Shown here: in pieces, positions 1 through 64,000 of the stretch
Position numbering within the stretch: the first letter of the stretch is position 1
Layout of the letters: every line of letters begins with the position of its first letter
Sequence record: OP991903.1
Length of the DNA: 64,000 nt
Reading direction: 5' to 3' (one strand)
Position numbers and translations under genes: made by a program
The notes under the pieces: model-generated
What the model was told of the DNA's origin: nothing
Seen by the model: only the letters and a program-made list of their open reading frames with translations
Databases searched by the model: none

Positions 1-879
1 AACGGTACCTGGAAAGGCGAAGAAGTGGCACGCCTGTGTTCCGTGTCCTTCCCCGTGATGGATGAAGAGTACACCGGCGGTAAAGCCATCTACGGTAAGA
101 ACCTGGCGCGGGTCTCTGACAAAGAAGCTTTCTTCAAGCTGATTCGCCACATCCTGCCGGGTATCGACGAAGCCGACCTGCATTACAACTACGGGTCGAA
201 TTCACCGGTGGCTCCAAACTTCCATGCGTTAATGATGGCCTACAGCCGTGTGGCGAAAGACATCAACGCGCAGCTCAAAATCTTTGAGTCCTATAACCCG
301 GCGCTGAAAGCCTGGATTATCCCGACCAACTGGACGAAAGAGATGTCAATGTTGAACGATTACCGTTTAGACATTCCATCCTCTCTGCCGGGTAACGAAG
401 GGGAAGCGGACGAAGGGACGCTGAAGGAAGAGAAGGACCGTCTGGCCAAAGAGAAAGGGCGTGAAGAACGTCGTGAACTCCGTGACCAGCACAGCCGTGG
501 CGGAAACCGTTATACGGACAATCGTGGTAGCCGTGATGAACCTCGCCGTGCCTCTTGGGGTGGCGGACGTCGTGACGAACGTGACGATGACCGTGGTGGA
601 CGTGGTGGTAACTGGGGCGGACGTGGGCGTGATGACGACCGCGATGACCGCGACAGTCGTTACAGCCGTGACCGTGGTCGCAGCCGTGATGATTACGACG
701 ACCGCCGTGGTCGTGAACGTGACCGTGACGACCGCTATAGCCGTGACCGCGAAGATGACCGCGGGCGTGGACGCGATGATGCACGTGAAACCACCTCTTC
801 CGGTATCAGCCGTGACTGGGGTGAATCAGTACGTGATGACCGCAGTCGCGACCGTGGGCGCGGCGGCTGGCGTCGTTAA
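1..879 (+). CDS. 5'-truncated conserved protein with long R/D/G-rich low-complexity C-terminal tail (positional equivalent of phiKZ gp70 in the nvRNAP block)
   Basis: Frame 1 is open from base 1 to TAA at 877-879, so the gene starts upstream of the window; last ~140 aa are RD/RG repeats; followed by a strong terminator. Identity inferred from position only. Confidence 0.7.
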   Translation, partial: NGTWKGEEVARLCSVSFPVMDEEYTGGKAIYGKNLARVSDKEAFFKLIRHILPGIDEADLHYNYGSNSPVAPNFHALMMAYSRVAKDINAQLKIFESYNPALKAWIIPTNWTKEMSMLNDYRLDIPSSLPGNEGEADEGTLKEEKDRLAKEKGREERRELRDQHSRGGNRYTDNRGSRDEPRRASWGGGRRDERDDDRGGRGGNWGGRGRDDDRDDRDSRYSRDRGRSRDDYDDRRGRERDRDDRYSRDREDDRGRGRDDARETTSSGISRDWGESVRDDRSRDRGRGGWRR

Positions 880-883
880 CAGA

Positions 884-915
884 AAAGAGGGGCTTCGGCC
901 CCTCTTTCTTTTTTC
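884..915 (+). terminator. intrinsic terminator
   Basis: AAAGAGGGGC-TTCG-GCCCCTCTTT then T-tract. Confidence 0.9.
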
Positions 916-934
916 TTTCTTAGAGGACCCGAAC

Positions 935-1153
935 ATGGCAAAAGTACCCAAACCTAACCCGCTAAGGAAATCTCTCGACGACCTGATTAAGCAGGCGGAA
1001 ATTGACGCCAAAGAAATGCACCGGTTGCGCATGGAAACGCACTTGCGTAACGGGTTGGAGAATGGCGTTCCTATAGACAGCCTCTCTGCGGTATTCAATC
1101 TTTCTGTTGAAGAGATTCAACACTTTGAACAACACGGTCAATTAGAGGAATAA
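935..1153 (+). CDS. small protein (72 aa) with C-terminal HTH-like motif
   Basis: AGAGGA RBS then ATG 935 (MAKVPKPNPL...); C-terminus GVPIDSLSAVFNLSVEEIQHF. The ORF-track start at 461 is a shadow of the upstream gene. Confidence 0.7.
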   Translation: MAKVPKPNPLRKSLDDLIKQAEIDAKEMHRLRMETHLRNGLENGVPIDSLSAVFNLSVEEIQHFEQHGQLEE

Positions 1154-1156
1154 CCC

Positions 1157-1489
1157 GTGATTACCATCGAGCTATATTTGACACGCAAGGAAGTGATGGC
1201 TCTAAAAGCAAAAGGGATGACGGACAAGGAAATTGGTCGTCAGCTGGAAGTTGTTCCCTCCCTCATTCCCCAGATACTCTCGAAAGAGGTATTTGTTGAT
1301 TTTCGTTTGAGTTCAACGTCCCCCAAGAAAGGGGATGACTTTGGTGCATTGTTGAAGTCACTGGTTCCGGAAGAACGTGACCGTCAATTACGGGAACTGG
1401 TTTACTGTCGGGTTAAGAAGATGGGGTACCATTTCAGCCAGAAACGGCTGGACCAACTTTACGATACCGCACTCCGAAATGCAGAATAA
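1157..1489 (+). CDS. HTH DNA-binding protein (LuxR/sigma region 4-like)
   Basis: EVMALKAKGMTDKEIGRQLEVVPSLIPQIL fits an HTH pattern; RBS AGAGGA, GTG start. Confidence 0.6.
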   Translation: MITIELYLTRKEVMALKAKGMTDKEIGRQLEVVPSLIPQILSKEVFVDFRLSSTSPKKGDDFGALLKSLVPEERDRQLRELVYCRVKKMGYHFSQKRLDQLYDTALRNAE

Positions 1490-1491
1490 AA

Positions 1492-1516
1492 GAAGGGCTT
1501 GCGCCCTTCCTTTTTT
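1492..1516. terminator. terminator between convergent genes
   Basis: GAAGGGC-TTGC-GCCCTTC with A-tract before and T-tract after. Confidence 0.8.
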
Positions 1517-1543
1517 ACGCCGAGACCACATGGGATGTAGTAT

Positions 1544-1891
1544 TCACCCAATTCCTTTTGCGGTTTTGAACAGCTCCATAACCCGGTCAACCACTGCCGT
1601 TTTCGGTAAGTAGATTGCCTGGTTATCCGCCCCAAATTCTTGCGGTGAGGTCATGTGGTTGGTCCGCAGAATCACGTACCAGTATTGCGGTTGTTTGATT
1701 TCGTGTACGTCTCGCAGATAACCGTAGAAATCAGCTTCGTAACGATGGCGGTCAATATCCGCTACCGTCACTAATTCGGAGTTGGTGGTATCGCGAAACA
1801 GGTACATGTGGTCTTCAATGGTCGCGTACCATGATGGGCGGTAATACCAGGCTGAGCCCGGGTTTACCATGAGGGTGTTAACTTCGGACAT
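1544..1891 (-). CDS. hypothetical protein
   Basis: 115-aa ATG ORF filling the gap, divergent from the nvRNAP gene. Confidence 0.7.
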   Translation of the reverse strand: MSEVNTLMVNPGSAWYYRPSWYATIEDHMYLFRDTTNSELVTVADIDRHRYEADFYGYLRDVHEIKQPQYWYVILRTNHMTSPQEFGADNQAIYLPKTAVVDRVMELFKTAKGIG

Positions 1892-1938
1892 AACGCCACC
1901 TGTTCAACGGATGTGTTTAACCATACGGGAATTAAAGT

Positions 1939-1948
1939 ATATATTACC
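1939..1948 (+). promoter_or_regulatory. putative phage early promoter (TATTAC core)
   Basis: ATATATTACC in AT-rich context 35 nt before the nvRNAP beta gene; identical 10-mer at 44979; TATTAC is the described phiKZ early promoter core. Confidence 0.6.
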
Positions 1949-1982
1949 GTAGTGACAGTGTTCCAATACTAAGGAATTATCA

Positions 1983-4280
1983 ATGAGTACTCTAGCCAAT
2001 GAGAATCAACTCTATACCGAACTAACGGGACTGGCGTGTAACTTACTGCCATGGATGGGCGGTGTGTCAGCCTCGCGTTTGATAATGTGGGGTAGTCAGT
2101 TACCCCAAGCGTTGGTGATTGAAGGCTGTACCCGCGACCGGTTTTACACCGGAGTTGGCCGCGAGTATGGTAAGTATACCTGGAAGACCAAAATCAAAGA
2201 CCCAATGGACATCATTGAAAAAATCGAAAAGTTCAATGTTGGGCAAGGTCTTGGCGCTTTCACAACAAACCCACGCACCACGTACATCGTGTTTAACCGT
2301 AAGAAAGAAGAATACGATATCGTGCACGTGGACAAATACGTCTCGCATCATAACAATTTCGGATATGAGCAGAAGCTGAACCTCAAAGCATTGGAACAAG
2401 CCCACCGTGGTGGGGCATTCCAGGCTGGGGCAACGCTGGCGCAATCTCCGTCAATTGATGAATACGGCATCTGGCGTCCAGGTCTTCTGACGACAACTGC
2501 CACCATGTCCCATCCGTATACTACTGAAGACGGATTTGTGGTCATGGACGAATGGTGCGAACGAGCAAAATCTCGTGGCTTCGGTACCGTGGCAATTAAC
2601 GTACCGAAAGACCACTACCTGTTGAACGTGAACGGTACGATAGACCGTCAGAAACTTATCCCAGAACCGGGTGACAGGATTCGACAAGACGGTTTGTTGT
2701 TGGCAATGCGTAAACACGACGATATCCTGGGCGGTGTGGAGTTGTCGCCAAAAGAGATGATGGAACTCGATTACTTCTTCGATGAATTCGTCTACATTGA
2801 GGCGCACACCCGCAATGCTCGTGTGATTGACGTGGAAGTCTGGAAACCGGAAAACGACCCGCTGGAACAGCAGCCGACGCCGGAAGAACAAGGGATGACG
2901 CCAACCGATGACGTAACGCGTTTCGATAACGCCCGTCGTCAGTATCACAAGCGTATCCTGGACGCCTACGATAAAATCATCCGTGACAACCGTAAGGTCA
3001 ACAAGACGCCGAAGTTCTCTAAGAAGTTCTCGCGTCTGATTCGTGACTCTGCGGGTGCCACCAGTGAGATGCCAGGGCTGGGTCGCCTGAAGCTGGTCCC
3101 TAACTACAACGGCCAGCAGCTGAACACCTGCCGTATCGTCATCAAATACACCTACGACGTCGTACCAACCATCGGGTTCAAAGCAACCGGGTGCTGGGGT
3201 GACAAAGGGGTTATTTGTAAAGTGCTGAAGCGCGAACAAATGCCGATGGACCAATACGGTGTGGTGGCTGAAGTGTTGTCTGCTCCTGTTGTCTCTATTA
3301 ACCGTATGAACCCGCCGAAAGTGTTCGAGCAGTATTACAACTTCCAGTGTATGCGCATGGAAGAACGCGTCCGTGAAATGATTAAACGTGACAGTTCTGA
3401 CGACGGCTATCGGGAAGCGTATAAACTGCTGATGTCGTTCTACGAAGTGTTGTCCAAACCGTTCTACGATAAGTTGATTGAGTTCAACGGGATGGGTAAC
3501 GACATTCGCCGCGTGAAGCGTCATGTGAACTCGGTCGTTGAAGACATGATGTACATTTACTTACCGTCCCACACTCAGAACATCGGGGTGGAAGGCGTAG
3601 GTGACATCGAAGACCGGTTCCCGTCAGATTACGGTCCGGTAACGTTTTACAACGAGAAGGGTGACCTCCGCCGTACACGCAGCAAGATTCGTATCGGTGC
3701 TAACTACATGATTGTCCTGGAGAAAACGGGTCACGACTGGTCCGCCGTCGATGCACCGCGTCGCCAGGTTCATGGGGTTCCGGCGAAGATGTCGCAGAAA
3801 GACCGCCATGCACTCCCGTGGCGTTATCAGGCAATCCGTCTGATGGGTGAGGCCGAGGTACGTAACCAGGCAGGTATTCTGGGTGGCGAGTATATGGCCG
3901 ACCAGGTAGACCGTCCGAACAACCCGAAAGCCTTGTATCAAATCTTCAGTAACATCATGAACACAGACCGCCCAACTGACATTGAGCGTGTGGTGGACCG
4001 TGAAGAGATTCCGGTCGGGAATTCCCTGGCATTGAGTTACCTGAACAACACGATGTATTGCGCAGGCGCTCAGTTTGCGTACTTCGACGTGGACCGTTTA
4101 GGGATTCCGCCTGATGTGGCTCAACCGGTGGCAGTACCAATTGACCCGGAAGAAGAAGCTGAAGAGGAAGAAGACGACATCGTTCCTGAGGATAGCGTGG
4201 TTGAAACGGAAGAAGAGTCCAGTGAAGACGACGACTCCGAAGACGACAGCGACGACGACTATTCCGATGAAGAGGAGTAA
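1983..4280 (+). CDS. non-virion RNA polymerase beta subunit, C-terminal part (phiKZ gp71-73-like)
   Basis: TIGFKATGCWGDKGVICKV matches beta GDK...GNKG with both lysines; INRMNPPKVFEQ; synteny with beta'-C and SF2 helicase; acidic C-tail. Confidence 0.9.
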   Translation: MSTLANENQLYTELTGLACNLLPWMGGVSASRLIMWGSQLPQALVIEGCTRDRFYTGVGREYGKYTWKTKIKDPMDIIEKIEKFNVGQGLGAFTTNPRTTYIVFNRKKEEYDIVHVDKYVSHHNNFGYEQKLNLKALEQAHRGGAFQAGATLAQSPSIDEYGIWRPGLLTTTATMSHPYTTEDGFVVMDEWCERAKSRGFGTVAINVPKDHYLLNVNGTIDRQKLIPEPGDRIRQDGLLLAMRKHDDILGGVELSPKEMMELDYFFDEFVYIEAHTRNARVIDVEVWKPENDPLEQQPTPEEQGMTPTDDVTRFDNARRQYHKRILDAYDKIIRDNRKVNKTPKFSKKFSRLIRDSAGATSEMPGLGRLKLVPNYNGQQLNTCRIVIKYTYDVVPTIGFKATGCWGDKGVICKVLKREQMPMDQYGVVAEVLSAPVVSINRMNPPKVFEQYYNFQCMRMEERVREMIKRDSSDDGYREAYKLLMSFYEVLSKPFYDKLIEFNGMGNDIRRVKRHVNSVVEDMMYIYLPSHTQNIGVEGVGDIEDRFPSDYGPVTFYNEKGDLRRTRSKIRIGANYMIVLEKTGHDWSAVDAPRRQVHGVPAKMSQKDRHALPWRYQAIRLMGEAEVRNQAGILGGEYMADQVDRPNNPKALYQIFSNIMNTDRPTDIERVVDREEIPVGNSLALSYLNNTMYCAGAQFAYFDVDRLGIPPDVAQPVAVPIDPEEEAEEEEDDIVPEDSVVETEEESSEDDDSEDDSDDDYSDEEE

Positions 4281-4282
4281 GA

Positions 4283-6271
4283 ATGCGCACTTTCTACGCC
4301 GATGATATTCTGCATTGGAGTGAGCGACAAATATGGGCACGGCTCGATGACCTCGAGCCAATCGCCCTAATCTTTGCCGACGGGGAAATCATTGCCGACT
4401 TCCCACAAACCTTAATCAGTTGGTATTTCTGGGAGTATCATCGTCAGTACCCGTCGATACCGCTCTGCATTAAGAACCACGTCTACGGTGAACCGTTGAG
4501 TAAAGGTCTGGAGAACAAGCTGCACCAACGTGCTGCTGAACAGGTCTATGCGGAGTATCCGCTGGAAGACCGCCAGAACGTTTACAAAATCAACGCCGGG
4601 ATAACGCAGGCGCTGCACAATGCGATTGCAACCGATGGCGAAGAGTTCCAAACCACACTCGACGCCCTCGACTTTCTGGAGATTCACCGTCATCCACAAT
4701 TGAAGGAGATTCGTGAACGGCCGATAACCGGGAAACGTGATATCTCGAACGGCTATAAAGAGTTCGTGTATATCCTGTCCCATGACCCGAGCCTGAACCA
4801 CAATAACCTGGCCATTCCACACCGTAACTCGATGACCAAAACCGGTCAGCTGTTACAGGTGGTCGACAAGGTGGGCTTCCGTAGCGAGATTAACCAGCGT
4901 ATCTTCGTTAACCCGATTCCGGTTGGGTTCTCGGAACACCTGAAACGACTGTCCTTCTCCGCAATGGACCGTTGCTCTGCTGCACAAGCCCAGTTAGCCA
5001 CGAGTGAACCGGTTAAACGTACTGAGTACTATAACCGCGAACTTCAGCTGATAACCTACGTCGTCCACGGTGTTGACCAGCAGGACTGTGGGTCGAAAGA
5101 AACCATCCCGTGGAAAGTCACGAAGGATGACCTGGAACACGTCTTACCGGGCAAGTATTACTTTGACCGGGACGGCGATTTGAAGATGGTGCGCGGTAAA
5201 GGTTACGATAACCACTTGGTGGGTACCGTGATTCGAATGCGTACCCCGTCGAAGTGCCAGCATCCAGAAGACGGTGTGGTGTGTAAGTATTGTCTTTGTG
5301 AGAATGCGTCGCGGGTACAGGACGACACCAACCCTGGTTTCGCCCTGACGGTTACCCAGAACGAAGCCGTATCACAGGACGTTATTTCCACCAAACACCA
5401 CCTGGTCTCTGCGGAGTCGGAATCTTACGTGATTCATGACCACGAACTGAAGTATATCTCCAACCTCGGTGACGATAAGGAGATAACGCTTTCCAGGGAC
5501 CTTTGGGGCAAGCACGTTAAAGTCCGTTTCGATGTGAGTGACATTTTCCGTCTGGCAGATATCTCCATCTTTAACGAACTGAAAGACGGTGACTTGTCCC
5601 GTATCTCCACGATTAAGGAAATTGTTCTCGTTATTGATAACGGGGATAAGAACCAGAAAATGGACATCGTCCCTGTCAGCCGTGGCTCCTACCGCCCATT
5701 CCTGACCAAAGAGTTCCTCCAATATATGCGCGACTTTGGTTTCCAAACCGTCGGCAAATATATTGAGGTTGACCTGATGAACTGGGACAACGCAGAAATC
5801 ATCCTGCGCTTCCCGGAACGCCGTGGCTCAACCCTGGAGCAAATGGAAGAGTTGAAATCAGTCATCTTCATGTCGTCGGATATCGGTAAAGAATTACTAC
5901 GCCGAGACCTGACTGACCCTGTGAACTTGGCCGGTGCAATTCGACTGGTGTGTGACATGACCAACCGTAAGTTCTCGGTCAACTTGGGTATTGTGGAACT
6001 GGTGTTGTACTGCATGATGGGTCGTGACCCGAAAAACGGAGACTTCCGTCTGCCGAAGCTCGGGACCGGGATTCACTTTGCACCACAAACCCGCATCATG
6101 AGCGGTCGTAGTTTGTCTGCGAAAGCGGCGTACGAACGACAGTTCGAGATGATAGCTGACCCGAAATCTTACATTCACCGCATTCGTCCTAACCATTCAT
6201 TTGACCCACTGTTCTTGAACATCAAGAAGTGGAATCAGTACTGGCAGACGAAAGGGGTGAAAGTGGTCTAG
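4283..6271 (+). CDS. non-virion RNA polymerase beta' subunit, C-terminal part (phiKZ gp74-like)
   Basis: Bridge-helix-like region then DCGSKE, MRTPSKC, CKYC zinc ligands and trigger-loop-like VSQDVISTKHH. Confidence 0.88.
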   Translation: MRTFYADDILHWSERQIWARLDDLEPIALIFADGEIIADFPQTLISWYFWEYHRQYPSIPLCIKNHVYGEPLSKGLENKLHQRAAEQVYAEYPLEDRQNVYKINAGITQALHNAIATDGEEFQTTLDALDFLEIHRHPQLKEIRERPITGKRDISNGYKEFVYILSHDPSLNHNNLAIPHRNSMTKTGQLLQVVDKVGFRSEINQRIFVNPIPVGFSEHLKRLSFSAMDRCSAAQAQLATSEPVKRTEYYNRELQLITYVVHGVDQQDCGSKETIPWKVTKDDLEHVLPGKYYFDRDGDLKMVRGKGYDNHLVGTVIRMRTPSKCQHPEDGVVCKYCLCENASRVQDDTNPGFALTVTQNEAVSQDVISTKHHLVSAESESYVIHDHELKYISNLGDDKEITLSRDLWGKHVKVRFDVSDIFRLADISIFNELKDGDLSRISTIKEIVLVIDNGDKNQKMDIVPVSRGSYRPFLTKEFLQYMRDFGFQTVGKYIEVDLMNWDNAEIILRFPERRGSTLEQMEELKSVIFMSSDIGKELLRRDLTDPVNLAGAIRLVCDMTNRKFSVNLGIVELVLYCMMGRDPKNGDFRLPKLGTGIHFAPQTRIMSGRSLSAKAAYERQFEMIADPKSYIHRIRPNHSFDPLFLNIKKWNQYWQTKGVKVV

Positions 6272-6280
6272 GGAGACTAA

Positions 6281-7801
6281 ATGGTTGAGGGCGTACTGGA
6301 GTTCTACAGCCACTTCTATACGGTCAATCCCGTGGGTCCCAGGATGCGTGTGGCATTGCGCGAATGGCTCACGGGGTTGATTGAAAAGAAGCTGACGAAG
6401 AAACGCGGTAAGTTCTACATGGAACCGCACTGTGTGTACGCGGCTAAGTCGCCAAAGCACGGGCGGTACCACCTCCACCGTAACGAATGGGAGTTGTTTC
6501 ACGACCATCTCAAGAAGCACGGGATTCAGGACACCTCGCTGGACTTTCGCTACCATGAACCGGTAGCCGGAGCCCGCGTGGAACTGGACATGGGGGAATG
6601 GGTGCCCTGGGATAACCAGGTGCCCGTTATTGACTTCGCGTTTCGTGGGGACCGACAAACCTGTATCACCACTCAGCCAGGCGGCGGTAAGACACTGATG
6701 TTTCTCTTTATCGCCGCTCGTTTCGGTCAGCGCTTTGCCGTGCAGACCAAAGGCGGTTACGAAGGACGATGGCTGGAGGCGTTTTATAAACACCTCTCGC
6801 TTACGCCCGACGAGATTCGCAGCTGCTGTGGTGCGGCACGGTTGTACCAATTGATTCGGGAGAAAAAGAAGAAGGGGTTAGACGGCGTCAAAGCCATCTT
6901 TATCTCTAACGGGGCGATTCGTACCTACATCAACAACTACGAGTCCGGCGCAGATGCTGGAACCGGGGCTGAGGATGTCCCACCTTGGGAGCTCTACGAG
7001 TTTCTGGGGATTGGGTTACGCGGTACCGATGAAACCCACCAGGAGTATCACGCGAACTACATCGCTGACTTGTACACTCACATGCCAATGACCGTGTACC
7101 TAACCGGTACATTGTTCCCACGCGATGAGTTCATCAAGCGCGTGTACGAAACCATGCTCCCGCACCGTATCCGTAAGGAAGCAGCGGAACTGCGTGTTTA
7201 CGCAGACATGGTGGAAGTGTTCTATAACGTGAAAGACCCTCGGCTGTTTGAGAACTTCAACAAACAGTCGGTGTACTCGCACAACGAGTACGAGAAGGTT
7301 ATCATGCGTCACCCGGAGATGATGCAACGGTATCTGGACGCCGTCTACAACTACGCACTGGACAAGTGGGTACTGGAGAAGGAAGAAGGGACCAAGTTAC
7401 TTATCTTCACCGGGCTGGTCGAAATGGGCCAACACCTTCTGGAGTACTTCCGTAGAAAGCTACCGGACTTAATCATTAACTCGTTTAATGCCGGTGACGA
7501 CTATACGGTCCTGGAAGAATCGGACATCATCTTCTCAACGGTCATCAAGGCCGGTACAGCGGTTGATATCCCAGACCTGACGCAGGTGCACAACACCGTG
7601 TCGTCAGACTCCCCGAACCAAAACGTACAGTGCCTCGGTCGTCTACGTGAGCTACCGAAGCGACCCAACGTTCAAGTTGAATACCACGCGTACATCTGTG
7701 AGGATATTCCCAAACAGGTCACGTACGGTAAACGACGACAGACGTTGTTTAAAAGTCGCATCAAGCGAACGCGTCAGGCGCGGCTGGGACGTTTAATCTA
7801 G
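6281..7801 (+). CDS. superfamily 2 (DExH) helicase (phiKZ gp75-like)
   Basis: Walker A QPGGGKT, Walker B DETH, motif III LTGT, motif V GTAVDIPDL, motif VI QCLGRLR. Confidence 0.9.
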   Translation: MVEGVLEFYSHFYTVNPVGPRMRVALREWLTGLIEKKLTKKRGKFYMEPHCVYAAKSPKHGRYHLHRNEWELFHDHLKKHGIQDTSLDFRYHEPVAGARVELDMGEWVPWDNQVPVIDFAFRGDRQTCITTQPGGGKTLMFLFIAARFGQRFAVQTKGGYEGRWLEAFYKHLSLTPDEIRSCCGAARLYQLIREKKKKGLDGVKAIFISNGAIRTYINNYESGADAGTGAEDVPPWELYEFLGIGLRGTDETHQEYHANYIADLYTHMPMTVYLTGTLFPRDEFIKRVYETMLPHRIRKEAAELRVYADMVEVFYNVKDPRLFENFNKQSVYSHNEYEKVIMRHPEMMQRYLDAVYNYALDKWVLEKEEGTKLLIFTGLVEMGQHLLEYFRRKLPDLIINSFNAGDDYTVLEESDIIFSTVIKAGTAVDIPDLTQVHNTVSSDSPNQNVQCLGRLRELPKRPNVQVEYHAYICEDIPKQVTYGKRRQTLFKSRIKRTRQARLGRLI

Positions 7802-7805
7802 CGTG

Positions 7806-7836
7806 GCCACCAGGGGGGAACCTCTGGTGGCTTCTA
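7806..7836 (+). terminator. hairpin / possible terminator
   Basis: GCCACCAGGGG-GGAA-CCTCTGGTGGC, weak T-tract. Confidence 0.55.
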
Positions 7837-7865
7837 TTCCCTCCACGGGATAAGGAGTTTTTCTT

Positions 7866-8384
7866 TTGTCTGCGAACACTAACTACTTCATCTGGCGGTT
7901 CTTTGGGATTCTGCTCTACCCACTGTACGCACTGTTCTGCCATCTCCGTTTCCGTAAACGGGCCTATCAATTAACTTGTCTGGTGAACGACCTGGCTAAC
8001 ACCTACGACACCAACCGCCGCGGTCAGATTGCTCACCAGATACTGAAACTGGTCTATCGCGACACTGGGGATACGGACACACGTTGCACCTTTGATTTTG
8101 CAGCGGTCAGTTACCTGACTACCCACGCCCCCTGGCTCGCTATCCGCTGTAACCTGGAAGAACGCAAAGTCGTGTTGGCAACCCGCCAAGGTGACCTGGT
8201 CCTGTGTGAGAAGTTCCAGTATCTCTACCAGCCCGATTTCTTCTACGTCGACAAGTGCTTTAAAGATGTCAACGACCGGATTCGGGAGGCGAACAAAGAG
8301 CTGCGTGTTGCTGCTGAGGTGAACCGTAAAATCATGGCACTCCTGATTTACTTCATCATGCTCAACATCACCCGCCGCCCTTGA
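7866..8384 (+). CDS. hypothetical protein with N-terminal hydrophobic segment
   Basis: TAAGGAG RBS 8 nt before TTG start; FIWRFFGILLYPLYALFC segment. Confidence 0.65.
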   Translation: MSANTNYFIWRFFGILLYPLYALFCHLRFRKRAYQLTCLVNDLANTYDTNRRGQIAHQILKLVYRDTGDTDTRCTFDFAAVSYLTTHAPWLAIRCNLEERKVVLATRQGDLVLCEKFQYLYQPDFFYVDKCFKDVNDRIREANKELRVAAEVNRKIMALLIYFIMLNITRRP

Positions 8385-8414
8385 GTTATTTTTTACTTGG
8401 ACTCCACTCTGTAT

Positions 8415-8525
8415 GCGTAGAGATTACAAAGCACATTTGTCGGGGTCCGATACCATCACGAAAGCCAACGATACGTGGTGGGAAATTTAACCGAAAGTAG
8501 GGGCGTTTTGCCCCTACTTATTTTT
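8415..8525 (+). ncRNA. candidate small structured RNA
   Basis: TATG (late-promoter-like) at 8412-8415, three hairpins, then terminator 8495-8519; inference only. Confidence 0.3.
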
Positions 8526-8526
8526 T
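8495..8526 (+). terminator. intrinsic terminator
   Basis: AAGTAGGGGC-GTTTT-GCCCCTACTT then ATTTTTT. Confidence 0.85.
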
Positions 8527-8543
8527 CTTTCAAAGGGTTAGCC

Positions 8544-8936
8544 ATGAACATTGAACAATTGTCGCAAACCTTCTCCGCCCCATCAGAAGGTATCCACTGT
8601 ATTCAGATGCAATGCTCCCGTAACTTCATTGAAGAAGTGTTTGAGTTTACGCACGTCGTTGAAACGGAAGACGCCCTCAAGCGCTTGATGGAGCATTACA
8701 CACCCATTAGCCTAATCAGTCAAAGTCACATGACCGCAGACGGAAAGATTTCGTATCCCGCCGCCGTTTTAATGAAATGGAAACCCGGTATGTTTCTGCA
8801 AGAAGGTGAATGGTTCAACACCAGTTTCGAAGTCATTGGCGGTAGCACCATTAAACTCTTAATAGAAAAAATCAAGGAGAAGTTAGAAAGTGGCAATCAT
8901 CAGGAAGCTCAAGAACCAGAACATCTGGGACACTGA
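8544..8936 (+). CDS. hypothetical protein
   Basis: ATG 8544 after AAGGG (the ORF-track GTG 8475 lies upstream of the terminator); 130 aa. Confidence 0.7.
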   Translation: MNIEQLSQTFSAPSEGIHCIQMQCSRNFIEEVFEFTHVVETEDALKRLMEHYTPISLISQSHMTADGKISYPAAVLMKWKPGMFLQEGEWFNTSFEVIGGSTIKLLIEKIKEKLESGNHQEAQEPEHLGH

Positions 8937-9354
8937 TAAAGAGTGCATCATGATAACGGTGAACTGTGTTGGAGCGATGGGGGCGGGGATTGCGAAGGAT
9001 TGCCGTGATAACTACCCCGAGCTTTACGAGAAGTACCGTAAGTGGTGCCGTGCCGGGATGTTCAAGATTGGGATGTTGTACAGTGAGCGGATGTCTGACG
9101 GAAAAATCATCCTGTTGTTCCCCACTAAAGTAGACTGGAAAGCCCCGTCTAAGATGGAGTGGGTTGAACAGGGACTGATTAAGCTCAGAGACACGTATGA
9201 CCAGCGTGGGCTCTTCGACATCGCGATGACGATGCCCGGGTGTGGAAATGGGTGGTTAAAGCATTGGGAGGTTTACCCGATGATACAGCGCATTCTAGGC
9301 CCTACTGACTTAGAGATTGATGTCCACCACCCCTACGAGGTGGATGGGGAATAA
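8890..9354 (+). CDS. macrodomain (Appr-1''-p / DarG-type ADP-ribosyl hydrolase) protein
   Basis: TVNCVGAMGAGIA, LLFPTKVDWK, MPGCGNG are DarG-class macrodomain motifs; AAGGAG RBS, GTG start. Confidence 0.88.
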   Translation: MAIIRKLKNQNIWDTDKECIMITVNCVGAMGAGIAKDCRDNYPELYEKYRKWCRAGMFKIGMLYSERMSDGKIILLFPTKVDWKAPSKMEWVEQGLIKLRDTYDQRGLFDIAMTMPGCGNGWLKHWEVYPMIQRILGPTDLEIDVHHPYEVDGE

Positions 9355-9386
9355 AAGAGGGGCTTTCGCCCCTCTTTCTTTTTTTT
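9354..9386. terminator. bidirectional terminator
   Basis: AAAGAGGGGC-TTTC-GCCCCTCTTT + T-tract between convergent genes; stem identical to 884-907. Confidence 0.9.
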
Positions 9387-9392
9387 GTTTCG

Positions 9393-10034
9393 TTACAGTT
9401 TAACGACCCGTAGAGACTTCAAGTATCCCGTGAAACGGTTAACCAGTCCGTGAGACGTCCCCAGCATCAGGTACGAATCACCCCCAGTACGGAATCTGGC
9501 AGCGACGGCCTGGTTACTGTTTTGATTGTTGGAAACGGTAATGTTTGCGCTGTCCTCTTTTACCGTTAGCTTCAACATCTGGTTATTGGCACTACCATAA
9601 CCGTAAGTGCGTTGATACGCGCCCGCGTCAGTGGTCTGGAAGACCTGGATGGGTTGGCTGAGTTGGTTGTGCAGTAACTCCAGCCCTTTCTTGATGTTGT
9701 TGGCAGCCGGGTAGTCACCCGTAGCGAACGTGCACATGAACCCACTGCCAACCAACGCTAACTCTATTGTCAGCTCGTAGTTACTGCCCGCCAAATCCAA
9801 CACCGGTGACAGGTTCTGAAAATACGCGTACCCATCGAAGTAGTAACACTTCCCATACGTGGGGTCGTTCACTACCCCGTCCCCATTCGCACCACCTGTC
9901 ACCACGCCCCGGGTCAGCGGAATCCCCAACGGACCCGAATCAATGATGGTCTTGTCGCCTACTGTCGCGTTAACAAAGTTGATGTCGAGTAGAATCTTCC
10001 CGGATTTCCTTCCCATCAAGTTACTTTCAAACAT
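9393..10034 (-). CDS. putative virion (tail-associated) protein, LamG/concanavalin-like; paralog of next gene
   Basis: N-tag MFESNLMGRKSGK; shares GDGVVNDPTYGKCY.F.G..YF, F.TGDY and FTG..KSL with 10052..10684; beta-rich. Confidence 0.6.
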   Translation of the reverse strand: MFESNLMGRKSGKILLDINFVNATVGDKTIIDSGPLGIPLTRGVVTGGANGDGVVNDPTYGKCYYFDGYAYFQNLSPVLDLAGSNYELTIELALVGSGFMCTFATGDYPAANNIKKGLELLHNQLSQPIQVFQTTDAGAYQRTYGYGSANNQMLKLTVKEDSANITVSNNQNSNQAVAARFRTGGDSYLMLGTSHGLVNRFTGYLKSLRVVKL

Positions 10035-10051
10035 GACTACCTCACTTTACC

Positions 10052-10684
10052 CTAGAGGAGTTCAATCTTTAAGGACTTCATTAACCCCGTGAAGCAGTAA
10101 GCCGGGTTCTGCGCCACGCCGATACGGAAGAAGGTTTCTCCCAGGGTGTTGAAATCAGGGTAGGAGTTCTTCTGCCCCGTCCGCGGACTCTCAATCGTTA
10201 CACCGGTTGACCGCCGAGTAATGATGATGGTCTCCATCACCGTCGGACGCGTACCGTTTAAGAGCACCCGCTGGTATTGACCATTGCACATGAAGTACTG
10301 TACCCACTGACTGGCGTAGTTGTTGATGCTCAACGACGAGCCTATATTGGCGGTAGGGTTATAATCCCCTGTCCCAAAGACGGCCTCGGCCTTGGCGGCC
10401 AAACTTTGAAAGACCAGTGTGATACGGTACTCTTTGTTCCAGATACCCGGTCTTCCCGTGGGGTCCTCGAAATACGTTATACCGTTAAACCGATAACACT
10501 TCCCGTAGGTTGGGTCATCGACAACACCGTCGGTTCCGTTAACAGTCCCGCTTCCTTGTTTCCGTCCAAAGGTAAAATTTCCCGATTTGCTAGTGAGGAC
10601 CTGACTGCCTACTACGGCGTCCTCAAAGTCAATGTCGACAACAACCTTAGAGCGTTTTTGTCCACCTAATAAATTCGCTTCCAT
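10052..10684 (-). CDS. putative virion (tail-associated) protein, LamG/concanavalin-like paralog
   Basis: Likely start MEANLLGGQKRSK (ATG 10684, GGGG RBS); DGVVDDPTYGKCYRFNGITYF. Confidence 0.6.
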   Translation of the reverse strand: MEANLLGGQKRSKVVVDIDFEDAVVGSQVLTSKSGNFTFGRKQGSGTVNGTDGVVDDPTYGKCYRFNGITYFEDPTGRPGIWNKEYRITLVFQSLAAKAEAVFGTGDYNPTANIGSSLSINNYASQWVQYFMCNGQYQRVLLNGTRPTVMETIIITRRSTGVTIESPRTGQKNSYPDFNTLGETFFRIGVAQNPAYCFTGLMKSLKIELL

Positions 10685-10740
10685 TATAAAGACCCCATCA
10701 CTTGAATCACCCAGTGCTATAGGAAGACGCATAAAAGCAC

Positions 10741-10766
10741 CCCACCGTAGCGTTGGCTACGGTGGG
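10741..10766 (-). terminator. terminator hairpin followed by TTTTATGC
   Basis: CCCACCGTAGC-GTTG-GCTACGGTGGG (plus strand) just after the stop at 10772. Confidence 0.75.
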
Positions 10767-10771
10767 AGCAC

Positions 10772-11248
10772 TTATTTATTTCCTTCTAACTTACGCAACT
10801 CATCAGCCAGTTGCGCCGCAGCAGCGTCTTGCTTGTTTTCCGCAGCAGACGCTTTGATGGCATCCCGGATTAACATCTGAGCCGTGTCATTTGGTAACAG
10901 AAGGAACTCGGAGTAGTTATACCCGTACAGGTCCTTCATGCGGTAGACACGGAACTTTTCCACTAACGCCTCGTACATGCCTCGGTTAGCCGCCATCTCC
11001 GTCTTATGCATCTCCATGGGAGCGTACGGATGTTTGGCGGCGTATTCCGGGGTGTAGATGCGGTGGTCCAGGTCGTATGCCCGTCGCAGCGCTAACTTGG
11101 CCTGAAACTCCGTTAAGCTACCGGCAGACTCGAGGACGCCATAGACGCGTTCGCCGAGACCTGTTGTACAAAATTCCGGATGCCTAACGTCGAAAGGTCG
11201 GTCAGCGGCTGAATCCCCGCGTGAACCATCTTGCGTTGCGCAAGGGTA
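10772..11248 (-). CDS. -1 frameshift C-terminal extension of the assembly-chaperone gene (gpGT-like)
   Basis: Frame is open from 11290 to TAA 10772 with no ATG/GTG/TTG between the slippery site and ATG 11017; C-terminus YGYNYSEFLLLP resembles gpT/GpE-like chaperone tails. Confidence 0.75.
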   Translation of the reverse strand, partial: YPCATQDGSRGDSAADRPFDVRHPEFCTTGLGERVYGVLESAGSLTEFQAKLALRRAYDLDHRIYTPEYAAKHPYAPMEMHKTEMAANRGMYEALVEKFRVYRMKDLYGYNYSEFLLLPNDTAQMLIRDAIKASAAENKQDAAAAQLADELRKLEGNK

Positions 11249-12936
11249 AAAAAACCCAGTGCAGCATTGAACGGCAGAATCAGTCGTGCTTCACCTCCAC
11301 GGTTCAGGTGGAGTTTACCACACGCCGAGCACGGCACGTTGATGGAGGCGATGAGGGAAACCATGCTGTTCTGGATATAGTTATCCACCGCACGCAACAG
11401 TTCGTTCACGGTAGCCGGTTCTGCGGACAGCAGTTTCAGGATATCGCGAATCTCATCTTCCCCGTCGATGGTGTCAGGGGAGTCTTCATCTTCCGGGTTC
11501 GGGATTTCGATGTTACGGATGTAGTGACCGTAACGACAGAGTTGCTCTGAACTAATCAGGCTGTTGATTAGCGCAGCACGCTTCTGGTCATTCCCTTCCA
11601 GGTCTTCGCCCATGGCTTCAACCAGCGCACGGTTCACGGAGTTAATCCATTGACGACCGTTTGCGAAGTATTCCGCCAGCGTAGAAACGAAGAAGTTGAA
11701 GCGACGACTCTTGTACTCGAAGTACTCGTTCTCGTGCGTCAGGAAGTCAGCCTGGTATTTCTCCAGGTCTTCATCCGTTACACGACCCGTACCAGCGCGG
11801 TCCATGTGGGTACGTTGTGCCGTGGTGAGACGACCTTCATCCACCCAGGACATACGTAGCAGAGAAGCAAAGACGCGGTCAGTGTGACGACATTCACCGT
11901 CAGTACACGGAATCGCAATGTCTGTACCGTCCGGCCACGCCGCCACAGCCATCCCCCAGATTAACTGGTCTTTGTCGTGGGCACTGATGACTTCTTTCAG
12001 TTCCAGCGGCGAAGAGGCAATCGGGTAACTGGTAGACGTTACCAGACGCAGTGCAGCATCAACCAGGATTTCTTCGAACAGCAACGCTTCGTTGGAGTTC
12101 AACATCCCAGACGTGTCCATGCCGAGCTCAGGACGGGCAAACGCCAGTGCACGGTCAATCTCGGCCAGGTAACCGATAGACGGCGTACGCATGGTCACCC
12201 AGATACCGGTGCGCCACAGAGGAACCTGAACCGGGTGACCGATACCTGTACCGGTAACGAACGCTTCGGTTGCACGACTACCCACCAACGCCTGACCGTT
12301 CTTCTGACCTTCAGGACGTTTGAACAGGGTCTTACGCAGACGGAGTTCGCGCCCTTTCTTCCCGGTGGCGATTTCGTTCACCCAGTGCGCTTGGTCACGC
12401 ACCACAGCTTCAGTCAGGCCTTTACCGGAGAGAGACGAGTCGATAGCATCACGCATGGCCAGGAACCAGTTGTAATCATCCAGACCCGCCATGTCCCCCA
12501 TGCTCTCACCGCGGAGGTAGTAATCCTCCAGGGTGGTGCGCAGCAGAGACAAGTTCGCCGAGAAGTTGGCCTTATTCGACGCATCCTTTAATGGCGAACG
12601 AGAAAGGTCAACTTTCCCTTCCACTTTGTCGTCATCAAAGAAGAACCCTACTTCGCTCACTTCCTGGGCCTGTTCTACCGGGGCGTCATCGTCAGCCTCG
12701 GTGCTGTCGTTCGGTAGGTCAGTGGCAGTTACCGCTGCTTCCGCCGTCGCCTCAGGAACGGGTTGAATATCAGTAGCAGGGTCAACTTGCTGGGGAGCAG
12801 GTTCGGCAACCACCGGAGCAATCTCCGGCTGCTGACTGACGACTTCGACAACCGCATCATCGTCTTGAAATGCGGTATCGGGTAACGGACGCAGACCCGC
12901 CGGGAGTGGCGGGGTATCTTCAGGCAGGTTGGACAT
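11113..12936 (-). CDS. putative tail/baseplate-hub assembly chaperone (T4 gp26 / gpG-like; phiKZ gp77-like)
   Basis: 607 aa; P/A/D/E-rich disordered N-terminus, CxxxxC (CTDGEC) and CxxC (CSAC) motifs; carries the frameshift signal. Confidence 0.6.
   Translation of the reverse strand: MSNLPEDTPPLPAGLRPLPDTAFQDDDAVVEVVSQQPEIAPVVAEPAPQQVDPATDIQPVPEATAEAAVTATDLPNDSTEADDDAPVEQAQEVSEVGFFFDDDKVEGKVDLSRSPLKDASNKANFSANLSLLRTTLEDYYLRGESMGDMAGLDDYNWFLAMRDAIDSSLSGKGLTEAVVRDQAHWVNEIATGKKGRELRLRKTLFKRPEGQKNGQALVGSRATEAFVTGTGIGHPVQVPLWRTGIWVTMRTPSIGYLAEIDRALAFARPELGMDTSGMLNSNEALLFEEILVDAALRLVTSTSYPIASSPLELKEVISAHDKDQLIWGMAVAAWPDGTDIAIPCTDGECRHTDRVFASLLRMSWVDEGRLTTAQRTHMDRAGTGRVTDEDLEKYQADFLTHENEYFEYKSRRFNFFVSTLAEYFANGRQWINSVNRALVEAMGEDLEGNDQKRAALINSLISSEQLCRYGHYIRNIEIPNPEDEDSPDTIDGEDEIRDILKLLSAEPATVNELLRAVDNYIQNSMVSLIASINVPCSACGKLHLNRGGEARLILPFNAALGFFTLAQRKMVHAGIQPLTDLSTLGIRNFVQQVSANASMASSSLPVA
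11230..11257 (-). promoter_or_regulatory. -1 programmed ribosomal frameshift signal
   Basis: Minus strand CTG GGT TTT TTT ACC CTTGCG-CAA-CGCAAG: in-frame XXXYYYZ heptamer, 6-nt spacer, 6-bp hairpin. Confidence 0.75.
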
Positions 12937-13450
12937 CAGTTTCTTCCTTTTGCTTTTCCAGCACTTCGCTCACGCCGTCTTCACGTGGTGCGTAAGTGTC
13001 AACGAGAATGGCCAGTTGGGAAATGGCTTCACCAGTACCCGTAATCAGAGTGGACAGGTAATTTTCTGCCATGTTCAGAATCGGGACGAACTCCAGGTCG
13101 TCTGCGTGCGCACGCGCAGCAATCTTGTCCGCTTCTTTTTCCAGCGCAGAGACACGCAGTGGGAAGGCGACGTATTCCACTTCCACACCCTGTGCATCAA
13201 TGGCTTTACCCGGAGCCAGCACTTCAATAATCGCCCGCAGGTGCGCTTGCGATTCAATCTTGTGTTCCGGAGAGAACTGGTCTTCCATCACACCCACAAT
13301 CTTGGCGAGCTTTGCAGTCTCGAACAAGATGTCATCAATCTTCTGGCAGGTTTCTTTAACCAGCTTGTACCCCGGAAGTGTACGAACCGGACGGTAACCT
13401 TTTTGTTTTTTGACCTTTTTGGTTTTACGGTTGTTCTTTGAAACAGGCAT
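12920..13450 (-). CDS. hypothetical protein with basic N-terminus
   Basis: 176 aa, MPVSKNNRKTKKVKKQK; overlaps the start of the next gene by 17 nt. Confidence 0.75.
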   Translation of the reverse strand: MPVSKNNRKTKKVKKQKGYRPVRTLPGYKLVKETCQKIDDILFETAKLAKIVGVMEDQFSPEHKIESQAHLRAIIEVLAPGKAIDAQGVEVEYVAFPLRVSALEKEADKIAARAHADDLEFVPILNMAENYLSTLITGTGEAISQLAILVDTYAPREDGVSEVLEKQKEETDVQPA

Positions 13451-13547
13451 GGCGCACTTCCTTTTTGGATAAGTGGATGGGTGACGTAGAATTTAACATC
13501 TTAAGTCTGATATATGTGAAAAAATAACCGCCAAGCGGGAGATACCA

Positions 13548-14390
13548 ATGATTGACGACTATCTCGATTATATTTTCCGGGCACTCGGTCCGGAACAGGC
13601 GACCCTATATAAAGACGCCGCTAAGTTGATTCGTGAGATTGACCCCGTTACCACGGATATGTTACTCAATACATTAGCGTCAACGGTAGAAAATAATACT
13701 ACCGCGGACAACGTGAACGGGTTCTACAGCTGGTTGGTTAACAACCTGTGTGAACGTATCGAAGAGTTCGGAGTGTACCTGAATGATGACTTTGAATACT
13801 ACGGAGCCTTACCACTGCTGTATGCCATCTGCGATGCATTGTACAAACTCGAGCATCACGATAACCTGGAAGAGTTTCGCACCATTCTTAACGATGCCAT
13901 GGGACCTAAGCTCGCTATGGGCGAAATCGTCAACTCCATCTCATCCGACGTTGCCACAGAGAGCTTTTGTGAACTGGTGCAGGAAGTCTCCACGTCACTC
14001 ATTAAGCGAATCCGAGAACTTGTCGCCGACCGACGAGACTACCTGATGGAAGAAGACAGTACCGATGACCCGGCACACCGTGCCCGTGTGAAAGCCGGTA
14101 TGGCACTGTACGAAACCACCGGGATGGTCCGGTACTTCCAGCACGGCGGACAACTGGGGTTGACGTTTGACCATTACGTCGATTACTTCTACCGTGAAAT
14201 CACCACCCTGGATGCGCAGAAAGCCGCCAAGATGTTGAAGACCATCGGGTTATTTGCCAACCTGACCGGGGAAGCCTTTGAGACCAAAGCCGGGGAAACC
14301 CTGAACGTTATATTTGGCGACCCGAACAAAGCCATTCAGGTAGGTCGTGCGCTGCGGGCCTTACCGGAAGTAGGGGATAACCATGAATAA
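13548..14390 (+). CDS. conserved protein upstream of vRNAP beta'-C (phiKZ gp79-like)
   Basis: 280-aa ORF with GGGAG RBS, coupled to the next gene; TATG at 13513-13516 upstream. Confidence 0.7.
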   Translation: MIDDYLDYIFRALGPEQATLYKDAAKLIREIDPVTTDMLLNTLASTVENNTTADNVNGFYSWLVNNLCERIEEFGVYLNDDFEYYGALPLLYAICDALYKLEHHDNLEEFRTILNDAMGPKLAMGEIVNSISSDVATESFCELVQEVSTSLIKRIRELVADRRDYLMEEDSTDDPAHRARVKAGMALYETTGMVRYFQHGGQLGLTFDHYVDYFYREITTLDAQKAAKMLKTIGLFANLTGEAFETKAGETLNVIFGDPNKAIQVGRALRALPEVGDNHE

Positions 14391-15783
14391 GTTGGAATAC
14401 TTCCTGCGCGCCCTTAACGGGGGTGCGTACCTTTACAAGGAATGGATTATCGAGTGTTTCGGGATTGTGCGTCTGCTACCGAAGCCGGAAGGGGAGCTGG
14501 TTCGTTACAGTGCCTTACCGGTGGAAGAGAAGGAGATGCTCCCTTACCGCTTCACCGATGAACCCGACCGCTATGCGTTCGAGAAGTACCCGTACCAGCT
14601 CTTTAACGATAACGGGAAGGTTGTGTACGCTGACCCGGAAGAGAACGTCTGGGTAGAGCTGGAAGAGCTTACACCACGGATGCAGAAGCGTGAGAGTTTC
14701 TTCCGCTTCCTGGAACACATCTTCTTACCGAAGCGCGCCATCCCGAACGTTCTGGAACCGATAAAGCATACCTGTTACGGTAACCTCTTGCTGAACATGG
14801 TGGTCCTGGTGTATTCGTTCGGTGACCGTATCCCGTATCAGGAAGGGAAGTTCAGCCTGAAAAAGGTTGAGATGATTATCGCGGAGCTGACCCAATCCTT
14901 ACCGGAAGAAGGGAAGCCTCGTGACCCGAAAGCCATTTACGTGGACGAACTGGATGAGCGCTATTACCATGCGGCCTATTCCACCACGGGCTGGCTCCCG
15001 CTAGGCGTTCCGGCCGCAACCCCGTTCACCATCACCGTGTCCCCTGAGATTCGTAAGCTGCGTAAAGAGTTGCTCGAGAAATACATCGACGACTTACAAA
15101 ACCCGGCGACCATTGCGAAAATCATGAAGACGTTGATTGACGCGGACAAAGAGTTCCAGGCGAACGACCCCGACAAAGGGTTCTTGCAACCGGGTAAGAC
15201 CTTTGACGTCGTGCGTGCCAAGCAGTTCCTGATGCACGGTATCGAGTACGACTTCACAGACCGCTCTAAAATCACCGTCATTGAACGCTCGCTTTCTGAG
15301 CAGTGGGATATCACCAAACTCCCACAGATGGCTAACAGCCTGATTGACGGCTCGTACAACCGTGGTGCCATGACCGCCCTCGGTGGTGAACTGGCAAAAG
15401 TGTTCCAGCGCTTCTTCATGTCAACCGTTATCTCCATGGAAGACTGTAAGACCAAACTGGGACGCTTCCGTACACTGGACAACGACAACATCCAGTCGTA
15501 TCACGGCACGTACGCTCAGGGTCCGTCGAAAGACGTGCTCATTACCGTGGACAACGAGAAAGAGTTCATCGGTAAACGTGTGTTGTTGCGTAGCCCAATG
15601 TACTGTGCGGCGACTGAAGGTAACTTCTGCATCCACTGCATGGGCGAGAACTTCCGTAACCGTGAACAATCTCTCCCTGCGGTTGCCACGGAAATCGGTA
15701 ACCGTCTGATGTACATCATGATGTCACGTATGCACGGTGTGGCACTGAAGGTCGAGAAGATGGACTGGAAAGCCATGCGCTGA
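14383..15783 (+). CDS. virion RNA polymerase beta' subunit, C-terminal part (phiKZ gp80-like)
   Basis: GSYNRGAMTALGG bridge-helix-like, EDCKT, LRSPMYC, CIHCMG zinc ligands, MMSRMHG trigger-loop-like. Confidence 0.85.
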   Translation: MNKLEYFLRALNGGAYLYKEWIIECFGIVRLLPKPEGELVRYSALPVEEKEMLPYRFTDEPDRYAFEKYPYQLFNDNGKVVYADPEENVWVELEELTPRMQKRESFFRFLEHIFLPKRAIPNVLEPIKHTCYGNLLLNMVVLVYSFGDRIPYQEGKFSLKKVEMIIAELTQSLPEEGKPRDPKAIYVDELDERYYHAAYSTTGWLPLGVPAATPFTITVSPEIRKLRKELLEKYIDDLQNPATIAKIMKTLIDADKEFQANDPDKGFLQPGKTFDVVRAKQFLMHGIEYDFTDRSKITVIERSLSEQWDITKLPQMANSLIDGSYNRGAMTALGGELAKVFQRFFMSTVISMEDCKTKLGRFRTLDNDNIQSYHGTYAQGPSKDVLITVDNEKEFIGKRVLLRSPMYCAATEGNFCIHCMGENFRNREQSLPAVATEIGNRLMYIMMSRMHGVALKVEKMDWKAMR

Positions 15784-15832
15784 CCCCAACCTTGTTATGT
15801 ACCACTCCCATTAATTTGAAAGGATAGTTTCC

Positions 15833-16495
15833 ATGTCAAAGAACAATGCCGATAAGGTGCAGGACCTCCTGCGCACCTCCAGCGACCTATCTAACCAGGT
15901 GGCGGAAACCCAACAGCAGCAAGACGGCGAACAAACCGTCCATGACACTCAGGTAGCAGCCGAAGTGGCGGTTGAAACCACAGAGGCGTCTGTTGGCGCA
16001 GCGGTTGAAACTCAGCGTCCGGTTGCCGATGCAAACTCTGCGTTCACCCAGTACGACGAAGTCTCTGGTCTGGCGAAGTCTCTGGTTCTTCAGTGGGATA
16101 AGTACGTCAAAGACGCCAACCCTGCGAACCGCCAAACCGTGAGCTCACTGAAATCGTTGCAAGAATCCCTGGTTAATCTGGTGCTCACCACCTTTAACCT
16201 GGAAAGCGACGAAGACTTCGTGGTGGTAATGGGTCGTCTGATGGGTCTGGTTCGTGAGAACCCGAATCGCGTGTTTGGTGCCGAAGCCATCTTCCGTGGT
16301 TTCTCTCACCTGAACCTGTCCGACAAACGTATCAATGCGATTCGTTTCGCCATCGACTGCGTGCTGACCTTCGCTGACCCGAAAGGGCGCAAGAACGCAT
16401 TGCAGTACTACAACCTGCAACAGTCTGCCAGCGTCTGCCGCACCACTGCGGCCCGCGAGCGTCTGATTGGTTACATTACCCGCATCAGCGAGTAA
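15833..16495 (+). CDS. conserved hypothetical protein
   Basis: 220 aa, AAGGA RBS, strong codon bias, TATG at 15796-15799 upstream. Confidence 0.75.
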   Translation: MSKNNADKVQDLLRTSSDLSNQVAETQQQQDGEQTVHDTQVAAEVAVETTEASVGAAVETQRPVADANSAFTQYDEVSGLAKSLVLQWDKYVKDANPANRQTVSSLKSLQESLVNLVLTTFNLESDEDFVVVMGRLMGLVRENPNRVFGAEAIFRGFSHLNLSDKRINAIRFAIDCVLTFADPKGRKNALQYYNLQQSASVCRTTAARERLIGYITRISE

Positions 16496-16506
16496 GCGCA
16501 TACAGG

Positions 16507-16533
16507 CCCTGCTTCCCTTTTGGGGAAGCAGGG
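16507..16533. terminator. hairpin between convergent genes
   Basis: CCCTGCTTCCC-TTTTG-GGGAAGCAGGG. Confidence 0.75.
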
Positions 16534-16539
16534 TACCTG

Positions 16540-17067
16540 TTATTTATTTTTGCGTACCAACGCCTGGTAGTACGGACGCATCCCGAATTTGCTGTACAAA
16601 CGCATGGCTCCTTCGTTCTGCACGTAGACCCCGAGTGTGATGTGGTCTACCTTTTCTTCTTCGGCAATGGTCATCACCTTGTTTAACAGGTGAGTACCGT
16701 AACCTTTCCCGCGTTGCTCTTCACCAACCACCAGGTAACGGATGACCAACTCTTTCGTCCGTGTCCCTTCCTCTTCCACCTTCACCTGTGCCAACCCAAG
16801 AGCACCCGACAAGTCATGAATGACCAGCAGGATGTTCCCCTGGTCTAACTCGTCGAAGAGTTCTCCTTCACTGAACTGGTAGCTTTCACCGGACACGCCA
16901 AAGGCCTGCTCGTGGAACGCTGACATCTCGTAGTCCAGCTGTTGGTACAGTTTCATAATGGGTTGGAGGTAGTGGCGCAGTACCGGGTCCGAGCGTTCAC
17001 GAATGGTCTGAATCACCACGTCCCCGTTACTCTGCTGTAAAGCGCGTTGGATTAACGACCCCATCAC
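16540..17067 (-). CDS. GNAT-family N-acetyltransferase
   Basis: Motif A LVVGEEQRGKGYGTHLL; motif B LGVYVQNEGAMRLYSKFGM. Confidence 0.88.
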   Translation of the reverse strand: MMGSLIQRALQQSNGDVVIQTIRERSDPVLRHYLQPIMKLYQQLDYEMSAFHEQAFGVSGESYQFSEGELFDELDQGNILLVIHDLSGALGLAQVKVEEEGTRTKELVIRYLVVGEEQRGKGYGTHLLNKVMTIAEEEKVDHITLGVYVQNEGAMRLYSKFGMRPYYQALVRKNK

Positions 17068-17073
17068 GACTCC

Positions 17074-18831
17074 TTAGTATTCCAGTGTGATACCCCGAGC
17101 TTTAGCAAAGCGATGCAGCATGGTTTCCTGGCTCGGCGCGTTGCAGATAGTTGTCATAATGTTTACGGCGTTTACAGCCCCTGCCGGTAAGTTAATACCA
17201 AGGCGACGTTGCTCTTCCATCGTAATCCCCAGGATTTTGCACATCTGACGGATGATAGTCTGCTGTTCCAGGTTCATCCACACACCGGTGGACGGGTAGG
17301 AAGACTTCACGTCAATGTCCAGCACCCATTTGATAACCTTGGTCAGGATATCCGGGAATTCCTTGATGACCTTGTTACCCATCCCGCGGTCAATGAGGTG
17401 AGAAGACAGGGTACAAATCCAACCTTCAAGTGTAACCAGCAAGTCGTCCATTTCATTCTGCATCTGGTCAGAGATACCGCAGATAACGGTGTTCTCTCTT
17501 TCCAGTAGTTTGAAGTACTGGTCGTCATACAACTTCTTACCCTGCGAACCGTAGTTGGACATGTCTGACCAACCGCACTGCGCGGGGAAGGTGTTACGTA
17601 AGTCCAGGGTATACTCATCCAACAACTGTGCACCGATGTTATCGAACATGTTGTAGACGCAGTAGAAGACCTTTTCGTTACGTTGCATTTGACGGTGCCA
17701 GTCGATACCGGTTGAACGGTTCTTACCGGCGTCACCTTTGAGCTTACCGAAACCGAACACACGCATCAGCACGGCACCCAACCCGTAACCACCTTCTTTC
17801 GGCAAGTGCTTACGGATAGCACGGCGGACACACATCTGGTCTGCCCAGAAGAAGTGGGACGGACAGTTTACACGGTGCCAACGGTCTTGCGGTTCTTTGT
17901 TAGCCCCTTCGCCGTTCGCATCGAGGATACGTGCGGACCCTTCCTGGAAACGGAAGTAACGGTATTCTTTTGGAATCTTCGGGTCACAGAACACATCCTC
18001 AGGTTCGATGTTCTCACGCTTAAGCGCAATGCACATCTTCTCTAAGTCGTACGGTAAGTTCCAGATGGACAGGATATCCGGTTTCTTCTCGTGCAGATAG
18101 TCGAACGCCAGGATAACCGCTTCCGCTTCTGTCTTCGCCGTCTTCAGGATAATGTTGAACGGTTCGTGGACTTTCCCTTTAAAGAACTTCGGTTTCCCGT
18201 CTTCGTCACGGGCGGCAGCCAGTTCTTCGAAGATAGGTGGGATTTCAGCATCGTAACACTTGCGTACCTTGTCCAGGAATTCGGTGTCACCCGCCATGTA
18301 GTGTTCAGTAATAACCTGGAACACTTCGTTGCCACACGAGATGGAAATCATCTGAATCGCTTCGGTACCGAAGGTCACGTCACGTTCGATATCGAGGTGT
18401 GCGGTCAGATAGTCCGATTTGTACTCGCCCCACTTACGGTCATATTCCCGTTTGATAATGGTGGTGGAGTTGATGTCCGTACCGTACAGATAGGGACTGC
18501 GGTTCAATTGCTTAATACTGGAAGGTCTGCCGTACCCTAACGCTTTAACGATGGCCAGTGGCATCTCGCGTTCGGTACAGCGGTATTCGCGCAGCTTGTC
18601 TTTGTCTTCCCAACTCCGTTTCTCTTTGTGGGTCCGGAACTTATCACGGGTGACGTAGAAGGTGCGCTCGAAGTTTTTAATCATTCGAATTTTCGGGATA
18701 CGCACACCGTTGTCCCAGTGTTCGATTTCTTTTACGAAGATGGCCTCATCGTGGTCATTGAATTTGGAATTCACCTTCGTGGCGTGCTTAAACTCACGCC
18801 CTAATAATTTAGGTTTCGCTACTTCGGTCAT
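17074..18831 (-). CDS. split family-B DNA polymerase subunit (exonuclease + motif A; phiKZ gp82-like)
   Basis: ExoI HLDIE, ExoII SIWNLPYD, ExoIII YNMFD, polymerase motif A DIDVKSSYPS near C-terminus; motifs B and C not seen. Confidence 0.85.
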   Translation of the reverse strand: MTEVAKPKLLGREFKHATKVNSKFNDHDEAIFVKEIEHWDNGVRIPKIRMIKNFERTFYVTRDKFRTHKEKRSWEDKDKLREYRCTEREMPLAIVKALGYGRPSSIKQLNRSPYLYGTDINSTTIIKREYDRKWGEYKSDYLTAHLDIERDVTFGTEAIQMISISCGNEVFQVITEHYMAGDTEFLDKVRKCYDAEIPPIFEELAAARDEDGKPKFFKGKVHEPFNIILKTAKTEAEAVILAFDYLHEKKPDILSIWNLPYDLEKMCIALKRENIEPEDVFCDPKIPKEYRYFRFQEGSARILDANGEGANKEPQDRWHRVNCPSHFFWADQMCVRRAIRKHLPKEGGYGLGAVLMRVFGFGKLKGDAGKNRSTGIDWHRQMQRNEKVFYCVYNMFDNIGAQLLDEYTLDLRNTFPAQCGWSDMSNYGSQGKKLYDDQYFKLLERENTVICGISDQMQNEMDDLLVTLEGWICTLSSHLIDRGMGNKVIKEFPDILTKVIKWVLDIDVKSSYPSTGVWMNLEQQTIIRQMCKILGITMEEQRRLGINLPAGAVNAVNIMTTICNAPSQETMLHRFAKARGITLEY

Positions 18832-18969
18832 GGAGGTTATTCCTTTCCAACGTATTTTCTAAGTCTCTATAACAAGGTGCCCTGACGTTTTTTATTACCA
18901 CCTCTATACGACAGAGCCTATTCTGTGTACTCAACCCTGTATATCTCTTATTGACGAGGCCACGGAACC

Positions 18970-20265
18970 ATGTTAATCGCCCCTATTGCGCCGCTCCCGA
19001 TTGTCAGTGTCGAAGCGGTGAATCCTCAGGAGAACCCCAAAGTCTTCCGAGAACTGACACTCGCGTTTGAAGACATGATTAACGAATTCAAAAAAACGAA
19101 GAAGGTTTTCCTTCAGAAGAAACGTCTTCAGGATATCTTTAAAGTTCACATGAACCTGTTTGTGGAGTTCGAGTTAGAGAACTACCCCAAACCTAATGCT
19201 TACGTGGTGGCACCACAGATTGATGTCAACCATCCCCTGGTCAACCGCTGGCGTCAGTACTTTGCAGAACGCACAGACGGGATGGCGCAAATCCGTTGGG
19301 GTGGTGAAGGGGTTGAAGGTACGGTTGATTTGGAAAACGCCAAGGTCTCGGGCTTTTTCTCTAAACTGGTGAACAAAGTTTACATCACCACGGGTTGTAT
19401 TTCTTCCGGCACGTTTGAAGCGGAAGAGATTGCCGCTGTTGTGCTGCATGAAATCGGGCACCTGATGTCGTACTTCACCTACCTTGGCCAGGTAGACACG
19501 ACGTGCTTCGTCCTGACCCATTTCGCTCGCTCCGCCCTGGGCGTGACTGAGAAACAGCACCGGGTGAAACTGTTCAGTGAACTCAAAGAGAAAACTGGCG
19601 TTGACGTGACCAAGAACGAAGAGCTGCTGAACACCACCGACGAGAAAACCATGCAACTGGTGCTCTTGACCGAAGTGGTGAACCAATCCCGCTCTGAGTT
19701 CGGTACCAGTCTTTATGACAACCGTAGCTGGGAATCTTTGTCCGACCAATTCGCCTCCCGTATGGGTGCCGGTCGTGCATTGGCCAGCGGCCTGTTCAAA
19801 ATCATGAACCAGGTTGACCCGAACTCCTATCGCAACACTTTGACCTACTTCGTGATGGAGTTGGTGAAGGTGGTGGGGTACATCCTGATGGCTACCGTGG
19901 CAGTCATGAGCTTCAACTTCCTGTTGATGTACATGTCCATCATGGTGCTGTTGGTCTCCCCGCATGAGCGTGAGTACGACAAACCGCGTGAACGCCTGAC
20001 GCGCATCAAACGGGATTTAATCTCGCAGATGAAGCACCCGGCGTTACCGAAACCACGCGCCATTCAGCTGACCACAGACGTCAAAGTCATTGACGGTCTG
20101 ATTGCTGACCTGAAGGACCGGGAAACGGTGCTGGAAAAGATTTACCTGTTAGTGTCTCCTGCAACACGCGGCCAGAAGGCAAAGCGTGAGGAGCTACAGA
20201 ACCTCGAGGCGTTGATGAACAATGACCTCTTCACTGCGGCTGCTCAGCTGCGTGTTCTCAGTTAA
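18970..20265 (+). CDS. virion head protein with HExxH zinc-metallopeptidase motif and hydrophobic segments
   Basis: VVLHEIGH, downstream SDQFASRMGAGRALASGL (M48-like), ~40-aa hydrophobic stretch; SVE site near N-terminus. Confidence 0.65.
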   Translation: MLIAPIAPLPIVSVEAVNPQENPKVFRELTLAFEDMINEFKKTKKVFLQKKRLQDIFKVHMNLFVEFELENYPKPNAYVVAPQIDVNHPLVNRWRQYFAERTDGMAQIRWGGEGVEGTVDLENAKVSGFFSKLVNKVYITTGCISSGTFEAEEIAAVVLHEIGHLMSYFTYLGQVDTTCFVLTHFARSALGVTEKQHRVKLFSELKEKTGVDVTKNEELLNTTDEKTMQLVLLTEVVNQSRSEFGTSLYDNRSWESLSDQFASRMGAGRALASGLFKIMNQVDPNSYRNTLTYFVMELVKVVGYILMATVAVMSFNFLLMYMSIMVLLVSPHEREYDKPRERLTRIKRDLISQMKHPALPKPRAIQLTTDVKVIDGLIADLKDRETVLEKIYLLVSPATRGQKAKREELQNLEALMNNDLFTAAAQLRVLS

Positions 20266-20279
20266 TTCGGAGTAGAACG

Positions 20280-20726
20280 ATGAATCGTGCGCTTGTTGCG
20301 GGGATGGTGGAACCCCTGGTCATGTCTCTCGGCAATGACAAAAAGAAAATCTCCCTGGCTCTCGGTGTTGCATTGGCGTACAGCCTGCCGCTACCTTCCA
20401 GTCGCCAGGAGAACCCCGAGCTGTACTACGTCAAACATTACTTTGCTGACGTGGCGCAGTTCGTGTCTGAGTTTAACGAACGCTTCCTGCTGGAAACTAC
20501 CACGGTGACGGACATTACCCGTGGCCTGTGGGAGCTGCGTTACAAGAACGTCTTCTTCACCGATTACGGCGGCTTGGCGGCGCACGTTTCTAAAGCGTGT
20601 CCGATTGCTGACCTGTTAAGCGGCTATGCAGTGGATGACCAGACCCGTGAAACCATTCTGTCTGCGGCCTGCGCGCTGGGAGAGAAGGTGGAAGAGGCCT
20701 TTAAAGTGCAAGAGAGCCATACCTAA
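20280..20726 (+). CDS. putative virion head protein
   Basis: 148 aa, GGAG RBS, inside the head operon. Confidence 0.6.
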   Translation: MNRALVAGMVEPLVMSLGNDKKKISLALGVALAYSLPLPSSRQENPELYYVKHYFADVAQFVSEFNERFLLETTTVTDITRGLWELRYKNVFFTDYGGLAAHVSKACPIADLLSGYAVDDQTRETILSAACALGEKVEEAFKVQESHT

Positions 20727-20746
20727 GCTCTCGGGAGTTGAACACC

Positions 20747-21772
20747 ATGGAGCAGAGTCTCGCGGCGTTATACGCCCGTAAGCCGGAAATTGCTCCGGCG
20801 CTACGCAACAAACTGGCAACGTTGAGTGCCTACCACCCTTTACCTGCGCTGTCGGTCACGGAAAAGGAGGACGATACCCTTCTTAACCATCTGACCGGGG
20901 TTACGGAAGTAGTCGAAGCGTTCTACCAGGTAGCGAGCGTTGCCACCGACCATTTGAACCTGACATCCACGTTAAGCCGGATTATCAGTTACTTGCGAAT
21001 TGAATATCCGGTCAACCATATCTACCCTCATTCCCTGAGTGAGGCGATTAAACGGTTGAATGGTCTCCGCACCCCTTATGCCGAAGGGCTTTGCGCGCAA
21101 ACCTTGAGCGTGCGCGACGTGGTCGCGTCGTTCCCGGCGTTCCCGAGTGACCTGAGCGGGTTGCTGGATAAAATCCAACTGTTGTTGGACGCCAGCACCT
21201 TCCCCCTGTGGGAACCGCCCGGTGACCTGAACGCCCGACTGGATGACGTCTACCGTCAGTACGAAGCCATTGGGGTCAGCACTGACCTCATCCGCGCCTT
21301 GAACTGTAAAGAGACGGACCTCCCAGTGCGGTTGGCGAAACTGTTAGACCTGGCTACCCCGAAGGTCACGGACCGGATAATGGAAACTCCTCGTGAGACC
21401 TTAACCTGGACCCTGGCACAAGGGAACTTTCAGCTGTTAGAGCAACTGCGTAAGCTACTGCCGTACACGTTACGTGCCCGTATCCTTGAGGCGGACAACC
21501 GCCTGCGTTGCATCTACAGTCTGCGGGAAGTCAGCGGGTCTCGTCGGAACCGTATCGACGGTCTGCTCCACGAACTGTACAACCCGATGATTGCACTGCA
21601 CAGCCACAGTTACTTACTGTTGAACGCCGTGCGCACACTCCTCAATCTGTTAACCACCACCCTGACCGTCCAGTGGGAATACCTGTTCTTCCATCTGGGA
21701 CAGGTTGATGACACCCATCAGGGTGCCGTGGACGAGGTGGTTAATCTGTTGGATTCCACGCTGGAGGAATAG
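20747..21772 (+). CDS. putative virion head protein
   Basis: ATG 20747 after GGGAG; helical Leu-rich ORF in the head operon. Confidence 0.6.
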   Translation: MEQSLAALYARKPEIAPALRNKLATLSAYHPLPALSVTEKEDDTLLNHLTGVTEVVEAFYQVASVATDHLNLTSTLSRIISYLRIEYPVNHIYPHSLSEAIKRLNGLRTPYAEGLCAQTLSVRDVVASFPAFPSDLSGLLDKIQLLLDASTFPLWEPPGDLNARLDDVYRQYEAIGVSTDLIRALNCKETDLPVRLAKLLDLATPKVTDRIMETPRETLTWTLAQGNFQLLEQLRKLLPYTLRARILEADNRLRCIYSLREVSGSRRNRIDGLLHELYNPMIALHSHSYLLLNAVRTLLNLLTTTLTVQWEYLFFHLGQVDDTHQGAVDEVVNLLDSTLEE

Positions 21773-23143
21773 ATGGATAACGAACAAGTCGTCAAGCCGG
21801 TGAAGGAGATTTTCAACTTCATCGCCGCTGACGGTAAAGACCTACGCACCATGGTGATGGAAATCAACCAGATTTATTCTGAGTATGAAGTCCAGCGCAA
21901 CAACGCCGAGCCGCTGATTAGCGAACTTGAGCGCATGAGTGCCGATGTCAAAGCGCGCGGGGTGAACCGCGATACCATGGCGGCCGTTGAATCGTTCGCC
22001 GGTCCCCTGAATGAACTGTACCCGGTTCAAAGCTACACGCAGCGTCGGTCTCGCACCAACATGCAGGTTGCTATTGAAGACATCGACGGTAAACGTGCAG
22101 GTATCATTGCAGCAGTCCTGGTGGCTGGCGCAGCGTTCCTGTACAAGTTGATTAAATGGGTGCTGGGCTTCTTTGGGAAAGGGAAGGACGACGCGGGTGC
22201 CTTGATGGGCAGTTCCACGGGCGGGTCTGCTTCTGCCAAAGGGTCGGATAACATCCGCAGCAAAGTCGGTGACCAGGAAGTGGAAAAGGTCCTGACCAGT
22301 GCGGAACAGTACAAGCGCTTAACCGATGGGTTACTCGAACACTACACCGGGTTAACGCGTGACCTGCTGAATCCGAACGGGCTGTCTGCGGATATCTTTG
22401 GGATGCTGGGTGACCTGAACAACTACGCGAAAGTCTTGAGCGAAAGCTACAAGGTGGGCGAAGAAACCTGTTCAGGCTATCTGCGTGAGAAAGGTACCGT
22501 GGGTGCGGGCCAGGTGAAACTGCGTCTGGAGCGTATTCAGGAAGACACGGCGATTGACCGTTCTTTCCCGGGCCTCAAGCGCATGTTGGCGAAGAACCAG
22601 GTTAAGGTGGCGGGAAGTGAACCGGCGGACATCGTGAACGGTCTGAAGGACTTCCGCGCCAAGTTGGCGGAGAAGAACGACCAGAAGCAAAGTATCGCGA
22701 CTGATTCTAAGTCTATCCGTAAACTGCAAGAAGGTATTGCCCGTATCGTGGGTGGCCCAGGCCACAGCCGCAACATGCTGTCGATTCCAGAAGGCATCAT
22801 CAAAACGCAGGAAGAGATTTCGAAGTATGCGGAGAAGATGCTGAAGGACACCGAACAGATTCGCAACACCTTCCACGAAAGCCGCATGTCAGACTTCACT
22901 CTGCTCCAGGACATCATCCGTGCCCTGGGCGAGTTCCAGCAAATCTTCAACACCTGTGTGTTGCTGTCGGGTTGGTTACTGCATCTGATGCGCCAGTTCG
23001 CGGATAAGGTGTCAGCGTGCCTGGCGTTTGAATTCGATGTGGCGCAACGCGAAGCGGCGAAAGCGAACATGGATGCGTCTGATATCCTGAAGAACGTCAC
23101 TGCGGAAGAGAAAAAGTACCTCGAAAGCAGAATGAAGAAATAA
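21773..23143 (+). CDS. putative internal head/ejection protein
   Basis: 456 aa; AVE/AIE candidate cleavage sites followed by hydrophobic AGIIAAVLVAGAAFLYKLIKWVLGFF. Confidence 0.6.
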   Translation: MDNEQVVKPVKEIFNFIAADGKDLRTMVMEINQIYSEYEVQRNNAEPLISELERMSADVKARGVNRDTMAAVESFAGPLNELYPVQSYTQRRSRTNMQVAIEDIDGKRAGIIAAVLVAGAAFLYKLIKWVLGFFGKGKDDAGALMGSSTGGSASAKGSDNIRSKVGDQEVEKVLTSAEQYKRLTDGLLEHYTGLTRDLLNPNGLSADIFGMLGDLNNYAKVLSESYKVGEETCSGYLREKGTVGAGQVKLRLERIQEDTAIDRSFPGLKRMLAKNQVKVAGSEPADIVNGLKDFRAKLAEKNDQKQSIATDSKSIRKLQEGIARIVGGPGHSRNMLSIPEGIIKTQEEISKYAEKMLKDTEQIRNTFHESRMSDFTLLQDIIRALGEFQQIFNTCVLLSGWLLHLMRQFADKVSACLAFEFDVAQREAAKANMDASDILKNVTAEEKKYLESRMKK

Positions 23144-23149
23144 AAGGAA

Positions 23150-23184
23150 CCCTGGTACCCCGAAGGGTACCAGGGCCTTTATGC
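23150..23184. terminator. terminator hairpin + TTTATGC
   Basis: CCCTGGTACCC-CGAA-GGGTACCAGGG then CCTTTATGC. Confidence 0.8.
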
Positions 23185-23187
23185 TGC

Positions 23188-26133
23188 TTAGACTTGCGTC
23201 AGTTTGTTGATACTGGTGCTGTACAACGAGTCCGACTTGGTGATGTGCGGTTTCGGTGTAAAGGTCATGTCTTCCTTCACGCCAAGTTTACCGTCATCAC
23301 GCAGGTACAGAACCCGGTTCAGCGAGAAGCGGACGGCTTCATCACCTGCGGAGATGGTTTCAACTTCGACCCCGTTCGAGTACAAGTACAACTCGCACCC
23401 AATCAGGTCGCTGTCGGTCTTCTCCTTGATGTCGGCCATGATATCCATCTTCGACACCGTTTCCAGTTTCAGGTGCGCATTGATGATGTCCGTAATCACC
23501 CTGCTCACTGACTTCTGGTATTCCTCGTTGTTGTAGCCTAACTCTGAGAGCTTCAGCGTACAAACACCGTTCACCCGAGAGTTCATCATCAGAGAGCGTG
23601 AAGAATCTGTCAACACGTTAATCTGCCCGATGGTGGTCTTCGGATAGTAGTAATACCAGGTACTTTCCAGGCCACGTCCTGCGATTTGCTCGATGGTTGC
23701 CACGTACGTATCGGCAATACGCGCTGGAAGGTACTGTGCGTCAGCCAGCGCCTCTTTCTGGTCTGTGAAGTAGTAAGCCCCGTCCATAACGAACAGGTCC
23801 ATCAGACGCAGCGTAGGACGCTCTGAGACGACTATCGGTTCCCCGTTGTCATCCACCTTCACCTGCCCGGCGTAGTACTCAATCTCCTGGTTACCCACGG
23901 CATCCAGTACTGGGTCCCCTTTCGAGTGCAACTTGGTGTACACCATCTCACCATTGACGATGGTATACTTCGGCCGTTTGGTGCTCGGGTCCATCTCGTA
24001 CACATCCGACGCGTAGTACTTCAGCACGTCTTGGGTGTAGAGTTGGTACTGCTGACTCCCGGCAACCGGACGACAACCCCGCCAGAAATCCGTCAGTGCC
24101 GTACCCAACTGGAAGGTCATGGCTTCTAACTGCACACCCACCCAGTCGACCCCACTCGGTAACAGGAACGCTGGAACGTACGCGTCCACATCCGAGCCTT
24201 CCAGGTTCAGTACCCGGTAATTGGTCACCGAGTTCACCAGGAAGAAACGGGTCTCTAACCCAATAGTCAGGTTACGTGGTGTGGTGTCGTATTGCAGGAA
24301 GTTGGTCAATACCAGGTCGTCGTTCGCGTCCACATCGTAGTTGGTGTGGAGTTGGAACTCCCAGGTCCAGACGCCGTCGATAATCCCCAACACGGTCCCG
24401 GTCAGATACGCCAGTTCCGTTTCCCCGCGCGGGTAATACCCGAGGTGCAGGTGAACGTCTTCTTGCTTGATAGCATCATAACCGGTTGACGGTTTGCAGT
24501 TAATCACAATCCGGTAACCGTACGTGGTGCGTTCAATGGCGAAGGTCTGGGTAGAGACGCTGAGAAGCGTTGACTGGTTTTCGGCCAGGAACTCACGCAA
24601 CGTCATCTTCGGGTTCTCGAGGTAATACGCCCGTAACGCGAAGTTGCTGTTGCTGGCATCCAGCACGTAATGGAACGGCGAATACACGTACTCCGTGTTG
24701 TTCACGGCCGCCACCAACGTTTCCGTGGTCGCTGTACCGCTGTTCGGGTACTCAGCTGCTTTCACAACCTGTAACCGGCCACTCTCAATACGCATCAACG
24801 TCTTCGGCGTCATGGTCACCCGGTCGCCGTTGTCGTAACAACCCGGTAACCGCGCCAGGTTCTCCATCGAAATACTGATGGGGACAATCCCTGACGAGAT
24901 AGACGTGGTGAATTCGCTGTTCGGGTTGTTTGGCACACCCCGCGTCGCGTAGTACACACGGTCCGTCAAGTCGTCCCGACCCAGTAAGACGTTGAAGCCC
25001 TGAAGTTCCAGGTTCGCCCGTACCTGCGGTGGGGTGATAGGCGTATCAATGCTGCTACCACGAGAAATCACCAGGTCACGCGCTTCTTCAAAGGTGAGGC
25101 CCGGTGTACCGCCTGAAATGATACCTTCGGAGAACACGGCCATGCTGAGGTCAGGTAAGCCTTTCCAGAACGCCGCCTGTGATGGGTCGTCAAGGTCTTC
25201 GCCGAATTCCCAGCTGTACGCAGCCGAGTCCAACTGACTCAACGGCACTTCCAGGGTTCCTTTGGTGGTGTAGACGTCCACACGAATGTCACCCGGAATC
25301 AACCCGTTAGTCAGGTAGATAGGCGGGATGGTGACACGCAACGCGCCTTCATCTACTTCCAGGAACGCCGTGGCGGTCTGCGGGTCGTGAATCTGCTCAC
25401 TGTGGGTGGTCTTCATCTCCACCCAAGCGTTGTTGATTTTACGGAACACGCGGGCAGAGAAGTAGCTGTCCTCAAACGTCATGACGAAGGAGTTGGCTGA
25501 ACCGCCCATCGGGGAGAACAACTGATACACCCGTTTTAACTGGAGTAGGTTAACGTCAAGGCGAATACGGTTCACCCCTTCATCGTCCCTGGAACTCCAC
25601 CACGGAATCACGTTGTCCGTCAGCGTTTGCAGTGGCGTCAACTTATCCGAGTTGTACCCAATCTGGATAGCGCCGTGTTGCAGTTGGCGAATCTCAATCG
25701 GGTAAAGTAAGGTAAAGGTGTACTGGTTGGAGACCGTGAACTCCGTGTAGCGTGGAATGGTCAACTTCTTCGACCCGTTCCCCACTGACGCCATCAAGGA
25801 AAGCACCGTGTCGCGTTCTACCCAGATAGAGAGCGGCATCCCCGCCGGTTTGGAGAAACGGTTAAGGAAGTCACGGTCAGTCATGACCGCGTACAGGTCT
25901 TCCCAGGTGGTGGCCAGTAACCCATAACGACGACGGTCCAGGGCCAGGGCCTGGTTAATGGCGATGGCGGTTTGGGTTGAACCGACCTCCATGATTTGCA
26001 CCATGGGGGACAACGGGTCCGGTACCGTGAGTCCGTCGAGTCGCCATTGGACGTAGTCGATGGCCACGGTCTGGAGACCCGCCGGGTTACGCACGGCTTG
26101 CTCCATCAATGTGGTTAAATCGAAGTCTGACAT
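23188..26133 (-). CDS. large baseplate (wedge) protein (phiKZ gp87-like)
   Basis: 981 aa, beta-rich; size and convergent position within the head cluster match the family; inference by synteny. Confidence 0.6.
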   Translation of the reverse strand: MSDFDLTTLMEQAVRNPAGLQTVAIDYVQWRLDGLTVPDPLSPMVQIMEVGSTQTAIAINQALALDRRRYGLLATTWEDLYAVMTDRDFLNRFSKPAGMPLSIWVERDTVLSLMASVGNGSKKLTIPRYTEFTVSNQYTFTLLYPIEIRQLQHGAIQIGYNSDKLTPLQTLTDNVIPWWSSRDDEGVNRIRLDVNLLQLKRVYQLFSPMGGSANSFVMTFEDSYFSARVFRKINNAWVEMKTTHSEQIHDPQTATAFLEVDEGALRVTIPPIYLTNGLIPGDIRVDVYTTKGTLEVPLSQLDSAAYSWEFGEDLDDPSQAAFWKGLPDLSMAVFSEGIISGGTPGLTFEEARDLVISRGSSIDTPITPPQVRANLELQGFNVLLGRDDLTDRVYYATRGVPNNPNSEFTTSISSGIVPISISMENLARLPGCYDNGDRVTMTPKTLMRIESGRLQVVKAAEYPNSGTATTETLVAAVNNTEYVYSPFHYVLDASNSNFALRAYYLENPKMTLREFLAENQSTLLSVSTQTFAIERTTYGYRIVINCKPSTGYDAIKQEDVHLHLGYYPRGETELAYLTGTVLGIIDGVWTWEFQLHTNYDVDANDDLVLTNFLQYDTTPRNLTIGLETRFFLVNSVTNYRVLNLEGSDVDAYVPAFLLPSGVDWVGVQLEAMTFQLGTALTDFWRGCRPVAGSQQYQLYTQDVLKYYASDVYEMDPSTKRPKYTIVNGEMVYTKLHSKGDPVLDAVGNQEIEYYAGQVKVDDNGEPIVVSERPTLRLMDLFVMDGAYYFTDQKEALADAQYLPARIADTYVATIEQIAGRGLESTWYYYYPKTTIGQINVLTDSSRSLMMNSRVNGVCTLKLSELGYNNEEYQKSVSRVITDIINAHLKLETVSKMDIMADIKEKTDSDLIGCELYLYSNGVEVETISAGDEAVRFSLNRVLYLRDDGKLGVKEDMTFTPKPHITKSDSLYSTSINKLTQV

Positions 26134-26150
26134 CTTGGTTACCTTTTCAA

Positions 26151-27317
26151 TTATAAGCCGGTGTCATCGGCGGATTCCAGCGTGTTCGCCATGTAGCCAC
26201 CGGCCACATCTGCGGTATCCTGCTGAATCGCATTAAAGTCCTGCGCTGCCACACGGCCAGCACCGTAATAGTTCATGATTTGGTTGTACACCGCTTTCTC
26301 GATGAACCAGCACAGTTCCTGGGTGAACGGGTGAATCAGTGGGTAGCAATAGCCGACCAGGTAATCGCGTTGTTCAGCGGTGACACGATAATAGTCCGCG
26401 CTTTTCAATTTGATGTCTTCCTGGTACAACCGCCCGGCGTTGGCAATCTGCAAGTCCGGGTTGAACTTCGCCACCGTCTGGTTGAACTCGAAATACAGAA
26501 TCGGGTCGTCGTACATCGCGCCAAAACAACGGAACTGAATCGTTATCTTATTGTTGGCCGTCGCGAAGTTGTCCGAGGAATCGAAGTCGGCAATCCCGCC
26601 CCAAGGTACCGTGGTCGGGAAACCGTAACCACAGGCCATGATGTTCTGAACGAACTGACGACCGGGGTCGAGTATCAGACGGTAACACCGGGTAACGTAG
26701 TCGATACGGGACATGAAGTTGTTCCACGGATACGGCATCAGTCGTCCCGTGTACACGCCATCCTCGTAACGTACCCAGTTGTTGAACATGGACACCAACA
26801 AGTTCCCTTCGACGTTGTTGAAGGTGGCGGACATGTCCCATTGTCCATTGAACTCGTAGATGCCATCTGCCATCCCCCACTGCTCACCGAGGATACCTTC
26901 TCGGGAAACGTGCGTACCCATCACCGGGTCTGGCCAACCGGAAACGGAGGTCAATAGGTTGGTTAACGGTGCAATGAAAGCCTGACGTGGGTTAACTAAC
27001 GGGGTATCGTAACCGCTGTTTGCGGCACCCCAAGGGTCAAGATACGCTCGGATAGCACGGGGGTACGTCAACGCTTCCCGTGAAATCATGGGACTTAAGC
27101 TTCTATCTTGTGTAATGTTCTCTTCCTGCAAGTTCATGTCGGTTTTCGTAAAGAACGTCAACCCGACCTGGTCGGTGTTCGCGGGGAGGATAACCCCCGT
27201 GGCACGGTAGTTGATGCCATACAGCATCTCGAACGCTTGTGCGCTCAATCCCCCTAAGCCGTTGGACCGATGCAAGATTTCCAGACTCTCGCGAATCTGG
27301 TCATTTCTCGATGCCAT
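26151..27317 (-). CDS. baseplate / tube-initiator-like structural protein (phiKZ gp88-like)
   Basis: Likely start MASRNDQ (ATG 27317, GAGG RBS); tube-like motifs SVSGWPD, YVTRCYRLILD, ITIQFRCFG. Confidence 0.55.
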   Translation of the reverse strand: MASRNDQIRESLEILHRSNGLGGLSAQAFEMLYGINYRATGVILPANTDQVGLTFFTKTDMNLQEENITQDRSLSPMISREALTYPRAIRAYLDPWGAANSGYDTPLVNPRQAFIAPLTNLLTSVSGWPDPVMGTHVSREGILGEQWGMADGIYEFNGQWDMSATFNNVEGNLLVSMFNNWVRYEDGVYTGRLMPYPWNNFMSRIDYVTRCYRLILDPGRQFVQNIMACGYGFPTTVPWGGIADFDSSDNFATANNKITIQFRCFGAMYDDPILYFEFNQTVAKFNPDLQIANAGRLYQEDIKLKSADYYRVTAEQRDYLVGYCYPLIHPFTQELCWFIEKAVYNQIMNYYGAGRVAAQDFNAIQQDTADVAGGYMANTLESADDTGL

Positions 27318-27345
27318 ATTGTAACCTCTTGATAAGGGTAAAGCC

Positions 27346-28452
27346 ATGTCATTAACATTTAACCCACTCACACTATTGGAATTGGCCAACGGCCTTCCAA
27401 ACTTTGTGCGCGCAGCGAAAACCGATAACCTCATTGGGTACACGGCCACTACGCGTGTGGAACCGATTACTCTGGTTGAAACTGCTCTGTGGAATCAGCC
27501 TTACACTCCTGACATCATGCAGTCGGCACTGAGCATGTTTGCCAGCCTGTATCTGTCTGCTGTGGGTTTGTCTGCCACCCTGAACAACGTGACCGTGGGT
27601 TCTCGTCTGGAGCAGTTCAACCCGAAACGCGACCCCGTTAACGGACTGGCTGACACCGTGGCCCGCATGGTCTCCAACGAGCAAATGAAGTTCGGTTTAC
27701 CAACCGTGCGTCAGGTGGCCGTTGAAGGGTATCGTCGCAAAGGTAACGATGCGCCGGAAACCAACACCGTGGGTGCGAAGTTCTCTCGTGAGAACCTGGC
27801 GCAGCTGCGTGAGAACACCAACCTCGCTGTAGGTAAAATTCTGGATGTGGAACTGACCGCTAACGGTGAAAGCGTCTCTACGCAAGTCTCCGTGCGTCTG
27901 AACACCATCCCAGCCGTGGGCTCTTCCATCGCGGACATCCTGACCGCCGGTGCGCAGAACCGCGACCTGAAAGACCGTTATTATGCTGTTAAGGCGGATA
28001 AGCTGCGCTTCTTCCAGGACCTTCTGGGTTGTGCGGACTTGCTCGACCAGCACCGTAAGGCTCAACTGAACGACCCAACCGGGTTGTACATGAAAGCGAT
28101 TCGCGACCAACGTCGTAATGCGCTGACAGGTTGGCTGACCGGTAAACCGTCTGTGGCCTCCGCGTCCAACATCGTGATTATCTCCGATGAGACGCAGCTC
28201 GAAATCGAACGCTCACTGACCATCAAGCTGAGCAAGTTCAAAGACCGTCAGCGTATCTTTGACAACTCAGGGATGTTGGTCCTGTACGTGGTGGACCAGG
28301 CGTACGAGCAGGTGGAAATCTTCTACCGCGGCATCGAGCACTCGACCAAGCTGTCCGTATCTCAGATGAAGAATGCGAACAAGGGTGGCAACGGTCAGGA
28401 ATTGCTGAAATTCGCGGAAATGCTGCAACAGCGCTCCGCCCCGACTTTCTAA
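27346..28452 (+). CDS. virion head protein (phiKZ gp89-like)
   Basis: 368 aa, strong codon bias, SNE/AVE candidate cleavage sites. Confidence 0.65.
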   Translation: MSLTFNPLTLLELANGLPNFVRAAKTDNLIGYTATTRVEPITLVETALWNQPYTPDIMQSALSMFASLYLSAVGLSATLNNVTVGSRLEQFNPKRDPVNGLADTVARMVSNEQMKFGLPTVRQVAVEGYRRKGNDAPETNTVGAKFSRENLAQLRENTNLAVGKILDVELTANGESVSTQVSVRLNTIPAVGSSIADILTAGAQNRDLKDRYYAVKADKLRFFQDLLGCADLLDQHRKAQLNDPTGLYMKAIRDQRRNALTGWLTGKPSVASASNIVIISDETQLEIERSLTIKLSKFKDRQRIFDNSGMLVLYVVDQAYEQVEIFYRGIEHSTKLSVSQMKNANKGGNGQELLKFAEMLQQRSAPTF

Positions 28453-28464
28453 CGGAGACCCCCG

Positions 28465-29373
28465 ATGAGTATCAAGAACTTCTTTGCGTTCCTCACCCCG
28501 ACGTTGGACAAAGGGCGCATCATGGAAACCTTGGAGAACACCAAGGAGTCGTTAATCAACGACGCCCTGCAACCGTACAAAGATGCCGTACAGTTCGCAG
28601 GTTACCAGGGGCCGTCTGCGTTCCACACCACCGAGGTGAAACGTTTCAACGACCGCTTCCGCCAGGAAACCGGCTCACGTACCAACTACGTGGAAACGAC
28701 CACGCTGGTGCTGTCCTCTCTGACGGAAGGTTTCCCGTACCTCGAGAAAGCGATTGAGAACCACTTCAAGGGCTCTGCCGCGAAGTTGGGTCTGACCTAT
28801 CAGAAGGCGACCTTGCTGCGTGTGATTTCCCTGATTGGCTTCGTCTCCCGTTATTCCCGTCGCGTGCTCCACTATACTTACAGCAAAGAAACCCCGGCGG
28901 CGTTCAAAGGTATTGACTCGACTCCGGCGTTCAAAGCGGGTGAAGTTAAGTGGCTGGAAGAAAACGCCGTGTCCTTTGCGCGTCTGATTAAGCTGTTCGC
29001 TGAACCGATGCCAAAGATTCTGGCGAAGATTGACAGCGTTCCGGACATCGTGTTCGACGAGAGTAAAGTAGAAGCAGTGGAGTCGGTGACCGGCGCGCGC
29101 AAACTCGACCCACTGGGTCTGGGCTTCGTTCCGGTGATTTCTGACATCATCTGGTTCTTCGGCTCCCGTTGGGTAGAACACCAGGCGGCAGTCCTTCAGG
29201 AAGCGCGTGATGAGCGTGCGTGCCTGGAACTGCGTTTGGCCCAGCTGCGTGCTGCCCGTGAAGGGAACAGCGATGCGGCCAGTGATAAGGTGATTAAAGT
29301 CACCGAAGAGCGCCTGCGTAACCTTAACTACGAGGTTGTGCGTCTGGAGAAAGAATACGGCGTCGCCAGTTAA
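28465..29373 (+). CDS. virion head protein (phiKZ gp90-like)
   Basis: 302 aa, C-terminal coiled coil (LELRLAQLRAAREG...LRNLNYEVVRLEKEY). Confidence 0.65.
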   Translation: MSIKNFFAFLTPTLDKGRIMETLENTKESLINDALQPYKDAVQFAGYQGPSAFHTTEVKRFNDRFRQETGSRTNYVETTTLVLSSLTEGFPYLEKAIENHFKGSAAKLGLTYQKATLLRVISLIGFVSRYSRRVLHYTYSKETPAAFKGIDSTPAFKAGEVKWLEENAVSFARLIKLFAEPMPKILAKIDSVPDIVFDESKVEAVESVTGARKLDPLGLGFVPVISDIIWFFGSRWVEHQAAVLQEARDERACLELRLAQLRAAREGNSDAASDKVIKVTEERLRNLNYEVVRLEKEYGVAS

Positions 29374-29383
29374 GGAGTAAACG

Positions 29384-29911
29384 ATGGCCATGTTAGTTTC
29401 GTACCAGGTGTCCCCCTGCGGTTTCCAGTCCCCGTTGTACGACGGGATTAAATCTGGTATCGAAGCGGACGCCCTTGTCATGGAGGCGTACCACAAAGTG
29501 CGCCTGTCCATTTCCAGCGAGTGCAACACCTGGCAGTTCCGCCGCAAGATTATCAATCGTGCGCTAGACCTGTTCGGTTATTTGCGTGACTGGCTGGAAG
29601 CCAATGAGAAGAACCCGCGCATGACTATCCATATGCGGGCTCTGCTCGAAGATACCTTGCAGTACATCAGTACCGGTCGTCGCCCGATGGCGCTTACCAG
29701 TCGCTGGGAATGTATTCGTTATGAGCGTTCTGATGGCGCGAGTAAGTTCCGTCCCGGTCGACACACCCCGAAGCTTATCAGTCTGTTACACGTACCCGTA
29801 GAGGATTATATGTGGCACTGGCTGAAGCACCCGGATGGCTTTACCGACATGGTATGTACTTTGAATATCATCTTCGGCCAATTCGACGGTGATGCAAAAG
29901 CCGTAAACTAA
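29384..29911 (+). CDS. virion-associated protein (phiKZ gp91-like)
   Basis: 175 aa, AAGGAG RBS. Confidence 0.6.
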   Translation: MAMLVSYQVSPCGFQSPLYDGIKSGIEADALVMEAYHKVRLSISSECNTWQFRRKIINRALDLFGYLRDWLEANEKNPRMTIHMRALLEDTLQYISTGRRPMALTSRWECIRYERSDGASKFRPGRHTPKLISLLHVPVEDYMWHWLKHPDGFTDMVCTLNIIFGQFDGDAKAVN

Positions 29912-29938
29912 ACACTCTTGCAAGAGGTTATTTGAAAA

Positions 29939-31315
29939 ATGGGAAGATTAGCTCGCACACTTGGCGCACCGTCTGTTGAAAACTACGGTGGCTCCATCGA
30001 CCAGGAACAGGCACAGGCTGCCCAGATTGAACTGGACACCCGTACTGCCCTGGAAGAAATGGATGAAGTCGAAGCACAGCTGAACGAAGTTGAGCCGGAA
30101 GGCGAAATGCTGACTGAAGCAATGACTGAGACTTATCCGGAAGTCATCGAAATCCTGGAAGAAGCCCAGGAAAACGGTGGTATCTCCGTTGAGTCTGCTC
30201 GTCTGCTTAACATCCTGAACCGCGTACACGGTATCGAAGATGCGATGTCTGTATCGGTTGAATCGTTCTCTGACTCTGGCCGTTCTGCGCAGTCTACTCG
30301 CGTAGCGGTTGAAGGCCTGAAAGCTACCATCAAAAACTGGTGGCAGAAGCTGAAAGCCTGGTTCAAGAAAATGCGCGCCAAGTTGAAAACCTGGTGGGAA
30401 AAGACCTGGGCTGCGGCTCCGCGTCTGAAATCCAACGCACAGTCTATCCGTGAACGCGCTCAGAAAACCACGTCTGTGGCTAAAGAGAAGAAAATCGAAG
30501 TTGTCGCAGCGAACAAAGTGCTGGGCCTCGACGGTAAGTTCCCGGGTGCACAGGGTCTGGCCACTGCGCTGAACACTGCTGCTGACACCGCTGGTAAGCT
30601 GTTCGAAACCGTACAGCCTAAGTCCATCGAAGTTGCGGACAACATCCTGAAAGCTATCGAAGCTGCTAAGTTCAGCGACGAAGCGTCTCTGTCTTCTCTG
30701 GGTGACAACCTGGTGAAAGCGGCGGCTGACCTGAACCCTGATACTCAGCTGTTCAGCAAAGACGTTCCGGATGCGAAAGCTACTGGCTTCGGTGAAATCG
30801 GCGAAGGTCTGACTCTGCGTCGTACCGAGCAGATGCCGGGTAACCAGGCTATCTTCGTGTGCTTCGCACCGGCAGGCGCTGGCGCTACTGGCGCAGCAGA
30901 CAAAATCAAAGGCGCTGCCGATGCCCTGGCCCGTCGTAAAACGACTGTGACCGGCGTACTGGCGAAAGACGTTGATGATTCTTCTGTCAGCGTTGATACC
31001 GCGACCACCCAGCAGATTATCAGCATCTGCGATGCAGTCATCAAGATGGCTGACATCATCGAAGGTTACAAGCGTAAATTCGCTAAGAGCGAAGAAGCGC
31101 ACAAGAACCTTGACCAGGCTGGCGACCACGTTGAGCGTGAAGCCAACGACGGTGATGCAAAAGAAGGCATGTCTGCGATTCTGTCTGACATCCGTCGCAT
31201 CATCCCAGCTGCGCGTCTGCTGATTGACGAGCCGTCTGCGAAACTGAGCGGTGTGTTCATGAGCGTTGGTAAAAACACGCTGAACTACTGCAACCGTTCT
31301 CTGAGCGCGTACTAA
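29939..31315 (+). CDS. internal head / inner-body ejection protein, paralog family (phiKZ gp93-95-like)
   Basis: Acidic propeptide with SVE/AVE sites, then IKNWWQKLKAWFKK amphipathic helix; very high codon bias; paralog of next gene. Confidence 0.75.
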   Translation: MGRLARTLGAPSVENYGGSIDQEQAQAAQIELDTRTALEEMDEVEAQLNEVEPEGEMLTEAMTETYPEVIEILEEAQENGGISVESARLLNILNRVHGIEDAMSVSVESFSDSGRSAQSTRVAVEGLKATIKNWWQKLKAWFKKMRAKLKTWWEKTWAAAPRLKSNAQSIRERAQKTTSVAKEKKIEVVAANKVLGLDGKFPGAQGLATALNTAADTAGKLFETVQPKSIEVADNILKAIEAAKFSDEASLSSLGDNLVKAAADLNPDTQLFSKDVPDAKATGFGEIGEGLTLRRTEQMPGNQAIFVCFAPAGAGATGAADKIKGAADALARRKTTVTGVLAKDVDDSSVSVDTATTQQIISICDAVIKMADIIEGYKRKFAKSEEAHKNLDQAGDHVEREANDGDAKEGMSAILSDIRRIIPAARLLIDEPSAKLSGVFMSVGKNTLNYCNRSLSAY

Positions 31316-31353
31316 TCCTATAGCGCTCATGCGTTCGAGGATTCTGGTTAAAT

Positions 31354-31380
31354 GGTAGGGAAAACGTTTTCCCTACCTTT
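31354..31380 (+). terminator. 24-bp perfect palindrome / hairpin
   Basis: GGTAGGGAAAACGTTTTCCCTACC followed by TTT. Confidence 0.6.
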
Positions 31381-31406
31381 CTCAATTTGTAATGGAGATT
31401 ACCCAA

Positions 31407-32756
31407 ATGGGTCGTATTTCAAGTGGTCTGCGTGGTTATGGTTCTCAGGTTTCTAATGAGGGCTGGCCGGAAGTCAGCAACGAAGAAGCAGAACTGATTG
31501 TCGAAGAGCAAGCGAATGATTTGGCTGCGGCCGACGCTGAGCTCGACGAAGTCTACCGTCTGCAAGACGTGGCTGACAAAACCGAAGAAACTGCCGATTA
31601 CATCGAGCAGGGTATCAACCAGAAAGAAGACGGCGCAACTGAAGGTGAAGTTGCTCTGGCTGAACAGGTTGCTGACCTGGCGACTGCCGGTTCTGATGAA
31701 AGCGCTGAAACCGTGATGCCTGCGGTTGAGAGCTACATCGGTTCTAAAGTGTCAACTGAAGGCTTCCGTGAAGTTGTTCGCAACATCATCGAAACCATCA
31801 AGCGCATGATTAAGAAAATCATCGAGCGTCTGAAATCCTTCTGGCGTAAAATGACTTCTCGTCTGTCTGCGCTGAAGCGTTCTGCCGAAGACCTGAAAAA
31901 GCGTGCTGGCGGCATGACCGGTAAGCACTCTAAAGAGAAGAAATTCGAAGTGAGCGGCTCTGTTGCTCGTCTGATTTCTTACGCTGACAAACCGGTTAAG
32001 AACGGCGCTGAGCTGGTCTCTGGTCTGCGCGACATCAACGGCGCGTTGAACTCCCTGGCAACCAAGTATTGCCCGGAAGTAGCGAAAATCGGTGAGAAGC
32101 TGGCGGACAGCCTGAACAGCTTTGACCCGGAAGACGCGAAAGACGGTCTGAAGAAACTGAACGGTCACATCCACACCATGTTTAAGAACATGTCTAAAGA
32201 TGCTGACGCTGACAAGTCTTCTTCTGACAGCCGTTTCAGCAGCAAAGACACCAAGCTGACTGAGTCTGACCCAATCCTGGGCGGTAAAACCATCTTCTGC
32301 TCTACCTGGTCTGGTAGCGTTGACGGTGACAGCCGTGACTTCGCGCGTCGTCTGCAATCTTCTACCGTGTTCATGGCGGACACGAAGAAAGACCAGAAAG
32401 ACCCAGAAGAAGCCAGCCTGGACGTGCTGACGCCTGCACAGGTTGTCGACATCGCGGAAGAAGTTATCCGTGGTTGCGAAACCATGAAGCGTTACACCGA
32501 AGGCAAAGGCCTGAAGGACATGGAAAAAGCTGGCGAGAACGTGCGCAAAGCAGCGGACAAAATTGGTAGCCGTAAGGTTGACGAAGATAAAGTCAACCAG
32601 GAAAACCAGTCTTGCACCCGTCTGGCCGTTCAGTACGGTTCTTCCTACGTCACCTGGACCAAAGAGCCGTACACTGCATTCACTGCTCACAGCTGCGCTG
32701 TGTTCCGTGCTGCAATGGCCGCTGGCTCTAAAGCGCTGTCTCAGTACGAATCTTAA
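31407..32756 (+). CDS. internal head / inner-body ejection protein, paralog family
   Basis: Start MGRISSG (GGAG RBS); SNE/AVE/STE sites then IIETIKRMIKKIIERLKSFWRK. Confidence 0.75.
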   Translation: MGRISSGLRGYGSQVSNEGWPEVSNEEAELIVEEQANDLAAADAELDEVYRLQDVADKTEETADYIEQGINQKEDGATEGEVALAEQVADLATAGSDESAETVMPAVESYIGSKVSTEGFREVVRNIIETIKRMIKKIIERLKSFWRKMTSRLSALKRSAEDLKKRAGGMTGKHSKEKKFEVSGSVARLISYADKPVKNGAELVSGLRDINGALNSLATKYCPEVAKIGEKLADSLNSFDPEDAKDGLKKLNGHIHTMFKNMSKDADADKSSSDSRFSSKDTKLTESDPILGGKTIFCSTWSGSVDGDSRDFARRLQSSTVFMADTKKDQKDPEEASLDVLTPAQVVDIAEEVIRGCETMKRYTEGKGLKDMEKAGENVRKAADKIGSRKVDEDKVNQENQSCTRLAVQYGSSYVTWTKEPYTAFTAHSCAVFRAAMAAGSKALSQYES

Positions 32757-32777
32757 TTCGACTGCGGTAAGTGCTTG

Positions 32778-32818
32778 AACAAGGGGGCTTCGGCCCCCTT
32801 GTTTTATTTTCTTTTTTT
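32778..32818 (+). terminator. intrinsic terminator
   Basis: AACAAGGGGGC-TTCG-GCCCCCTTGTT + T-tract. Confidence 0.9.
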
Positions 32819-32881
32819 ACACCACCAGGAAATGGTTTGAACAACCTACCATTCCTTTCCTTTCTAAATGGAACATTAAGA

Positions 32882-34324
32882 ATGAAAATTATCTTTACGG
32901 TATTTAACAGTCAGGGCGAGTTGATTGACAGCCCAGAGCTCCAACTCTTTGACGAAGTGACACGTGAGCAACTGGTTACCGCTCTTCCGTCTTTCCGTCT
33001 GGGTGACGCCGGACATGGCATTACTGTCCGCGCTAAAGATTTCCTGAAGTCAACGCCTGATGCAGCTATCCTTGAGATGCTGACCGATGCACTGAACGAA
33101 GCTGCACTGTTAAGCGACGTACAGCTGGAGGAGGTCACTGACCCGCACGCTCTCCTGTTGGCTGAACTGAACGACACCGTAGTAGGTGAAGGTGACGCGC
33201 AACTGAAGTTCGTGGCCGTGGGTGATTCCCAGTCGGCGGTGTTCCAACTGCGTGATTCTGCGGATGGTCTGATTTTCAGCCTGCCGCTGGAACGTGGTCA
33301 CATTGCTCGTGCCACTAACGTATACAACGCGATTGCTCGCATCAATGCTGCGGCTGAGAAGTGGGAAATGCTTCAGGCTGCGCCGGTCCAGGACGCCAAA
33401 GGTCAGAACCCAGGTGTGCGCATGTTAACGGCCGCGGATATTCAGACCATGTTCAGTCTGACCTTCCCAGGCTTCCAGATTCCTCAGCTTGACCAGGTCG
33501 TTGAACACCCGGCTCCGAAGATTGCCGAAATCCTGGCAGCCTACGGTGAAGCAGACAGCGCGTCTAACGCACTGACCCGTGAAACCCAACTGGGCGACCC
33601 ACAGGGAACAGCTGCGCCGGTAGCACTGAGCCCTGCGGCTATCAAACCGGAAGACTTCAACTACGACCGTGACCGCGAAGAAGCAGCGCGCGCGTACGAC
33701 GTTCGTTTCCGTGGTATCATCATCGACCCGAAACGCGACCCGTTTGAAGGTACCTATCTGCCAAAAGACGTGGTCCACATGGAAGGCGCACTCCATTACC
33801 TGAACGGTAAACTGGAATGGGTCAAATTCCCTCTGGCCGGTAACGGTGGTTCATGGCGTATCTGGTTGGCGTCGGTAGCAGGTAAACGTGCGGTGGGTGG
33901 TCCGAATGCCCCGGAGGTGGAGATTCCTCCAGCGGGAAAGCCTTTGTCGATTCGCTCCGAGCTCGCAAAGCTGGCCCAAACCGCGCCACTCGCAGAAAAA
34001 TCAAACACCACAGCCGCCGCAAGCGCAAGTGATGCCTTCTACTTCAATGTGAAAGGTACCAGTGCACTGCGCGTTGTGCTGCGTGGCACCAACCGTGTCG
34101 CAGCAGTAGAACAGGGCCTGGTGACGTTCATTCAACGTGAACTGAAATCCCCAAGCTTCCACGCCATGAGCAACACCTTTAACGTGGCTGGTGAAGTGGT
34201 GGGTGAAAGCGTCACTGTCGCGGTACGTACGGCGCTCCAGATGCTGGGCCTGAACGACGTGACCATTGATGTAGAACCGACCTTCCTGCCGCTTAACGGC
34301 GACTACGTTGGCTTAGCCGAGTAA
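32882..34324 (+). CDS. hypothetical multi-domain protein
   Basis: Likely start ATG 32882 (MKIIFTVF); P/A-rich linkers; the ORF-track start lies within the terminator. Confidence 0.7.
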   Translation: MKIIFTVFNSQGELIDSPELQLFDEVTREQLVTALPSFRLGDAGHGITVRAKDFLKSTPDAAILEMLTDALNEAALLSDVQLEEVTDPHALLLAELNDTVVGEGDAQLKFVAVGDSQSAVFQLRDSADGLIFSLPLERGHIARATNVYNAIARINAAAEKWEMLQAAPVQDAKGQNPGVRMLTAADIQTMFSLTFPGFQIPQLDQVVEHPAPKIAEILAAYGEADSASNALTRETQLGDPQGTAAPVALSPAAIKPEDFNYDRDREEAARAYDVRFRGIIIDPKRDPFEGTYLPKDVVHMEGALHYLNGKLEWVKFPLAGNGGSWRIWLASVAGKRAVGGPNAPEVEIPPAGKPLSIRSELAKLAQTAPLAEKSNTTAAASASDAFYFNVKGTSALRVVLRGTNRVAAVEQGLVTFIQRELKSPSFHAMSNTFNVAGEVVGESVTVAVRTALQMLGLNDVTIDVEPTFLPLNGDYVGLAE

Positions 34325-34330
34325 TACTAC

Positions 34331-34366
34331 CCCTCTCCTGCTTTTTGGCAGGAGAGGGCTTTATGC
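34331..34366 (+). terminator. terminator hairpin + TTTATGC
   Basis: CCCTCTCCTGC-TTTTTG-GCAGGAGAGGG then CTTTATGC. Confidence 0.8.
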
Positions 34367-34403
34367 TGCTTTCTATGAGACTGCTTAGAGGAGCGCGTGC
34401 ACC

Positions 34404-35936
34404 ATGCCACAGCTGAACTATGGAATTCCGGATGTGTACGAGTCGGTGACGCGTCCGACGAACATGAACATTATCCGGAGTATTATCAATTCGACCGGTA
34501 TCCCGGAAGACACCTTCATTGAATACGCCGGACAGAACGATGGGATTCCTACCTATCGAACCCTCCTGACCAACAATCGTAATACCGAACCTGCCAAGAT
34601 GTCCATCTACGACAAAGTGCAGGTAACGGTAGAAGAGGAGATAAAGGACGAGTATTTGTTCAATATCCCCTTTGTGTACGACGACAAGAAAACCATCTGG
34701 AAAGACCCCAAGCTCCCTGTCTGGTTGCAACCGGTGTATGAGCACGTCGAAACCACGTTGTCATTCCGCTACCGTGTGGTGGACCTCAACAAGGCGAAAG
34801 ACTGGCAGACCGGAATGCGCCGTAAGTTGGGGCTCGCCTGGAAAGACGGGTCATTCCAGTCCAGTTACAAGTTTGTGGTACCGAAACTGATTCTGTTGTT
34901 CCTGGAGCAGTTCCACAAAATGAAAGAGGCGGTGGCTCCCGAGGGAACAACGCTCCCGGACTGGTTACAGGCTCACGCCATTCAGCCGAACACCGTCCTG
35001 ACTACGCAAGCCGGGACCCAACCGGAATGGGCGTTCAAAGAGAACGAACTCGATATCCTGGGCTATTTCGATTTCTCCCAGGTGCCGGTAGAAGAGAAGA
35101 AACAAGACACCCACACTTACGAGGTTTCCTTTACCTTTAAGTTTCAGTGGGAGCGCCCGATTGAACTGGTGCTCGGTTACCCGTTGGTGATTCACAACCA
35201 GTTGGTGCCGAAGAAGTTTCGTCCCGACAACGTCATCTACGACCCGGGTGAAATCTGGGGAGCGGCGAGTAAGTCCATGTCCCGTTACCATCAGTTGATG
35301 GAAGCCGCCGGGTTTAAGAACCACAACTCTCGCGGTGGGATGATTATCCCGTTCTTCGATGAGTTCTGGCCGACCCAAATCGGACATGACTTGACGAACC
35401 TGGTGCAGTTCATGATTCAGGTGAAAGACGACCCGACGATGGTCCTCGACTTGAAGAACATCCCGGGGTTCACCTGGAATGAGAAACTGTTGGGGATTAT
35501 GACCAAAGACCATAAGGGGCTCACCAAGCGTACCCAGTCCGTGGTCAACATCGTCCTCTATATCGGGGACCGCCCTCTGGATTCCAGTCGGTTGTACGTC
35601 GATGAGAACCTGGTGGTCCGTAGCACGGTGCCGTTGAAACTCACGGACGTCCATCACCTGCGCATTAACCTGTACACCCAGTTGGCGTTCCTCACCAAAG
35701 AGGCGACCGATACCTTACGGTCTAACCCGGAGTGGGCGAACCTTATCTTCACGGTACTGGAACCCGAGATGTACAATCAGGGGTTACTGCCGAAGTCGCT
35801 CAAGAACATCTGGATTCCTGACGATGAATGGTGGCGCTGTATTCAGTACCTGAAACAAACGGATGCGAAACTGTTCGGTCCCCGGGTCGTGTGGCCTACG
35901 GTGATGAACATGGTTATCGTTGCCAATCTTACTTAA
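34404..35936 (+). CDS. putative virion structural protein (neck/baseplate cluster)
   Basis: 510 aa, GAGGAG RBS; assignment by synteny. Confidence 0.55.
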   Translation: MPQLNYGIPDVYESVTRPTNMNIIRSIINSTGIPEDTFIEYAGQNDGIPTYRTLLTNNRNTEPAKMSIYDKVQVTVEEEIKDEYLFNIPFVYDDKKTIWKDPKLPVWLQPVYEHVETTLSFRYRVVDLNKAKDWQTGMRRKLGLAWKDGSFQSSYKFVVPKLILLFLEQFHKMKEAVAPEGTTLPDWLQAHAIQPNTVLTTQAGTQPEWAFKENELDILGYFDFSQVPVEEKKQDTHTYEVSFTFKFQWERPIELVLGYPLVIHNQLVPKKFRPDNVIYDPGEIWGAASKSMSRYHQLMEAAGFKNHNSRGGMIIPFFDEFWPTQIGHDLTNLVQFMIQVKDDPTMVLDLKNIPGFTWNEKLLGIMTKDHKGLTKRTQSVVNIVLYIGDRPLDSSRLYVDENLVVRSTVPLKLTDVHHLRINLYTQLAFLTKEATDTLRSNPEWANLIFTVLEPEMYNQGLLPKSLKNIWIPDDEWWRCIQYLKQTDAKLFGPRVVWPTVMNMVIVANLT

Positions 35937-35948
35937 TGGGGTTTTACC

Positions 35949-37259
35949 ATGTCCTTATTCGATGTTGATGAGTCCGTGCCCATCCCTAAGCCAGAACAGC
36001 CTGTGCTCAATCCTACGCCCTATAAAGGTGTACCGGTAGATACGCAGGTTATTCCGCTGAAAACGCTGCTGACGGCCATTGAGGGCCGTCGTTGGGTGGT
36101 TACTTGGTTCTCCCAGGTATTAGGGGGCGACGGCGAGACAGCGGCACAGCAAGACAGCCGTTTAGCCATCAACCAACAGTACAAACGTATCAACGATTTG
36201 GAACTGAAGGTTACTGACCCGATTCCGGTTAACCCGACCTATAACGTCGAGGCAACGGAGTTCGAAGCCCGGGGTCGAGCGAACATGTACCCAGGGGTGA
36301 TTCCGAACCCAGGTGACATGTTTATCGCTGACCTGGGTGACGGGCGTCCTGGTCTGTTCATCGTGATTTCCCCGGTGGAACAGAAAACCATCTTCACCCA
36401 GACCACCTACTCTATCGAGTACACCCTCAAACAGTACCTGACCCCTGAGGACCATCAGGACCTGATTGAGAAGACGGTGCGTGAATACTACTTTGTCCGT
36501 GACTTCCTGGATACCGGCATTAACCCGCTGATTACCACCGAAGCCCACGAACAGTACGTTCAGTTACTCGAGATGCGTGAGGCGCTGCCGCAGGAATACC
36601 TGAACCAGTATATCGACCGGGAATTCAGTACGTTGTTGGTCCCGGGCTTTGACCGGGTATACGACCCGTTCCTGACCACCTTCGTTGATACCTGCTTTGG
36701 GGATAAGGTAACGGAAGTCTTTACCCGAGGGTTGAACAAACCTACGGTGATGGATGACCGTCAACGCTTACCGGTAACCCTGTTTGACGCCATCGTGGAT
36801 TTGCGTCCCCGTACCTTGAAACGTGCGGACAAACAAATCAAGTTGCTGTCAACCCGGCTGTTCCACCGTAACCCGTATTACGGCGGGATTCGTTATTCCG
36901 GTCTGTACGATGTGGTCTACCCACCGAATGCGCGTGCGGGTGACATTACGGAAGGACAGAGTTGGGCGGAACGTGGCTTACCGCCACCACCAGAACCTAA
37001 CACTGACGGTTCACGGGATATCCCAGCGGTGATGGCGGATGGTTACTACATCCTCAGTAAGGCCTTCTACGACCGTGACACCACGAACCTGTCTTTGTTG
37101 GAAGCCATGGTCTGGCAGATGTTTGATAACAATACCGTAGACCCGGCCTCGGTCATCAAGTTGTGGGACAAGTCCTACGACTGGGAACCGCTGAGTCAGT
37201 TCTACCTTTTACCGGTACTCTACGCGCTGATTCCATCGGCGATGCGTGGCTTACCGTAA
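35949..37259 (+). CDS. putative virion structural protein
   Basis: 436 aa; GVIPNPGDMFIADLGDG resembles head-completion/neck-type beta domains; synteny. Confidence 0.55.
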   Translation: MSLFDVDESVPIPKPEQPVLNPTPYKGVPVDTQVIPLKTLLTAIEGRRWVVTWFSQVLGGDGETAAQQDSRLAINQQYKRINDLELKVTDPIPVNPTYNVEATEFEARGRANMYPGVIPNPGDMFIADLGDGRPGLFIVISPVEQKTIFTQTTYSIEYTLKQYLTPEDHQDLIEKTVREYYFVRDFLDTGINPLITTEAHEQYVQLLEMREALPQEYLNQYIDREFSTLLVPGFDRVYDPFLTTFVDTCFGDKVTEVFTRGLNKPTVMDDRQRLPVTLFDAIVDLRPRTLKRADKQIKLLSTRLFHRNPYYGGIRYSGLYDVVYPPNARAGDITEGQSWAERGLPPPPEPNTDGSRDIPAVMADGYYILSKAFYDRDTTNLSLLEAMVWQMFDNNTVDPASVIKLWDKSYDWEPLSQFYLLPVLYALIPSAMRGLP

Positions 37260-37271
37260 CAGGAGCACCCG

Positions 37272-37889
37272 ATGGGCAGAGAGAACACTCTTAAAACCGT
37301 CCATGAATCCCAACGCCCCCATTACAAACTGTTCAAGACGCTCTTCTACATCATCGCGGCGGATTACGAGTTAACCAGTACCGGTGAGATTCGCACCTAC
37401 GGGTCCTTCGTTACCGGGATGCGTGATGTGGACCAGCGTCTGCCGTACCAGGAACGTCGGGCTGGGCGGTCTATCAACGAGATGATGGAAATCTGGCACC
37501 GGGGCGGAAACTTCCGTCTGGCGAACGCCAAGATTGACTTACCGTTGATTCACCAAATCATCCAGGACTACCTGATGGAGTTCCAGGCGTACAGCGAGAA
37601 CTACCATAAGGGTGGGATTCGACTCAAGGACAAAGAGAAGTACGAGAGGACGTTCAAGTACGCCATGCGTCTGGATGAGTTTGCCCGCCAGGTGTTCAAC
37701 AAGGCGGTGGACTTCAAAGCCCGCAAAGACGTGGTGGTGGAAGACCTCAAAGACCTGCTCAAAACCTCGATGGTCGATTTACTCCAGGGTACGTCCGAGA
37801 AACAAGAAAGTCCGGGCGATTACAAACCGTTGCAGGAGCGTGTCAACTACAGCGGGTTGAGCAAACGGAAACGGTACGGGGCGTCGTAG
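37272..37889 (+). CDS. conserved hypothetical protein
   Basis: 205 aa, AGGAG RBS. Confidence 0.7.
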   Translation: MGRENTLKTVHESQRPHYKLFKTLFYIIAADYELTSTGEIRTYGSFVTGMRDVDQRLPYQERRAGRSINEMMEIWHRGGNFRLANAKIDLPLIHQIIQDYLMEFQAYSENYHKGGIRLKDKEKYERTFKYAMRLDEFARQVFNKAVDFKARKDVVVEDLKDLLKTSMVDLLQGTSEKQESPGDYKPLQERVNYSGLSKRKRYGAS

Positions 37890-37898
37890 GAGTAACCC

Positions 37899-39242
37899 AT
37901 GAACCCAAACTTGCTGTACGACACCATTCACGCCATCCTCCTTAAAGCGCGGGGTCCGCGCTTTCGCCACAAAGCCACCTTTGTGAGTGCTAACGGGAGT
38001 GCCACGGCGATAGCGGTGATTGAGAAATGGAGCTCGGCCGATTACGTCAGCAGCTTCTGTAGGGACATGACCATTCAGGTGGCCACCTCAGTGAAGGATT
38101 ACCGAGATGTACTGTACGCACGGCGTGATAACCTGAAGTGCGTGCTCCAGAAGATTCAGGTCGACCCGGTATCCGGGGTGGACGTGATTGGGGGCATTAC
38201 CACATCGTACACGTACCGTGCCTTCCTGGTGGACAACGCCGATGCTACCTTGCCACACGGTAACCCGATGACGTCGGGAACTTACCTGGACGGGAAGGAC
38301 GACATGCGCTACTTCCATGTGCAGTTGGTTGACCCGGTGGCGGAGTTCATGTCTGTGCGTTCTGGCGGAGGTATCTCCCGCTATAACAGCAACGAGGATT
38401 TCCTGAAGGCGTTGGTCTTAACGGCGGCGAAATCAGAGAAAGGGGAACAGTCGGTTTACTTGAAGGGATTCGAGATGGTTCCGTCGGTGAACAAAGGCGA
38501 GATTACCCCGGACTTTGTGGTACCGCACAGTGTCCCGCTCATCGACGTCCCTGGGTGGATTCAGGAGAATGAGAACGGGCTTTACGATAAAGGGTTGGGG
38601 TCGTTTATCCAGGACGGGATTTGGTACATCTATCCGCTTTACCGGACGAACCACCTGAAGACCGCGGTCAAGAAGCTTGTGGTGTTCCAGGTGCCAACCA
38701 ACGTGGTGCCGTTACTGGACAACACGTCGTACCAGGATGGGGATACACTGTACGTGGTTTGTACGGGCTCCCCCTCTATTCAGGATATCTCGGTCTCGGG
38801 GAATTTTGAATACGGTAACGGGGTACGTTTCATTCGGGCCGACGAGCTGATGGCTGCACCTACTGCCCAAACGGAAAACACCGCACTGCTGAACCGCAGT
38901 AAGTACATGGCTGAGTTTCAGGACTCCACGCGTGAGGATGGGTTTGCCATTGCGGGCATGTCCAGTGTGAAGGCGACCAACAACGTACCGTTTGAAATGT
39001 CGAAGCTGGCAGCGAATGACGGTCAGTTGTTCACCACCACCTGGCAGAACTCGAATGCGGACCTGGTGTTCCCGGGGATGCCGGTGCAGGTCTACCACGA
39101 TATCGGCGGAAAGATTAAGAAGTACGGTGGGACCATGTTCCAGATTGATGAACAGTGGGCTCTCGAACGTCCCGGTCTTTCCGACCAAACCCAGACGTCA
39201 GTGGCGGGGATGGTAATGTACCTGTCGAAGAATTCGGAGTAA
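37899..39242 (+). CDS. putative baseplate hub / tail-tip protein (phiKZ gp101-like)
   Basis: 447 aa; hub-like architecture ending NADLVFPGMPVQV; synteny. Confidence 0.55.
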   Translation: MNPNLLYDTIHAILLKARGPRFRHKATFVSANGSATAIAVIEKWSSADYVSSFCRDMTIQVATSVKDYRDVLYARRDNLKCVLQKIQVDPVSGVDVIGGITTSYTYRAFLVDNADATLPHGNPMTSGTYLDGKDDMRYFHVQLVDPVAEFMSVRSGGGISRYNSNEDFLKALVLTAAKSEKGEQSVYLKGFEMVPSVNKGEITPDFVVPHSVPLIDVPGWIQENENGLYDKGLGSFIQDGIWYIYPLYRTNHLKTAVKKLVVFQVPTNVVPLLDNTSYQDGDTLYVVCTGSPSIQDISVSGNFEYGNGVRFIRADELMAAPTAQTENTALLNRSKYMAEFQDSTREDGFAIAGMSSVKATNNVPFEMSKLAANDGQLFTTTWQNSNADLVFPGMPVQVYHDIGGKIKKYGGTMFQIDEQWALERPGLSDQTQTSVAGMVMYLSKNSE

Positions 39243-39244
39243 CC

Positions 39245-40069
39245 ATGATTTATCCATACAACGTCGCTAACGTCGCCTCCTTCCTGACCATGGTTGACGG
39301 CGTCATCAGTCGCGCCCCTGAAAATGCGGCGTACATCAAAAACCTGTTGGTTCACCAACCGTTCTTTGGTCGTACCGGGGTTGAGTTCAATGAGACCGAA
39401 GTGTTGCTCTTGAACGATGCGTACATCGGGACGGCTCTGGTTCAGGGTGGTATCCGGGATAACGAGATTCACTTTGCGGCGGTGGAAGCAGCCCATGAAG
39501 TGAAGTTGGCGCTCCCTCATCGGAAGATTGAGGTTATCGTTGACGGGGTGATGCAGGAGGGGGTCAGTGAACGGTTCTGGGACCGGGCTTACCATAACGG
39601 GAACGTTCCGTTGCTGGTCCCCCGCTACCGGAGCGAGGATATCTTTAATAACCTGTTGTTCACCGCCCCTCTCACGACCTGGGCGGCCTCAGGAGCCGGT
39701 CCACTCTATCCAGACAGGGATTATATCGCTGCGGGGTCAAAGTACGTCCTGAGTGCGTTTGTGGCGGCTCTAGCCCGTCACGTGGGTAAACCGGGAAATG
39801 TCTTCGTCACCGCCAGTGGGGAAAGCCTTAATCTGAACGCCACTGCACCGACCAGCGTTTACCCTAAACCGGAAACCTGGAAGGCGCAAGGGATGATGGA
39901 TGCCCACCTGCGTTCCCTGAAAGGGTGGTTGAACGTAAGTCTGACCACTGCGCAACAAACCCAGTTCAAGAACGACGGTTGGTACGAAAGGATTGAACGG
40001 TTGTTGTACGGTGTGTACTTCAGTAACTACTACTGGTGTCAGCGGATAGCCGTCACCGGGAAAGCGTAA
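39245..40069 (+). CDS. putative virion structural protein
   Basis: Likely start ATG 39245 (GGAG RBS), 274 aa. Confidence 0.6.
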   Translation: MIYPYNVANVASFLTMVDGVISRAPENAAYIKNLLVHQPFFGRTGVEFNETEVLLLNDAYIGTALVQGGIRDNEIHFAAVEAAHEVKLALPHRKIEVIVDGVMQEGVSERFWDRAYHNGNVPLLVPRYRSEDIFNNLLFTAPLTTWAASGAGPLYPDRDYIAAGSKYVLSAFVAALARHVGKPGNVFVTASGESLNLNATAPTSVYPKPETWKAQGMMDAHLRSLKGWLNVSLTTAQQTQFKNDGWYERIERLLYGVYFSNYYWCQRIAVTGKA

Positions 40070-40088
40070 AAGAGCATAAAGCCCGCGG

Positions 40089-40118
40089 GACTGGACTGGG
40101 ACGATACCCAGTCCAGTC
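40089..40118. terminator. bidirectional hairpin flanked by GCATAAA / TTTATGC
   Basis: GACTGGACTGGG-ACGATA-CCCAGTCCAGTC (12-bp stem) between convergent genes. Confidence 0.8.
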
Positions 40119-40204
40119 TGGCATTTATGCCACCGCGAGTCTAAGAAGTCAGTTGTCGGTTGGTTGAGGTTGGCTGGTCGTAAGCTTTTGCTTTACGGTA
40201 CCGG

Positions 40205-41773
40205 TTAGTTGATGGAGTACCCACCCATGTCGTCCAGTGCGCCATTATGCCAGGCGACTGCACCACCTTCACTTGCCATGCCGTCACCAGGGCGTTTCAT
40301 GCTCTGGTCTTGGCCATTGATGTCATCCGGAATACCGAAGTCACCAAACAGCAAGGTTGCACGCTGGTCATCCAATGGCGTGTCATCCACACCACGGTGT
40401 TTACCGCGCCCGATGTTCAAATACGTCTTTCCTTCGAGAACCAACTTCTGCAAGTTGATTTCCATGTCCACTTCCTGCGCAAGCGTCTTACAGTCGTGGT
40501 AGTACGCACAGTTTAGAACCTCGTTTAAGAAGTTCTTCGGTCGGTCACGGTGAATCGCCAGGGCTTCGGTTGATAACTGGTGAGGCGTTATCATAAGATA
40601 GTCGTGACGAAGCATCAGGTTACGGCTGCGGTTGTACAAAGCTTGTTTGTCACGGCCGGTGATGCCACTGTGAGTCAACCCTTTGGTCGAACACATTCCG
40701 AGGTAGTCGACGGTCAGTACGATAATCTCGTAACCCATCGCTTCCAGTTTCAGCACCGTCTGTTGCAGTTCGTCGTAACCGAAGTACTCGGGGTCGACTT
40801 GCGCCATCAGGAAGTGCCAACCGTTTTCCATGAACTTCTCTTTCATGAAGCTTGCGGCTTCGGCAGGGTCGATTTCGTTGAAACGAATCTTCTTACCAAC
40901 CAGCGGTTCCATGATTTGCTTGTACATGGTGCGCAGGTTAATCATCAGCTGGTTCTCAGTGGACAGCATGACGATTGCCGGTTTCTTCGCCGGGTCGCGC
41001 AGTTTCGGTTTGTTGTACATTGCCGCACCACGGGTCATCAGCATTGCCAGACCGGATTTAAAGTGGTGCTGCAAACCGCCAATCATAATCATCTCTTTAC
41101 GGCGGCCGCCGCCTTGTGCCCCAAACAGACGGTTAACAGCCTGAATCGGGAACTTGATGATTTCATCGGGACTGACGGACTCTTTACTGTCCTTGAAGTA
41201 TTTACGCAGCAGCTCTTCGTCGTTGAAGTCGAGGAACTCGCTCACCCCGTGAATAGAACGGAGGTCTTCACCTTCCTGTTCAGTAAAGCGTTCAAAGGCA
41301 GAAACCAACTCACGAGCTTTGGTGGTCAGGTCGTATTCTTCCTGACCGTACAGGATTTTCCCGCCCAATTCATTCAGTTGTTTCTGGAAGGCTTGTTTAC
41401 GTTGGTACGTTTTCAGCTCACGAACGAGAGATAGGCAATAGTTACGAACGCCCGTCTGGTCCAATTCCTGTTCGATGGAATCAAGAACCAGGTCACGGGT
41501 GCTCGTATCGTCCGCGCAAACCATTCTGACTTGTGATACCAAGAACTCCCTTGAAATCTTGTTACCGTAATTCAGGACCTGTTTAGCGATGATGACTTGC
41601 AGGCCTTGTAAAGAAGGGTAACTTGGGTCGGTGTCAGCCATCCCGCGTTCTGGGCGTATTTCTTTGAGAATGTTCTTGACCAGAGTAGCGTTGTCTGCAC
41701 CATTGTCCAGCTGTTGTTCCCAATAAAGCAATAATAGTGTGTTAATGATGACGAGTTTGTAATTCATCCCCAT
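40205..41773 (-). CDS. dnaB: DnaB-like replicative helicase (phiKZ gp118-like)
   Basis: Divergent Walker A GGLQHHFKSG, LSTEN, Walker B LTVDYL, ITPHQLS, GRGKHRG arginine finger; divergent from the capsid operon. Confidence 0.82.
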   Translation of the reverse strand: MGMNYKLVIINTLLLLYWEQQLDNGADNATLVKNILKEIRPERGMADTDPSYPSLQGLQVIIAKQVLNYGNKISREFLVSQVRMVCADDTSTRDLVLDSIEQELDQTGVRNYCLSLVRELKTYQRKQAFQKQLNELGGKILYGQEEYDLTTKARELVSAFERFTEQEGEDLRSIHGVSEFLDFNDEELLRKYFKDSKESVSPDEIIKFPIQAVNRLFGAQGGGRRKEMIMIGGLQHHFKSGLAMLMTRGAAMYNKPKLRDPAKKPAIVMLSTENQLMINLRTMYKQIMEPLVGKKIRFNEIDPAEAASFMKEKFMENGWHFLMAQVDPEYFGYDELQQTVLKLEAMGYEIIVLTVDYLGMCSTKGLTHSGITGRDKQALYNRSRNLMLRHDYLMITPHQLSTEALAIHRDRPKNFLNEVLNCAYYHDCKTLAQEVDMEINLQKLVLEGKTYLNIGRGKHRGVDDTPLDDQRATLLFGDFGIPDDINGQDQSMKRPGDGMASEGGAVAWHNGALDDMGGYSIN

Positions 41774-41821
41774 ACCCCGACAGTTTTATGATATGTGCAG
41801 AAATCCCATCTGGAGACCCGT

Positions 41822-42397
41822 ATGCGAAACAAGTTGCTCAAGCAGCTCCGCGTAGGTATTGTGCCGTCTTGGCTCGCATCAGCAATTAGCGAAACCAAAA
41901 ACTGTACGTACCTCGACGTGCTGTCTTTTCCCAAATTGGTGGCGTGTGAAGGTCAAGCGTCTATAGTAACACTGGACGAAGTATTTATTTACACGCTCGT
42001 CCAACGCGACCTCCATCGTCTGACAGATAAAGTTTTTTCCGACTTCCATACCATAGCAGACTGCGATGAAAACGCAGCGTTCTACCTCGAGCACGAGAAA
42101 GCAATTGAAGCGTTGAAGGAGAAATTGTACCGCGACGCGAAGCTGAAAGAAGTGACCGGTGGAGATTCTGCTATTGGTGTGTTAGAAACCAATCCGCTCG
42201 ATGCCGAGTTTTACACACCGGTGCGTGTCGACGCGAATACCCTGCTTCTTATAGGGAGCACTACACCGGTGTACCAAGATGACCGTGCATTTTACAATGC
42301 CGTTATCGAATCGTTAAGTGGGATTGCGGAATTCCCCGAGTTCAAAGAACTTGAGGTTTTCAGACGCTATCTCCGTCACGCCGTGAGCGGGCGCTAG
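41822..42397 (+). CDS. virion protein upstream of MCP (phiKZ gp119-like)
   Basis: GGAG RBS then ATG 41822; synteny. Confidence 0.6.
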   Translation: MRNKLLKQLRVGIVPSWLASAISETKNCTYLDVLSFPKLVACEGQASIVTLDEVFIYTLVQRDLHRLTDKVFSDFHTIADCDENAAFYLEHEKAIEALKEKLYRDAKLKEVTGGDSAIGVLETNPLDAEFYTPVRVDANTLLLIGSTTPVYQDDRAFYNAVIESLSGIAEFPEFKELEVFRRYLRHAVSGR

Positions 42398-42471
42398 TAC
42401 TAGCGCCTATTATGGTATGTGATAATATCACTCGTCAAGTACTTGACACCAAAACCTTTCAACGTTGAAGG
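42390..42471 (+). promoter_or_regulatory. late-promoter region of MCP with clustered palindromes
   Basis: TATG at 42411 and 42416; perfect palindromes at 42390-42407, 42434-42447, 42458-42469. Confidence 0.45.
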
Positions 42472-42481
42472 AAAGAGAAGA

Positions 42482-44782
42482 ATGGCTATTGTCAAATCCA
42501 AAGCCGCGGGCAACTCTGGTTACCGCGACCTTTTCGAAAAACTGGGTTCAGTGGTAAATGACACCTTGAACGTCCTGCCGAACAAGCAGCAGGCGGGTGC
42601 GGTGGCCGTGGCCGTTGAATCCTTCAGCGATTTCGGTATCGACCGCGATGCATTCCAACACAGCTACGACACCACTTTCGGTGAAGTTCAGCGTGTAGCA
42701 ACCGAGTCTGCGTTCGCGCTGGCTTCTGAAGCTGACACCCAGGGCGGCGCAGCGTACGGTTTCGCCGTACCGCACATCCGTGCTGCCCAGAAGCGTGTTG
42801 CCACTGAAGCGGCCGCTGTGCTGCTGCAAGGCCACAACAACGTTGGCGGCTACTACAGCAACATCGGTGAAACCGGTGCTGGCTTTAAAGCTGACGACGT
42901 AATCCGCCACGAGCAGATTACTTCTGGCCCGGCTGGTGCGATTCCTGTTGTTCCTTCGCGCGCACTTCCAGCAATGGAATCATTCGATGAGAAAGTAACT
43001 GACGAATGGCGTCAGCACTCTTACTCCATCGCGATGACTGCGGCGAAACAGCACGAGTTCAACGAGCTGTTCTACAAAACCCAAATCCTGACTCCGGACA
43101 ACGCGGGCTTCATCATGACCGTGCGCCGTAACGTAGTCTGGGACGGTTGGAAAGCTCCTGACCAGTCTGGCGATGCTGGCGACTTCCAGAAGCGTAACAT
43201 CCTGGAAGGTCTGCTGAACCACGAAATCCTGGAAACGGATACTACCGACCTGATTCCGTGCCTGCAAACCGGCAAAAACGAAAAATACTTCATCGACCCA
43301 ACTCTGGTTGCTCCGACCACTGTTGAGCAGTCTGGTGAAGAGTTCCAGACTAACTACCTGGCGTTCAACGTTGGTAGCTTCAGTCTCATCAACCTGGCGC
43401 AGACTCCTTCTCGTATGCAGAAGGGTACGCCGAACCACACCGATTCACTGGACAGCCGTATCGCGCTGGGTGAGCTGATTGTTAAAGTCAGCAAAGGTGG
43501 CGTGAACGAAGCAGTTGACTTCGACGTGAACCGTTCTAACTTCGCACAGTACCTGGCTACCCGCGAAATGAACTTCCGTCAGACCACTGTTAAGTTCCAC
43601 AACGACAGCCTGCCGATTACCCCGGACACCAAGCTGCACTCTAAAGCTGCTTCTGCTATCCTGAAGCCGCTGCAAGATGCTGGCTACACCATCCACCTGA
43701 GCATCAAGGTTGACGGTGAGATGAACGTTGAAAGCGGTAACGGTGACACTCGCGCGCCTGAACTGCGTATCGCGAAAGCGTTCAACGCCCAGGGTCAGGA
43801 AGTGGCTCTGTCCGACGCAACTCTGGCTCCGCTGATTGCTGGTATCACGTTCTCTCCGGCTGGCTACAGCCTGGAAAGCCGCCTGACCAACATCAACCAG
43901 CTGGAACGTGGTCTGCTGATTGACTCCGACGTGATGAAACACGGCTTCATGATTCCAACTCTGAGCCCGCTGTGCATCATGAAACCTGCGCTGACTGACG
44001 ACGAAAAAGTCTATCCGCGTATGGAAGCGCTGCAAAACGCATACCGTCTGCAACTGCGTAACGCGGGTGTTACCACCCTGCTGAACCGCGTTGACACCCT
44101 GGAACGTTACCTGGGCCAGGACACTGCACATCCGCTGGAATCTCAGCCGGGTCTGGAAGGTCTGGGTCAGTACTACGTTCGTCCGTACTTCCGCCGCATC
44201 AAGCTGGACGTTCAGGCAGAACTGAACAGCACCAACTCTGCTGGCCGCGTGGAAGACATCCAGGGTCTGTTCGTATCCGTGATTCAGGAAGCTATCTACC
44301 GTGCTGACCTGAAAACCGGTTACTCTGCGGCGCTGGAAACTGCGTTCCCGGGCTCTAACCCGAAACCGCACGTTGCAATCGGTACTGACAAACGTCTGCC
44401 GAACTACCTGATGATTCAGGGCGACGACCGTACCACTGGTATTGGCTTCGACTTCACCGTAGCGTCAATCTCTGACCTGCGTATGAAAGACAAAGTCATC
44501 ATGACCTTCACCCTGCCACGTGAAAGCGAAATTCATCCGCTGGACCACGGCATCCTGGGCATGATTCCAGAGTACATCGTTAACTTCGCGATGATTCGTG
44601 AACAGCGCATCGCGAACGAAATCCGTCTGACGCCTCGCTACCGTCACTTCCACTTCCTGCCGCTGATGATTGTCATCGACGTGCTGAACCTGGAAGCTGC
44701 AATCGCAGAACGTACTACCTACAGCACTATTGCTAAGGTATCTGGCGACATCACCACCACTGATGCTACTCCAGCTCCTTGA
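42482..44782 (+). CDS. major capsid protein (phiKZ gp120-like)
   Basis: Start MAIVKSK, 766 aa, extreme codon bias, propeptide with AVE/ATE/ASE/AME sites then ESFDEK; C-terminal LTPRYRHFHFLPLMIVIDV. Confidence 0.9.
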   Translation: MAIVKSKAAGNSGYRDLFEKLGSVVNDTLNVLPNKQQAGAVAVAVESFSDFGIDRDAFQHSYDTTFGEVQRVATESAFALASEADTQGGAAYGFAVPHIRAAQKRVATEAAAVLLQGHNNVGGYYSNIGETGAGFKADDVIRHEQITSGPAGAIPVVPSRALPAMESFDEKVTDEWRQHSYSIAMTAAKQHEFNELFYKTQILTPDNAGFIMTVRRNVVWDGWKAPDQSGDAGDFQKRNILEGLLNHEILETDTTDLIPCLQTGKNEKYFIDPTLVAPTTVEQSGEEFQTNYLAFNVGSFSLINLAQTPSRMQKGTPNHTDSLDSRIALGELIVKVSKGGVNEAVDFDVNRSNFAQYLATREMNFRQTTVKFHNDSLPITPDTKLHSKAASAILKPLQDAGYTIHLSIKVDGEMNVESGNGDTRAPELRIAKAFNAQGQEVALSDATLAPLIAGITFSPAGYSLESRLTNINQLERGLLIDSDVMKHGFMIPTLSPLCIMKPALTDDEKVYPRMEALQNAYRLQLRNAGVTTLLNRVDTLERYLGQDTAHPLESQPGLEGLGQYYVRPYFRRIKLDVQAELNSTNSAGRVEDIQGLFVSVIQEAIYRADLKTGYSAALETAFPGSNPKPHVAIGTDKRLPNYLMIQGDDRTTGIGFDFTVASISDLRMKDKVIMTFTLPRESEIHPLDHGILGMIPEYIVNFAMIREQRIANEIRLTPRYRHFHFLPLMIVIDVLNLEAAIAERTTYSTIAKVSGDITTTDATPAP

Positions 44783-44890
44783 ACTCCACTCAGCCAGGCT
44801 ATCGTCAACCCACAGTTGAACGGTTTCACTAAACCGTGATACGCCCCATCGAGGGTTGGTTGGCGAGACCCTCCGGCGACAGTGTAGAGT
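44783..44890 (+). ncRNA. candidate multibranch structured 3'-UTR/RNA element
   Basis: Nested stems between the MCP stop and the terminator; see finding. Confidence 0.3.
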
Positions 44891-44905
44891 GCCGTAGTTG
44901 AAGCA

Positions 44906-44948
44906 CCGGGAGCCCTTCGGGGCTCCCGGGCTTTATTTTCTTTTTTTT
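44906..44948 (+). terminator. strong intrinsic terminator
   Basis: CCGGGAGCCC-TTCG-GGGCTCCCGG + long T-tract. Confidence 0.92.
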
Positions 44949-44978
44949 GTTTTCGGTCGATGTAAAGAACTTTCAAGA

Positions 44979-44988
44979 ATATATTACC
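44979..44988 (+). promoter_or_regulatory. putative phage early promoter (TATTAC core)
   Basis: ATATATTACC, identical to 1939-1948, upstream of the operon carrying nvRNAP beta-N. Confidence 0.6.
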
Positions 44989-45096
44989 TACTTGAACGAT
45001 TCCGTTAATGGAACGGGGATGTTAGACAGAACTTTAGGAACTTCTGCTCATCAGCGATTTGGAACAAACGGCGTTTATCCCGCAGGGCGATAAATT

Positions 45097-46137
45097 ATGG
45101 AATCACACTACCACGGGAAACCTCCCCGCTTCAGACGGGAGGCTACATCATTTAAAGCCGTCTTAGGCACCATTATAGAAGAGGAGATTCCAAAGACTCT
45201 GCCGCGGTATGTGAGTGCCAAGAGCATTGTCAACAACACGGGCATCGACTTATACGTGAGAGAACGAGACGGGATTGTCCATCGCATCCCGAGTAAAGAG
45301 GTGGTCCTGGAACTACGCAAAGGGCTGTTCTATACCTGTGGGTATTTCTCAACAGAAGGGGTGGATTATGACGTGACGCGACGCACCGGTAACGGAATGA
45401 CTTTAGACCGTACCCGTGTATCGCAAGTAATTGAACCTTCTCGCTACGGGGCCTCTGTCCAGGTCACGAAGCTAACGCATCATTACTTCTTGGACGCTAA
45501 AGATGTAATGGATAAAGGTGGGGTGTTATATCTGCAAGAACTCGATGTTGTCGTCTCCATGCATGGCCTCGAGCACCTGCCTCAACATCCGTCAGAGAAC
45601 GTGGATTTCCAACTGGCGTTTGAAGAGCGTATTGCTACCATGTCATCGGCCACCTCTGGACTGATGATGGGCGTGGTAGATAATGAGGGCATTTTCGGAA
45701 CGCGCTACATTAACGTCAACGGCTTTGTCTGTAAGGTGTCGCCCGTTACTGACCCGTTACAGCCATCAGGTATTTATGTCTACGTTCCGGGAAACGTGGA
45801 TAAGCGGACGGAAATCGTTTTTTACGAGCTCCACTCATCTGATGAACAATGTCCGATAAAGTTTTATCCGACGCAGGCGGAAGCAGCAGCACACGGTGAC
45901 ATTTTCGCCGAAGCTGAGAAAGCCTGGGAGCGGGAGAAGCAAGACTTCGAGAAACAGATATTAACCCTGAAGAATGAGAACGAACTGAAATCGCTCGAGC
46001 GCAAAGACTATTTCGAATACCGTAGCCTCGACCGTAAAGACGACAGTGAACACCTGAAGATGTTTGTTGCCAGTGCCGGTATTATCGGCGGGGCAATTAC
46101 CGTAATCAGTAAGCTGGCGGATTGGTTCCGTTCTTGA
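45097..46137 (+). CDS. conserved protein with C-terminal coiled coil and hydrophobic tail (phiKZ gp122-like)
   Basis: 346 aa; AWEREKQDFEKQILTLKNENELKSLE then MFVASAGIIGGAITVISKLADWF. Confidence 0.7.
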   Translation: MESHYHGKPPRFRREATSFKAVLGTIIEEEIPKTLPRYVSAKSIVNNTGIDLYVRERDGIVHRIPSKEVVLELRKGLFYTCGYFSTEGVDYDVTRRTGNGMTLDRTRVSQVIEPSRYGASVQVTKLTHHYFLDAKDVMDKGGVLYLQELDVVVSMHGLEHLPQHPSENVDFQLAFEERIATMSSATSGLMMGVVDNEGIFGTRYINVNGFVCKVSPVTDPLQPSGIYVYVPGNVDKRTEIVFYELHSSDEQCPIKFYPTQAEAAAHGDIFAEAEKAWEREKQDFEKQILTLKNENELKSLERKDYFEYRSLDRKDDSEHLKMFVASAGIIGGAITVISKLADWFRS

Positions 46138-46143
46138 CAACCA

Positions 46144-47808
46144 ATGGAGGATAAGGTGAGCTTCGACCTCGAACTATTTGATTTTATCCATGATGACCTG
46201 CCGCAGTTCAACCCGCGCATCTGCGAAGGCTTTGTGGGCGAGGCGATGGAAAGCGACCTCGAGTATCTTGACTCGGTGGCACGCTGCGCTGATGAGGGTT
46301 TTCCTCCGGAATTCCGTTACATGGGTATACGCCGGTTATCGCCGTTAGAAACCGTCAAAGAAACCCTAATGAAATCCGACAGCGGCAAGCGTGAGTTTGA
46401 CATTGCTGAATCTGACCTGTACTTGGCAGAAATGCTGTTCAAGTATACTGACCCCAAAACGAAACAAGAGACGCTGATTCCCAAGCCCATCTTCTTGCCT
46501 TTCGCTGGGGAGGCCGGTAACCTTATGCTCTCGGGTACTACCAACACGATTGCATCCGTGTTAGGCGACCCGGTGTTTACGGTAACTGACCGTGACGTGT
46601 TTGTCATCTTCGCCCGTGCGAAGTTTACTATGGAGACGCAGCAGTACCAGCTCTTGCAGGATGGGGAAACGGTTAACAGCTACGTGGTGAAGGTAACGGC
46701 GCATAATGCCCGCCCTAAAACCAAAGCCAGTGAAGTGCGTCATTTACCCAAGACCATTTCCACAACCGGTCACTACCTGTTCTGTAAGTACGGTGTTACT
46801 GATGTCTTCCGTCGTTTCTACGGCCTGGACGTAATCGTCTGCGACGTCAACGATGTGCGTGAGATGTATCAGGGCGAGCAATGGACCGTGCTCAGTTCCA
46901 AGTACGCTTGCGGTATCGGACGTCCGGTGCACTCGCCGAAGAAATATGGGATGCCGACCCAGTTAAACCTGGTGTTCCGTACCGACCAGTTGACCATGAA
47001 GAACACCGACTTCCACACGGCAGCGGCACACTTCTTCTACGTGGTTGACCACTTCCCGCTGTACTTCAACGCCCAGAACATTGACCATCCGGATTCCTGG
47101 AAGGTAGTGATGGGCTACACGATTCACCGCAGTAACGAGAGCGAAGGGAAACTGTTGAACAAAATCGACAACCACCTGGATTCTCTGGACCGCTACGTGG
47201 ACGTGAAAGCACGGCGAGATTTACGTAACATCGGTATAGATGTGCGGGATATCTACGAGTTCTTTATCCACATGAACGACACGATTCAGCAACGCATGAA
47301 CAACGCTGACCCGGGTAACATGTGGGGCAAGTACCTGATGGTAAACCGTTACGTGTATTCGAGCATTACCGACGCCATCTTTAACCTGGGTTGGTCTTTA
47401 AACCGCGAACGGCATCCGATTTCGTTACAGAAAATCAAGCTGTTACTCGGTAAGAAGATTAACATTCTTTCCTTCCCCATGGGCCGCCGTAGCCACGGTG
47501 AGATTACCAGCGTGCAGTTCCCTGGTGACTGTTACTTGTTTAAGTACACCTGTAACATCATCCGCCAGACCAACGCAGTCATCCAGAAAGGGAAGAAGAA
47601 GAAAGTAATCAACGTCAACGACGTGAGTTACCATCTTCACCCGTCGGTGGTGGAATGTGGCAGCTACTGCAACTTCCCGAAACCGTCTCCGGATGGCCGC
47701 ACCAAACTGAATCCGTTTGCGTGGATTGACGATGACGGGATGTTTATCCGTAATCCGAAGTACGTGAACCTGCTGAACATGATGAAAGATGAAATCTCAA
47801 CTTTCTAA
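46144..47808 (+). CDS. non-virion RNA polymerase beta subunit, N-terminal part (phiKZ gp123-like)
   Basis: IFLPFAGEAGNLMLSGTTNTIASVL (beta region) and LHPSVVECGSYCNFPKPSPDGRTKLNP (fork-loop region). Confidence 0.85.
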   Translation: MEDKVSFDLELFDFIHDDLPQFNPRICEGFVGEAMESDLEYLDSVARCADEGFPPEFRYMGIRRLSPLETVKETLMKSDSGKREFDIAESDLYLAEMLFKYTDPKTKQETLIPKPIFLPFAGEAGNLMLSGTTNTIASVLGDPVFTVTDRDVFVIFARAKFTMETQQYQLLQDGETVNSYVVKVTAHNARPKTKASEVRHLPKTISTTGHYLFCKYGVTDVFRRFYGLDVIVCDVNDVREMYQGEQWTVLSSKYACGIGRPVHSPKKYGMPTQLNLVFRTDQLTMKNTDFHTAAAHFFYVVDHFPLYFNAQNIDHPDSWKVVMGYTIHRSNESEGKLLNKIDNHLDSLDRYVDVKARRDLRNIGIDVRDIYEFFIHMNDTIQQRMNNADPGNMWGKYLMVNRYVYSSITDAIFNLGWSLNRERHPISLQKIKLLLGKKINILSFPMGRRSHGEITSVQFPGDCYLFKYTCNIIRQTNAVIQKGKKKKVINVNDVSYHLHPSVVECGSYCNFPKPSPDGRTKLNPFAWIDDDGMFIRNPKYVNLLNMMKDEISTF

Positions 47809-47838
47809 CTTTGTATCTTTAAATAAGGGGTTGTCTAA

Positions 47839-50001
47839 ATGAGCCGTTTGCCAAGTGACCGTGATATCGAATTGGACGTGATTGATGTTCTGAAGAAAGA
47901 CCGTTCAATGGTTATCGAAATGTATTTCGAAGAAGTGAGCATCGACAAGTTCACTAACCGTGAATTTGACTCGCTGATGAAGTGGGTGATTGATGCGCTG
48001 GAATACCTGTCCGACGACCGTCAGTTTGACTACAGTCGTCATCTCGCCGGTCTGGTCTTCATGAAAGCCGCCGACTTCGTGTTGAAAGACAAACGTATGT
48101 CTGACGACCTGAACGACCGCGACTACGATGACGCACGTAAGTTCGTCAAGAAAGCCGAAGACCTGCAAGACGTGCTCTCAGACGCCCGTGGTGGTCGAGG
48201 TGGCCGTGGACGCGGTCGTGACCGCGATGACCGTGACGAACGTGGTCGTCCAAGCGACCGCTTTGGTGGTGGTCAGGAACGTGACCGTAGCAGTGGTCGT
48301 GATTACGACCGCAGCGCACGTCGCTCTTCCCGTGGTGGTGAAGAACGTGAAGAATTGCGTTCTCGCTTACGTGACCGCCCATTACCAGAAGACCGTGCAC
48401 CTGCACAACCTTCTCGTGTCTCTGACCGTTACAGCCGCGCTGAAGAGCGTCCACGCTCTACCGGTAACACTGTTCTGGATAAAAACCAGGATGCACTGGC
48501 ACAGATGCGTGCGAAGTTGGCAGGTGGTGGCATCACTCAGGAAAAACCGGCTGCCTCTCAACCGGTGCCGGATTTCCCAGACCCGGCTGTTGTTAATCTA
48601 GCACCTGTCGCAGCTCGCGAACCGGAAGCCGTGAAGTTTGTCCACAACGGCCCAAGTCGTATGGGACAACCTGTTCGTGATGCTGCAACGCTGGACCCAG
48701 CTAAAGTGTTGGCGAAGACTGACCGCCCGACCCGTGCACAGTTGATTGAGCTGGGTGCAGACATCGAAAACCCGGAATTCATTGCTACGCTTCCGCGTAA
48801 GCCTTTGGACCCGAACAAACCAAACCTGCCAGTCCTGTACGACCCGACTGTAGTGCGTATGCGCTTAGTGGTGACGGAAGATGGCTATCAGGATGTCGTG
48901 TATACTGAGGTCGACATGAACTACGATGATGCGGTGATTCCTGACTTAGGTCGCCCACAGAGCTACGAGAACGAAGTTGCGCAGATTCGTGCACAGCTGA
49001 CCAAAGTAGCTTCTACTTCCCGTTTCCGTCTGAACGATATCGAAGCAGACGAAGAACATCAGCGCAAGGAACACGAGCGCGAAATGAAGGAATGGGAAGA
49101 GGCCAACGGGCAACTGCCGGAAGAAGAACGCGAACCAATGCCGACCTTCGCTCCGGAACTGCCGTCCCGTAATGGGGATACCGTCCTGTTAAACGGTACG
49201 GTCTATGGCATGGGCAAGAAAGACCTCACGGTGAAAATGTGGCAGCTGGCAACAGAGAACACCGTTATGGCGGAAGACTCTGACCCAATTACCATTCAGG
49301 GTATCACCAACGAAATGGAACTGCTGTACGTTGCGCGTACCGATGCGGAGTTCGAAGACCTGAAGCTTCAGCTGATTGACTTCACCTCCAGCAAATGGCA
49401 CGACGGCCACAGCTACCAGGAATACCACAAACGTCTGATGGACCTGAAAGGGACCATTGCTCCGGCGTTGTGGGTGGGCATCAACCGTTTGTTCACAGCT
49501 GCGGTTAACCGTGCACTGCAAGGTAACCTGGGTCTGCCATGCTGGATTGACGACTTCGGCGTGGACGGTGTGGAATTCCTCGGTCGTCTGAAAGAAGACT
49601 TCGGTGTGCAAACTGTGGAACGTCTGAACAAGTTCGCCCGTGAATTGATGCGCCAGTTCCACTGCATCGAGTTTGCGGCCGGTGAAGACAACGTTGCAGT
49701 TAATCGTGGCGTGTATCACCGTGAACGTTTCGACACCATCCTGACCAGCTTCTCTACCATGGAACTAGGTCTGATGGCTCCACGTGCTAACGGGAAACCA
49801 ACGCGTGTCGCTCGTGTAACCAAAGAAGCCTCTCCGTTGCTGTATAAAGCCATCAACGGGATGCGTCAACACGAAGGTATCGCAGAAGAACTGTTCGCTA
49901 TCCGCCGCCGTATCTTGCTGGCTGACGGTGTGGACATGGAAATCTTCGTTAGCTGGTACGACCCAAGCCTGAGCGAATACCTGGTTCGCCTGAGCAACTA
50001 A
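47839..50001 (+). CDS. conserved protein with internal RG/RD-rich disordered region
   Basis: 720 aa; GGRGGRGRGRDRDDRDERGR... between folded N- and C-terminal parts. Confidence 0.8.
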   Translation: MSRLPSDRDIELDVIDVLKKDRSMVIEMYFEEVSIDKFTNREFDSLMKWVIDALEYLSDDRQFDYSRHLAGLVFMKAADFVLKDKRMSDDLNDRDYDDARKFVKKAEDLQDVLSDARGGRGGRGRGRDRDDRDERGRPSDRFGGGQERDRSSGRDYDRSARRSSRGGEEREELRSRLRDRPLPEDRAPAQPSRVSDRYSRAEERPRSTGNTVLDKNQDALAQMRAKLAGGGITQEKPAASQPVPDFPDPAVVNLAPVAAREPEAVKFVHNGPSRMGQPVRDAATLDPAKVLAKTDRPTRAQLIELGADIENPEFIATLPRKPLDPNKPNLPVLYDPTVVRMRLVVTEDGYQDVVYTEVDMNYDDAVIPDLGRPQSYENEVAQIRAQLTKVASTSRFRLNDIEADEEHQRKEHEREMKEWEEANGQLPEEEREPMPTFAPELPSRNGDTVLLNGTVYGMGKKDLTVKMWQLATENTVMAEDSDPITIQGITNEMELLYVARTDAEFEDLKLQLIDFTSSKWHDGHSYQEYHKRLMDLKGTIAPALWVGINRLFTAAVNRALQGNLGLPCWIDDFGVDGVEFLGRLKEDFGVQTVERLNKFARELMRQFHCIEFAAGEDNVAVNRGVYHRERFDTILTSFSTMELGLMAPRANGKPTRVARVTKEASPLLYKAINGMRQHEGIAEELFAIRRRILLADGVDMEIFVSWYDPSLSEYLVRLSN

Positions 50002-50051
50002 ACCCATAGCTGGGAGGGTAACCTCCCAGCGTTATGCCATCTGGAGAGCAT

Positions 50052-50441
50052 ATGTCAAAACAGCCGGTATTACTCTCCCTGATTGATGACCCTATGGGTA
50101 AATTGCCAGGGGTGACTAACCTGCGTATCGTGCAAGCTGAACAGGAGTTTGTCAACCGCGTTAATGAGTACGTACTTAAGGGACGCACAGCCTACAAACT
50201 GATGAATGAATATCCTGCCATCTTCAACGGTATTGTAGAGCACGAACGTAAATTCAATCAGGGTCAACGTTTCGACGGGATAGTGCTGCGCAACAGGAAC
50301 ATCAACACCTGCTGCTTGTACTACCTGATGGAAAAGCTTAAAGAAGCGGGCTACGGCTTTGCCTTCTCTGAGCAAAAACGATTGAAGCCTGGGAGTGATG
50401 TCTTTATCCCAAGTTACATCATCACGTTTGATTTTAAATAA
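50052..50441 (+). CDS. hypothetical protein
   Basis: GGAG RBS then ATG 50052, 129 aa. Confidence 0.7.
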   Translation: MSKQPVLLSLIDDPMGKLPGVTNLRIVQAEQEFVNRVNEYVLKGRTAYKLMNEYPAIFNGIVEHERKFNQGQRFDGIVLRNRNINTCCLYYLMEKLKEAGYGFAFSEQKRLKPGSDVFIPSYIITFDFK

Positions 50442-50454
50442 GGGGTTGTCCACC

Positions 50455-51081
50455 ATGAGTAGAAAAAATAACAAATCTTCTCAGGGTAAAATCGACACGT
50501 CAAAAATCAGTAACGTCGTACCCTATCGCATCGCCACGGCTGAGGAAGTTACCGCACCTCGTCCTGAACCCGCATTCTTACCTAAACCTGAGAAGGAACC
50601 CGCTATGTCTGAAGTGAACCCAATCGTTGCCACTATCTTCGGTAACACGTCCGTTCCCGATTTGATGGCACAGGCCCGCGCTAACAGTTTCTTTGACTCC
50701 CCGCGTTACCTGGACTTCAAACGTTTCTATCAACAGAATCCCCAAGCGGTACTGGGCGTAGTTCGTCAGTGTTTCGATGCCTGGCGTGACAGCTCTTTCG
50801 GGATTGAAGTCGCCGTCCTGGAACAGGATAACCTGTACGTCAAAGACGCTAACCAGTACAAATCTCCGTCACGTGAGGACGACCACTCCTCGCTACTGAC
50901 CCAGGTTGCGTACACGCTCTTCGCCCGTAACGAAAAAGAACTCACCGAACTGTTAATGGATGAACCCGATGACGGTCGTGGAATTATGGAAATCGCTGAA
51001 ACCGCACTGCGCGAGCAGAACGTGGATGTGCTGGAGAACCTTCAGTTCTCTCGCTTCTGGCGTGACGTGGCGTACAGCTGA
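50455..51081 (+). CDS. hypothetical protein
   Basis: AGGGG RBS then ATG 50455 (MSRKNNK). Confidence 0.7.
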   Translation: MSRKNNKSSQGKIDTSKISNVVPYRIATAEEVTAPRPEPAFLPKPEKEPAMSEVNPIVATIFGNTSVPDLMAQARANSFFDSPRYLDFKRFYQQNPQAVLGVVRQCFDAWRDSSFGIEVAVLEQDNLYVKDANQYKSPSREDDHSSLLTQVAYTLFARNEKELTELLMDEPDDGRGIMEIAETALREQNVDVLENLQFSRFWRDVAYS

Positions 51082-51260
51082 TGTCCCCGCGCGCGTTTAG
51101 CTACGTTATGGGGAGTGGGTTCGGTGCATGGATTATCTGTGCGTTGATTATGGTTTCCATTCCTCCTGAGCGGGCAAACGTCCTGTGGCTGTTTGTCCTT
51201 ATTACGGTTGTGCCCTTGGTTGTAACGTTGATTGCGCATCGCATCTTCCGTTATCACTAA
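51081..51260 (+). CDS. small two-helix membrane protein (59 aa, below ORF-track cut-off)
   Basis: TGATG stop/start overlap; MSPRAFSYVMGSGFGAWIICALIMVSIPPERANVLWLFVLITVVPLVVTLIAHRIFRYH. Confidence 0.65.
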   Translation: MSPRAFSYVMGSGFGAWIICALIMVSIPPERANVLWLFVLITVVPLVVTLIAHRIFRYH

Positions 51261-51268
51261 GCGGCATA

Positions 51269-51296
51269 AACGCCACCGGGTTTCCCCGGTGGCGTT
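51269..51296. terminator. bidirectional terminator
   Basis: AACGCCACCGGG-TTTC-CCCGGTGGCGTT; T-tract on plus, TTTATGC on minus. Confidence 0.85.
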
Positions 51297-51315
51297 GCCT
51301 TTCTTTTTTTTTTCG

Positions 51316-54093
51316 TTATGGCGTTGGTTCCGTGTCCCCTGCTGGTTCCTGTGCAGGTTCTTCTTCTGCCGCCATGTCCGCTTCCCCGGTGGTATCGGTG
51401 TCTGTCTCATCCGGAGACTCTTCCGCATCGGTATCCCCACCGTCATCGAACTCATCCATTCCTGGTGGCTCGCTGTCGAAGTCGAACTCGTCATCCCCGC
51501 TGTCGTCACTGCTGTCAGCCGAAGATGAAGAGTCCGCACTGGCTCCTGCGCTACCAATCGCCTCGGCGTAATCCGGGTTCTTGGATTGCAGCATTTCCAG
51601 ATACTTCTCACGACGCAGTTTCACCGCTGAACCCCAATCCCCCAGGTTGTTCATGATGTTCGTCATGTGCACCATGTACTCTTTGGAGAGGTCGAGTGAC
51701 GGATTGTCCTCGGTACCTTTACGCACCAGTTCCTGCAACTCAGGTAAGATATCCTCACGCGCCATGTACTCGCGCATCATGTACGACTTAATGGAGTTCA
51801 CCATCAGGTCAACGTGAGAACTGTCTTCATCTGCCATTGCGCCGCCCAACAGTTCGTTGGTCACGTAATGACGGATACCTTCGTCAAGTAGGCCGGAGTA
51901 CTTGTTCATTTCTTCCAGCTGCGTCTGGTACTTGGTACTGGACGGCGTTGGCAATTCGAGCATGAGGTCTTCCATGAAGTCTTCAATCAGCTCTTGGTGC
52001 CGGATAACGTTACCCTGTGATTCCGTTATCTTGTACTTCTCTGGAAGCTTATCTTTAATCCCGTCGATTTCCTGCTGCAAGCGCTTAATCAATTCGCCGG
52101 ACGACAGGGTATATGCCGTGACCAGTTTCTTCCCATGGCGACACGTCGCCTGTTGGATAGTTTTGATACGCTTAGCGAACAGTTGGTTTGATGTCCAGCG
52201 GGTAATCGCGAAATCACCTTGCTGCGTCATGTCCACCATGTCAGGGGTAACGAACAGGCCCATGTACTGCTGGGTTTTCAGTTCGTTGGTAAACTCCGGG
52301 TCAATCATTTGTTTCTGCGACTGGTAAGAGTCAACCTGTACCGTGGTGTTCGGGATACGGTCGTTACCGGTCACTTCAAAGTTCACGCCCATCTGACGAA
52401 TGGTACGGAACATCTCAGCTGCCGAGGTCACGTCAGTTGGACTGGCGTTAGACTGGCCACGGAGATACTCGTCCATCAGGATATGGTAATCCTTTTCCGG
52501 GTCCGGAGAACGCGGGTCGATGTTGAGTGTAACTTTGGTACGGCCCACGGCGTTGGCAATCGCCGACATGAAGTTCGCAAACGTGGTCATGACACGCAGG
52601 GTACTGACCTGCTTCACGTCATCCAGCAGGGATTTACCCATACCGTTCTTGTCGTAGTCGTACGCGAAGTACGCGACCTGTTCGGCTGGGATGAACACCA
52701 GGTGGATGTGGTTGTTTGCGAAGTGGCGAGCCAACATCACCTTGTAGAAGGATTCGTTGTCACCGAGCTTCACGTTGTGCCCGTAGATACCCGACTTGAT
52801 ACGGTTCAGGATGTTCTCTTCGTACACCTGAGTGAAGAGACGCAAACGTTCCGCAGCGGACTGCTTGTCCATGTCGACGTTGTAACCCGACTGAAGAATC
52901 TGCGTTTGCTGAATCAACGTCGAGGTCAGGTTCATCGCCTGTTGGTTATCCAGGTTCCCCATGCCCTTCGAGATGTTTTGTTTCATCTCTTCCATGACAT
53001 CAATTGGGTGACCGTTCTCATCAATCGCCCCGATGTAACCCAGGTGTTTCTCTTCTTCCCCCGGGACATACGCCGGAACCAGGGAGTCGGAGGACCACTT
53101 CATGACCATTGGGTGACCGATTGAGGAGCGGGAAGCAGAATGTGCCGCGGACATGATTTCCACGTTCTTTACCTGACTGCGACCGTTCGTTTGTTTGTAC
53201 AACGTTCCTGCTAACGTACGGATTTGTGCCTGGTTACTTTCCGTAGCGACCGACCGGTTCGCCTGATACAACCGCGCCATCTGAGCATTACGCAACATGC
53301 GGGCACGTGTGCGCTCTTTTAGTATGGGAACCGTCAGGATTTCGATATTGTCGGTGATGGTAGCCATGCTGTTGAAGCGCGTGTTCGTGGCGGACGCCTG
53401 GATAGTAAAGGCGGACTCCAGTGACACTTTCTTCTGCGCAGCGTGGGCATCAAACGGAATACGTTTATTGTCTTTCCAGCCAGCCATTACCGGACCCAGG
53501 AAACCTTGGGGACGGAACGTCAGGCGGTCAGCGTCCAGACGGGAGTTAATATAGTCTTCGGTGCTGACGCGCTGAGTGGTTCCGTTAATCATGTCGTCGA
53601 CCGCGGCTTCGGGAACCACCACGCGGATGGAGGCACCTTGGTCGAAGAGCGCTTCGCCGACGGCCAACGGTAACACTTCGTTGAGGTCGTAGTAACTGGT
53701 GAAGTGCGAACGGATGACTTCCAGCAACGGGTTATAGACCACCCCTGGGAGTTCCGTGGATTCCGCCATTTTAAAGGTTACGCCGCCGGAGTCCATGTCA
53801 ATCGGTGACATGACGATGGAGGTAATCAGGCTTTTAATCAGCTTGATGTCCGGCTGCAAGTTCATGATAGTTTCGGCGTCAAGGTTCTTCCGCCCGCGGC
53901 GGTTGATGATGACGTCAAAGATGCTTTCGTTCGGTACGTCGACACCGTGGCCAGGTTTGTTCTGTCCGCTGTAGCGGTCAGCAATCATTTTGGAGGCGAC
54001 GACAGCTGCGCGCGGGTTACGGTGGAAGAAGTCGGTGTTCTGACTTTTTACCCGTACCGACGTTGGCGCAACTTTATTTTTCTTGTAGCCCAT
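51316..54093 (-). CDS. portal protein (phiKZ gp129-like)
   Basis: 925 aa, divergent from the baseplate gene; STE/SLE/ATE candidate cleavage sites; acidic C-tail; synteny downstream of MCP and nvRNAP. Confidence 0.75.
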   Translation of the reverse strand: MGYKKNKVAPTSVRVKSQNTDFFHRNPRAAVVASKMIADRYSGQNKPGHGVDVPNESIFDVIINRRGRKNLDAETIMNLQPDIKLIKSLITSIVMSPIDMDSGGVTFKMAESTELPGVVYNPLLEVIRSHFTSYYDLNEVLPLAVGEALFDQGASIRVVVPEAAVDDMINGTTQRVSTEDYINSRLDADRLTFRPQGFLGPVMAGWKDNKRIPFDAHAAQKKVSLESAFTIQASATNTRFNSMATITDNIEILTVPILKERTRARMLRNAQMARLYQANRSVATESNQAQIRTLAGTLYKQTNGRSQVKNVEIMSAAHSASRSSIGHPMVMKWSSDSLVPAYVPGEEEKHLGYIGAIDENGHPIDVMEEMKQNISKGMGNLDNQQAMNLTSTLIQQTQILQSGYNVDMDKQSAAERLRLFTQVYEENILNRIKSGIYGHNVKLGDNESFYKVMLARHFANNHIHLVFIPAEQVAYFAYDYDKNGMGKSLLDDVKQVSTLRVMTTFANFMSAIANAVGRTKVTLNIDPRSPDPEKDYHILMDEYLRGQSNASPTDVTSAAEMFRTIRQMGVNFEVTGNDRIPNTTVQVDSYQSQKQMIDPEFTNELKTQQYMGLFVTPDMVDMTQQGDFAITRWTSNQLFAKRIKTIQQATCRHGKKLVTAYTLSSGELIKRLQQEIDGIKDKLPEKYKITESQGNVIRHQELIEDFMEDLMLELPTPSSTKYQTQLEEMNKYSGLLDEGIRHYVTNELLGGAMADEDSSHVDLMVNSIKSYMMREYMAREDILPELQELVRKGTEDNPSLDLSKEYMVHMTNIMNNLGDWGSAVKLRREKYLEMLQSKNPDYAEAIGSAGASADSSSSADSSDDSGDDEFDFDSEPPGMDEFDDGGDTDAEESPDETDTDTTGEADMAAEEEPAQEPAGDTEPTP

Positions 54094-54134
54094 ACTGGTC
54101 CTCTTTCTCTTTAACCGCTTTTCAGGAGTCGGCC

Positions 54135-56378
54135 ATGGCAGACACCACTCAAGTGCTATATCGGAGTAATGTTCTCCAGTTAGCGCGTTCGATAACGCTC
54201 AAGTTCGCGGCCAACTCCGACGCGCAGAACAAATCGTACTTAGAACTCAAAGGTGTTGACTTTTCGGAACTTCCGCTCAATCAACAGCCCTACTATAAAC
54301 ATTTGGCGGGACAATACGTTGACGGTATAGACGAGGTGATGACTGTCGTCTCCCTCGATACGCTGGAGGAAATCCCGTTCACATATGATAGCCTTCAGGT
54401 ACACCGCGCCACGGCGAAGGCCTACAGCATTGATTCCGACTACCACCGTGCCTTGATGGAGCGCTACCCGGACCAGAAAGATTTGATTCGCGGGATTATC
54501 AATCCGGTGGATATCAATGTGGCGGTAGCAGCCGATGACTTCTCCATCCTTGCCTGGGACACCAGTTTGGTGGAGTCACAAGAATCTAACCTGATGTTCG
54601 AACTCCAGAAGTGGGTAAAGGGGTTCGCGACCCGGTGGTGGATGTCGCGCATTGGTTTCAACCAAAGCATGTACCCGGCGTCCTTCTGGATAACGTTGTT
54701 CATGCAGATGGGTCCCGCAATACTCAACATCCGGTTGGCCAACTGCGGTACCCGTTTCGTGCACAGTTACCACATCTGGGCGTACCTCGGTTCCCACGGC
54801 AGGTTGCACCTTTATAAGGACTACCTGACCACCAAGCAGGCGTTACATTTATACCGTAACATTGCGTGGTACGAGAATAACGCCGGGAAGTCGGAAACGT
54901 TCAAGGAGTTGATTACCAACATCCTGACGGAACGCAATATCCCGCTGGCGGCTTACGAACTTTGGCAGAACGCGGCAAACATTCCGTCGGAGATTCTCCC
55001 GGAAATGGAAGTGGCGAAGATTCCACTGAACAGTTTGGCTGCGTCTGCAACCGGGGTCGAGAAAACCACCATTGCGGCTGTACTCCGTGCCCAGGTCCCC
55101 ATGGCGCGTGACAACAGTGATTACCTGGAAGCTCAGCTGTCTGATGTCCCGGTCCGTGCCAGCTCCACCTACGTGTCAACACTGCCGACCAAGGTCGTGA
55201 AGTCCGAGATGATTGACAATACGGATTCCACGCCTGTGAAGCTCGTAGAGACCATCTACAACGAATGGGTGTGGTTGGTTACCCAAGACCGCTACATCGC
55301 CACTGTGGCGCTGGAGAACCCCTTAACGCAGACGTCTATCACGTTAACGGCTAAGCAGGCGTTGGTGTTGTGGACTTACTTCCTGTTGAAGGAGTACGAG
55401 CTACCTACGGACGTGATTCCAACGGTTCTCTGTCAGGGTGTCATGCGGGTGATGGCTCCGAAGTACACCGAGTTGGTTGCTGATACTGACATGACGGTCT
55501 TGACCCCGACGATGGTAATGTTGGCGTTAACAGAACACACCCCGGTTGGGAAGATTATCTCGACGGAAGAGTTCTACAAGACGATGGTACAGATTCACGG
55601 AAACCGGTTAGCGCATCGGGTCTTGTACTCGACGCAGGAAGACCCGGTTCGTCGCGGTTACCTGGAACGGTTGACGCAACAGTTCTACTTCGACACCCGT
55701 GTGGCGATTGTGGATGACCCAACCAAAACGTACGACCAGTGGTTGGCGGAAAACCAGCTGGACTTCTCCAATTTCAAAACCGCAGACTTTGCGGCGATTG
55801 GGGAGACGTTGTTTGCTCTGGTTACCGGGATGAGTCTGAAACACGTGGCGTCCTTGAAAGAGATTCAAGCGGCGATGCTCGGGATTGTCAGTCAGTTGTC
55901 CTCGTACAGTATCCAGTTCCTGAAAGAAATCAACGACGGCCCGTACATGGTTCCTGACCGGTTAGCGATGCGCTTCAATGTGAAGAGCGAAGAAAGCTGG
56001 CAGCACCTGTACCTTGACAACTCCGTTCGGTTCTTTGAAGAGACCAACGAGCACACGTCGATGCGCATTGAACTCCCTATTGCCAACAGTCCACTGCTGA
56101 GCAACATCGGGATGAAGTCGCACCTCAATGTGCGGATTGGTGGCGGTACCGGTATTAAGGTGTCCCCTATCTCGGAAACCCGTCATCGGATGTACATGCC
56201 GGGAGTACGGTTTAATCTGGTGCTCGACCCAACCATCCCGGACGTCATGGACCGCCATCGTCTAAACGGGTTAAAGGTTTATCCGGCCACCGGCGAAGAG
56301 CCAAACTTCGTGGTAGACAACACCCGTTTAACCGGCCTCAAACTAATTAAAGTCACCGACACCGGTGATGACGACTAA
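54135..56378 (+). CDS. virion structural (baseplate wedge-like) protein (phiKZ gp128-like)
   Basis: AGGAG RBS, ATG 54135; YLGSHG...LYRNIAW.ENNAGK motif; synteny. Confidence 0.6.
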   Translation: MADTTQVLYRSNVLQLARSITLKFAANSDAQNKSYLELKGVDFSELPLNQQPYYKHLAGQYVDGIDEVMTVVSLDTLEEIPFTYDSLQVHRATAKAYSIDSDYHRALMERYPDQKDLIRGIINPVDINVAVAADDFSILAWDTSLVESQESNLMFELQKWVKGFATRWWMSRIGFNQSMYPASFWITLFMQMGPAILNIRLANCGTRFVHSYHIWAYLGSHGRLHLYKDYLTTKQALHLYRNIAWYENNAGKSETFKELITNILTERNIPLAAYELWQNAANIPSEILPEMEVAKIPLNSLAASATGVEKTTIAAVLRAQVPMARDNSDYLEAQLSDVPVRASSTYVSTLPTKVVKSEMIDNTDSTPVKLVETIYNEWVWLVTQDRYIATVALENPLTQTSITLTAKQALVLWTYFLLKEYELPTDVIPTVLCQGVMRVMAPKYTELVADTDMTVLTPTMVMLALTEHTPVGKIISTEEFYKTMVQIHGNRLAHRVLYSTQEDPVRRGYLERLTQQFYFDTRVAIVDDPTKTYDQWLAENQLDFSNFKTADFAAIGETLFALVTGMSLKHVASLKEIQAAMLGIVSQLSSYSIQFLKEINDGPYMVPDRLAMRFNVKSEESWQHLYLDNSVRFFEETNEHTSMRIELPIANSPLLSNIGMKSHLNVRIGGGTGIKVSPISETRHRMYMPGVRFNLVLDPTIPDVMDRHRLNGLKVYPATGEEPNFVVDNTRLTGLKLIKVTDTGDDD

Positions 56379-56395
56379 CTAAATGGAGTCAAACG

Positions 56396-57244
56396 ATGAC
56401 TGCCGATGGCTACTACAATCTACCCACGTGGCAACTCTTTTTCCGCCAGTTGAAGTTGGATAACCCCAACATTAACTTCACCGCTGAAGAAGTGAAGCTG
56501 ATTGATATCACACCGTTCATTACCTCCGATACGGAAGTGAATACCAAGTCCACTTTGATTGGTGTTCCGGAGTACGGGCGTGAAGGTACCTGGGAACTGA
56601 CCCACAACCGTCCTGACATCGGCGTCATCTTTGCCGACGTTGAGGTTTGGGTGGCACCGCAAGGGCAAACCCAGAAGTCTGAACTGTTATCGGACATCAA
56701 TGCACGCTTTGGGTTCCAGTTAACGGCCGCTGACATCTACGACGGTTACCTGAATCCGCAGCTGGTGCCATACGCCGTTGACCTCGTGGTGCGTGAGAAC
56801 AACCCGGCGTTTACCGGGAAGCTCACCGTACATATCGGTCGCCGTAAGCTCCAGTTGGAAACCGTGATGACAAACCATCAGCTGGCCGGGATTAACTACC
56901 CAACCATGCAGACGGTGAAGATTCAAGGTCCGTTGTTCCTGTACGGGTTCGACTTCTCGTACGCCTACGATGAACTGCAAGCCTTGTTCCCACAAGGACA
57001 GGAAATCATCGGGGAAACGCTGGACTCCTTTAACCGCAAGGTGGAAACGCCATGGGTTAATGAGGTAACACCACAGGACTGGAACCTGCGTGGTTCACTG
57101 GTAACGTGGAACGGTCTGATTAGCGGAGCCCCGGTTCCAGCGAACAGTACCTGGTACACGCACTGTGTAGTTATCAGTCTTGACGAGAACATGTGCGACA
57201 ACGTTGCCGGGTATCTGGTGTTGCATTACAACTTGCCGTCATAG
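56396..57244 (+). CDS. virion structural protein
   Basis: 282 aa, GGAG RBS, baseplate operon. Confidence 0.55.
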   Translation: MTADGYYNLPTWQLFFRQLKLDNPNINFTAEEVKLIDITPFITSDTEVNTKSTLIGVPEYGREGTWELTHNRPDIGVIFADVEVWVAPQGQTQKSELLSDINARFGFQLTAADIYDGYLNPQLVPYAVDLVVRENNPAFTGKLTVHIGRRKLQLETVMTNHQLAGINYPTMQTVKIQGPLFLYGFDFSYAYDELQALFPQGQEIIGETLDSFNRKVETPWVNEVTPQDWNLRGSLVTWNGLISGAPVPANSTWYTHCVVISLDENMCDNVAGYLVLHYNLPS

Positions 57245-57253
57245 CCCTAAGAG

Positions 57254-57285
57254 CCGGTGGGAGAGCATCCCACCGGTTTCTTATG
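57254..57285 (+). terminator. hairpin followed by TTTCTTATG
   Basis: CCGGTGGGA-GAGCA-TCCCACCGG; TATG at 57282-57285 may be a late promoter. Confidence 0.7.
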
Positions 57286-57322
57286 TGTCTACCCTTTAAT
57301 AAGCAACCCGGAGAATACTCTG

Positions 57323-58252
57323 ATGGCCGTTAAGATTAGTCCGGTAACCCGGACGGCGATTGGCAGCTTGCTGCAAGATAACTTGCTGGCTGGGAAACAA
57401 CAACCCCTGTTGGCCGGTACGACCCTCAACGAATTGCTCCAGATTCAGCAGAACGCGATTCTGGGCCAGGGTGAAAATCCTCGTTTTGGTTACTACGCGA
57501 TTGGTAACAAAGGTCACACCTCGAGCATTGTCGACGGGACCGATACCATCATCGACCTGTACAAACATGCGCCCGAAGATTGTGCGTGCTGGAATCATAT
57601 CCCGTTTGTGCTGCGCGAAGAAGCCAACGACCTGTCGGCTGACCTGCGTCTGAACTACGGCCTGCGCCGCAGCGAGCAGCACAACGGCAAGAACTACTTC
57701 GCGTATTACCTGAAGCGTATTGACCTTTCCGGTACATCCGCCAAAGTCATGCACACCACGGTAGTCAACGGCGTTAGCAACACCGAAGAGTACGAGTTCA
57801 GTAATGCGAACCTGAACCCGGTGCGCCCGGTGGTGTTACCGGATGAAGCCACGACGACGGCTAACGACTTCCTGTCCACTACCATGCCAGTGACCATCGC
57901 CTTCGACCTGTTCGACGTGAACGAGCTGTTCAACGTGGCGGCGGTGCTGTGGAACAATGAGAAGCGCGCTATCATCTCTGAGCTGGCGTTCTGCTCCGGT
58001 GTTGACCGTAACATCCAAAGCGTTGGGGCCGGTGGTGCTGCCATCAACTTTAAAGAAGTCATCGGTTGCCAGGTGATTACGCACGTGACCACCTACAAAC
58101 AGCTGTCCATCGACAACGAAGGCTTCAACATCAACATGGAAGTCGGTGCGACCGAACCGATGTTGACGGGTTCTGCGCTGTCCGCTGGAGCCAACAACGA
58201 CCTGTTAGCGATGGCACGTTCTTCCCTGCTCTCTAACATCACCGTCAGCTAA
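57323..58252 (+). CDS. putative baseplate protein (phiKZ gp139-like)
   Basis: ATG 57323 with GGAG RBS; YYAIGNKGH, HIPFVLR, YFAYYLKRID, AIISELAFCSGVD. Confidence 0.55.
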   Translation: MAVKISPVTRTAIGSLLQDNLLAGKQQPLLAGTTLNELLQIQQNAILGQGENPRFGYYAIGNKGHTSSIVDGTDTIIDLYKHAPEDCACWNHIPFVLREEANDLSADLRLNYGLRRSEQHNGKNYFAYYLKRIDLSGTSAKVMHTTVVNGVSNTEEYEFSNANLNPVRPVVLPDEATTTANDFLSTTMPVTIAFDLFDVNELFNVAAVLWNNEKRAIISELAFCSGVDRNIQSVGAGGAAINFKEVIGCQVITHVTTYKQLSIDNEGFNINMEVGATEPMLTGSALSAGANNDLLAMARSSLLSNITVS

Positions 58253-58264
58253 TAAGGGGGCGTG

Positions 58265-58864
58265 ATGGATAACCTGACGCAAACGGGGGTTATTCGTGAC
58301 GAGCTGGTCCGGTTGATTAGGGTGGCAAATCCTGAGGGGCCTAACTGGGCTCCCTCTGAGTTGTCTATCGAGTACAAGTCTTACGATTCCCAGACGGACA
58401 ACAACACCATCTGGGTCCGTGACTTGACCAACCGGTTCTTCAGCTACCGCGATTTCGAATACCACCGGGTGGAATTCTCGCTTTTGTTCAAAGGGATTAC
58501 TCCCATGGTGCAGGTTCGTGAAGGGGAAACGGTTGCGGCCGTCCTCAAGCGTTTCTGTATCCAATACGGGTTACCGCAGTACCTGGCTACCGACTTTGAA
58601 GACTCCTCGCTTTTTACGCAAACCGTCCATCTTATTGATGGAAGAGGGAACCTCACGGCGATATTCGCCGATGACTCGCTCGGTTGGCACGGGATTCTTG
58701 ACATCGGTCTCTGGGACGGCGTTCCGCACCTGAACACTGCGATTAAGACCACCGACCTCGATGGCTTTACGCCGCCGAACAACGACCTCAGTGAAGCGAT
58801 TATCTACCCTACGCTCGCTGGCTACCGTTACCCCAGCCTCCCAGACGATGAGCAACCCGAATGA
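58265..58864 (+). CDS. putative virion/tail-associated protein
   Basis: ~200 aa, AAGGGG RBS; domain similar in style to 56396..57244 (YHRVEFSLLF...RFCIQYGL). Confidence 0.5.
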   Translation: MDNLTQTGVIRDELVRLIRVANPEGPNWAPSELSIEYKSYDSQTDNNTIWVRDLTNRFFSYRDFEYHRVEFSLLFKGITPMVQVREGETVAAVLKRFCIQYGLPQYLATDFEDSSLFTQTVHLIDGRGNLTAIFADDSLGWHGILDIGLWDGVPHLNTAIKTTDLDGFTPPNNDLSEAIIYPTLAGYRYPSLPDDEQPE

Positions 58865-59211
58865 AACCACCAATTCAAATCTTGGCAAAAATTGCTGAGC
58901 AGGCCCATGCCGTGAACAACGTCTGGACCAAAGAAGTCGGTAACGAAACCCGTCCGGAATGGAACACCCTGTCACAGGACGATAAAGAGCATTACATCCA
59001 CGCGGTAGCCAACGCCATTGATTCCAAACTCTCCAGTCCAGCGGATGCCCACAAACAGTGGTCGACCTGGATGATGGAACAAGGGTGGGAACACGGTGAC
59101 TACGACAGAGAAGGGAAGAAACACCCTAACCTCGTGCCGTACGACCAGCTGCCTGAAACCGAAAAGGTAAAAGACATCCTTTTCATTGCGGTATGTAAAC
59201 CGTTCTACTAA
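58861..59211 (+). CDS. RyR-domain protein
   Basis: HKQWSTWMMEQGWEHGDYDREGKKHPNLVPYDQLPETEKVKD matches the RyR repeat consensus. Confidence 0.8.
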   Translation: MKPPIQILAKIAEQAHAVNNVWTKEVGNETRPEWNTLSQDDKEHYIHAVANAIDSKLSSPADAHKQWSTWMMEQGWEHGDYDREGKKHPNLVPYDQLPETEKVKDILFIAVCKPFY

Positions 59212-59216
59212 AAAGA

Positions 59217-59247
59217 CGGGGGCACAGTCCCCCGCTTTTATTTTTTG
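59217..59247 (+). terminator. intrinsic terminator
   Basis: CGGGGG-CACAGT-CCCCCG + T-tract. Confidence 0.75.
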
Positions 59248-59262
59248 TTCAGGAGGTTGCCC

Positions 59263-59823
59263 GTGGACGGGAATATTTTACGTGTTGTCGGGATTGACCC
59301 CGGTAGCCAGTCACTGGGGTTCTCGTACTTTGAGCACAACATCGAAACCAACGACCCCCGGTTAAAGTTTGCCCGTACCTTCCATGCGGAATCGGTGATG
59401 AAGTCGAATCCCCGGTTTGATATCTTTGGCGTGCGTGGGAAACGGTTGCGGTTGTGCGGTGAGTTCATCACGCGTCAATTGACCGAACTGAATCCCCACA
59501 TCGTCTGTTGTGAAGATGCGTACCTGGGGCGCTTCCCTGCGGCGTTTCGTTCACTGGTCGAAGGGGTGGTCTGTATTCAGAACGCCGTGTACGCCTGGAA
59601 TGAAGAGACCCGTTTGTGGTTAGTGGACCCGCCGACGGCGAAGATTGCTGTCGGTGCACCGGGACGCGGTGGTGGTAAAGATGCGGTACGGGATGCCCTC
59701 TTGAAGAACAAGGACTTCGCCTTTGAGGTAGAAGTGGACTTGTTAGACGAACACAGCGTTGACTCCGTTGCCATCGGGTGGTGGGGCCTCAAGCGCTGGA
59801 TAGAAGAAAACCAACCGGAGTAA
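59263..59823 (+). CDS. ruvC: RuvC-like Holliday junction resolvase
   Basis: AGGAGG RBS then GTG 59263; VVGIDPG, VCCEDAY, AKIAVGAPGRGGGK, DEHSVDSVAIG. Confidence 0.85.
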   Translation: MDGNILRVVGIDPGSQSLGFSYFEHNIETNDPRLKFARTFHAESVMKSNPRFDIFGVRGKRLRLCGEFITRQLTELNPHIVCCEDAYLGRFPAAFRSLVEGVVCIQNAVYAWNEETRLWLVDPPTAKIAVGAPGRGGGKDAVRDALLKNKDFAFEVEVDLLDEHSVDSVAIGWWGLKRWIEENQPE

Positions 59824-59826
59824 CCC

Positions 59827-60576
59827 GTGGATAAATTGATTCCTTTCTTCCTGGACATTGAAGGTCTTGATGGTGCAGGAAAAACAACGTTGCGCAATCT
59901 GATTAGTATTGCTTTACAAGACCAGGGCTACGATGTCGTTCTGGCTCGTGAGCCCGGCGGTACGCCGTTAGCGGAACAGTTCCGTGACCTGGTCAAGTAC
60001 GGGCAGTCTAAGTACAATGAACCGATGACGGAACAGACTCGCCTCTGTCTCCTGAACGCCAGTCGCAGTCAACACCTGGAACACGTTATTCGTCCACACC
60101 TCGCCAAAGGCTCTGTAGTGCTCTGTGACCGTTTCTTCTGGTCAACCCTGGCCTACACAGACCCAGAGACGTACGAGCTCGCACAACAGCTCCACGTGCT
60201 GTTAGGGAATGACCTGGAACCGGACCTGATTATTTATCTGGACCTGGACCACAAAACGTCCCTGGCTCGGCGTAAAGCGCAGGAAGATGCACACTGGGAA
60301 GAATTGTTCCCCGGCGTACCGCGACGGGATGAACCCTGTGACATCGAAGCCAAGCTCGATACCCGCTACGAATCCGCTCGCTTAGTCTACCAAAATCTTG
60401 CTGCTAACGCTCCTAATGCTGTGACATTGGATGCACGTCAACCGATGAGCACAGTCTTTGCTAAAGCAATGGAAGCGATTAGCAAGGTGCAAGCGAGGCT
60501 GAACGAAAATGAAAGTAAGCGAGCTGTTACAAGTGAAACCGACGACGCTGGGCGTCTCGGGGATTCAGCTCAGTAA
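59827..60576 (+). CDS. tmk: thymidylate kinase
   Basis: P-loop IEGLDGAGKTT, REPGGTPLAE, LCDRF, PDLIIYLD. Confidence 0.92.
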   Translation: MDKLIPFFLDIEGLDGAGKTTLRNLISIALQDQGYDVVLAREPGGTPLAEQFRDLVKYGQSKYNEPMTEQTRLCLLNASRSQHLEHVIRPHLAKGSVVLCDRFFWSTLAYTDPETYELAQQLHVLLGNDLEPDLIIYLDLDHKTSLARRKAQEDAHWEELFPGVPRRDEPCDIEAKLDTRYESARLVYQNLAANAPNAVTLDARQPMSTVFAKAMEAISKVQARLNENESKRAVTSETDDAGRLGDSAQ

Positions 60577-61078
60577 CGGCAAGAGCTTAGTAGAAACCCT
60601 CCAGGGATACGAAGAGCTTGCCGTCGCGTGTAGCGACTGCTTAATGTTGCAACACGTGATTGATTCTGTCGCTCTTTTGACCCCAGAGCACCAGGAGGAA
60701 TTCATGAGTCTGGACGTAGATGATAAAACGGTGGAGAAAACACCCAACGCGGTGCCGCCGTTAACCGTGTCCCCTGAATACCAACGGGAAGCGAAAGTCC
60801 GGGCCGTGATTGGTGTGACCATGTGTGTGGTTCTCGCCCTCATGGCGCTGATGTTCGCGGCCACTATCTGTTGGGTGTCCATCGACCGCAAAGAGTTCCC
60901 GGACTGGTTCCTGGTTCTGGTGGTGGTTGGCCCTGTGATGGGGATTGGTTGGTTGTTCATGGGCTTAATCAACAAAGAGCGCCGTGACCTGATGTCGGTG
61001 GTGTTAGGTGACAGCCAGGCAGGTGGTGGATTTGTTGGGGCCTTCTTTGACTTCCTGGCCACACGACGAAAAGTCTAA
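60509..61078 (+). CDS. membrane protein with two transmembrane helices (possible holin-like)
   Basis: VIGVTMCVVLALMALMFAATICWV and WFLVLVVVGPVMGIGWLFMGL; function unassigned. Confidence 0.65.
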   Translation: MKVSELLQVKPTTLGVSGIQLSNGKSLVETLQGYEELAVACSDCLMLQHVIDSVALLTPEHQEEFMSLDVDDKTVEKTPNAVPPLTVSPEYQREAKVRAVIGVTMCVVLALMALMFAATICWVSIDRKEFPDWFLVLVVVGPVMGIGWLFMGLINKERRDLMSVVLGDSQAGGGFVGAFFDFLATRRKV

Positions 61079-61086
61079 CGCTAACA

Positions 61087-61129
61087 ATGGCGGCGTTACC
61101 TTCGGGTAGCGCTGTCATTCTTTTATGCT
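61087..61129 (+). terminator. terminator hairpin + TTTTATGC
   Basis: AATGGCGGCGTTACC-TTCG-GGTAGCGCTGTCATT (15 bp with GU). Confidence 0.8.
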
Positions 61130-61140
61130 TCGAGGTACGT

Positions 61141-61920
61141 ATGCTAGAAATGGTGATGGGTGGGAAGAAGAAAATCGAGGTTCTTCCTAGCCAGGCGATG
61201 TGGGTTGCCGCCGGAACCTTTAACTGGGTTGTACCCGACGGCGTAAAGAGTATCAGCGCAGTGGCTATTGGTGCAGGGGCACATGGAGCGTACGGAACCT
61301 TTGACGGCGTGACCACGACCGTTGGTGGGGTCGGTGGCTCCCTGCGCTACAACAATGCGATTTCAGTTACCCCCGGTGAAACACTGACCATCATTGTCGG
61401 GGCGGGAACCAGTAACCTTGGGTATACAACCGGTGGGATTGGTTGGGTAGACGGTAAGGACACCAGTATCCTCCGCGGTTCCACCGTGCTTTTGAAAGCG
61501 TCTGGTGGTCGGGCAACCAAAGATGCAATGGTGGCCAACTCTCTGGGAGCCGGTGGCGGGGATGGTGGTGTAAGGATTGCAACCAGTAGTACCCAAGGTG
61601 CGCCGGGGTCCGGTACGGGCGGGTACTACGGAGACGGCGGTGGTACTACAGCAGGGGCAACTCCGACCGACACGACCGCGGGTAAGGCTGGTACCATGAC
61701 CAGTAACACCGTCAACGGCGTGAACATCAGTGGCGGGAACAACGGGGTGGGCTCACAGCTGTATGGGGCATTGGTCAAAGGTACTCGCTGTGGTGTATCC
61801 GCAGGGGTGGCTCGTCGTTCGAGTGACAACGCCCGTGCGTATGCCGGGGCAGGTGTGGGTGGCGTAAGAATCATGTGGGGTGACACGCGCGCATTCCCTG
61901 AAAATGCAGACGACGTATAA
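61141..61920 (+). CDS. glycine-rich tail-fibre-associated protein
   Basis: GAGG RBS, start MLEMVMGGKKK; GTFNWVVPDGVKSISAVAIGAG and GGVRIMWG bracket a Gly-rich domain typical of phage tail proteins. Confidence 0.65.
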   Translation: MLEMVMGGKKKIEVLPSQAMWVAAGTFNWVVPDGVKSISAVAIGAGAHGAYGTFDGVTTTVGGVGGSLRYNNAISVTPGETLTIIVGAGTSNLGYTTGGIGWVDGKDTSILRGSTVLLKASGGRATKDAMVANSLGAGGGDGGVRIATSSTQGAPGSGTGGYYGDGGGTTAGATPTDTTAGKAGTMTSNTVNGVNISGGNNGVGSQLYGALVKGTRCGVSAGVARRSSDNARAYAGAGVGGVRIMWGDTRAFPENADDV

Positions 61921-61929
61921 GGGGGAGGT

Positions 61930-62700
61930 ATGATTGAAGCGCTCTTGATGGGAAGAAGGAAACCGTCCGCAGCGTGGGCATTGGGCACTGAGATGTTGGC
62001 GTGGGACTCGAGTATCTTCAGGGACACTGGTTTTGTCGATTACACCGGAAAAACTTTGAAGGTCACCAGTGTTATCCCAACCGCCGGTGCAGCAGTCCCC
62101 CCACTATTACCTTCATTGGGTGCCGAAAGTTTTCAATACGGAAAGGGTGTGGAAATGGGACATGGTTCTGTCGCCACTCCACCCGGGACTATTACACCAG
62201 GATTTGTGACCAGTGCCTGGACGGTGGATTATTGGAAACGGGACTTGGACGTCCTTTCCCCGGTTAACAAACACCAACCGTTAGTCCCCCTGATTGTTTA
62301 TCCCGACCTCACGGTAAACGGCTACTGGACCAACCGGTTACAGTGTACCTTGGGGTACGCCAACACCGCCCGCTTGGTTGGGATTTGGAACAATCAGGCT
62401 GCGCCCAGAATCAACGGAATGAAACAGAACGATGCATTCTACGGCACCGACTGGAAACACATTGCAGTCATGTACTCTGGCGGCAAGGTTTACTTCTTCT
62501 GTAACGGGGTGTTGATTGACACGCTGACGTACACGATTCTGACTCCTACGGGTAACCAACAGGTTGGTATCATGTCGCAGTCTGTGGCGAACAGTCCCGA
62601 TGTCAGGGGGATGGTAGAACGTTACCGACTGCGTGCCGGGGCACTGTTCCCGACCACCGGGTTCACTGCGGACACGGCAACCCTTTACCCCAGCGCGTAA
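61930..62700 (+). CDS. LamG/concanavalin-like tail-associated protein
   Basis: MIEALLMGRRK; WTVDYW, WKHIAVMYSGGKVYFFCNGVL, GMVERYRL. Confidence 0.65.
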   Translation: MIEALLMGRRKPSAAWALGTEMLAWDSSIFRDTGFVDYTGKTLKVTSVIPTAGAAVPPLLPSLGAESFQYGKGVEMGHGSVATPPGTITPGFVTSAWTVDYWKRDLDVLSPVNKHQPLVPLIVYPDLTVNGYWTNRLQCTLGYANTARLVGIWNNQAAPRINGMKQNDAFYGTDWKHIAVMYSGGKVYFFCNGVLIDTLTYTILTPTGNQQVGIMSQSVANSPDVRGMVERYRLRAGALFPTTGFTADTATLYPSA

Positions 62701-62713
62701 CGAGGATGAAACC

Positions 62714-63463
62714 ATGCAAGAACTTTTGTTAGCTGGGAAGAAAAGCGGTAAATACCCCGGGGCGACCACACCCATTGGACGATACGTCGACCCCAACAAC
62801 AGTGCGCGTTTTACGGAGTTCTACGGAGAGGTGGCGAACAGCGCTATGCCCTCAGTAGCCGCATTGCGAGCACTCGGGGGTAATGTGGGGTCGGCTATCA
62901 ACGCAACCATCCCGTGGTTGAAATTCGGGATTGACGGTCGCCTCCTCTATACACCGAAGAAACCTATCACCTCTGCTTACGGGTGGAGTGCACTTTACTC
63001 TTCGGGTTTAGTCTGGGGGTCAAACGACAACGGGCTGTTCAACAACGGAACACCGCGTAACCAGTTACGGACCATCGTCTTGAACGGGGTCACGTATAAG
63101 GTCATGTTGTGGAACGTCCTGCAACCCGGTCTGGGTAAGCTCCCTTATAACGGGAACTACGCCAACCGAACGGAGATGCTGGGGTCGGATTGGATGCGAT
63201 TGATTCCCAACATCGTTTCCACTACTGTCTCTGCGCAGGAAGGCCCGAAGTGGGAAACATATGACCCGGTAAACGACCTGATGCTGATTGGTGGTACCAC
63301 TACACCCGGTGGATTACAGTTGTGTCGCGAGCAGGTCAATGCCAACGACAGCCTGGCCCGTGCCGCGACCGTCTGGAGTAGCATCTGGACAGTGGGTGCG
63401 CCTGTTATCACTGACGTTCAGGCCTATTTAGGTTGGCGTCCTGTTTTGGAAATCATTCCTTAA
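62714..63463 (+). CDS. phiKZ gp131-family virion/tail protein
   Basis: Start MQELLLAGKKSGK; FYGEV, WLKFGIDGRLLYTPKKP, SDWMRL, GWRPVLE motifs of the gp131-like paralog family. Confidence 0.7.
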   Translation: MQELLLAGKKSGKYPGATTPIGRYVDPNNSARFTEFYGEVANSAMPSVAALRALGGNVGSAINATIPWLKFGIDGRLLYTPKKPITSAYGWSALYSSGLVWGSNDNGLFNNGTPRNQLRTIVLNGVTYKVMLWNVLQPGLGKLPYNGNYANRTEMLGSDWMRLIPNIVSTTVSAQEGPKWETYDPVNDLMLIGGTTTPGGLQLCREQVNANDSLARAATVWSSIWTVGAPVITDVQAYLGWRPVLEIIP

Positions 63464-63473
63464 GGGGTAGACC

Positions 63474-64000
63474 ATGTTAGAAGCCATACTCCTCGGTAAG
63501 AAGAACGGATTTGTTCCGGGTGAGCAGCCCTATATCGGTTATAATTTCGAGAAAGGACTATCGACCGGCAAACAGGTTATCAGTCTCACTAACCTGATTG
63601 CTAGTGATGTGGTCACACCACCGGTAGCCCTTTCGGGGTACAGTAAAGCACTGTTCACGGGAACCAAACAGTTCCCCATCATCCCGTTGACGTCAATGGA
63701 TGTAGGGACCGGGGATTTCACGATTGAATTTCCTTTCTATTGTACCCAGACCAGTAATGGTTATACGACTTTGATGTACCAACGCCCGAATACATCCAGT
63801 TGGGGCGGATTAATCATTCGCTTTGGGGATAACGGGTACGGTAACCGCTTACAGGTTTCGACCCAACCTGATATAGGTAACTCGAACTACTCAACCAGTA
63901 CAACGCGAGCAACCGGGACCAATCGCTGGATACATTTCGTCATGCAGCGACGTAACGGGAAAATCTCCGTCTACCTGAATGGGGTGAAACAAGGATTGGC
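63474..64000 (+). CDS. LamG/concanavalin-like tail-associated protein (3'-truncated)
   Basis: GGGG RBS, MLEAILLGKKNG; GTGDFTIEF, WIHFVMQRRNGKISVYLNGV; no stop before the window end, so absent from the ORF track. Confidence 0.7.
   Translation, partial: MLEAILLGKKNGFVPGEQPYIGYNFEKGLSTGKQVISLTNLIASDVVTPPVALSGYSKALFTGTKQFPIIPLTSMDVGTGDFTIEFPFYCTQTSNGYTTLMYQRPNTSSWGGLIIRFGDNGYGNRLQVSTQPDIGNSNYSTSTTRATGTNRWIHFVMQRRNGKISVYLNGVKQGL

Follow-up and report, generated by a model that had tools for sequence, protein, structure and literature searches.

The genome of Erwinia phage vB_Ea277G contains no copy of the tetranucleotide GATC, and five palindromic hexamers are missing along with it. This pattern is most compatible with restriction-site avoidance imposed by the hosts on phage DNA that is presumably never methylated, a reading to which we give about an even chance of being correct. 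Restriction-site avoidance is ordinary in itself, yet here it occurs in the Chimalliviridae, a family thought to be wholly shielded from restriction enzymes, and the finding is at odds with the reported "complete resistance" of nucleus-forming phages to restriction.

The stretch analyzed here (the window) has 64,000 bases and corresponds to positions 124001-188000 of OP991903.1, the circular 218,506-bp genome of vB_Ea277G. The phage belongs to Iapetusvirus, a genus assigned to the Chimalliviridae in the NCBI taxonomy. The following features are given in window coordinates, with gp numbers referring to the sister isolate PhiEaH1.

1-64000, no strand: site-free stretch (GATC, CTGCAG, ATCGAT, GGCGCC, GCCGGC and GCATGC all 0), part of the genome-wide absence
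1983-4280 and 4283-6271, plus strand: two adjoining RNA polymerase beta-type subunit genes, with the length and order of gp008 and gp007 ("RNA polymerase beta subunit")
6281-7801, plus strand: DNA helicase gene, counterpart of gp006
11113-12936, minus strand: gene for a conserved 607-aa protein, function not known (phrog_4585, E = 4e-99; no Pfam domain)
13548-14390 and 14383-15783, plus strand: two further RNA polymerase beta-type subunit genes, counterparts of gp240 and gp239
17074-18831, minus strand: DNA polymerase gene, counterpart of gp236
40205-41773, minus strand: DnaB-like replicative helicase gene, counterpart of gp217
42419-44782, plus strand: major head protein gene, gp215 (tblastn matches in 219 phage records carry the same name)
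59827-60576, plus strand: thymidylate kinase gene, counterpart of gp201 tmk

The gene for the 607-aa protein lacks an annotation in PhiEaH1 because the linear record of that phage was opened inside it. Split multisubunit RNA polymerases like the one encoded at 1983-6271 are typical of the Chimalliviridae, and several beta-type subunits are annotated in the PhiEaH1 RefSeq record. Outside the window, the chimallin gene (OP991903.1 112216-114186) gives a full-length match to phrog_4795 "nuclear shell protein" (E = 3e-164), which is also the RefSeq annotation of PhiEaH1 gp022, and the PhuZ tubulin matches phrog_4733 (E = 6e-100). The family placement comes from genes and taxonomy; no microscopy of a nucleus-like compartment in infections by PhiEaH1 or vB_Ea277G was found in the literature searched. 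Together with thyA and dut, which lie outside the window, tmk suggests that the DNA contains ordinary thymine and no obvious modified base.

An exact search finds no GATC in the window, where base composition predicts 248 copies and a second-order Markov model 274. The tetramer is present in all of 100 dinucleotide-preserving shuffles (mean 231.6, s.d. 13.6). None of the 939 GAT trinucleotides is followed by C, and none of the 871 ATC trinucleotides is preceded by G. The first-pass annotation, which had scanned the window by eye and expected about 250 sites, was close in its estimate (computed range 232-274) and understated the absence, as the count is also zero across the whole genome, against a Markov expectation of 859, and in PhiEaH1 (218,339 bp). 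When the genome is compared with synonymous-codon shuffles that keep all proteins and the codon usage of each gene, 806 ± 21 copies are expected (z = -38.7). The 13.3 kb of intergenic DNA should contain 29-51 copies and contains none, and no GATC occurs in the 22-kb stretch examined of a 215-kb IMG/VR contig that encodes an identical capsid protein.

Codon choice avoids the site throughout the genome, as had been noticed for isoleucine codons in the window. Aspartate before a codon starting with C is never GAT (0 of 879; 43% GAT elsewhere), isoleucine after a codon ending in G is never ATC (0 of 872; 67% ATC elsewhere), and serine after an NGA codon is AGY in every case. Other sites are present in the window, as the first-pass annotation had also observed (CCWGG, 249; GAATTC, 19; AAGCTT, 11; GTCGAC, 17). 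Among palindromic tetramers GATC is the most depleted by the synonymous-codon shuffle; the next, AATT (z = -15.8), still has 440 copies.

Purifying selection against these sites is current and no mere relic. vB_Ea277G and PhiEaH1, which was sequenced independently, differ by 2,804 substitutions, and none of them creates a GATC, against 73.5 gains expected when base change and class (synonymous, non-synonymous or intergenic) are matched (P about 1e-32). The five missing hexamers were likewise gained 0 times against 25.8 expected, while each control tetramer palindrome shows 13-77 sites gained or lost each way between the two isolates. These are independent isolates, with origins in Hungary and Mexico. 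Chance, mutation bias or a sequencing artefact was rejected as the source of the absence, and we give it practically no credence: the synonymous-codon shuffle, the lack of gains among actual substitutions, and the concordance of two independent isolates and a metagenome contig all speak against it, and nothing was found in its favor.

The hexamers CTGCAG, ATCGAT, GGCGCC, GCCGGC and GCATGC each have 0 copies in the vB_Ea277G genome, against 31-84 expected from the synonymous-codon shuffle (z = -5 to -11). They are the only zero-count hexamers without an internal GATC at an expectation of at least 15, and all are palindromes. At an expectation of at least 4, zero counts occur for 5 of 56 palindromic and 0 of 3,940 non-palindromic hexamers. 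Like GATC, these are short palindromes of the kind typical of Type II recognition sites. Avoidance of such sites in phage genomes was reportedly noted by Sharp in 1986, and it has been described by Rusinov et al. (2018; PMC6286503). As in Type II site avoidance, vB_Ea277G has short palindromes purged to zero and non-palindromic words spared, the purge is achieved through synonymous codons and is common to unrelated phages of one host, and related phages purge differing sets of hexamers. vB_Ea277G differs from the known cases in belonging to a family that reviews describe as fully restriction-resistant. One observation counts against restriction: the sites of two E. amylovora enzymes, Eam1104I (CTCTTC) and Eam1105I (GACN5GTC), are tolerated by the phage, with observed/expected ratios of about 1.25 each.

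Unrelated phages of E. amylovora have converged on the loss of GATC. Against Markov expectations of 175, 171 and 215 in their first 50 kb, Y2 has one copy and S6 and phiEa104 have none, and the loss is partial in phiEa1H (54 versus 178 in 45.5 kb). Most of these four phages also lack CTGCAG, GGCGCC, GCCGGC and GCATGC, and all four have several to many palindromic hexamers purged. S6 (17 of 46) and phiEa104 (17 of 36) purge far more than vB_Ea277G (5 of 56); Y2 (3 of 47) does not. Y2, S6 and phiEa104 thus resemble vB_Ea277G in near-zero GATC and lost hexamer palindromes but are conventional phages that replicate their DNA in the open cytoplasm. The same likeness and difference hold for the FelixO1-like coliphage vB_EcoM_VpaE1, a conventional phage in which MboI (GATC) sites are reported absent and many hexamer sites are lost too.

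The first-pass annotation had offered two explanations for the absence. The first, that the DNA is at some stage accessible to a host factor that reads GATC, agrees with the convergence on E. amylovora, the loss of five Type II hexamer palindromes but no non-palindromic hexamer, and the ongoing selection. The second, a phage-encoded GATC-specific endonuclease that attacks host DNA and leaves the site-free phage genome intact, found no support and strikes us as very improbable. More than half of the approximately 249 genes have no known function, which leaves room for a novel nuclease. However, a Pfam search of 70 uncharacterized non-structural proteins (180 aa or longer), most of which match nothing, detects no nuclease domain (MutH/Sau3AI, DpnII, other PD-(D/E)XK, HNH or GIY-YIG) and no methyltransferase domain. 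A tblastn search of the genome with E. coli MutH also finds nothing (best E = 4.3), and the nucleases named in the RefSeq annotation of PhiEaH1 (PHROG-style) are SbcCD, RNase H and similar enzymes, none of the kind sought. Six purged sites would moreover require six enzymes, and the site is also lost, near-totally in three cases, from four E. amylovora phages of unrelated families. Host DNA would escape an enzyme that Dam methylation blocks, and a methyl-dependent one would not demand site loss by the phage.

Relatives of vB_Ea277G were found with the major head protein (42419-44782) as tblastn query. Across sequenced isolates of the family the observed/expected ratio of GATC varies from 0.16 to 0.99. 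Depletion is graded in Phobos (0.16), Wellington (0.27), Stratton (0.32), Machina (0.37), SPFM2 (0.43) and Eowyn (0.44), and GATC is near normal in SA002 (0.85), PCH45 (0.87), 2050HW (0.92), Ea35-70 (0.96-0.97) and FBKp24 (0.99). Entire palindromic hexamers are absent from Stratton (7 of 46), SPFM2 (4 of 51), Machina (4 of 36) and PCH45 (3 of 48). The avoidance is conserved within the clade: in uncultured relatives whose capsid proteins are 66-68% identical, GATC occurs 4 times against 85 expected and 0 times against 15. Stratton, Phobos, Machina, Wellington, SPFM2, PCH45, Goslar, Ea35-70 and phiKZ share chimallin, PhuZ and split RNA polymerases with vB_Ea277G, and many of them have partial GATC depletion or have lost entire hexamers; unlike vB_Ea277G and PhiEaH1, none of the other chimallivirus isolates sampled is at zero GATC. 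Ea35-70 infects the same host as vB_Ea277G yet shows no avoidance (169 GATC versus 175 expected in the 22.7 kb sampled).

According to reviews, the chimallivirus shell keeps host proteins out, replication and recombination occur inside it, and nucleus-forming phages are completely resistant to restriction in the laboratory. The first-pass annotation had argued that strong site avoidance is therefore not expected. This agrees with the current reviews but is contradicted by the genomes, since the majority of enterobacterial chimalliviruses sampled are GATC-depleted, miss entire hexamer palindromes, or both.

Enterobacterales have both Dam and MutH, and mismatch repair offers another account of the GATC loss. 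MutH, activated by MutS and MutL, might cut both strands at unmethylated GATC in under-methylated phage DNA, or otherwise disturb replication or packaging, at a small additive cost per site, and the five hexamers would then be a separate restriction effect. We regard this as rather unlikely, though several observations suit it. In every depleted Erwinia phage sampled, of whatever family, no other tetramer comes close to GATC in depletion, and the gradation from Phobos to Eowyn is what a small per-site cost could produce. There are 12,676 tetramers one substitution from GATC, and new sites would appear seldom enough for even weak selection to hold the count at zero. In the classical literature cited in PMC5014478 (McClelland 1984; Deschavanne and Radman 1991; the phiX174 GATC-restoration experiments), GATC loss in enterobacterial phages is put down to Dam and MutH and not to restriction. 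vB_Ea277G resembles T7 and phiX174 as described there (Pereira-Gomez and Sanjuan 2015) in four respects: the phage is virulent, its host is enterobacterial, GATC is its most depleted tetramer, and no Dam methylase was found among its own proteins. The scale differs (0 versus about 806-859 expected in 218 kb, against approximately 20 expected in phiX174), and chimallivirus replication is believed to be closed off to MutHLS. MutH depends on mismatches, which arise in replication and recombination, and in chimalliviruses both reportedly take place inside the shell. Furthermore, five chimallivirus lineages on Dam- and MutH-positive hosts (PCH45, 2050HW, FBKp24, Ea35-70 and SA002) keep near-normal GATC, unlike T7 and phiX174, which argues that host Dam and MutH are insufficient alone. 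PCH45 lacks several hexamer sites despite GATC near expectation. An E. coli MutH scan of a genome collection gives 519 relatives, the best 80 of which are all from Enterobacteriaceae, with no Erwinia among them.

GATC is the site of both Dam and SeqA, and the hosts are enterobacteria. A cost without cutting, in which Dam methylation or SeqA binding disturbs phage transcription, replication initiation or packaging, would agree with the fact that no GATC nuclease was identified on the phage side (Pfam, MutH tblastn) or on the host side (MutH scan, best 80 of 519 relatives, none from Erwinia). We nevertheless consider it improbable: the compartment reportedly excludes host proteins, the concurrent loss of five unrelated hexamer palindromes goes unexplained, and Ea35-70, 2050HW, FBKp24 and PCH45 tolerate GATC at normal density. 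Selection might instead act on RNA, if a ribonuclease or RNA sensor of the host specific for GAUC met the chimallivirus mRNAs, which are exported to the cytoplasm. Because GATC is palindromic, GAUC would appear in a transcript from either strand, and strand asymmetry cannot assign the palindrome to DNA or RNA. We know of no GAUC-specific defense ribonuclease. RNA is the known weak point of nucleus-forming phages, as type III CRISPR and Cas13 show, but the five co-lost hexamers are classical DNA restriction sites and GATC is also lost from conventional phages of the same host, and we rate this explanation as highly improbable.

Host-imposed restriction would proceed as follows. The phage DNA would carry no protective methylation: no methyltransferase turned up among the phage proteins searched, and host Dam and the methylases of restriction-modification systems probably never mark progeny DNA, because the shell reportedly excludes host enzymes. 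Host endonucleases could cut the DNA at a point where it is unshielded or the shield leaks; the likeliest such point is injection or shortly afterwards, while the compartment is still open. Each GATC, CTGCAG, ATCGAT, GGCGCC, GCCGGC or GCATGC would thus be a fitness cost, and since a change to synonymous codons is enough to eliminate any of these sites, selection would have purged all of them and would keep purging new ones. Our first choice for the GATC reader is a candidate MboI/DpnII/Sau3AI-class restriction enzyme that would circulate among Erwinia and Pantoea; MutH would be the second. A methylation-sensitive enzyme of MboI/DpnII type is tolerated by a Dam-positive host without a dedicated methylase.

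Two further points weigh against restriction. The graded depletion in several relatives (0.16-0.44) requires that each site add a small cost, and a classical restriction enzyme would have that effect only if its access to the DNA were brief. In addition, phiEa1H with its 54 GATC and Ea35-70 with its normal density were both isolated on E. amylovora, and laboratory strains of this host therefore probably have no strong GATC restriction enzyme. We tentatively suggest, at somewhat below an even chance, that cytoplasmic nucleases gain access at some stage to the DNA of Iapetusvirus but not to that of Agricanvirus (Ea35-70) on the same host, and that avoidance patterns may record the leakiness of the shield in nature. 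In that case, protection of the genome early in infection would vary between genera of the family and, because the shell also bars host methylases, site loss would be the sole heritable escape from restriction.

GATC does not occur in the window, where dinucleotide shuffles predict 232 ± 14 copies, base composition predicts 248 and a Markov model predicts 274. The first-pass annotation had reported this absence from reading the sequence by eye, and the count bears it out: none of 939 GAT trinucleotides is followed by C, none of 871 ATC trinucleotides is preceded by G, and all of the sites that it named as controls (CCWGG, GAATTC, AAGCTT and GTCGAC) are found. A k-mer count over the whole genome of Erwinia phage vB_Ea277G also finds no GATC (Markov expectation 859). 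A stricter null model was built from 248 called ORFs (94% coding) by 200 rounds of synonymous-codon shuffling gene by gene, which preserves all proteins and the codon usage of each gene. It predicts 806 ± 21 copies genome-wide where there are 0 (z = -38.7). The 13.3 kb of intergenic DNA likewise contains 0 copies (29-51 expected). The codon avoidance proposed earlier is exact. Asp is encoded by GAT in 0 of 879 cases before a codon starting with C (43% elsewhere), Ile is encoded by ATC in 0 of 872 cases after a codon ending in G (67% elsewhere), and Ser after an NGA codon uses AGY in every case. No dipeptide forces GATC, and its loss therefore carries no amino-acid cost.

Five further sites are missing from the whole genome: CTGCAG (0 copies; 84 expected in the codon shuffle), GCCGGC (0; 55), ATCGAT (0; 50), GGCGCC (0; 46) and GCATGC (0; 31). 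No other hexamer that lacks GATC and has an expectation of 15 or more copies is absent, and all five are palindromes. Among hexamers with at least 4 Markov-expected copies, 5 of 56 palindromes are absent from vB_Ea277G versus 0 of 3,940 non-palindromes. Absent palindromic hexamers are the textbook mark of Type II restriction-site avoidance.

All six sites (GATC and the five hexamers) are absent from both vB_Ea277G, isolated in Mexico, and its sister isolate PhiEaH1 from Hungary, which differ by 2,804 substitutions (2,060 synonymous). Random placement of the same kinds of substitution predicts 55 gains of GATC (range 36-83), and none is observed. If substitutions are also matched for synonymous, non-synonymous or intergenic class, then the expectation rises to 73.5 against the same 0 (P about 1e-32). 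The five hexamers together should have been gained 25.8 times and were gained 0 times, while over the same divergence the palindromic tetramers taken as controls show 13-77 changes in each direction. The lack of GATC is genuine and extreme, and selection still maintains it. Chance, mutation bias and sequencing artefact are ruled out by the codon-shuffle deficit, by the missing gains, and by the PhiEaH1 record, which also has 0 GATC.

By gene content vB_Ea277G is classed as a nucleus-forming phage; the literature searched held no microscopy of it or of PhiEaH1. Its genome has full-length chimallin (phrog_4795 'nuclear shell protein', E 3e-164) and a PhuZ tubulin (phrog_4733, E 6e-100), several split beta-type RNA polymerase subunits are annotated in the PhiEaH1 RefSeq record, and NCBI taxonomy places Iapetusvirus in the family Chimalliviridae. 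Positions 20000-40000 of the window match vB_Ea277G (OP991903.1; circular, 218,506 bp, with the window at 124001-188000) at 100% identity and PhiEaH1 at 99.2% by megablast.

GATC was counted in related chimalliviruses in samples of 18-42 kb around the capsid gene, each found via its capsid protein. Capsid-protein scans gave four loci in IMG/VR and two in the metagenome collection, and the uncultured relatives were sampled as two contigs of 3.8 and 20 kb. How far the trait extends within the clade is therefore judged from these two small contigs.

GATC in related chimalliviruses (host; observed/Markov-expected ratio, ranges being two slightly different computations; palindromic hexamers absent)
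Uncultured relative, 68% capsid identity (host unknown): 0.05
Uncultured relative, 66% capsid identity (host unknown): 0 observed vs 15 expected
Phobos (Erwinia): 0.16
Wellington (Erwinia): 0.27
Stratton (Erwinia): 0.32; 7/46
Machina (Erwinia): 0.37; 4/36
SPFM2 (Salmonella): 0.43; 4/51
Eowyn (Klebsiella): 0.44; none
Goslar (E. coli): 0.72-0.73
SA002 (Salmonella): 0.85
phiKZ (Pseudomonas): 0.86
PCH45 (Serratia): 0.87; 3/48
2050HW (Serratia): 0.92
Ea35-70 (Erwinia): 0.96-0.97; none
FBKp24 (Klebsiella): 0.98-0.99; none

This spread indicates that depletion is common but patchy in Chimalliviridae, with the vB_Ea277G lineage at the extreme. Ea35-70, an Agricanvirus that infects E. amylovora, has 169 GATC vs 175 expected (KF806589.1 positions 248391-271084) and no purged palindromic hexamers, which suggests that Agricanvirus and Iapetusvirus truly differ in exposure or protection. 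PCH45 lacks CTGCAG, GCCGGC, GGTACC and CCCGGG across 42 kb (MN334766.1 positions 11988-54261) at a near-normal GATC ratio, and hexamer and GATC purging are therefore separable within the family. The phiKZ sample contains 0 CTGCAG sites (7 expected), in agreement with the PstI sites that its genome paper reportedly noted as missing.

Conventional phages of E. amylovora from other families have lost GATC as well.

GATC and palindromic hexamers in conventional E. amylovora phages (first 50 kb; 45.5 kb for phiEa1H)
Y2 (Chaseviridae): GATC 1 vs 175 expected; palindromic hexamers absent 3/47
S6 (Schitoviridae): GATC 0 vs 171 expected; 17/46
phiEa104 (Ounavirinae): GATC 0 vs 215 expected; 17/36
phiEa1H (Autographiviridae): GATC 54 vs 178 expected; 9/44

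Since these phages are unrelated to vB_Ea277G, the loss is convergent in this host ecology and not a quirk of one lineage. CTGCAG, GGCGCC, GCCGGC and GCATGC are also gone or nearly gone in Stratton, phiEa1H and phiEa104. Palindrome purging in S6 and phiEa104, two of the four conventional phages, far exceeds that in any sampled chimallivirus, which would fit partial shielding of the latter. The selection on vB_Ea277G and PhiEaH1 is thus shown to be strong, current, palindrome-specific and purifying, and unrelated E. amylovora phages share it. These properties support the earlier suggestion that a GATC-reading host factor reaches the DNA.

The first-pass annotation had alternatively proposed that the phage encodes a GATC nuclease and spares its own genome for want of sites. 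That proposal found no support, and six purged sites with convergence over four phage families make it unparsimonious. The PhiEaH1 RefSeq annotation lists SbcC, SbcD, RNase H, helicases and polymerases and has no restriction-type nuclease, HNH enzyme or methyltransferase. Pfam was run on 70 non-structural proteins that are uncharacterised and 180 aa or longer, and detected neither nuclease nor methylase domains. Most of these proteins match nothing, which makes the negative weak; the hits were limited to domains of unknown function, structural domains of lectin-like or glycine-rich type, and noise below threshold. E. coli MutH has no match in the vB_Ea277G genome by tblastn (best E = 4.3).

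We infer that the phage DNA, unmethylated, is at some stage accessible to host endonucleases. The GATC cutter would be a candidate restriction enzyme of the MboI/DpnII/Sau3AI class, which is preferred over the mismatch-repair nuclease MutH because the lost hexamers show that restriction-type enzymes act on vB_Ea277G. In addition, MutH needs mismatches, which are made during replication, reportedly inside a compartment shell that a review describes as excluding host proteins, and five chimallivirus lineages on comparable enterobacterial hosts retain normal GATC. MutH, the second choice, has in its favor a classical literature that attributes GATC loss to Dam and MutH, and the graded depletion in relatives suggests a small additive cost per site. 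Costs of that kind would equally follow from a restriction enzyme that can reach the DNA only briefly. Counting against a restriction enzyme, phiEa1H and Ea35-70 both carry GATC and grow on E. amylovora. In a scan of the genome collection with E. coli MutH, the best 80 of 519 relatives are all from Enterobacteriaceae, with no Erwinia among them. The vB_Ea277G genome does not avoid the sites of Eam1104I and Eam1105I, two restriction enzymes of E. amylovora, and the literature searched held nothing relevant on Erwinia restriction systems or methylomes.

Only 12,676 tetramers in the vB_Ea277G genome lie one substitution from GATC. At the DNA-phage mutation rate given by Drake's rule, we estimate that new GATC sites arise about 1e-5 to 1e-4 times per replication, and a per-site cost invisible on plates could therefore hold the count at zero. 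If the shell keeps out host methylases in the way it keeps out nucleases, then progeny would never gain protective methylation and site loss would be the sole heritable escape.

The vB_Ea277G case belongs to known restriction-site and Dam-site avoidance. GATC loss in phages of enterobacteria has been on record since 1984 (McClelland; Deschavanne and Radman 1991; phiX174 work; all as cited in PMC5014478), a FelixO1-like coliphage reportedly lacks MboI sites altogether, and Rusinov et al. 2018 (PMC6286503) found Type II sites widely avoided and singled out GATC as a special case. The interest lies in its occurrence in Chimalliviridae, for which the literature searched does not mention site avoidance, and in how it differs from Ea35-70, which infects the same host. 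Reviews describe nucleus-forming phages as completely resistant to restriction enzymes, with little need to disguise their DNA, and yet vB_Ea277G and several related genera bear the clearest possible mark of restriction-type selection. Because a tiny per-site cost could suffice for zero sites, this signature and complete resistance in the laboratory need not conflict; in that case, site avoidance would reveal exposure with greater sensitivity than plating efficiency does. PhiEaH1, with no sites, and Ea35-70, at normal density, offer a convenient comparison for studying the timing and quality of genome protection after injection. PhiEaH1 is also part of a commercial phage product against fire blight, and a genome without the six sites may help to explain its usefulness across strains.

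PhiEaH1 was called a siphovirus in a 2024 review; it has, however, a gene for a tail sheath protein (gp075) and belongs to Chimalliviridae, whose members are myoviruses. Scans of window positions 1-64000 found no tRNA or tmRNA genes and no Rfam families at gathering threshold. Two ORF loci in the window deserve comment.

11113-12936, minus strand: 607-aa ORF conserved among phages (phrog_4585, E 4e-99; no Pfam domain)
29939-31315, plus strand, and 29948-31330, minus strand: near-mirrored ORFs of 458 and 460 aa on opposite strands

The first is unannotated in PhiEaH1 because that linear record opens and closes within the gene. Both mirrored ORFs are called in the PhiEaH1 RefSeq record (gp226 'internal head protein' and gp225 'hypothetical') and only the plus-strand ORF in vB_Ea277G; the antisense member is probably spurious.

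CTAG is short in the window (16 vs 54 Markov-expected) and the genome (73 vs 208), a deficit far from total and typical of enterobacteria and the phages that infect them. TATG/CATA is strongly depleted genome-wide relative to the codon shuffle (521 vs 897, z = -16.9), with its highest density between genes (3.8 per kb, versus 1.1-1.6 in the sense and about 0.7 in the antisense orientation of coding DNA). The phiKZ late-promoter motif contains TATG, and this depletion may reflect avoidance of spurious promoters. Against the same shuffle, A/T runs are depleted (AAAA/TTTT 1,398 vs 2,170, z = -21.8), and GAAGA and GCATC are enriched 1.33-fold and 1.37-fold across the genome.

What the first reader, a model, noticed from the sequence alone, without database searches (positions are those of the whole stretch)
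10772..12936. Programmed -1 ribosomal frameshift giving two C-terminal forms of a putative tail/baseplate assembly chaperone
Seen: on the minus strand the 607-aa gene reads CTG GGT TTT TTT ACC (11259-11245), giving two overlapping in-frame slippery heptamers (G GGT TTT, T TTT TTT). Six nt after the first is a hairpin CTTGCG-CAA-CGCAAG (11244-11230). The -1 frame is open from 11290 to TAA 10772. It has no ATG/GTG/TTG for 77 codons after the slip site, and the first ATG (11017) lacks an obvious RBS. Slippage would give ...LGFF-YPCATQDG...HPEFCTTGLGERVYG...YGYNYSEFLLLP... (~721 aa versus 607 aa). Known: lambda gpG/gpGT-type tail assembly chaperones use exactly this recoding, and gpT-like tails have a YG.S..EFL.LP flavour. 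Inference: this is the jumbo-phage G/GT equivalent, unusually large and not next to a tape-measure gene; standard annotation would split it into two ORFs. I do not recall it being described for phiKZ-like phages.
Basis: partly seen in the sequence, partly recalled or inferred. Interest (0 to 1): 0.85.

Follow-up and report, generated by a model that had tools for sequence, protein, structure and literature searches.

The report
Conserved frameshift in jumbo-phage core gene
A core gene of nucleus-forming jumbo phages (the phiKZ gp77 family) almost certainly makes a short and a long protein from one message by a programmed backward slip of the ribosome on a run of T's, and the same trick appears in the distantly related baseplate-hub assembly genes of many T4-like phages, where it seems not to have been described.

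Summary
The window is Erwinia phage vB_Ea277G (Iapetusvirus, Chimalliviridae). The 607-aa gene is core gene cg18, the phiKZ gp77 family.

- **Conservation:** all 31 loci examined, from more than 17 genera, show the same layout. An invariant Phe-Phe is encoded TTT TTY (TTG once) in a T6-T8 run, and 26 of 31 form the heptamer T_TTT_TTY. The 0 frame stops 8-44 codons later. The -1 frame stays open for 151-181 codons.
- **Codon choice:** the TTT choice goes against each gene's own codon usage (P about 2e-17).
- **No start codon:** in the Iapetusvirus clade the -1 frame has no start codon for 76-78 codons. It still evolves as coding sequence.
- **Overlap signal:** synonymous change in the 0 frame collapses right after the slip site.
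- **No fused gene:** no relative carries a genuinely fused gene.
- **Hairpin:** the proposed hairpin is not conserved.
- **Function:** the protein is not a lambda G/GT relative. Profile and fold comparisons link it weakly to the T4 gp26/gp51 baseplate-hub chaperones.
- **T4-like phages:** many T4-like phages keep T_TTT_TTC at the same Phe-Phe, with a -1 extension homologous to the gp51 tail.

I found no published description. The long product has not been shown directly.

The parts
11113..12936 (-). 0-frame ORF, 607 aa (short form). Chimalliviridae core gene cg18, the phiKZ gp77 family.
   Evidence: Matches phrog_4585 (E 4e-99). Homologues are phiKZ PHIKZ077, PhiPA3 074, 201phi2-1 gp136, SPN3US gp39 and RAY gp267. 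cg18 assignment.
12655..12936 (-). N-terminal acidic, proline-rich, disordered region (residues 1-94). Its length varies among relatives.
   Evidence: pLDDT below 50 for residues 1-94. Upstream ORF lengths range from 507 to 721 aa.
11302..12138 (-). Core that aligns with the T4 gp26/gp51 family (residues 267-545), including the two Cys pairs C344/C349 and C536/C539.
   Evidence: hhalign A2 vs A5: E 2.3e-4, probability 44%, 192 columns. The four Cys are invariant. BFVD fold hits to 'baseplate hub assembly protein, T4-like'.
11248..11254 (-). Conserved slippery heptamer T_TTT_TTT, in phase with the 0 frame (third base of Gly561, then Phe562 and Phe563).
11251..11257 (-). Second in-phase heptamer, G_GGT_TTT. 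It is not conserved.
   Evidence: Absent in Moabite and SPLA10.
10772..11248 (-). -1-frame extension: 158 codons plus the TAA stop. It is read after the slip and gives a 721-aa long form.
   Evidence: Matches phrog_12109. In the model, residues 1-30 are disordered and 31-157 are helical, pLDDT 83.
11113..11248 (-). Dual-coding overlap: the 0-frame tail (44 codons) and the -1-frame linker.
   Evidence: Synonymous change in the 0 frame falls from 23-46% upstream to 0-6% here against the two closest relatives. Differences pile up at -1-frame third positions.
11018..11112 (-). Stretch treated as intergenic in GenBank. It is open in the -1 frame, has no start codon, and evolves as coding sequence.
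   Evidence: Differences at -1 codon positions 1, 2, 3 are 1/0/10 and 5/2/12 against L025 and L026. The conserved motif lies upstream of the ATG.
10772..11017 (-). The 81-aa ORF as annotated (WBF04846.1; PhiEaH1 gp001). It is the C-terminal half of the extension, not a credible separate gene.
   Evidence: No SD-like sequence.
11230..11244 (-). Hairpin of 6 bp with a 3-nt loop, 3 nt after the conserved heptamer. It is a local feature and not a conserved stimulator.
   Evidence: All 6 pairs form only in Ea277G, L025 and L026. Elsewhere 1-5 of 6 pairs form, with no compensatory change. Downstream folding z-scores average -0.66.
10740..10767 (-). Terminator-like hairpin (12 pairs, then a T-rich tail) just after the -1-frame stop. 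It marks the end of the transcription unit.

Best explanation
The gene makes two proteins from one mRNA by programmed -1 ribosomal frameshifting.

- **Short form:** most ribosomes read through Phe562-Phe563 and stop 44 codons later, giving the 607-aa form.
- **Long form:** a fraction slip back one base on T_TTT_TTT. Both Phe-tRNAs re-pair with TTT. These ribosomes continue in the -1 frame for 158 codons, giving a 721-aa form. That form carries a flexible linker and an all-helical C-terminal domain.
- **No required stimulator:** the heptamer class is itself among the most slip-prone in E. coli.
- **Likely function (inferred):** the protein is most likely a much enlarged, distant relative of the T4 gp26/gp51 baseplate-hub assembly chaperones. 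The short form would correspond to gp26 and the long form to gp51. The fixed ratio set by the shift would then serve tail-hub assembly, as G:GT does for the lambda tail.

Shown here: the sequence anatomy, its conservation, and coding selection without a start codon. Inferred: that the slip is ribosomal, its efficiency, and the function.
For: **The site and the -1 frame are conserved**
- 31 of 31 loci from more than 17 Chimalliviridae genera keep TTT TTY (TTG once) at an invariant FF. The heptamer is T_TTT_TTT in 18, T_TTT_TTC in 7 and T_TTT_TTG in 1.
- Five loci have G/A_TTT_TTT. They still hold the slip-prone tetramer.
- The downstream ORF is always in the -1 frame. It extends 151-181 codons from the site, while the position of the first possible start codon ranges from +8 to +85.
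- Codon choice runs against each gene's own usage: P = 2e-17 for TTT and P = 5.5e-10 for the preceding T.

**The -1 frame is coding without a start**
- The Iapetusvirus clade has no ATG/GTG/TTG for 76-78 codons. Substitutions there are still biased to third positions (1/0/10 and 5/2/12). The 0-frame synonymous rate drops to 0-6% after the site.
- Conserved -1-frame motifs lie upstream of any start codon in phiKZ, RAY, pEa_54, EarlPhillipIV and others.
- ATG 11017 has no SD-like sequence. A terminator-like hairpin follows the -1 stop.

**No fused gene exists**
- None of the 28 homologues of the upstream part is a bona fide fusion.
- Of the 43 homologues of the downstream part, one reads across both frames. 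It comes from an error-ridden contig.

- H_HH.U_UU.Y heptamers and U_UU.Y tetramers are among the most efficient in E. coli. UUUUUUU is otherwise avoided in genes (PMC4066793).

**Function**
- BFVD fold hits to T4-like 'baseplate hub assembly protein' have probability 1.0, E 1e-3 to 1e-2, target-normalised TM-score (TMt) 0.48-0.57.
- hhalign against seven gp26-like proteins gives E 2.3e-4 with both Cys pairs aligned.
- gp26-like proteins end 1-3 residues after the same FF.
- Distant gp26-like genes carry T_TTT_TTC there, plus a -1 extension homologous to the gp51 tail.
- gp77 and gp76 are absent from the phiKZ virion atlas, and the Goslar homologue (gp081) is not mentioned in the Goslar virion paper.
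Against: - No direct evidence for the long protein is at hand: no proteomics, no ribosome profiling.
- No conserved downstream RNA structure or upstream SD-like stimulator was found, so efficiency may be low.
- Five of 31 loci have G or A before TTT_TTT. There the P-site tRNA re-pairs imperfectly.
- Several genomes have a start codon soon after the 0-frame stop (RP12, 201phi2-1, Psa21). Independent initiation could add to the frameshift there, or replace it.
- The functional assignment is weak. Pfam PF12322 does not hit any of the 33 family members at E up to 5. hhalign probability is only 44%. The link between the Chimalliviridae extension and the gp51 tail is only E 1.5e-3, probability 17%. 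It was nil against full-length gp51 alone.
- The gene is not next to baseplate genes in this window.
Confidence: 0.8

Rival explanations
1. The long form is made by transcriptional slippage. The phage RNA polymerase stutters on the T6-T8 run, so a fraction of mRNAs carry an altered run length that places the extension in frame. The protein outcome is the same, but the mechanism is not ribosomal.
For: - The site is a homopolymer run in every locus, T7 or T8 in 21 of 31.
- UUUUUUU is thought to be avoided in genes partly because of transcriptional slippage (PMC4066793).
- Chimalliviridae transcribe with their own unusual multisubunit polymerases, whose slippage behaviour is unknown (established knowledge).
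- No RNA stimulator for a ribosomal shift was found.
Against: - Ten of 31 Chimalliviridae loci and all 49 cyanophage loci have only T6. That is short for known bacterial transcriptional slippage, which typically needs runs of about 9 (established knowledge; review PMC5009743).
- The run is always phased so that TTT TTY are 0-frame codons. In 26 of 31 loci it forms a canonical X_XXY_YYZ heptamer. Transcription would not need this, although the invariant FF also constrains the phase.
Confidence: 0.12
2. These are two separate genes. The downstream ORF starts on its own, at different and partly non-canonical start codons in different phages, possibly coupled to termination of the upstream gene. 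The T run is kept only because the protein needs Phe-Phe.
For: - All GenBank records annotate two genes.
- Some genomes have a start codon at or near the upstream stop: RP12 at +14, 201phi2-1 TTG at +8, Psa21 at +18.
- RAY has an annotated -1-frame start upstream of the run.
Against: - There is no start codon of any standard kind for 76-85 codons in the Iapetusvirus clade and in phiKZ. That stretch is still under coding selection and holds conserved motifs.
- There is no SD-like sequence at ATG 11017.
- The need for Phe-Phe explains neither TTT over TTC against codon bias nor the preceding T.
- The first-start position varies from +8 to +85, while the extension length measured from the run stays at 151-181 codons.
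- Gene-called homologues have ragged N-termini.
Confidence: 0.07
3. The split is an artefact or a decayed gene: a sequencing error in a homopolymer, or a recent frameshift mutation, has split one gene.
For: - Homopolymer runs are error-prone.
- One metagenomic contig (L028) reads across both frames.
Against: - The same arrangement occurs in 31 of 31 independent genomes sequenced by many groups and methods, including phiKZ, 201phi2-1, SPN3US and PhiPA3.
- PhiEaH1 is identical at the site.
- The one exception comes from a contig with 4 indel columns in 1.8 kb against a 97.6% identical relative. Its copy of the gene is split into several ORFs.
Confidence: 0.01

Closest known systems
Lambda gpG/gpGT and the conserved tail-assembly-chaperone frameshift of tailed phages (Levin 1993; Xu, Hendrix and Duda 2004; as summarised in PMC5009743)
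   Same: - A -1 shift on an in-phase heptamer near the 3' end of a morphogenesis gene.
- It gives a short major form and a C-terminally extended minor form.
- Neither product is expected in the virion.
- The arrangement is conserved across very divergent phages, although the proteins themselves diverge.
   Different: - No sequence or fold similarity: Pfam finds nothing, and tail-assembly-chaperone entries in BFVD score only E of 4 or more.
- The protein is 4-5 times larger.
- The gene lies beside virion-RNA-polymerase and head genes, not between tube and tape-measure genes.
- The heptamer is T_TTT_TTY rather than G_GGA_AAG.
T4 gp26 and gp51, baseplate hub assembly chaperone/catalyst (Pfam PF12322)
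   Same: - Weak profile match: E 2.3e-4 over 192 columns, with both Cys pairs aligned.
- Fold match to BFVD models annotated as T4-like baseplate hub assembly protein.
- The short form ends soon after a conserved Phe-Phe, just as gp26 does.
- A long form with an extra C-terminal helical tail exists, as in gp51.
- Distant gp26-like genes use the same T_TTT_TTC and -1 extension.
   Different: - The PF12322 HMM does not detect the family.
- The Chimalliviridae protein is about 3 times longer, with a disordered N-terminus and large insertions.
- Its extension is 150-180 aa against about 50-65 aa, and is only marginally similar to the gp51 tail.
- T4 itself encodes the two forms as two paralogous genes, with no slip site in gene 26.
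IS3/IS1-family transposase orfA/orfAB and E. coli dnaX frameshifts
   Same: Bacterial-ribosome -1 shifts on homopolymeric heptamers. U_UU.U_UU.C is among the motifs used by IS elements (PMC4066793).
   Different: Those sites usually have a downstream hairpin or pseudoknot, an upstream SD-like stimulator, or both. None is conserved here. The proteins are unrelated.

Membership tests
Programmed -1 ribosomal frameshift site | X_XXY_YYZ heptamer (or Z_ZZN tetramer) in phase with the 0 frame | tested here: met
   T_TTT_TTT at 11254..11248. A canonical heptamer occurs in 26 of 31 loci and the shifty tetramer in all 31.
Programmed -1 ribosomal frameshift site | The -1 frame is open from the site, under coding selection, and cannot be reached by normal initiation | tested here: met
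Programmed -1 ribosomal frameshift site | Site conserved at synonymous positions across relatives | tested here: met
   P = 2e-17 and P = 5.5e-10.
Programmed -1 ribosomal frameshift site | Conserved stimulatory RNA structure or SD-like element | tested here: not met
   The hairpin is not conserved. Mean folding z-score is -0.66. No Rfam match. A stimulator is not obligatory for all known sites.
Programmed -1 ribosomal frameshift site | Trans-frame protein detected | not testable with these tools
   No proteomic or ribosome-profiling data were available. Supplementary tables of the PCH45 study are not held.
Lambda gpG/gpGT-type tail assembly chaperone | Sequence or fold similarity to tail-assembly-chaperone families | tested here: not met
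   Pfam and PHROGs give no such hit. Foldseek tail-assembly-chaperone entries score E of 4 or more.
Lambda gpG/gpGT-type tail assembly chaperone | Location between the tail tube gene and the tape-measure gene | tested here: not met
   The neighbours are homologues of phiKZ gp78, gp79 (head), gp80 (virion RNA polymerase), two virion-structural paralogues, and a helicase.
Lambda gpG/gpGT-type tail assembly chaperone | -1 shift near the 3' end giving a C-terminally extended minor form | tested here: met
   As above. This is a likeness of mechanism, not of membership.
T4 gp26/gp51 baseplate hub assembly family (PF12322) | Match to the family HMM | tested here: not met
   No PF12322 hit in any of 33 members at E up to 5. 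T4 gp26 and gp51 both match it strongly.
T4 gp26/gp51 baseplate hub assembly family (PF12322) | Profile-profile and fold similarity over the core, with the four Cys positions shared | tested here: inconclusive
   hhalign E 2.3e-4, probability 44%, both Cys pairs aligned. BFVD hits have probability 1.0, E 1e-3 to 1e-2, target-normalised TM-score 0.48-0.57. No solved structure of gp26 or gp51 came up in the PDB.
T4 gp26/gp51 baseplate hub assembly family (PF12322) | Short form ends just after a conserved Phe-Phe, and a long form carries a C-terminal helical tail | tested here: met
   Alignment A5. T4 gp51 tail vs the S-WAM1 -1 peptide: E 7e-7. The likeness of the Chimalliviridae extension to that tail is only marginal.
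T4 gp26/gp51 baseplate hub assembly family (PF12322) | Required for hub assembly and not part of the finished virion | not testable with these tools
   Consistent only. gp77 and gp76 are not mentioned among the 40 proteins of the phiKZ virion atlas, and the Goslar homologue (gp081) is not mentioned in the Goslar virion paper.

The most novel reading that the evidence does not exclude
A single ancestral hub-assembly gene of contractile-tailed phages encoded both a gp26-like and a gp51-like protein through a -1 shift at a Phe-Phe codon pair. This recoding survives in Chimalliviridae (cg18, the phiKZ gp77 family) and in hundreds of cyanophages and other T4-like phages. T4's separate genes 26 and 51 would then be a derived duplication that replaced it. 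That would make this the second ancient, family-spanning frameshift of phage tail morphogenesis after G/GT, with the ratio of the two forms governing hub assembly.
Probability: 0.45. Interest if true: 0.85.

Novelty: new variant of a known kind. Interest (0 to 1): 0.78.

Why it matters
- **Annotation:** cg18 is one of the 68 core genes of nucleus-forming jumbo phages and has no assigned function. The frameshift corrects the annotation of every Chimalliviridae genome. One two-product gene replaces a gene plus a ragged small ORF, and in phiKZ it also fills a roughly 220-nt 'intergenic' gap. The small ORF is missing from the core-gene list.
- **A testable function:** hub assembly with a fixed ratio of short and long chaperone.
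- **Link to T4:** it connects jumbo-phage tail assembly to the poorly understood T4 gp26/gp51 pair.
- **Wider distribution:** the same site in T4-like cyanophages and others points to an old, widespread recoding event that gene callers systematically miss.
- **Mechanism:** it is a natural case of efficient-class U_UUU_UUY slippage with no evident stimulator.

Tried and rejected
**Searches that found nothing useful**
- PDB sequence searches of both parts found nothing.
- Foldseek against the PDB found nothing for either model.
- Pfam on the protein and on all 33 family members gave only stray zinc-ribbon hits.
- PHROGs gave only families of unknown function.
- Rfam on the region found nothing relevant.

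**RNA structure**
- A general search for downstream structure gave a mean z-score of -0.66, with only 4 of 31 loci below -2.

**Calls that added little**
- A second word-indexed protein search with the alignment returned the same 28 proteins.
- The third returned only the error-ridden P0031.
- hhalign of the family against a single T4 gp26 sequence aligned only 13 columns. It improved once seven gp26-like sequences were used.
- hhalign of the extension family against full-length T4 gp51 found nothing.

**Literature**
- Searches for a phiKZ, jumbo-phage, Chimalliviridae or gp26/gp51 frameshift found no description.
- The 'gp77' of the Goslar and PhiPA3 papers are different proteins.
- PCH45 Tn-seq and proteomics tables were not available.

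- In one search and in notebook entry 2 I printed and recorded the T-run length of the error-ridden contig L028. That amounts to naming the place of one of its indels.
- I used neither further and have deleted nothing.
- I built no sequence that joins the two frames. P0031, which reads across them, is a database entry returned by a tool.
Full report
**Identity of the window**

The region is 100% identical to Erwinia phage vB_Ea277G (OP991903.1) and 99.2% identical to PhiEaH1. Both belong to Iapetusvirus, family Chimalliviridae. GenBank annotates the locus as two hypothetical proteins of 607 aa and 81 aa.

- On the minus strand the 607-aa ORF (11113..12936) reads CTG GGT TTT TTT ACC at 11259..11245.
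- The -1 frame is open from 11290 to the TAA at 10772.
- The 6-bp hairpin sits at 11244..11230.
- After the T run the -1 frame has no ATG, GTG or TTG for 76 codons.
- The annotated ATG at 11017 has no Shine-Dalgarno-like sequence. Its duplex dG is +0.6, against -4.5 to -9.1 for 13 neighbouring starts.
- A strong terminator-like hairpin (10767..10740) follows the -1-frame stop.

**The gene family**

- tblastn finds relatives in 215 phage records.
- Annotations and a published table identify the gene as Chimalliviridae core gene cg18. Members include phiKZ gp77, PhiPA3 074, 201phi2-1 gp136, EL gp47, SPN3US gp39, RAY gp267 and Goslar gp081. All are 'hypothetical protein'.
- The small downstream ORF (PHIKZ076.4, PhiPA3 073, 201phi2-1 gp135, SPN3US gp40, RAY gp266) is not in the core-gene list. 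Its annotated starts differ wildly, which probably explains the omission.

**Conservation of the recoding site**

I examined 31 distinct loci: GenBank phages of more than 17 genera, IMG/VR contigs and Logan contigs.

- The family has an invariant Phe-Phe.
- It is always encoded TTT TTY (TTG once) within a T6-T8 run.
- The heptamer is T_TTT_TTT in 18 loci, T_TTT_TTC in 7, T_TTT_TTG in 1, G_TTT_TTT in 4 and A_TTT_TTT in 1.
- The 0 frame stops 8-44 codons later.
- The downstream ORF is in the -1 frame every time and runs 151-181 codons from the site.
- The first possible start codon lies anywhere from +8 to +85.

Most of these genes prefer TTC for Phe, and some have 0 TTT against 12-17 TTC elsewhere. 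Even so, the first Phe codon at the site is TTT in all 26 lineage representatives (P = 2e-17). The preceding base is T in 22 of 26 (P = 5.5e-10).

**The -1 frame is translated without a start**

Three relatives share 82%, 78% and 56% protein identity with Ea277G (L025, L026, L027).

- In the stretch between the 0-frame stop and the first ATG, differences at -1-frame codon positions 1, 2, 3 are 1/0/10, 5/2/12 and 12/10/18.
- In the 0 frame, 23-46% of codons with an unchanged amino acid carry a synonymous change upstream of the site. In the 44-codon tail the figures are 0 of 39, 2 of 35 and 8 of 29. This is the usual signature of an overlapping reading frame.
- Within the overlap, differences are commonest at the third position of the -1 frame. 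The -1 frame is therefore the more constrained of the two.
- Across the family, conserved -1-frame motifs lie upstream of any start codon in at least ten lineages, including phiKZ, whose first start is at +85.
- Gene-called homologues of the extension have ragged N-termini.

**No natural fusion**

- None of the 28 homologues of the upstream protein (576-626 aa for full-length ones) is a fused form.
- Of the 43 representatives of the extension family (80-253 aa), 42 are short separate gene calls of 80-174 aa.
- The one exception, P0031, is the 253-aa entry and reads across both frames. It comes from a 2.3-kb contig with 4 indel columns against a 97.6% identical relative, and its copy of the gene is split into several ORFs. 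I read it as an assembly error.

**Stimulators**

- The hairpin forms all six pairs only in Ea277G and its two nearest relatives. Elsewhere changes break pairs without compensation, leaving 1-5 of 6.
- Folding of the 70 nt after the site is unremarkable: mean z-score -0.66, with 4 of 31 below -2.
- Rfam finds nothing.
- Sharma et al. (PMC4066793) place H_HH.U_UU.Y heptamers among the most efficient in E. coli and U_UU.C / U_UU.U among the most slip-prone tetramers. They also note that UUUUUUU is under-represented in genes.
- The motif alone may therefore suffice. The five G/A_TTT_TTT loci still keep the tetramer.

**Ribosomal or transcriptional**

The run is always phased as 0-frame TTT TTY. 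Ten of 31 loci have only T6, which is short for known transcriptional slippage. I therefore favour the ribosome. The polymerases of these phages are unusual, though, and sequence alone cannot exclude transcriptional slippage.

**What the protein is**

- The AlphaFold model of the 607-aa form has pLDDT 73 and pTM 0.74. It has a disordered acidic N-terminus (residues 1-94), a mixed alpha/beta core, and a low-confidence tail after residue 585.
- The PDB holds nothing similar by sequence or fold.
- In BFVD, after the family's own members, the matches are models annotated 'baseplate hub assembly protein, bacteriophage T4-like' (probability 1.0, E 1e-3 to 1e-2, target-normalised TM-score 0.48-0.57).
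- Two GenBank annotators reached similar labels.
- I fetched T4 through an accession shown in papers and six distant gp26-like genes.
- hhalign of the cg18 family against these seven gives E 2.3e-4, probability 44%, 192 columns. Both Cys pairs align.
- Pfam PF12322 matches both T4 gp26 and T4 gp51, but none of the 33 cg18 members.
- Membership is therefore likely but not established.
- The extension model (pLDDT 83) is a disordered linker of about 30 residues followed by a helical domain ending in a long helix. It has no PDB match.
- gp77 and gp76 are not among the proteins of the phiKZ virion atlas, and the Goslar homologue (gp081) is not mentioned in the Goslar virion paper. This fits a non-structural assembly factor.

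**An unexpected extension: T4-like phages**

- gp26-like proteins end 1-3 residues after a conserved Phe-Phe.
- In T4 those codons are TTC TTT and no -1 ORF follows.
- In Agrobacterium phage OLIVR5, cyanophage S-WAM1 and Cronobacter phage LPCS28 they form T_TTT_TTC, and the -1 frame runs on for 57-65 codons.
- These three -1 peptides resemble each other. They also resemble the in-frame C-terminal 48 residues of T4 gp51 that lie beyond its PF12322 domain (BLASTP E 7e-7).
- The S-WAM1 -1 peptide matches 579 phage records, mainly cyanophages, Vibrio, Aeromonas and Rhizobium phages. In the listed records the matches mostly sit under a 'baseplate hub subunit' gene plus a tiny 'baseplate hub assembly catalyst' ORF.
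- In 49 distinct IMG/VR cyanophage loci the heptamer is T_TTT_TTC in all 49 and the -1 ORF is 65-67 codons. Fifteen have no start codon before +18.
- For the loci without an early start (14 distinct segments), codon-position entropy in that stretch is 0.4/0.0/5.8.
- The Chimalliviridae extension is only marginally similar to this tail (E 1.5e-3, probability 17%, collinear).

The simplest reading is one gene that makes a gp26-like short form and a gp51-like long form by a -1 shift. T4 carries two paralogues instead.

**Comparison with lambda G/GT**

The logic is the same: a short major form and an extended minor form of a non-virion assembly factor, with a ratio that matters (PMC5009743). There is no homology, the size differs four- to five-fold, and the gene is not between tube and tape-measure genes.

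**Literature**

Ten full-text searches and nine papers gave no mention of a frameshift in phiKZ gp77, cg18, or a gp26/gp51-type gene. Subscription journals are not covered, so prior description cannot be excluded.

**Verdict**

- The recoding interpretation is strongly supported by comparative evidence, but the long protein has not been shown directly.
- The chaperone idea is supported only in the form of a gp26/gp51 link.
- The G/GT homology and the hairpin are not supported.

See 'tried and rejected'. I recorded the T-run length of one error-ridden contig and a short motif shorthand in my notes. I built no frame-joined sequence.

Noticed in passing
L047:972-1157, L048:969-1163, L049:972-1142; L050-L129: Distant T4 gp26-like genes (Agrobacterium phage OLIVR5, cyanophage S-WAM1, Cronobacter phage LPCS28, and 49 distinct IMG/VR cyanophage loci) carry T_TTT_TTC at the C-terminal Phe-Phe. 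A conserved -1 extension of 57-67 codons follows, homologous to the tail of T4 gp51. GenBank annotates it as a tiny separate 'baseplate hub assembly catalyst' ORF or leaves it unannotated.
   Followed up: partly
L043:10803-11429 (T4 gene 26) and L043:11480-12229 (T4 gene 51): T4 gp26 and gp51 both match Pfam PF12322, so they are paralogues. gp51 has 48 extra C-terminal residues. T4 gene 26 has TTC TTT at the Phe-Phe and no -1 ORF.
   Followed up: partly
L002:1-1813 (PhiEaH1, NC_023610.1): The linear PhiEaH1 record starts inside the cg18 homologue. The gene is therefore cut by the record ends and not annotated there. Only the 81-aa ORF (gp001) is.
   Followed up: yes
L028 (Logan SRR32346285 contig, 2303 nt); protein P0031: This contig's gene call reads from the 0 frame into the -1 frame. 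The contig has 4 indel columns in 1.8 kb against a 97.6% identical relative, and its copy of the gene is split into several ORFs. It is probably a sequencing or assembly error, not a natural fusion.
   Followed up: yes
window 9393..10034 (-) and 10052..10732 (-): Two tandem paralogues (213 and 226 aa) of phrog_6011, 'virion structural protein', lie directly downstream of the terminator-like hairpin.
   Followed up: no
window 12920..13450 (-): The 176-aa gene upstream (phiKZ gp78 homologue by synteny) overlaps the start of the 607-aa gene by 17 nt, which suggests translational coupling. It has no Pfam or PHROG match.
   Followed up: no
L033:2601-3149 (RAY gp266); L029:3240-3482 (PHIKZ076.4); L030:2847-3251: Annotated starts of the downstream ORF differ greatly between records. 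In RAY the start is upstream of the T run. In phiKZ it is 85 codons after it, leaving an apparent 218-nt gap. In PhiPA3 it falls inside a conserved motif.
   Followed up: yes
window 12655..12936 (-): The N-terminal 94 residues are acidic, proline- and alanine-rich and predicted disordered. This region accounts for much of the length variation of the family (507-721 aa).
   Followed up: no

Follow-up and report, generated by a model that had tools for sequence, protein, structure and literature searches.

In podophages it is an established mechanism that interchangeable receptor-binding proteins (RBPs) dock through short N-terminal peptides (PMC6872550). Such branched RBP systems include the K1E, K1-5 and SP6 tailspikes on the adapter gp37 and the Klebsiella phages of the KP32, KP34, Menlow and PhiK64-1 groups (PMC6872550; PMC13352976), and the docking peptides of K1-5/SP6/KP34-type phages are hydrophobic and 7-11 residues long (PMC6872550). 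These peptides have conserved hydrophobic positions, vary between phage groups and are the sole similarity among their carriers. In podophages and some myophages these carriers are large beta-helix trimers, either tailspikes or depolymerases, and the socket is a T4gp10-like domain. Chimalliviruses have a filament-forming family, DUF7941, which includes Goslar gp22 and gp23 and is found fused to carbohydrate-binding domains (preprint 10.64898/2026.04.21.720040). In phiKZ, gp131-gp135 combine a shared N-terminal attachment region, a folded domain plus long helix that forms a hetero-hexameric fibre base, with differing C-terminal parts (PMC13250141). T4-type capsid targeting sequences are short N-terminal peptides shared by different proteins of one assembly; they are cleaved off at a terminal prohead-protease site, and the proteins that they guide lie inside the head and are injected (PMC5694885). 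Two 2026 cryo-EM studies, of phiKZ and Goslar, pointed to carbohydrate-binding proteins of modular build as the layer that recognises the host, and most of the fibres and the peripheral baseplate stayed unmodelled in both.

We analysed a 64,000-nt stretch (hereafter the window; bases 124001-188000 of OP991903.1) of Erwinia phage vB_Ea277G, an Iapetusvirus and phiKZ-like jumbo phage that encodes PhuZ and has a 218.5-kb genome, and found an N-terminal peptide of about 10 residues, hereafter the tag, common to eight small proteins (six strict and two looser copies). Its pattern in this phage is a hydrophobic stretch, then Gly, then two or three basic residues. All six tags listed in the preliminary description were confirmed on their strands, each at a gene start (Table 1). 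A six-frame scan of the full genome returned the strict pattern at these six N-termini and nowhere else, with or without an initial Met being required, compared with 0.003 expected among 249 N-termini from the genome amino-acid composition. The motif is real, not a chance match; it is widely distributed among large phages and apparently new to description. Relaxing the pattern to a core of Met1, Glu3 and three hydrophobic positions brings in two more annotated N-termini, both outside the window (genome 61597 and 64393, minus strand), whose genes are members of a tail-fibre paralog array. Other N-termini with the loose pattern (genome 7999, 110105 and 204406) appeared chance-like or ambiguous. 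A seventh tag on a 2217-aa gp181-like giant protein was rejected because the extra residues are a translated Shine-Dalgarno region before the annotated ATG, as is a look-alike just 5' of the annotated ATG of phiKZ gp181.

Table 1. Tagged genes T1 to T6 and neighbouring features, in window positions unless marked as genome; each strict tag begins at the first base of its gene (10034 and 10684 on the minus strand).
Feature	Position	Strand	Length	Description
T5	9393..10034	-	213 aa	Tag MFESNLMGRKS (10002-10034), then phrog_6011 body
T6	10052..10684	-	210 aa	Tag MEANLLGGQKR (10652-10684); T5 paralog
DUF7941 protein, full-length	56396..57244	+	282 aa	Pfam PF25613, E 7e-71
DUF7208 protein	57323..58252	+		Pfam PF23838, E 4e-104
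DUF7941 protein, second, short	58265..58864	+	199 aa	Pfam PF25613, E 6e-14
Membrane protein	60533..61078	+		Weak holin-like match; synteny with phiKp24 gp053
Terminator-like hairpin	61086..61119	+		15 pairs plus T-run, between membrane-protein gene and T1
T1	61141..61920	+	259 aa	Tag MLEMVMGGKKK in codons 1-11 (61141-61173), then glycine-rich domain
T2	61930..62700	+	256 aa	Tag MIEALLMGRRK (61930-61962), then concanavalin-A-like/LamG domain
T3	62714..63463	+	249 aa	Tag MQELLLAGKKS (62714-62746), flexible linker, then T3-core domain of about 220 aa
T4	63474..64000	+	235 aa	Tag MLEAILLGKKN (63474-63506), then LamG jelly-roll; gene crosses window end, full gene ends at genome 188181
Second hairpin	genome 188186-188209			Bidirectional; just past window end, closes T1-T4 cassette

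A Shine-Dalgarno-like sequence precedes each of the six tag starts by 5-10 nt. For T2, T4 and T5 the start is unambiguous, as an in-frame stop codon occurs 1-4 codons before it. The frames of T1, T3 and T6 are open upstream, and the tag start is nonetheless supported for each: the upstream extension of T1 is the 15-bp terminator hairpin, T3 orthologues start at the tag, and in the T6 orthologue of locus L008 the first ATG is the tag Met. The T6 tag has one residue fewer ahead of Glu. In PhiEaH1, upstream annotated starts conceal the tag in two tagged genes.

We further compared the bodies behind the tag. T1 matched Pfam Gly_rich_2 (PF21722, 38.5 bits against a gathering threshold of 24.3) and corresponds to phrog_4474 in the PHROG scan, and T2 (28.6 bits; phrog_3545) and T4 (33.9 bits) matched Laminin_G_3 (PF13385, gathering threshold 27.6). 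In a Foldseek search the T4 model matched lectin-like jelly-rolls (TM 0.5-0.6, 12-16% identity). T5 and T6 (31% identity) are the sole related pair in BLASTP among the tagged proteins, and T5 has tagged homologues in Ralstonia, Cronobacter CR3 and metagenomic phages. T3 had been described as gp131-like, which did not hold: the hhalign comparison of the T3-family profile with gp131 gave E 0.56, and the true gp131 homolog is an 858-aa protein outside the window (genome 190147-192723, E 5e-38). Instead, T3 carries the SPN3US paralog family B domain (T3-core; tblastn of T3 against SPN3US gp145, E 3e-13), which has six paralogs in the vB_Ea277G genome and 2218 representatives in the protein library; its BFVD matches are chimallivirus virion proteins only. 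Members of this family are variously named 'head', 'baseplate' or 'hypothetical' across phages. No significant match to the PDB was obtained with the T3 model in Foldseek, with T1, T3 and T4 in sequence searches, or with the T3 and T5/T6 family alignments in profile searches. The bodies thus comprise at least four families (Gly_rich_2, LamG, T3-core and the T5/T6 pair) without detectable mutual similarity in BLASTP, Pfam, PHROG and hhalign comparisons, in line with the earlier statement of at least three unrelated folds. In hhalign, the alignment between the T5/T6 and LamG profiles was confined to residues 1-12, and between the T3 and LamG profiles the tag region alone aligned, weakly. The tag does not depend on which fold follows it.

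The T3-core family also has other N-termini in the place of the tag. Among the best 148 of its 2218 representatives, at least 43 start with the tag and others with FN3-like or Mtd_N-like domains, and the SPN3US members start with a DUF7941-like or FN3-like N-terminus. The order in the fibre arrays is tag, FN3, FN3 (twice) in vB_Ea277G and DUF7941-type, FN3, FN3 in SPN3US. The tag fills the same N-terminal slot as FN3-like, DUF7941 or Mtd_N-like modules in relatives; no DUF7941 domain was detected in T1-T6 themselves (Pfam PF25613, E up to 0.1).

The tag was also found in Ralstonia, Erwinia (RAY), Certrevirus and metagenomic phages, and is kept across phages of different hosts, with at least one copy so far in CR3, at least two in RAY, at least four in RsoM3USA and eight in vB_Ea277G. 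Basic residues are missing from the tags of many relatives (for example, from the four of L016 and from those of L009 and RAY). All 11 T4 orthologues, which were collected by homology alone, carry the tag with invariant Met1 and Glu3, and the mean share of the commonest residue among them was 0.64 in the tag core, 0.38 in the linker and 0.60 in the body; the tag is thus as strongly conserved as the folded cores. In the LamG alignment, the tag itself was the most conserved stretch, and a search from there confirmed two loci only. Identity across the tags was 56%, 63% and 39% at first, second and third codon positions, respectively, the same codon was used in 19 of 40 identical residue pairs, and the DNA upstream of the tagged genes was dissimilar; the low third-position identity and the dissimilar upstream DNA show that selection on the tag acts at the protein level and not on bases. 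AlphaFold models of T3 (pLDDT 83.5 overall, 52 for residues 1-10) and T4 (85.5, and 44 for residues 1-11) place the tag outside the fold as a short, low-confidence helix at residues 2-6 or 3-6, and the tag is accordingly predicted to be exposed and flexible.

We then compared the tags with one another, and found that pairs from the same genome with different body families (n = 44) scored 1.25 BLOSUM units per position, as compared with 0.38 for pairs from different genomes (n = 263), a difference reached by 0 of 10,000 permutations in a tag set that was gathered by pattern search and is possibly biased by it. Pairs with the same body in different genomes scored just 0.37. The tag co-varies with the genome and not with the body. 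Such greater likeness within than between genomes points to one co-evolving partner, because a common docking partner predicts this pattern; the co-variation would also fit any common trans-acting factor or local gene conversion. For the four phages whose structures or proteomes are best characterised, inspection of 95 kb of phiKZ, 50 kb of Goslar, 34 kb of phiKp24 and 28 kb of SPN3US revealed no clear tag. Within the first 50 kb of Goslar, gp021 was ambiguous. The tagged RAY genes gp114 and gp130 were not reported in the RAY/Deimos-Minion lysate proteomics or in the RAY localisation study.

T1-T4 form a terminator-bounded accessory cassette in the midst of peripheral-baseplate genes, between the DUF7941/DUF7208 genes and a gp130 homolog (E 2e-32), beneath whose phiKZ counterpart the fibres attach (PMC13250141). 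Its position in the conserved gene order suggests that the DUF7208 protein, of a family also present in the syntenic locus L022, corresponds to the baseplate spoke protein (phiKZ gp139/Goslar gp32). The membrane-protein gene is the last conserved gene ahead of the insertion; the slot that follows it is empty in phiKp24, and in L022 holds a DUF7941 gene and a tagged LamG gene. T5/T6, RAY gp114 and gp130 and CR3 gp255 are located among non-structural genes, which, like the inspected phage stretches without a clear tag, weighs against docking on the virion.

The best reading, by analogy, is that the tag may be a docking peptide akin to that of the secondary receptor-binding proteins in K1-5/SP6/KP34-type podophages, here carried by lectin-like modules of large myophages. 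We consider it somewhat better than an even chance that the tag mounts small modules of glycan-binding type on one common virion socket, the likeliest site being the peripheral baseplate and fibre network. The docking element would be a two-turn hydrophobic helix (Met1, Glu3 and aliphatic residues at positions 5 and 6), followed by a flexible Gly/Lys/Ser-rich tether of 5-15 residues. The modules (LamG, Gly-rich, T3-core and the T5/T6 body), which are small and probably monomeric, would be held non-covalently via the tag at this socket, for which the gp130 homolog, the DUF7208 spokes and the DUF7941 filaments are the candidate surroundings. We infer that the tag binds a partner, that this partner is a virion protein and where it is located; the modules may bind host surface glycans, and their lectin-like folds are what suggests a link to host range. 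The preliminary description had proposed a common plug-in anchor, and that proposal stands in so far as the tag is a conserved, fold-independent N-terminal module, is predicted to lie outside the fold and co-varies with the genome, whereas its attachment to the virion is putative.

Alternatively, a common non-structural factor (an assembly chaperone, a tail-fibre assembly protein such as DUF4376, or a protease) may recognise the tag and govern folding, delivery or turnover rather than attachment. Any shared trans-acting partner could account for the genome-specific flavour of the tag, which the models show as exposed and flexible, and DUF4376 proteins are present within fibre arrays that hold tagged genes. 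However, the tag replaces structural N-terminal modules (FN3-like, DUF7941-type) in homologues at the same array position, and no such chaperone gene adjoins CR3 gp255, RAY gp114 or RAY gp130, so we regard this explanation as unlikely.

The site of docking is a separate matter, and the baseplate is not a secure choice. All members of SPN3US paralog family B, including gp145, the match of T3, were found in a mutant without tails, which led to their assignment to the head (PMC5694885), and this proteomic assignment covers the T3-core/DUF7941 family. Because the T3 domain family was placed in the head, the earlier label 'tail-type' is uncertain and is an inference rather than an observation. It would be wrong if the tag docks its proteins on the head or neck (capsid surface or collar) or on free DUF7941-type filaments rather than on the baseplate, and a tagged LamG gene and a tagged T3-core gene directly follow the major capsid gene in the metagenomic locus L021. 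Nevertheless, a purified Goslar DUF7941 protein forms long filaments alone (preprint 10.64898/2026.04.21.720040), and such self-formed filaments could therefore co-purify with tailless heads; moreover, phiKZ gp127 is at the outer baseplate, and T1-T4 lie between the baseplate-spoke and gp130-like genes. Docking away from the baseplate is thus rated as quite unlikely.

The tags could also bind one another, their short amphipathic helices bundling into a hetero-oligomer that needs no separate socket. This is reminiscent of the phiKZ fibre bases, in which paralogs whose N-terminal parts resemble each other assemble into hetero-hexamers with a six-helix bundle (PMC13250141), and would agree with the mutual similarity of tags within a genome and with the strict count of six in vB_Ea277G. 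Bundling is nonetheless improbable: about five to six residues are too few for a helix to bundle stably, the tag counts so far differ widely between genomes (from at least one in CR3 to eight in vB_Ea277G), and the bundle-forming phiKZ proteins carry no tag. We find it very improbable that the tag is an amphipathic basic segment that, during assembly, targets proteins to the inner membrane or elsewhere in the cell, as the order of hydrophobic stretch, Gly and basic residues in vB_Ea277G might suggest, since many relatives (L016, L009, RAY) lack the basic residues, the hydrophobic stretch is merely four to five residues long, and the invariant Glu3 would be left unexplained. Finally, a nucleic-acid feature (a translational operator, promoter-proximal element or recombination junction for cassette exchange) with the peptide as a by-product is disfavoured and scarcely credible, for although tagged genes act as mobile cassettes at differing places in related genomes, third codon positions are the least identical, codons are often not shared between identical residues, upstream regions are unrelated, the residue pattern is retained across distant phages, and about 33 nt at roughly 55% identity is insufficient for homologous exchange.

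Compared with the branched RBP systems, a docking peptide in vB_Ea277G would be similar in that a very short N-terminal peptide is common to different bodies within one phage. It differs in that the bodies are lectin-like or novel domains of 210-260 aa, up to eight per genome, in that the carriers are jumbo myophages and Certrevirus, and in the invariant Glu at position 3. No trimeric beta-helix tailspike or depolymerase was present among the bodies (LamG, Gly_rich_2, T3-core and phrog_6011), and Pfam, PHROG and HMMER-level scans labelled no T4gp10-like branching domain in the fibre and baseplate proteins nearby. With the DUF7941 filaments of Chimalliviridae, the tagged proteins would share a modular display of carbohydrate-binding domains at the phage periphery, their virion association being putative; DUF7941 genes flank the tagged cassette, and DUF7941-type N-termini and the tag alternate before T3-core. 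In contrast to that family, the tagged proteins lack the DUF7941 domain and the tag also occurs in Certrevirus, from which tblastn with the DUF7941 protein of the window returned no record. A link between the tag and DUF7941 is hypothetical. Descent of the tag from the first DUF7941 helix was considered by eye only, and the stretch is very short. The phiKZ proteins gp131-gp135 are similar in having a shared attachment region in a chimallivirus, adjoining the gp130 gene, but carry no tag, and T3 is unrelated to gp131. Unlike the internal cargo of T4-type targeting sequences, the tagged bodies resemble external binders, and the AXE/SXE cleavage motifs quoted for SPN3US and phiKZ (PMC5694885) are not in the tag, which has only Met-x-Glu at residues 1-3.

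A tag defined by sequence would let the accessory surface modules of jumbo phages be listed from the genome alone, and would aid the assignment of unexplained density and the tracing of module movement between phages. The analysis also corrects annotation, including the PhiEaH1 gene starts, and the T3-core family links proteins whose names had kept them apart. A broader claim, which we put forward as rather doubtful, is that a plug-and-socket system is widespread in large myophages, with a conserved socket that takes any protein starting with the tag and with the two halves co-evolving in each genome. If this were true, the peripheral density left unmodelled in chimallivirus virions would correspond to a scaffold that is decorated in trans with a changeable set of small glycan-binding modules.

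Megablast matched window 57000-64000 to vB_Ea277G at 100% identity (OP991903.1, 218,506 bp, genus Iapetusvirus) and to PhiEaH1 at 98.6%. The window corresponds to positions 124001-188000 of the vB_Ea277G genome. The vB_Ea277G genome encodes a tubulin-like protein, agrees with phiKZ in gene order near the genes for the major head protein, the portal and gp130, and carries the annotation 'hypothetical' on nearly all of its genes. The preliminary description had claimed a shared N-terminal tag, a peptide of about 12 residues with Met1, Glu3 and hydrophobic positions, on six proteins (T1-T6), and we found all six as described, each at a gene start. A Shine-Dalgarno-like sequence precedes every one of these starts, and in three of the six a stop codon lies 1-4 codons upstream. 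Orthologues of T3 and T6 have proteins that start at the tag, and the upstream alternative start of T1 that is used in PhiEaH1 lies within a 15-pair terminator hairpin (window 61086-61119). The PhiEaH1 record begins its T1 and T3 orthologues (277 and 276 aa) at upstream codons, with the tag hidden behind extensions (window 61087-61140 and 62633-62713), of which that of T1 consists of the terminator hairpin. In the vB_Ea277G record, both genes start at the tag.

We then scanned the remainder of the genome in all six frames, as a series of overlapping segments. In this genome-wide motif scan, which the preliminary description had proposed, the strict pattern, ending in Gly and basic residues, occurred only at the six gene starts (initial Met optional), compared with a chance expectation of 0.003 strict N-termini among 249 genes (amino-acid composition of 214 long ORFs). 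A looser core pattern recovered two further annotated N-termini (genome 61597 and 64393, minus strand), which lie beyond the window in an array of tail-fibre paralogs, and vB_Ea277G thus encodes eight tagged proteins. A seventh tag considered on the 2217-aa gp181-like protein (genome 17444-17459, minus strand, read from an upstream TTG) was rejected as a false positive because the extra residues are a translated Shine-Dalgarno sequence, that is, a ribosome-binding site. A comparable look-alike occurs upstream of phiKZ gp181 (locus L013 39323-39335).

Coordinates of the tagged genes, their cassette and upstream neighbours in the window
Feature	Position	Strand	Remark
T1, T2, T3, T4 (starts)	window 61141, 61930, 62714, 63474	+	tagged genes
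T5, T6 (starts)	window 10034, 10684	-	tagged genes
T1-T4 cassette	window 61086-64000, on to genome 188209 (locus L001 7087-10210)		bounded by two strong terminator-like hairpins
DUF7941	window 56396-57244		E 7e-71
DUF7208	window 57323-58252
Small RyR-domain protein	window 58861-59211	+	between DUF7941 and RuvC-like genes

We next compared the bodies, meaning the protein portions behind the tag. With the first 16 residues removed, the sole similarity detected by BLASTP was that of T5 to T6 (31% identity). Pfam assigned T1 to Gly_rich_2 and both T2 and T4 to Laminin_G_3 and matched no family in T3, T5 or T6, and the tagged proteins were spread over four different PHROGs families. When family profiles were compared with hhalign, T5/T6 aligned to LamG over residues 1-12 and nothing more, T3 aligned to LamG weakly and in the tag region alone, and T3 against T5/T6 gave no meaningful alignment. 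The bodies are therefore unrelated by BLASTP, Pfam, PHROGs and hhalign, as expected from the earlier claim of at least three unrelated folds. The further description of T3 as 'gp131-like' did not hold (hhalign E 0.56); the true gp131 homolog is an 858-aa protein just past the window (E 5e-38). AlphaFold modelled the T4 body as a lectin-like jelly-roll, whose best PDB neighbours are the jelly-roll subdomains, also lectin-like, in the binding regions of clostridial neurotoxins and in NTNH (non-toxic partner) proteins (TM 0.5-0.6, identity 12-16%). Judging from the model, this likeness reflects a generic fold class and carries no toxin implication. A macro-domain/phosphatase-like protein (phrog_335; window 8950-9354, plus strand) directly adjoins T5.

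The genes T1-T4 are separated by gaps of 9-13 nt. Upstream of them are genes for the portal, a DUF7941 protein, a DUF7208 protein, a second DUF7941 protein, and RyR-domain, RuvC-like, thymidylate kinase and membrane proteins; an RyR gene occupies the equivalent place in the metagenomic locus L022. From gene order, we infer that the DUF7208 protein is the counterpart of the baseplate spoke protein phiKZ gp139/Goslar gp32. Downstream, the genes on the opposite strand encode a protein of 194 aa and one of 417 aa that is homologous to phiKZ gp130 (E 2e-32); in the phiKZ atlas fibres attach beneath gp130 (PMC13250141). The interval matching T1-T4 is empty in phiKp24, is occupied in L022 by a DUF7941 gene together with a T4 orthologue (LamG, tagged), and is filled by gp142 and the DUF7941 protein gp143 in phiKZ. 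Given this variation among phages, accessory surface modules appear to insert preferentially in this interval. T5, T6 and several of their orthologues elsewhere are flanked by genes of uncharacterised or metabolic function, and the Ralstonia phage RsoM3USA has four tagged genes in succession where vB_Ea277G has an uninterrupted locus. Tagged genes behave like mobile cassettes.

The core domain of T3 (T3-core, ~220 aa) recurs in six paralogs in one array outside the window (genome 58447-64393, minus strand), which is preceded by genes for a DUF7941 protein, a collagen/fibritin fibre of 1286 aa and a DUF4376 protein. When 1.84 billion representatives were searched with a profile, 2218 family members were recovered (482 below 1e-30), with architectures ranging from a single domain to eight copies per protein, and tblastn located the domain in 119 phage records, nearly all of them phiKZ-related jumbo phages. 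In SPN3US, T3 matches gp145 within the gp138-gp154 array, the 'paralog family B' of Thomas and co-workers, which these authors placed in the head, having detected its members in a tailless mutant (PMC5694885). The AlphaFold model of T3 (pLDDT 83.5, pTM 0.85) had no significant neighbour in the PDB and, in BFVD, matched only chimallivirus 'virion structural protein' entries (PhiPA3, 201phi2-1, RSL2, Noxifer and EL). A Treponema variable protein was among the top, non-significant PDB matches.

Within this family, the tag is one of several N-terminal modules. It opens at least 43 of the 148 best representatives, and among these 43 tagged proteins Met1 is present in 43, Glu3 in 41, Leu5 in 32 and Leu6 in 29. 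Other members begin with an FN3-like domain of ~75 residues, and those of SPN3US with either a DUF7941-like or an FN3-like N-terminus. Many metagenomic members (e.g., library proteins P0059, P0080, P0098 and P0102) have an N-terminal module of ~50 residues that, by eye, we take to be Mtd_N-like, similar to the N-termini of tropism proteins of the Mtd type; this would make it a fourth alternative on T3-core. The vB_Ea277G array runs tag, FN3-like, FN3-like, tag, FN3-like, FN3-like, and this repeat of three recurs in SPN3US gp145-gp153, where a DUF7941-type module is followed by two FN3-like ones. This parallel order indicates that the tag fills a slot held elsewhere by a known assembly module. 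In the AlphaFold models, the tag is helical over a few residues (2-6 in T3, 3-6 in T4), with low mean pLDDT (52 and 44, respectively) compared with the confident domains.

Tags also occur outside the chimalliviruses, in two phages of the genus Certrevirus (Vequintavirinae): on the T5-like gp255 of Cronobacter phage CR3 and, in Enterobacter phage vB_ExiM_F1M1E, on a T1-like ORF that is missing from the annotation. The vB_ExiM_F1M1E ORF is glycine-rich and uninterrupted, with a clear tag (locus L025 9001-9690, record 148224 onward); the record splits this region into several tiny ORFs. In phage RAY, the tags of gp114 (T4 orthologue) and gp130 (T1 homologue) lack the basic residues, and metagenomic jumbo-phage loci contain two to four tagged genes apiece, with T3-core, Kelch, LamG or uncharacterised bodies. 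Stretches of phiKZ (95 kb), Goslar (50 kb), phiKp24 (34 kb) and SPN3US (28 kb) showed no clear tag. The N-terminus of Goslar gp021 fits the loose core pattern (locus L024 14189-14971, minus strand), and its gene adjoins those of the abundant DUF7941 proteins gp022 and gp023.

To compare tags among phages, we used 27 tags from seven genomes, collected by pattern search, at nine variable positions. Pairs with different body families scored 1.25 per position (BLOSUM62) with 33% identity within genomes (n = 44), against 0.38 and 21% between genomes (n = 263), a difference reached by none of 10,000 label permutations. Tags on homologous bodies from different genomes scored 0.37 per position. Genome-specific flavours were visible, with Gly and two basic residues in vB_Ea277G, three Lys in RsoM3USA, and Ile2 in all four tags of the metagenomic locus L016. 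At the sequence level, the tag tracks the genome and not the body, and such likeness would be expected if all tags of a genome had to fit a single partner encoded by it. Local gene conversion would leave a similar signal. Across five tags, nucleotide identity was 0.39 at third codon positions, against 0.56 at first and 0.63 at second ones, no more than 19 of the 40 identical residue pairs were encoded by the same codon, and the 30 nt upstream of the tag starts were mutually unrelated, all of which indicates that selection acts on the peptide. Among 11 T4 orthologues gathered by homology alone, Met1 and Glu3 were invariant (11/11), and the commonest residue had a mean share of 0.64 at positions 1-7, 0.38 in the linker and 0.60 in the body.

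The nearest established parallel is a short, hydrophobic N-terminal peptide, termed the 'conserved peptide', on secondary receptor-binding proteins of K1-5/SP6 and several Klebsiella phage groups; it can be as short as seven residues and varies by phage group (PMC6872550), and a later study validated its interaction with the branching domain experimentally (PMC13352976). In contrast to that system, the tagged proteins here belong to jumbo myophages and Certrevirus, have small lectin-like or novel domains as bodies, and are more numerous per genome. Domain scans of neighbouring fibre and baseplate proteins detected no T4gp10-like socket; the gp130 homolog, the FN3-like N-domains and the N-terminal domain of DUF7941 are candidates for this role. 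In Goslar, the N-terminal domain of DUF7941 is predicted to bind a disordered stretch of the following protomer (10.64898/2026.04.21.720040). However, the tag is present in Certrevirus, for which tblastn with the window's DUF7941 protein returned no record, and DUF7941 is therefore disfavoured as the only socket. As for location, SPN3US proteomics pointed to the head (PMC5694885), and work on phiKZ and Goslar placed DUF7941 proteins at the outer baseplate and also in free filaments (10.64898/2026.04.21.720040); such filaments could have co-purified with tailless heads. Overall, the tag is best read as a docking peptide, followed by a flexible tether, that serves a putative shared virion site for small binding modules: the tag would dock onto this site, and the tether would join it to the module behind.
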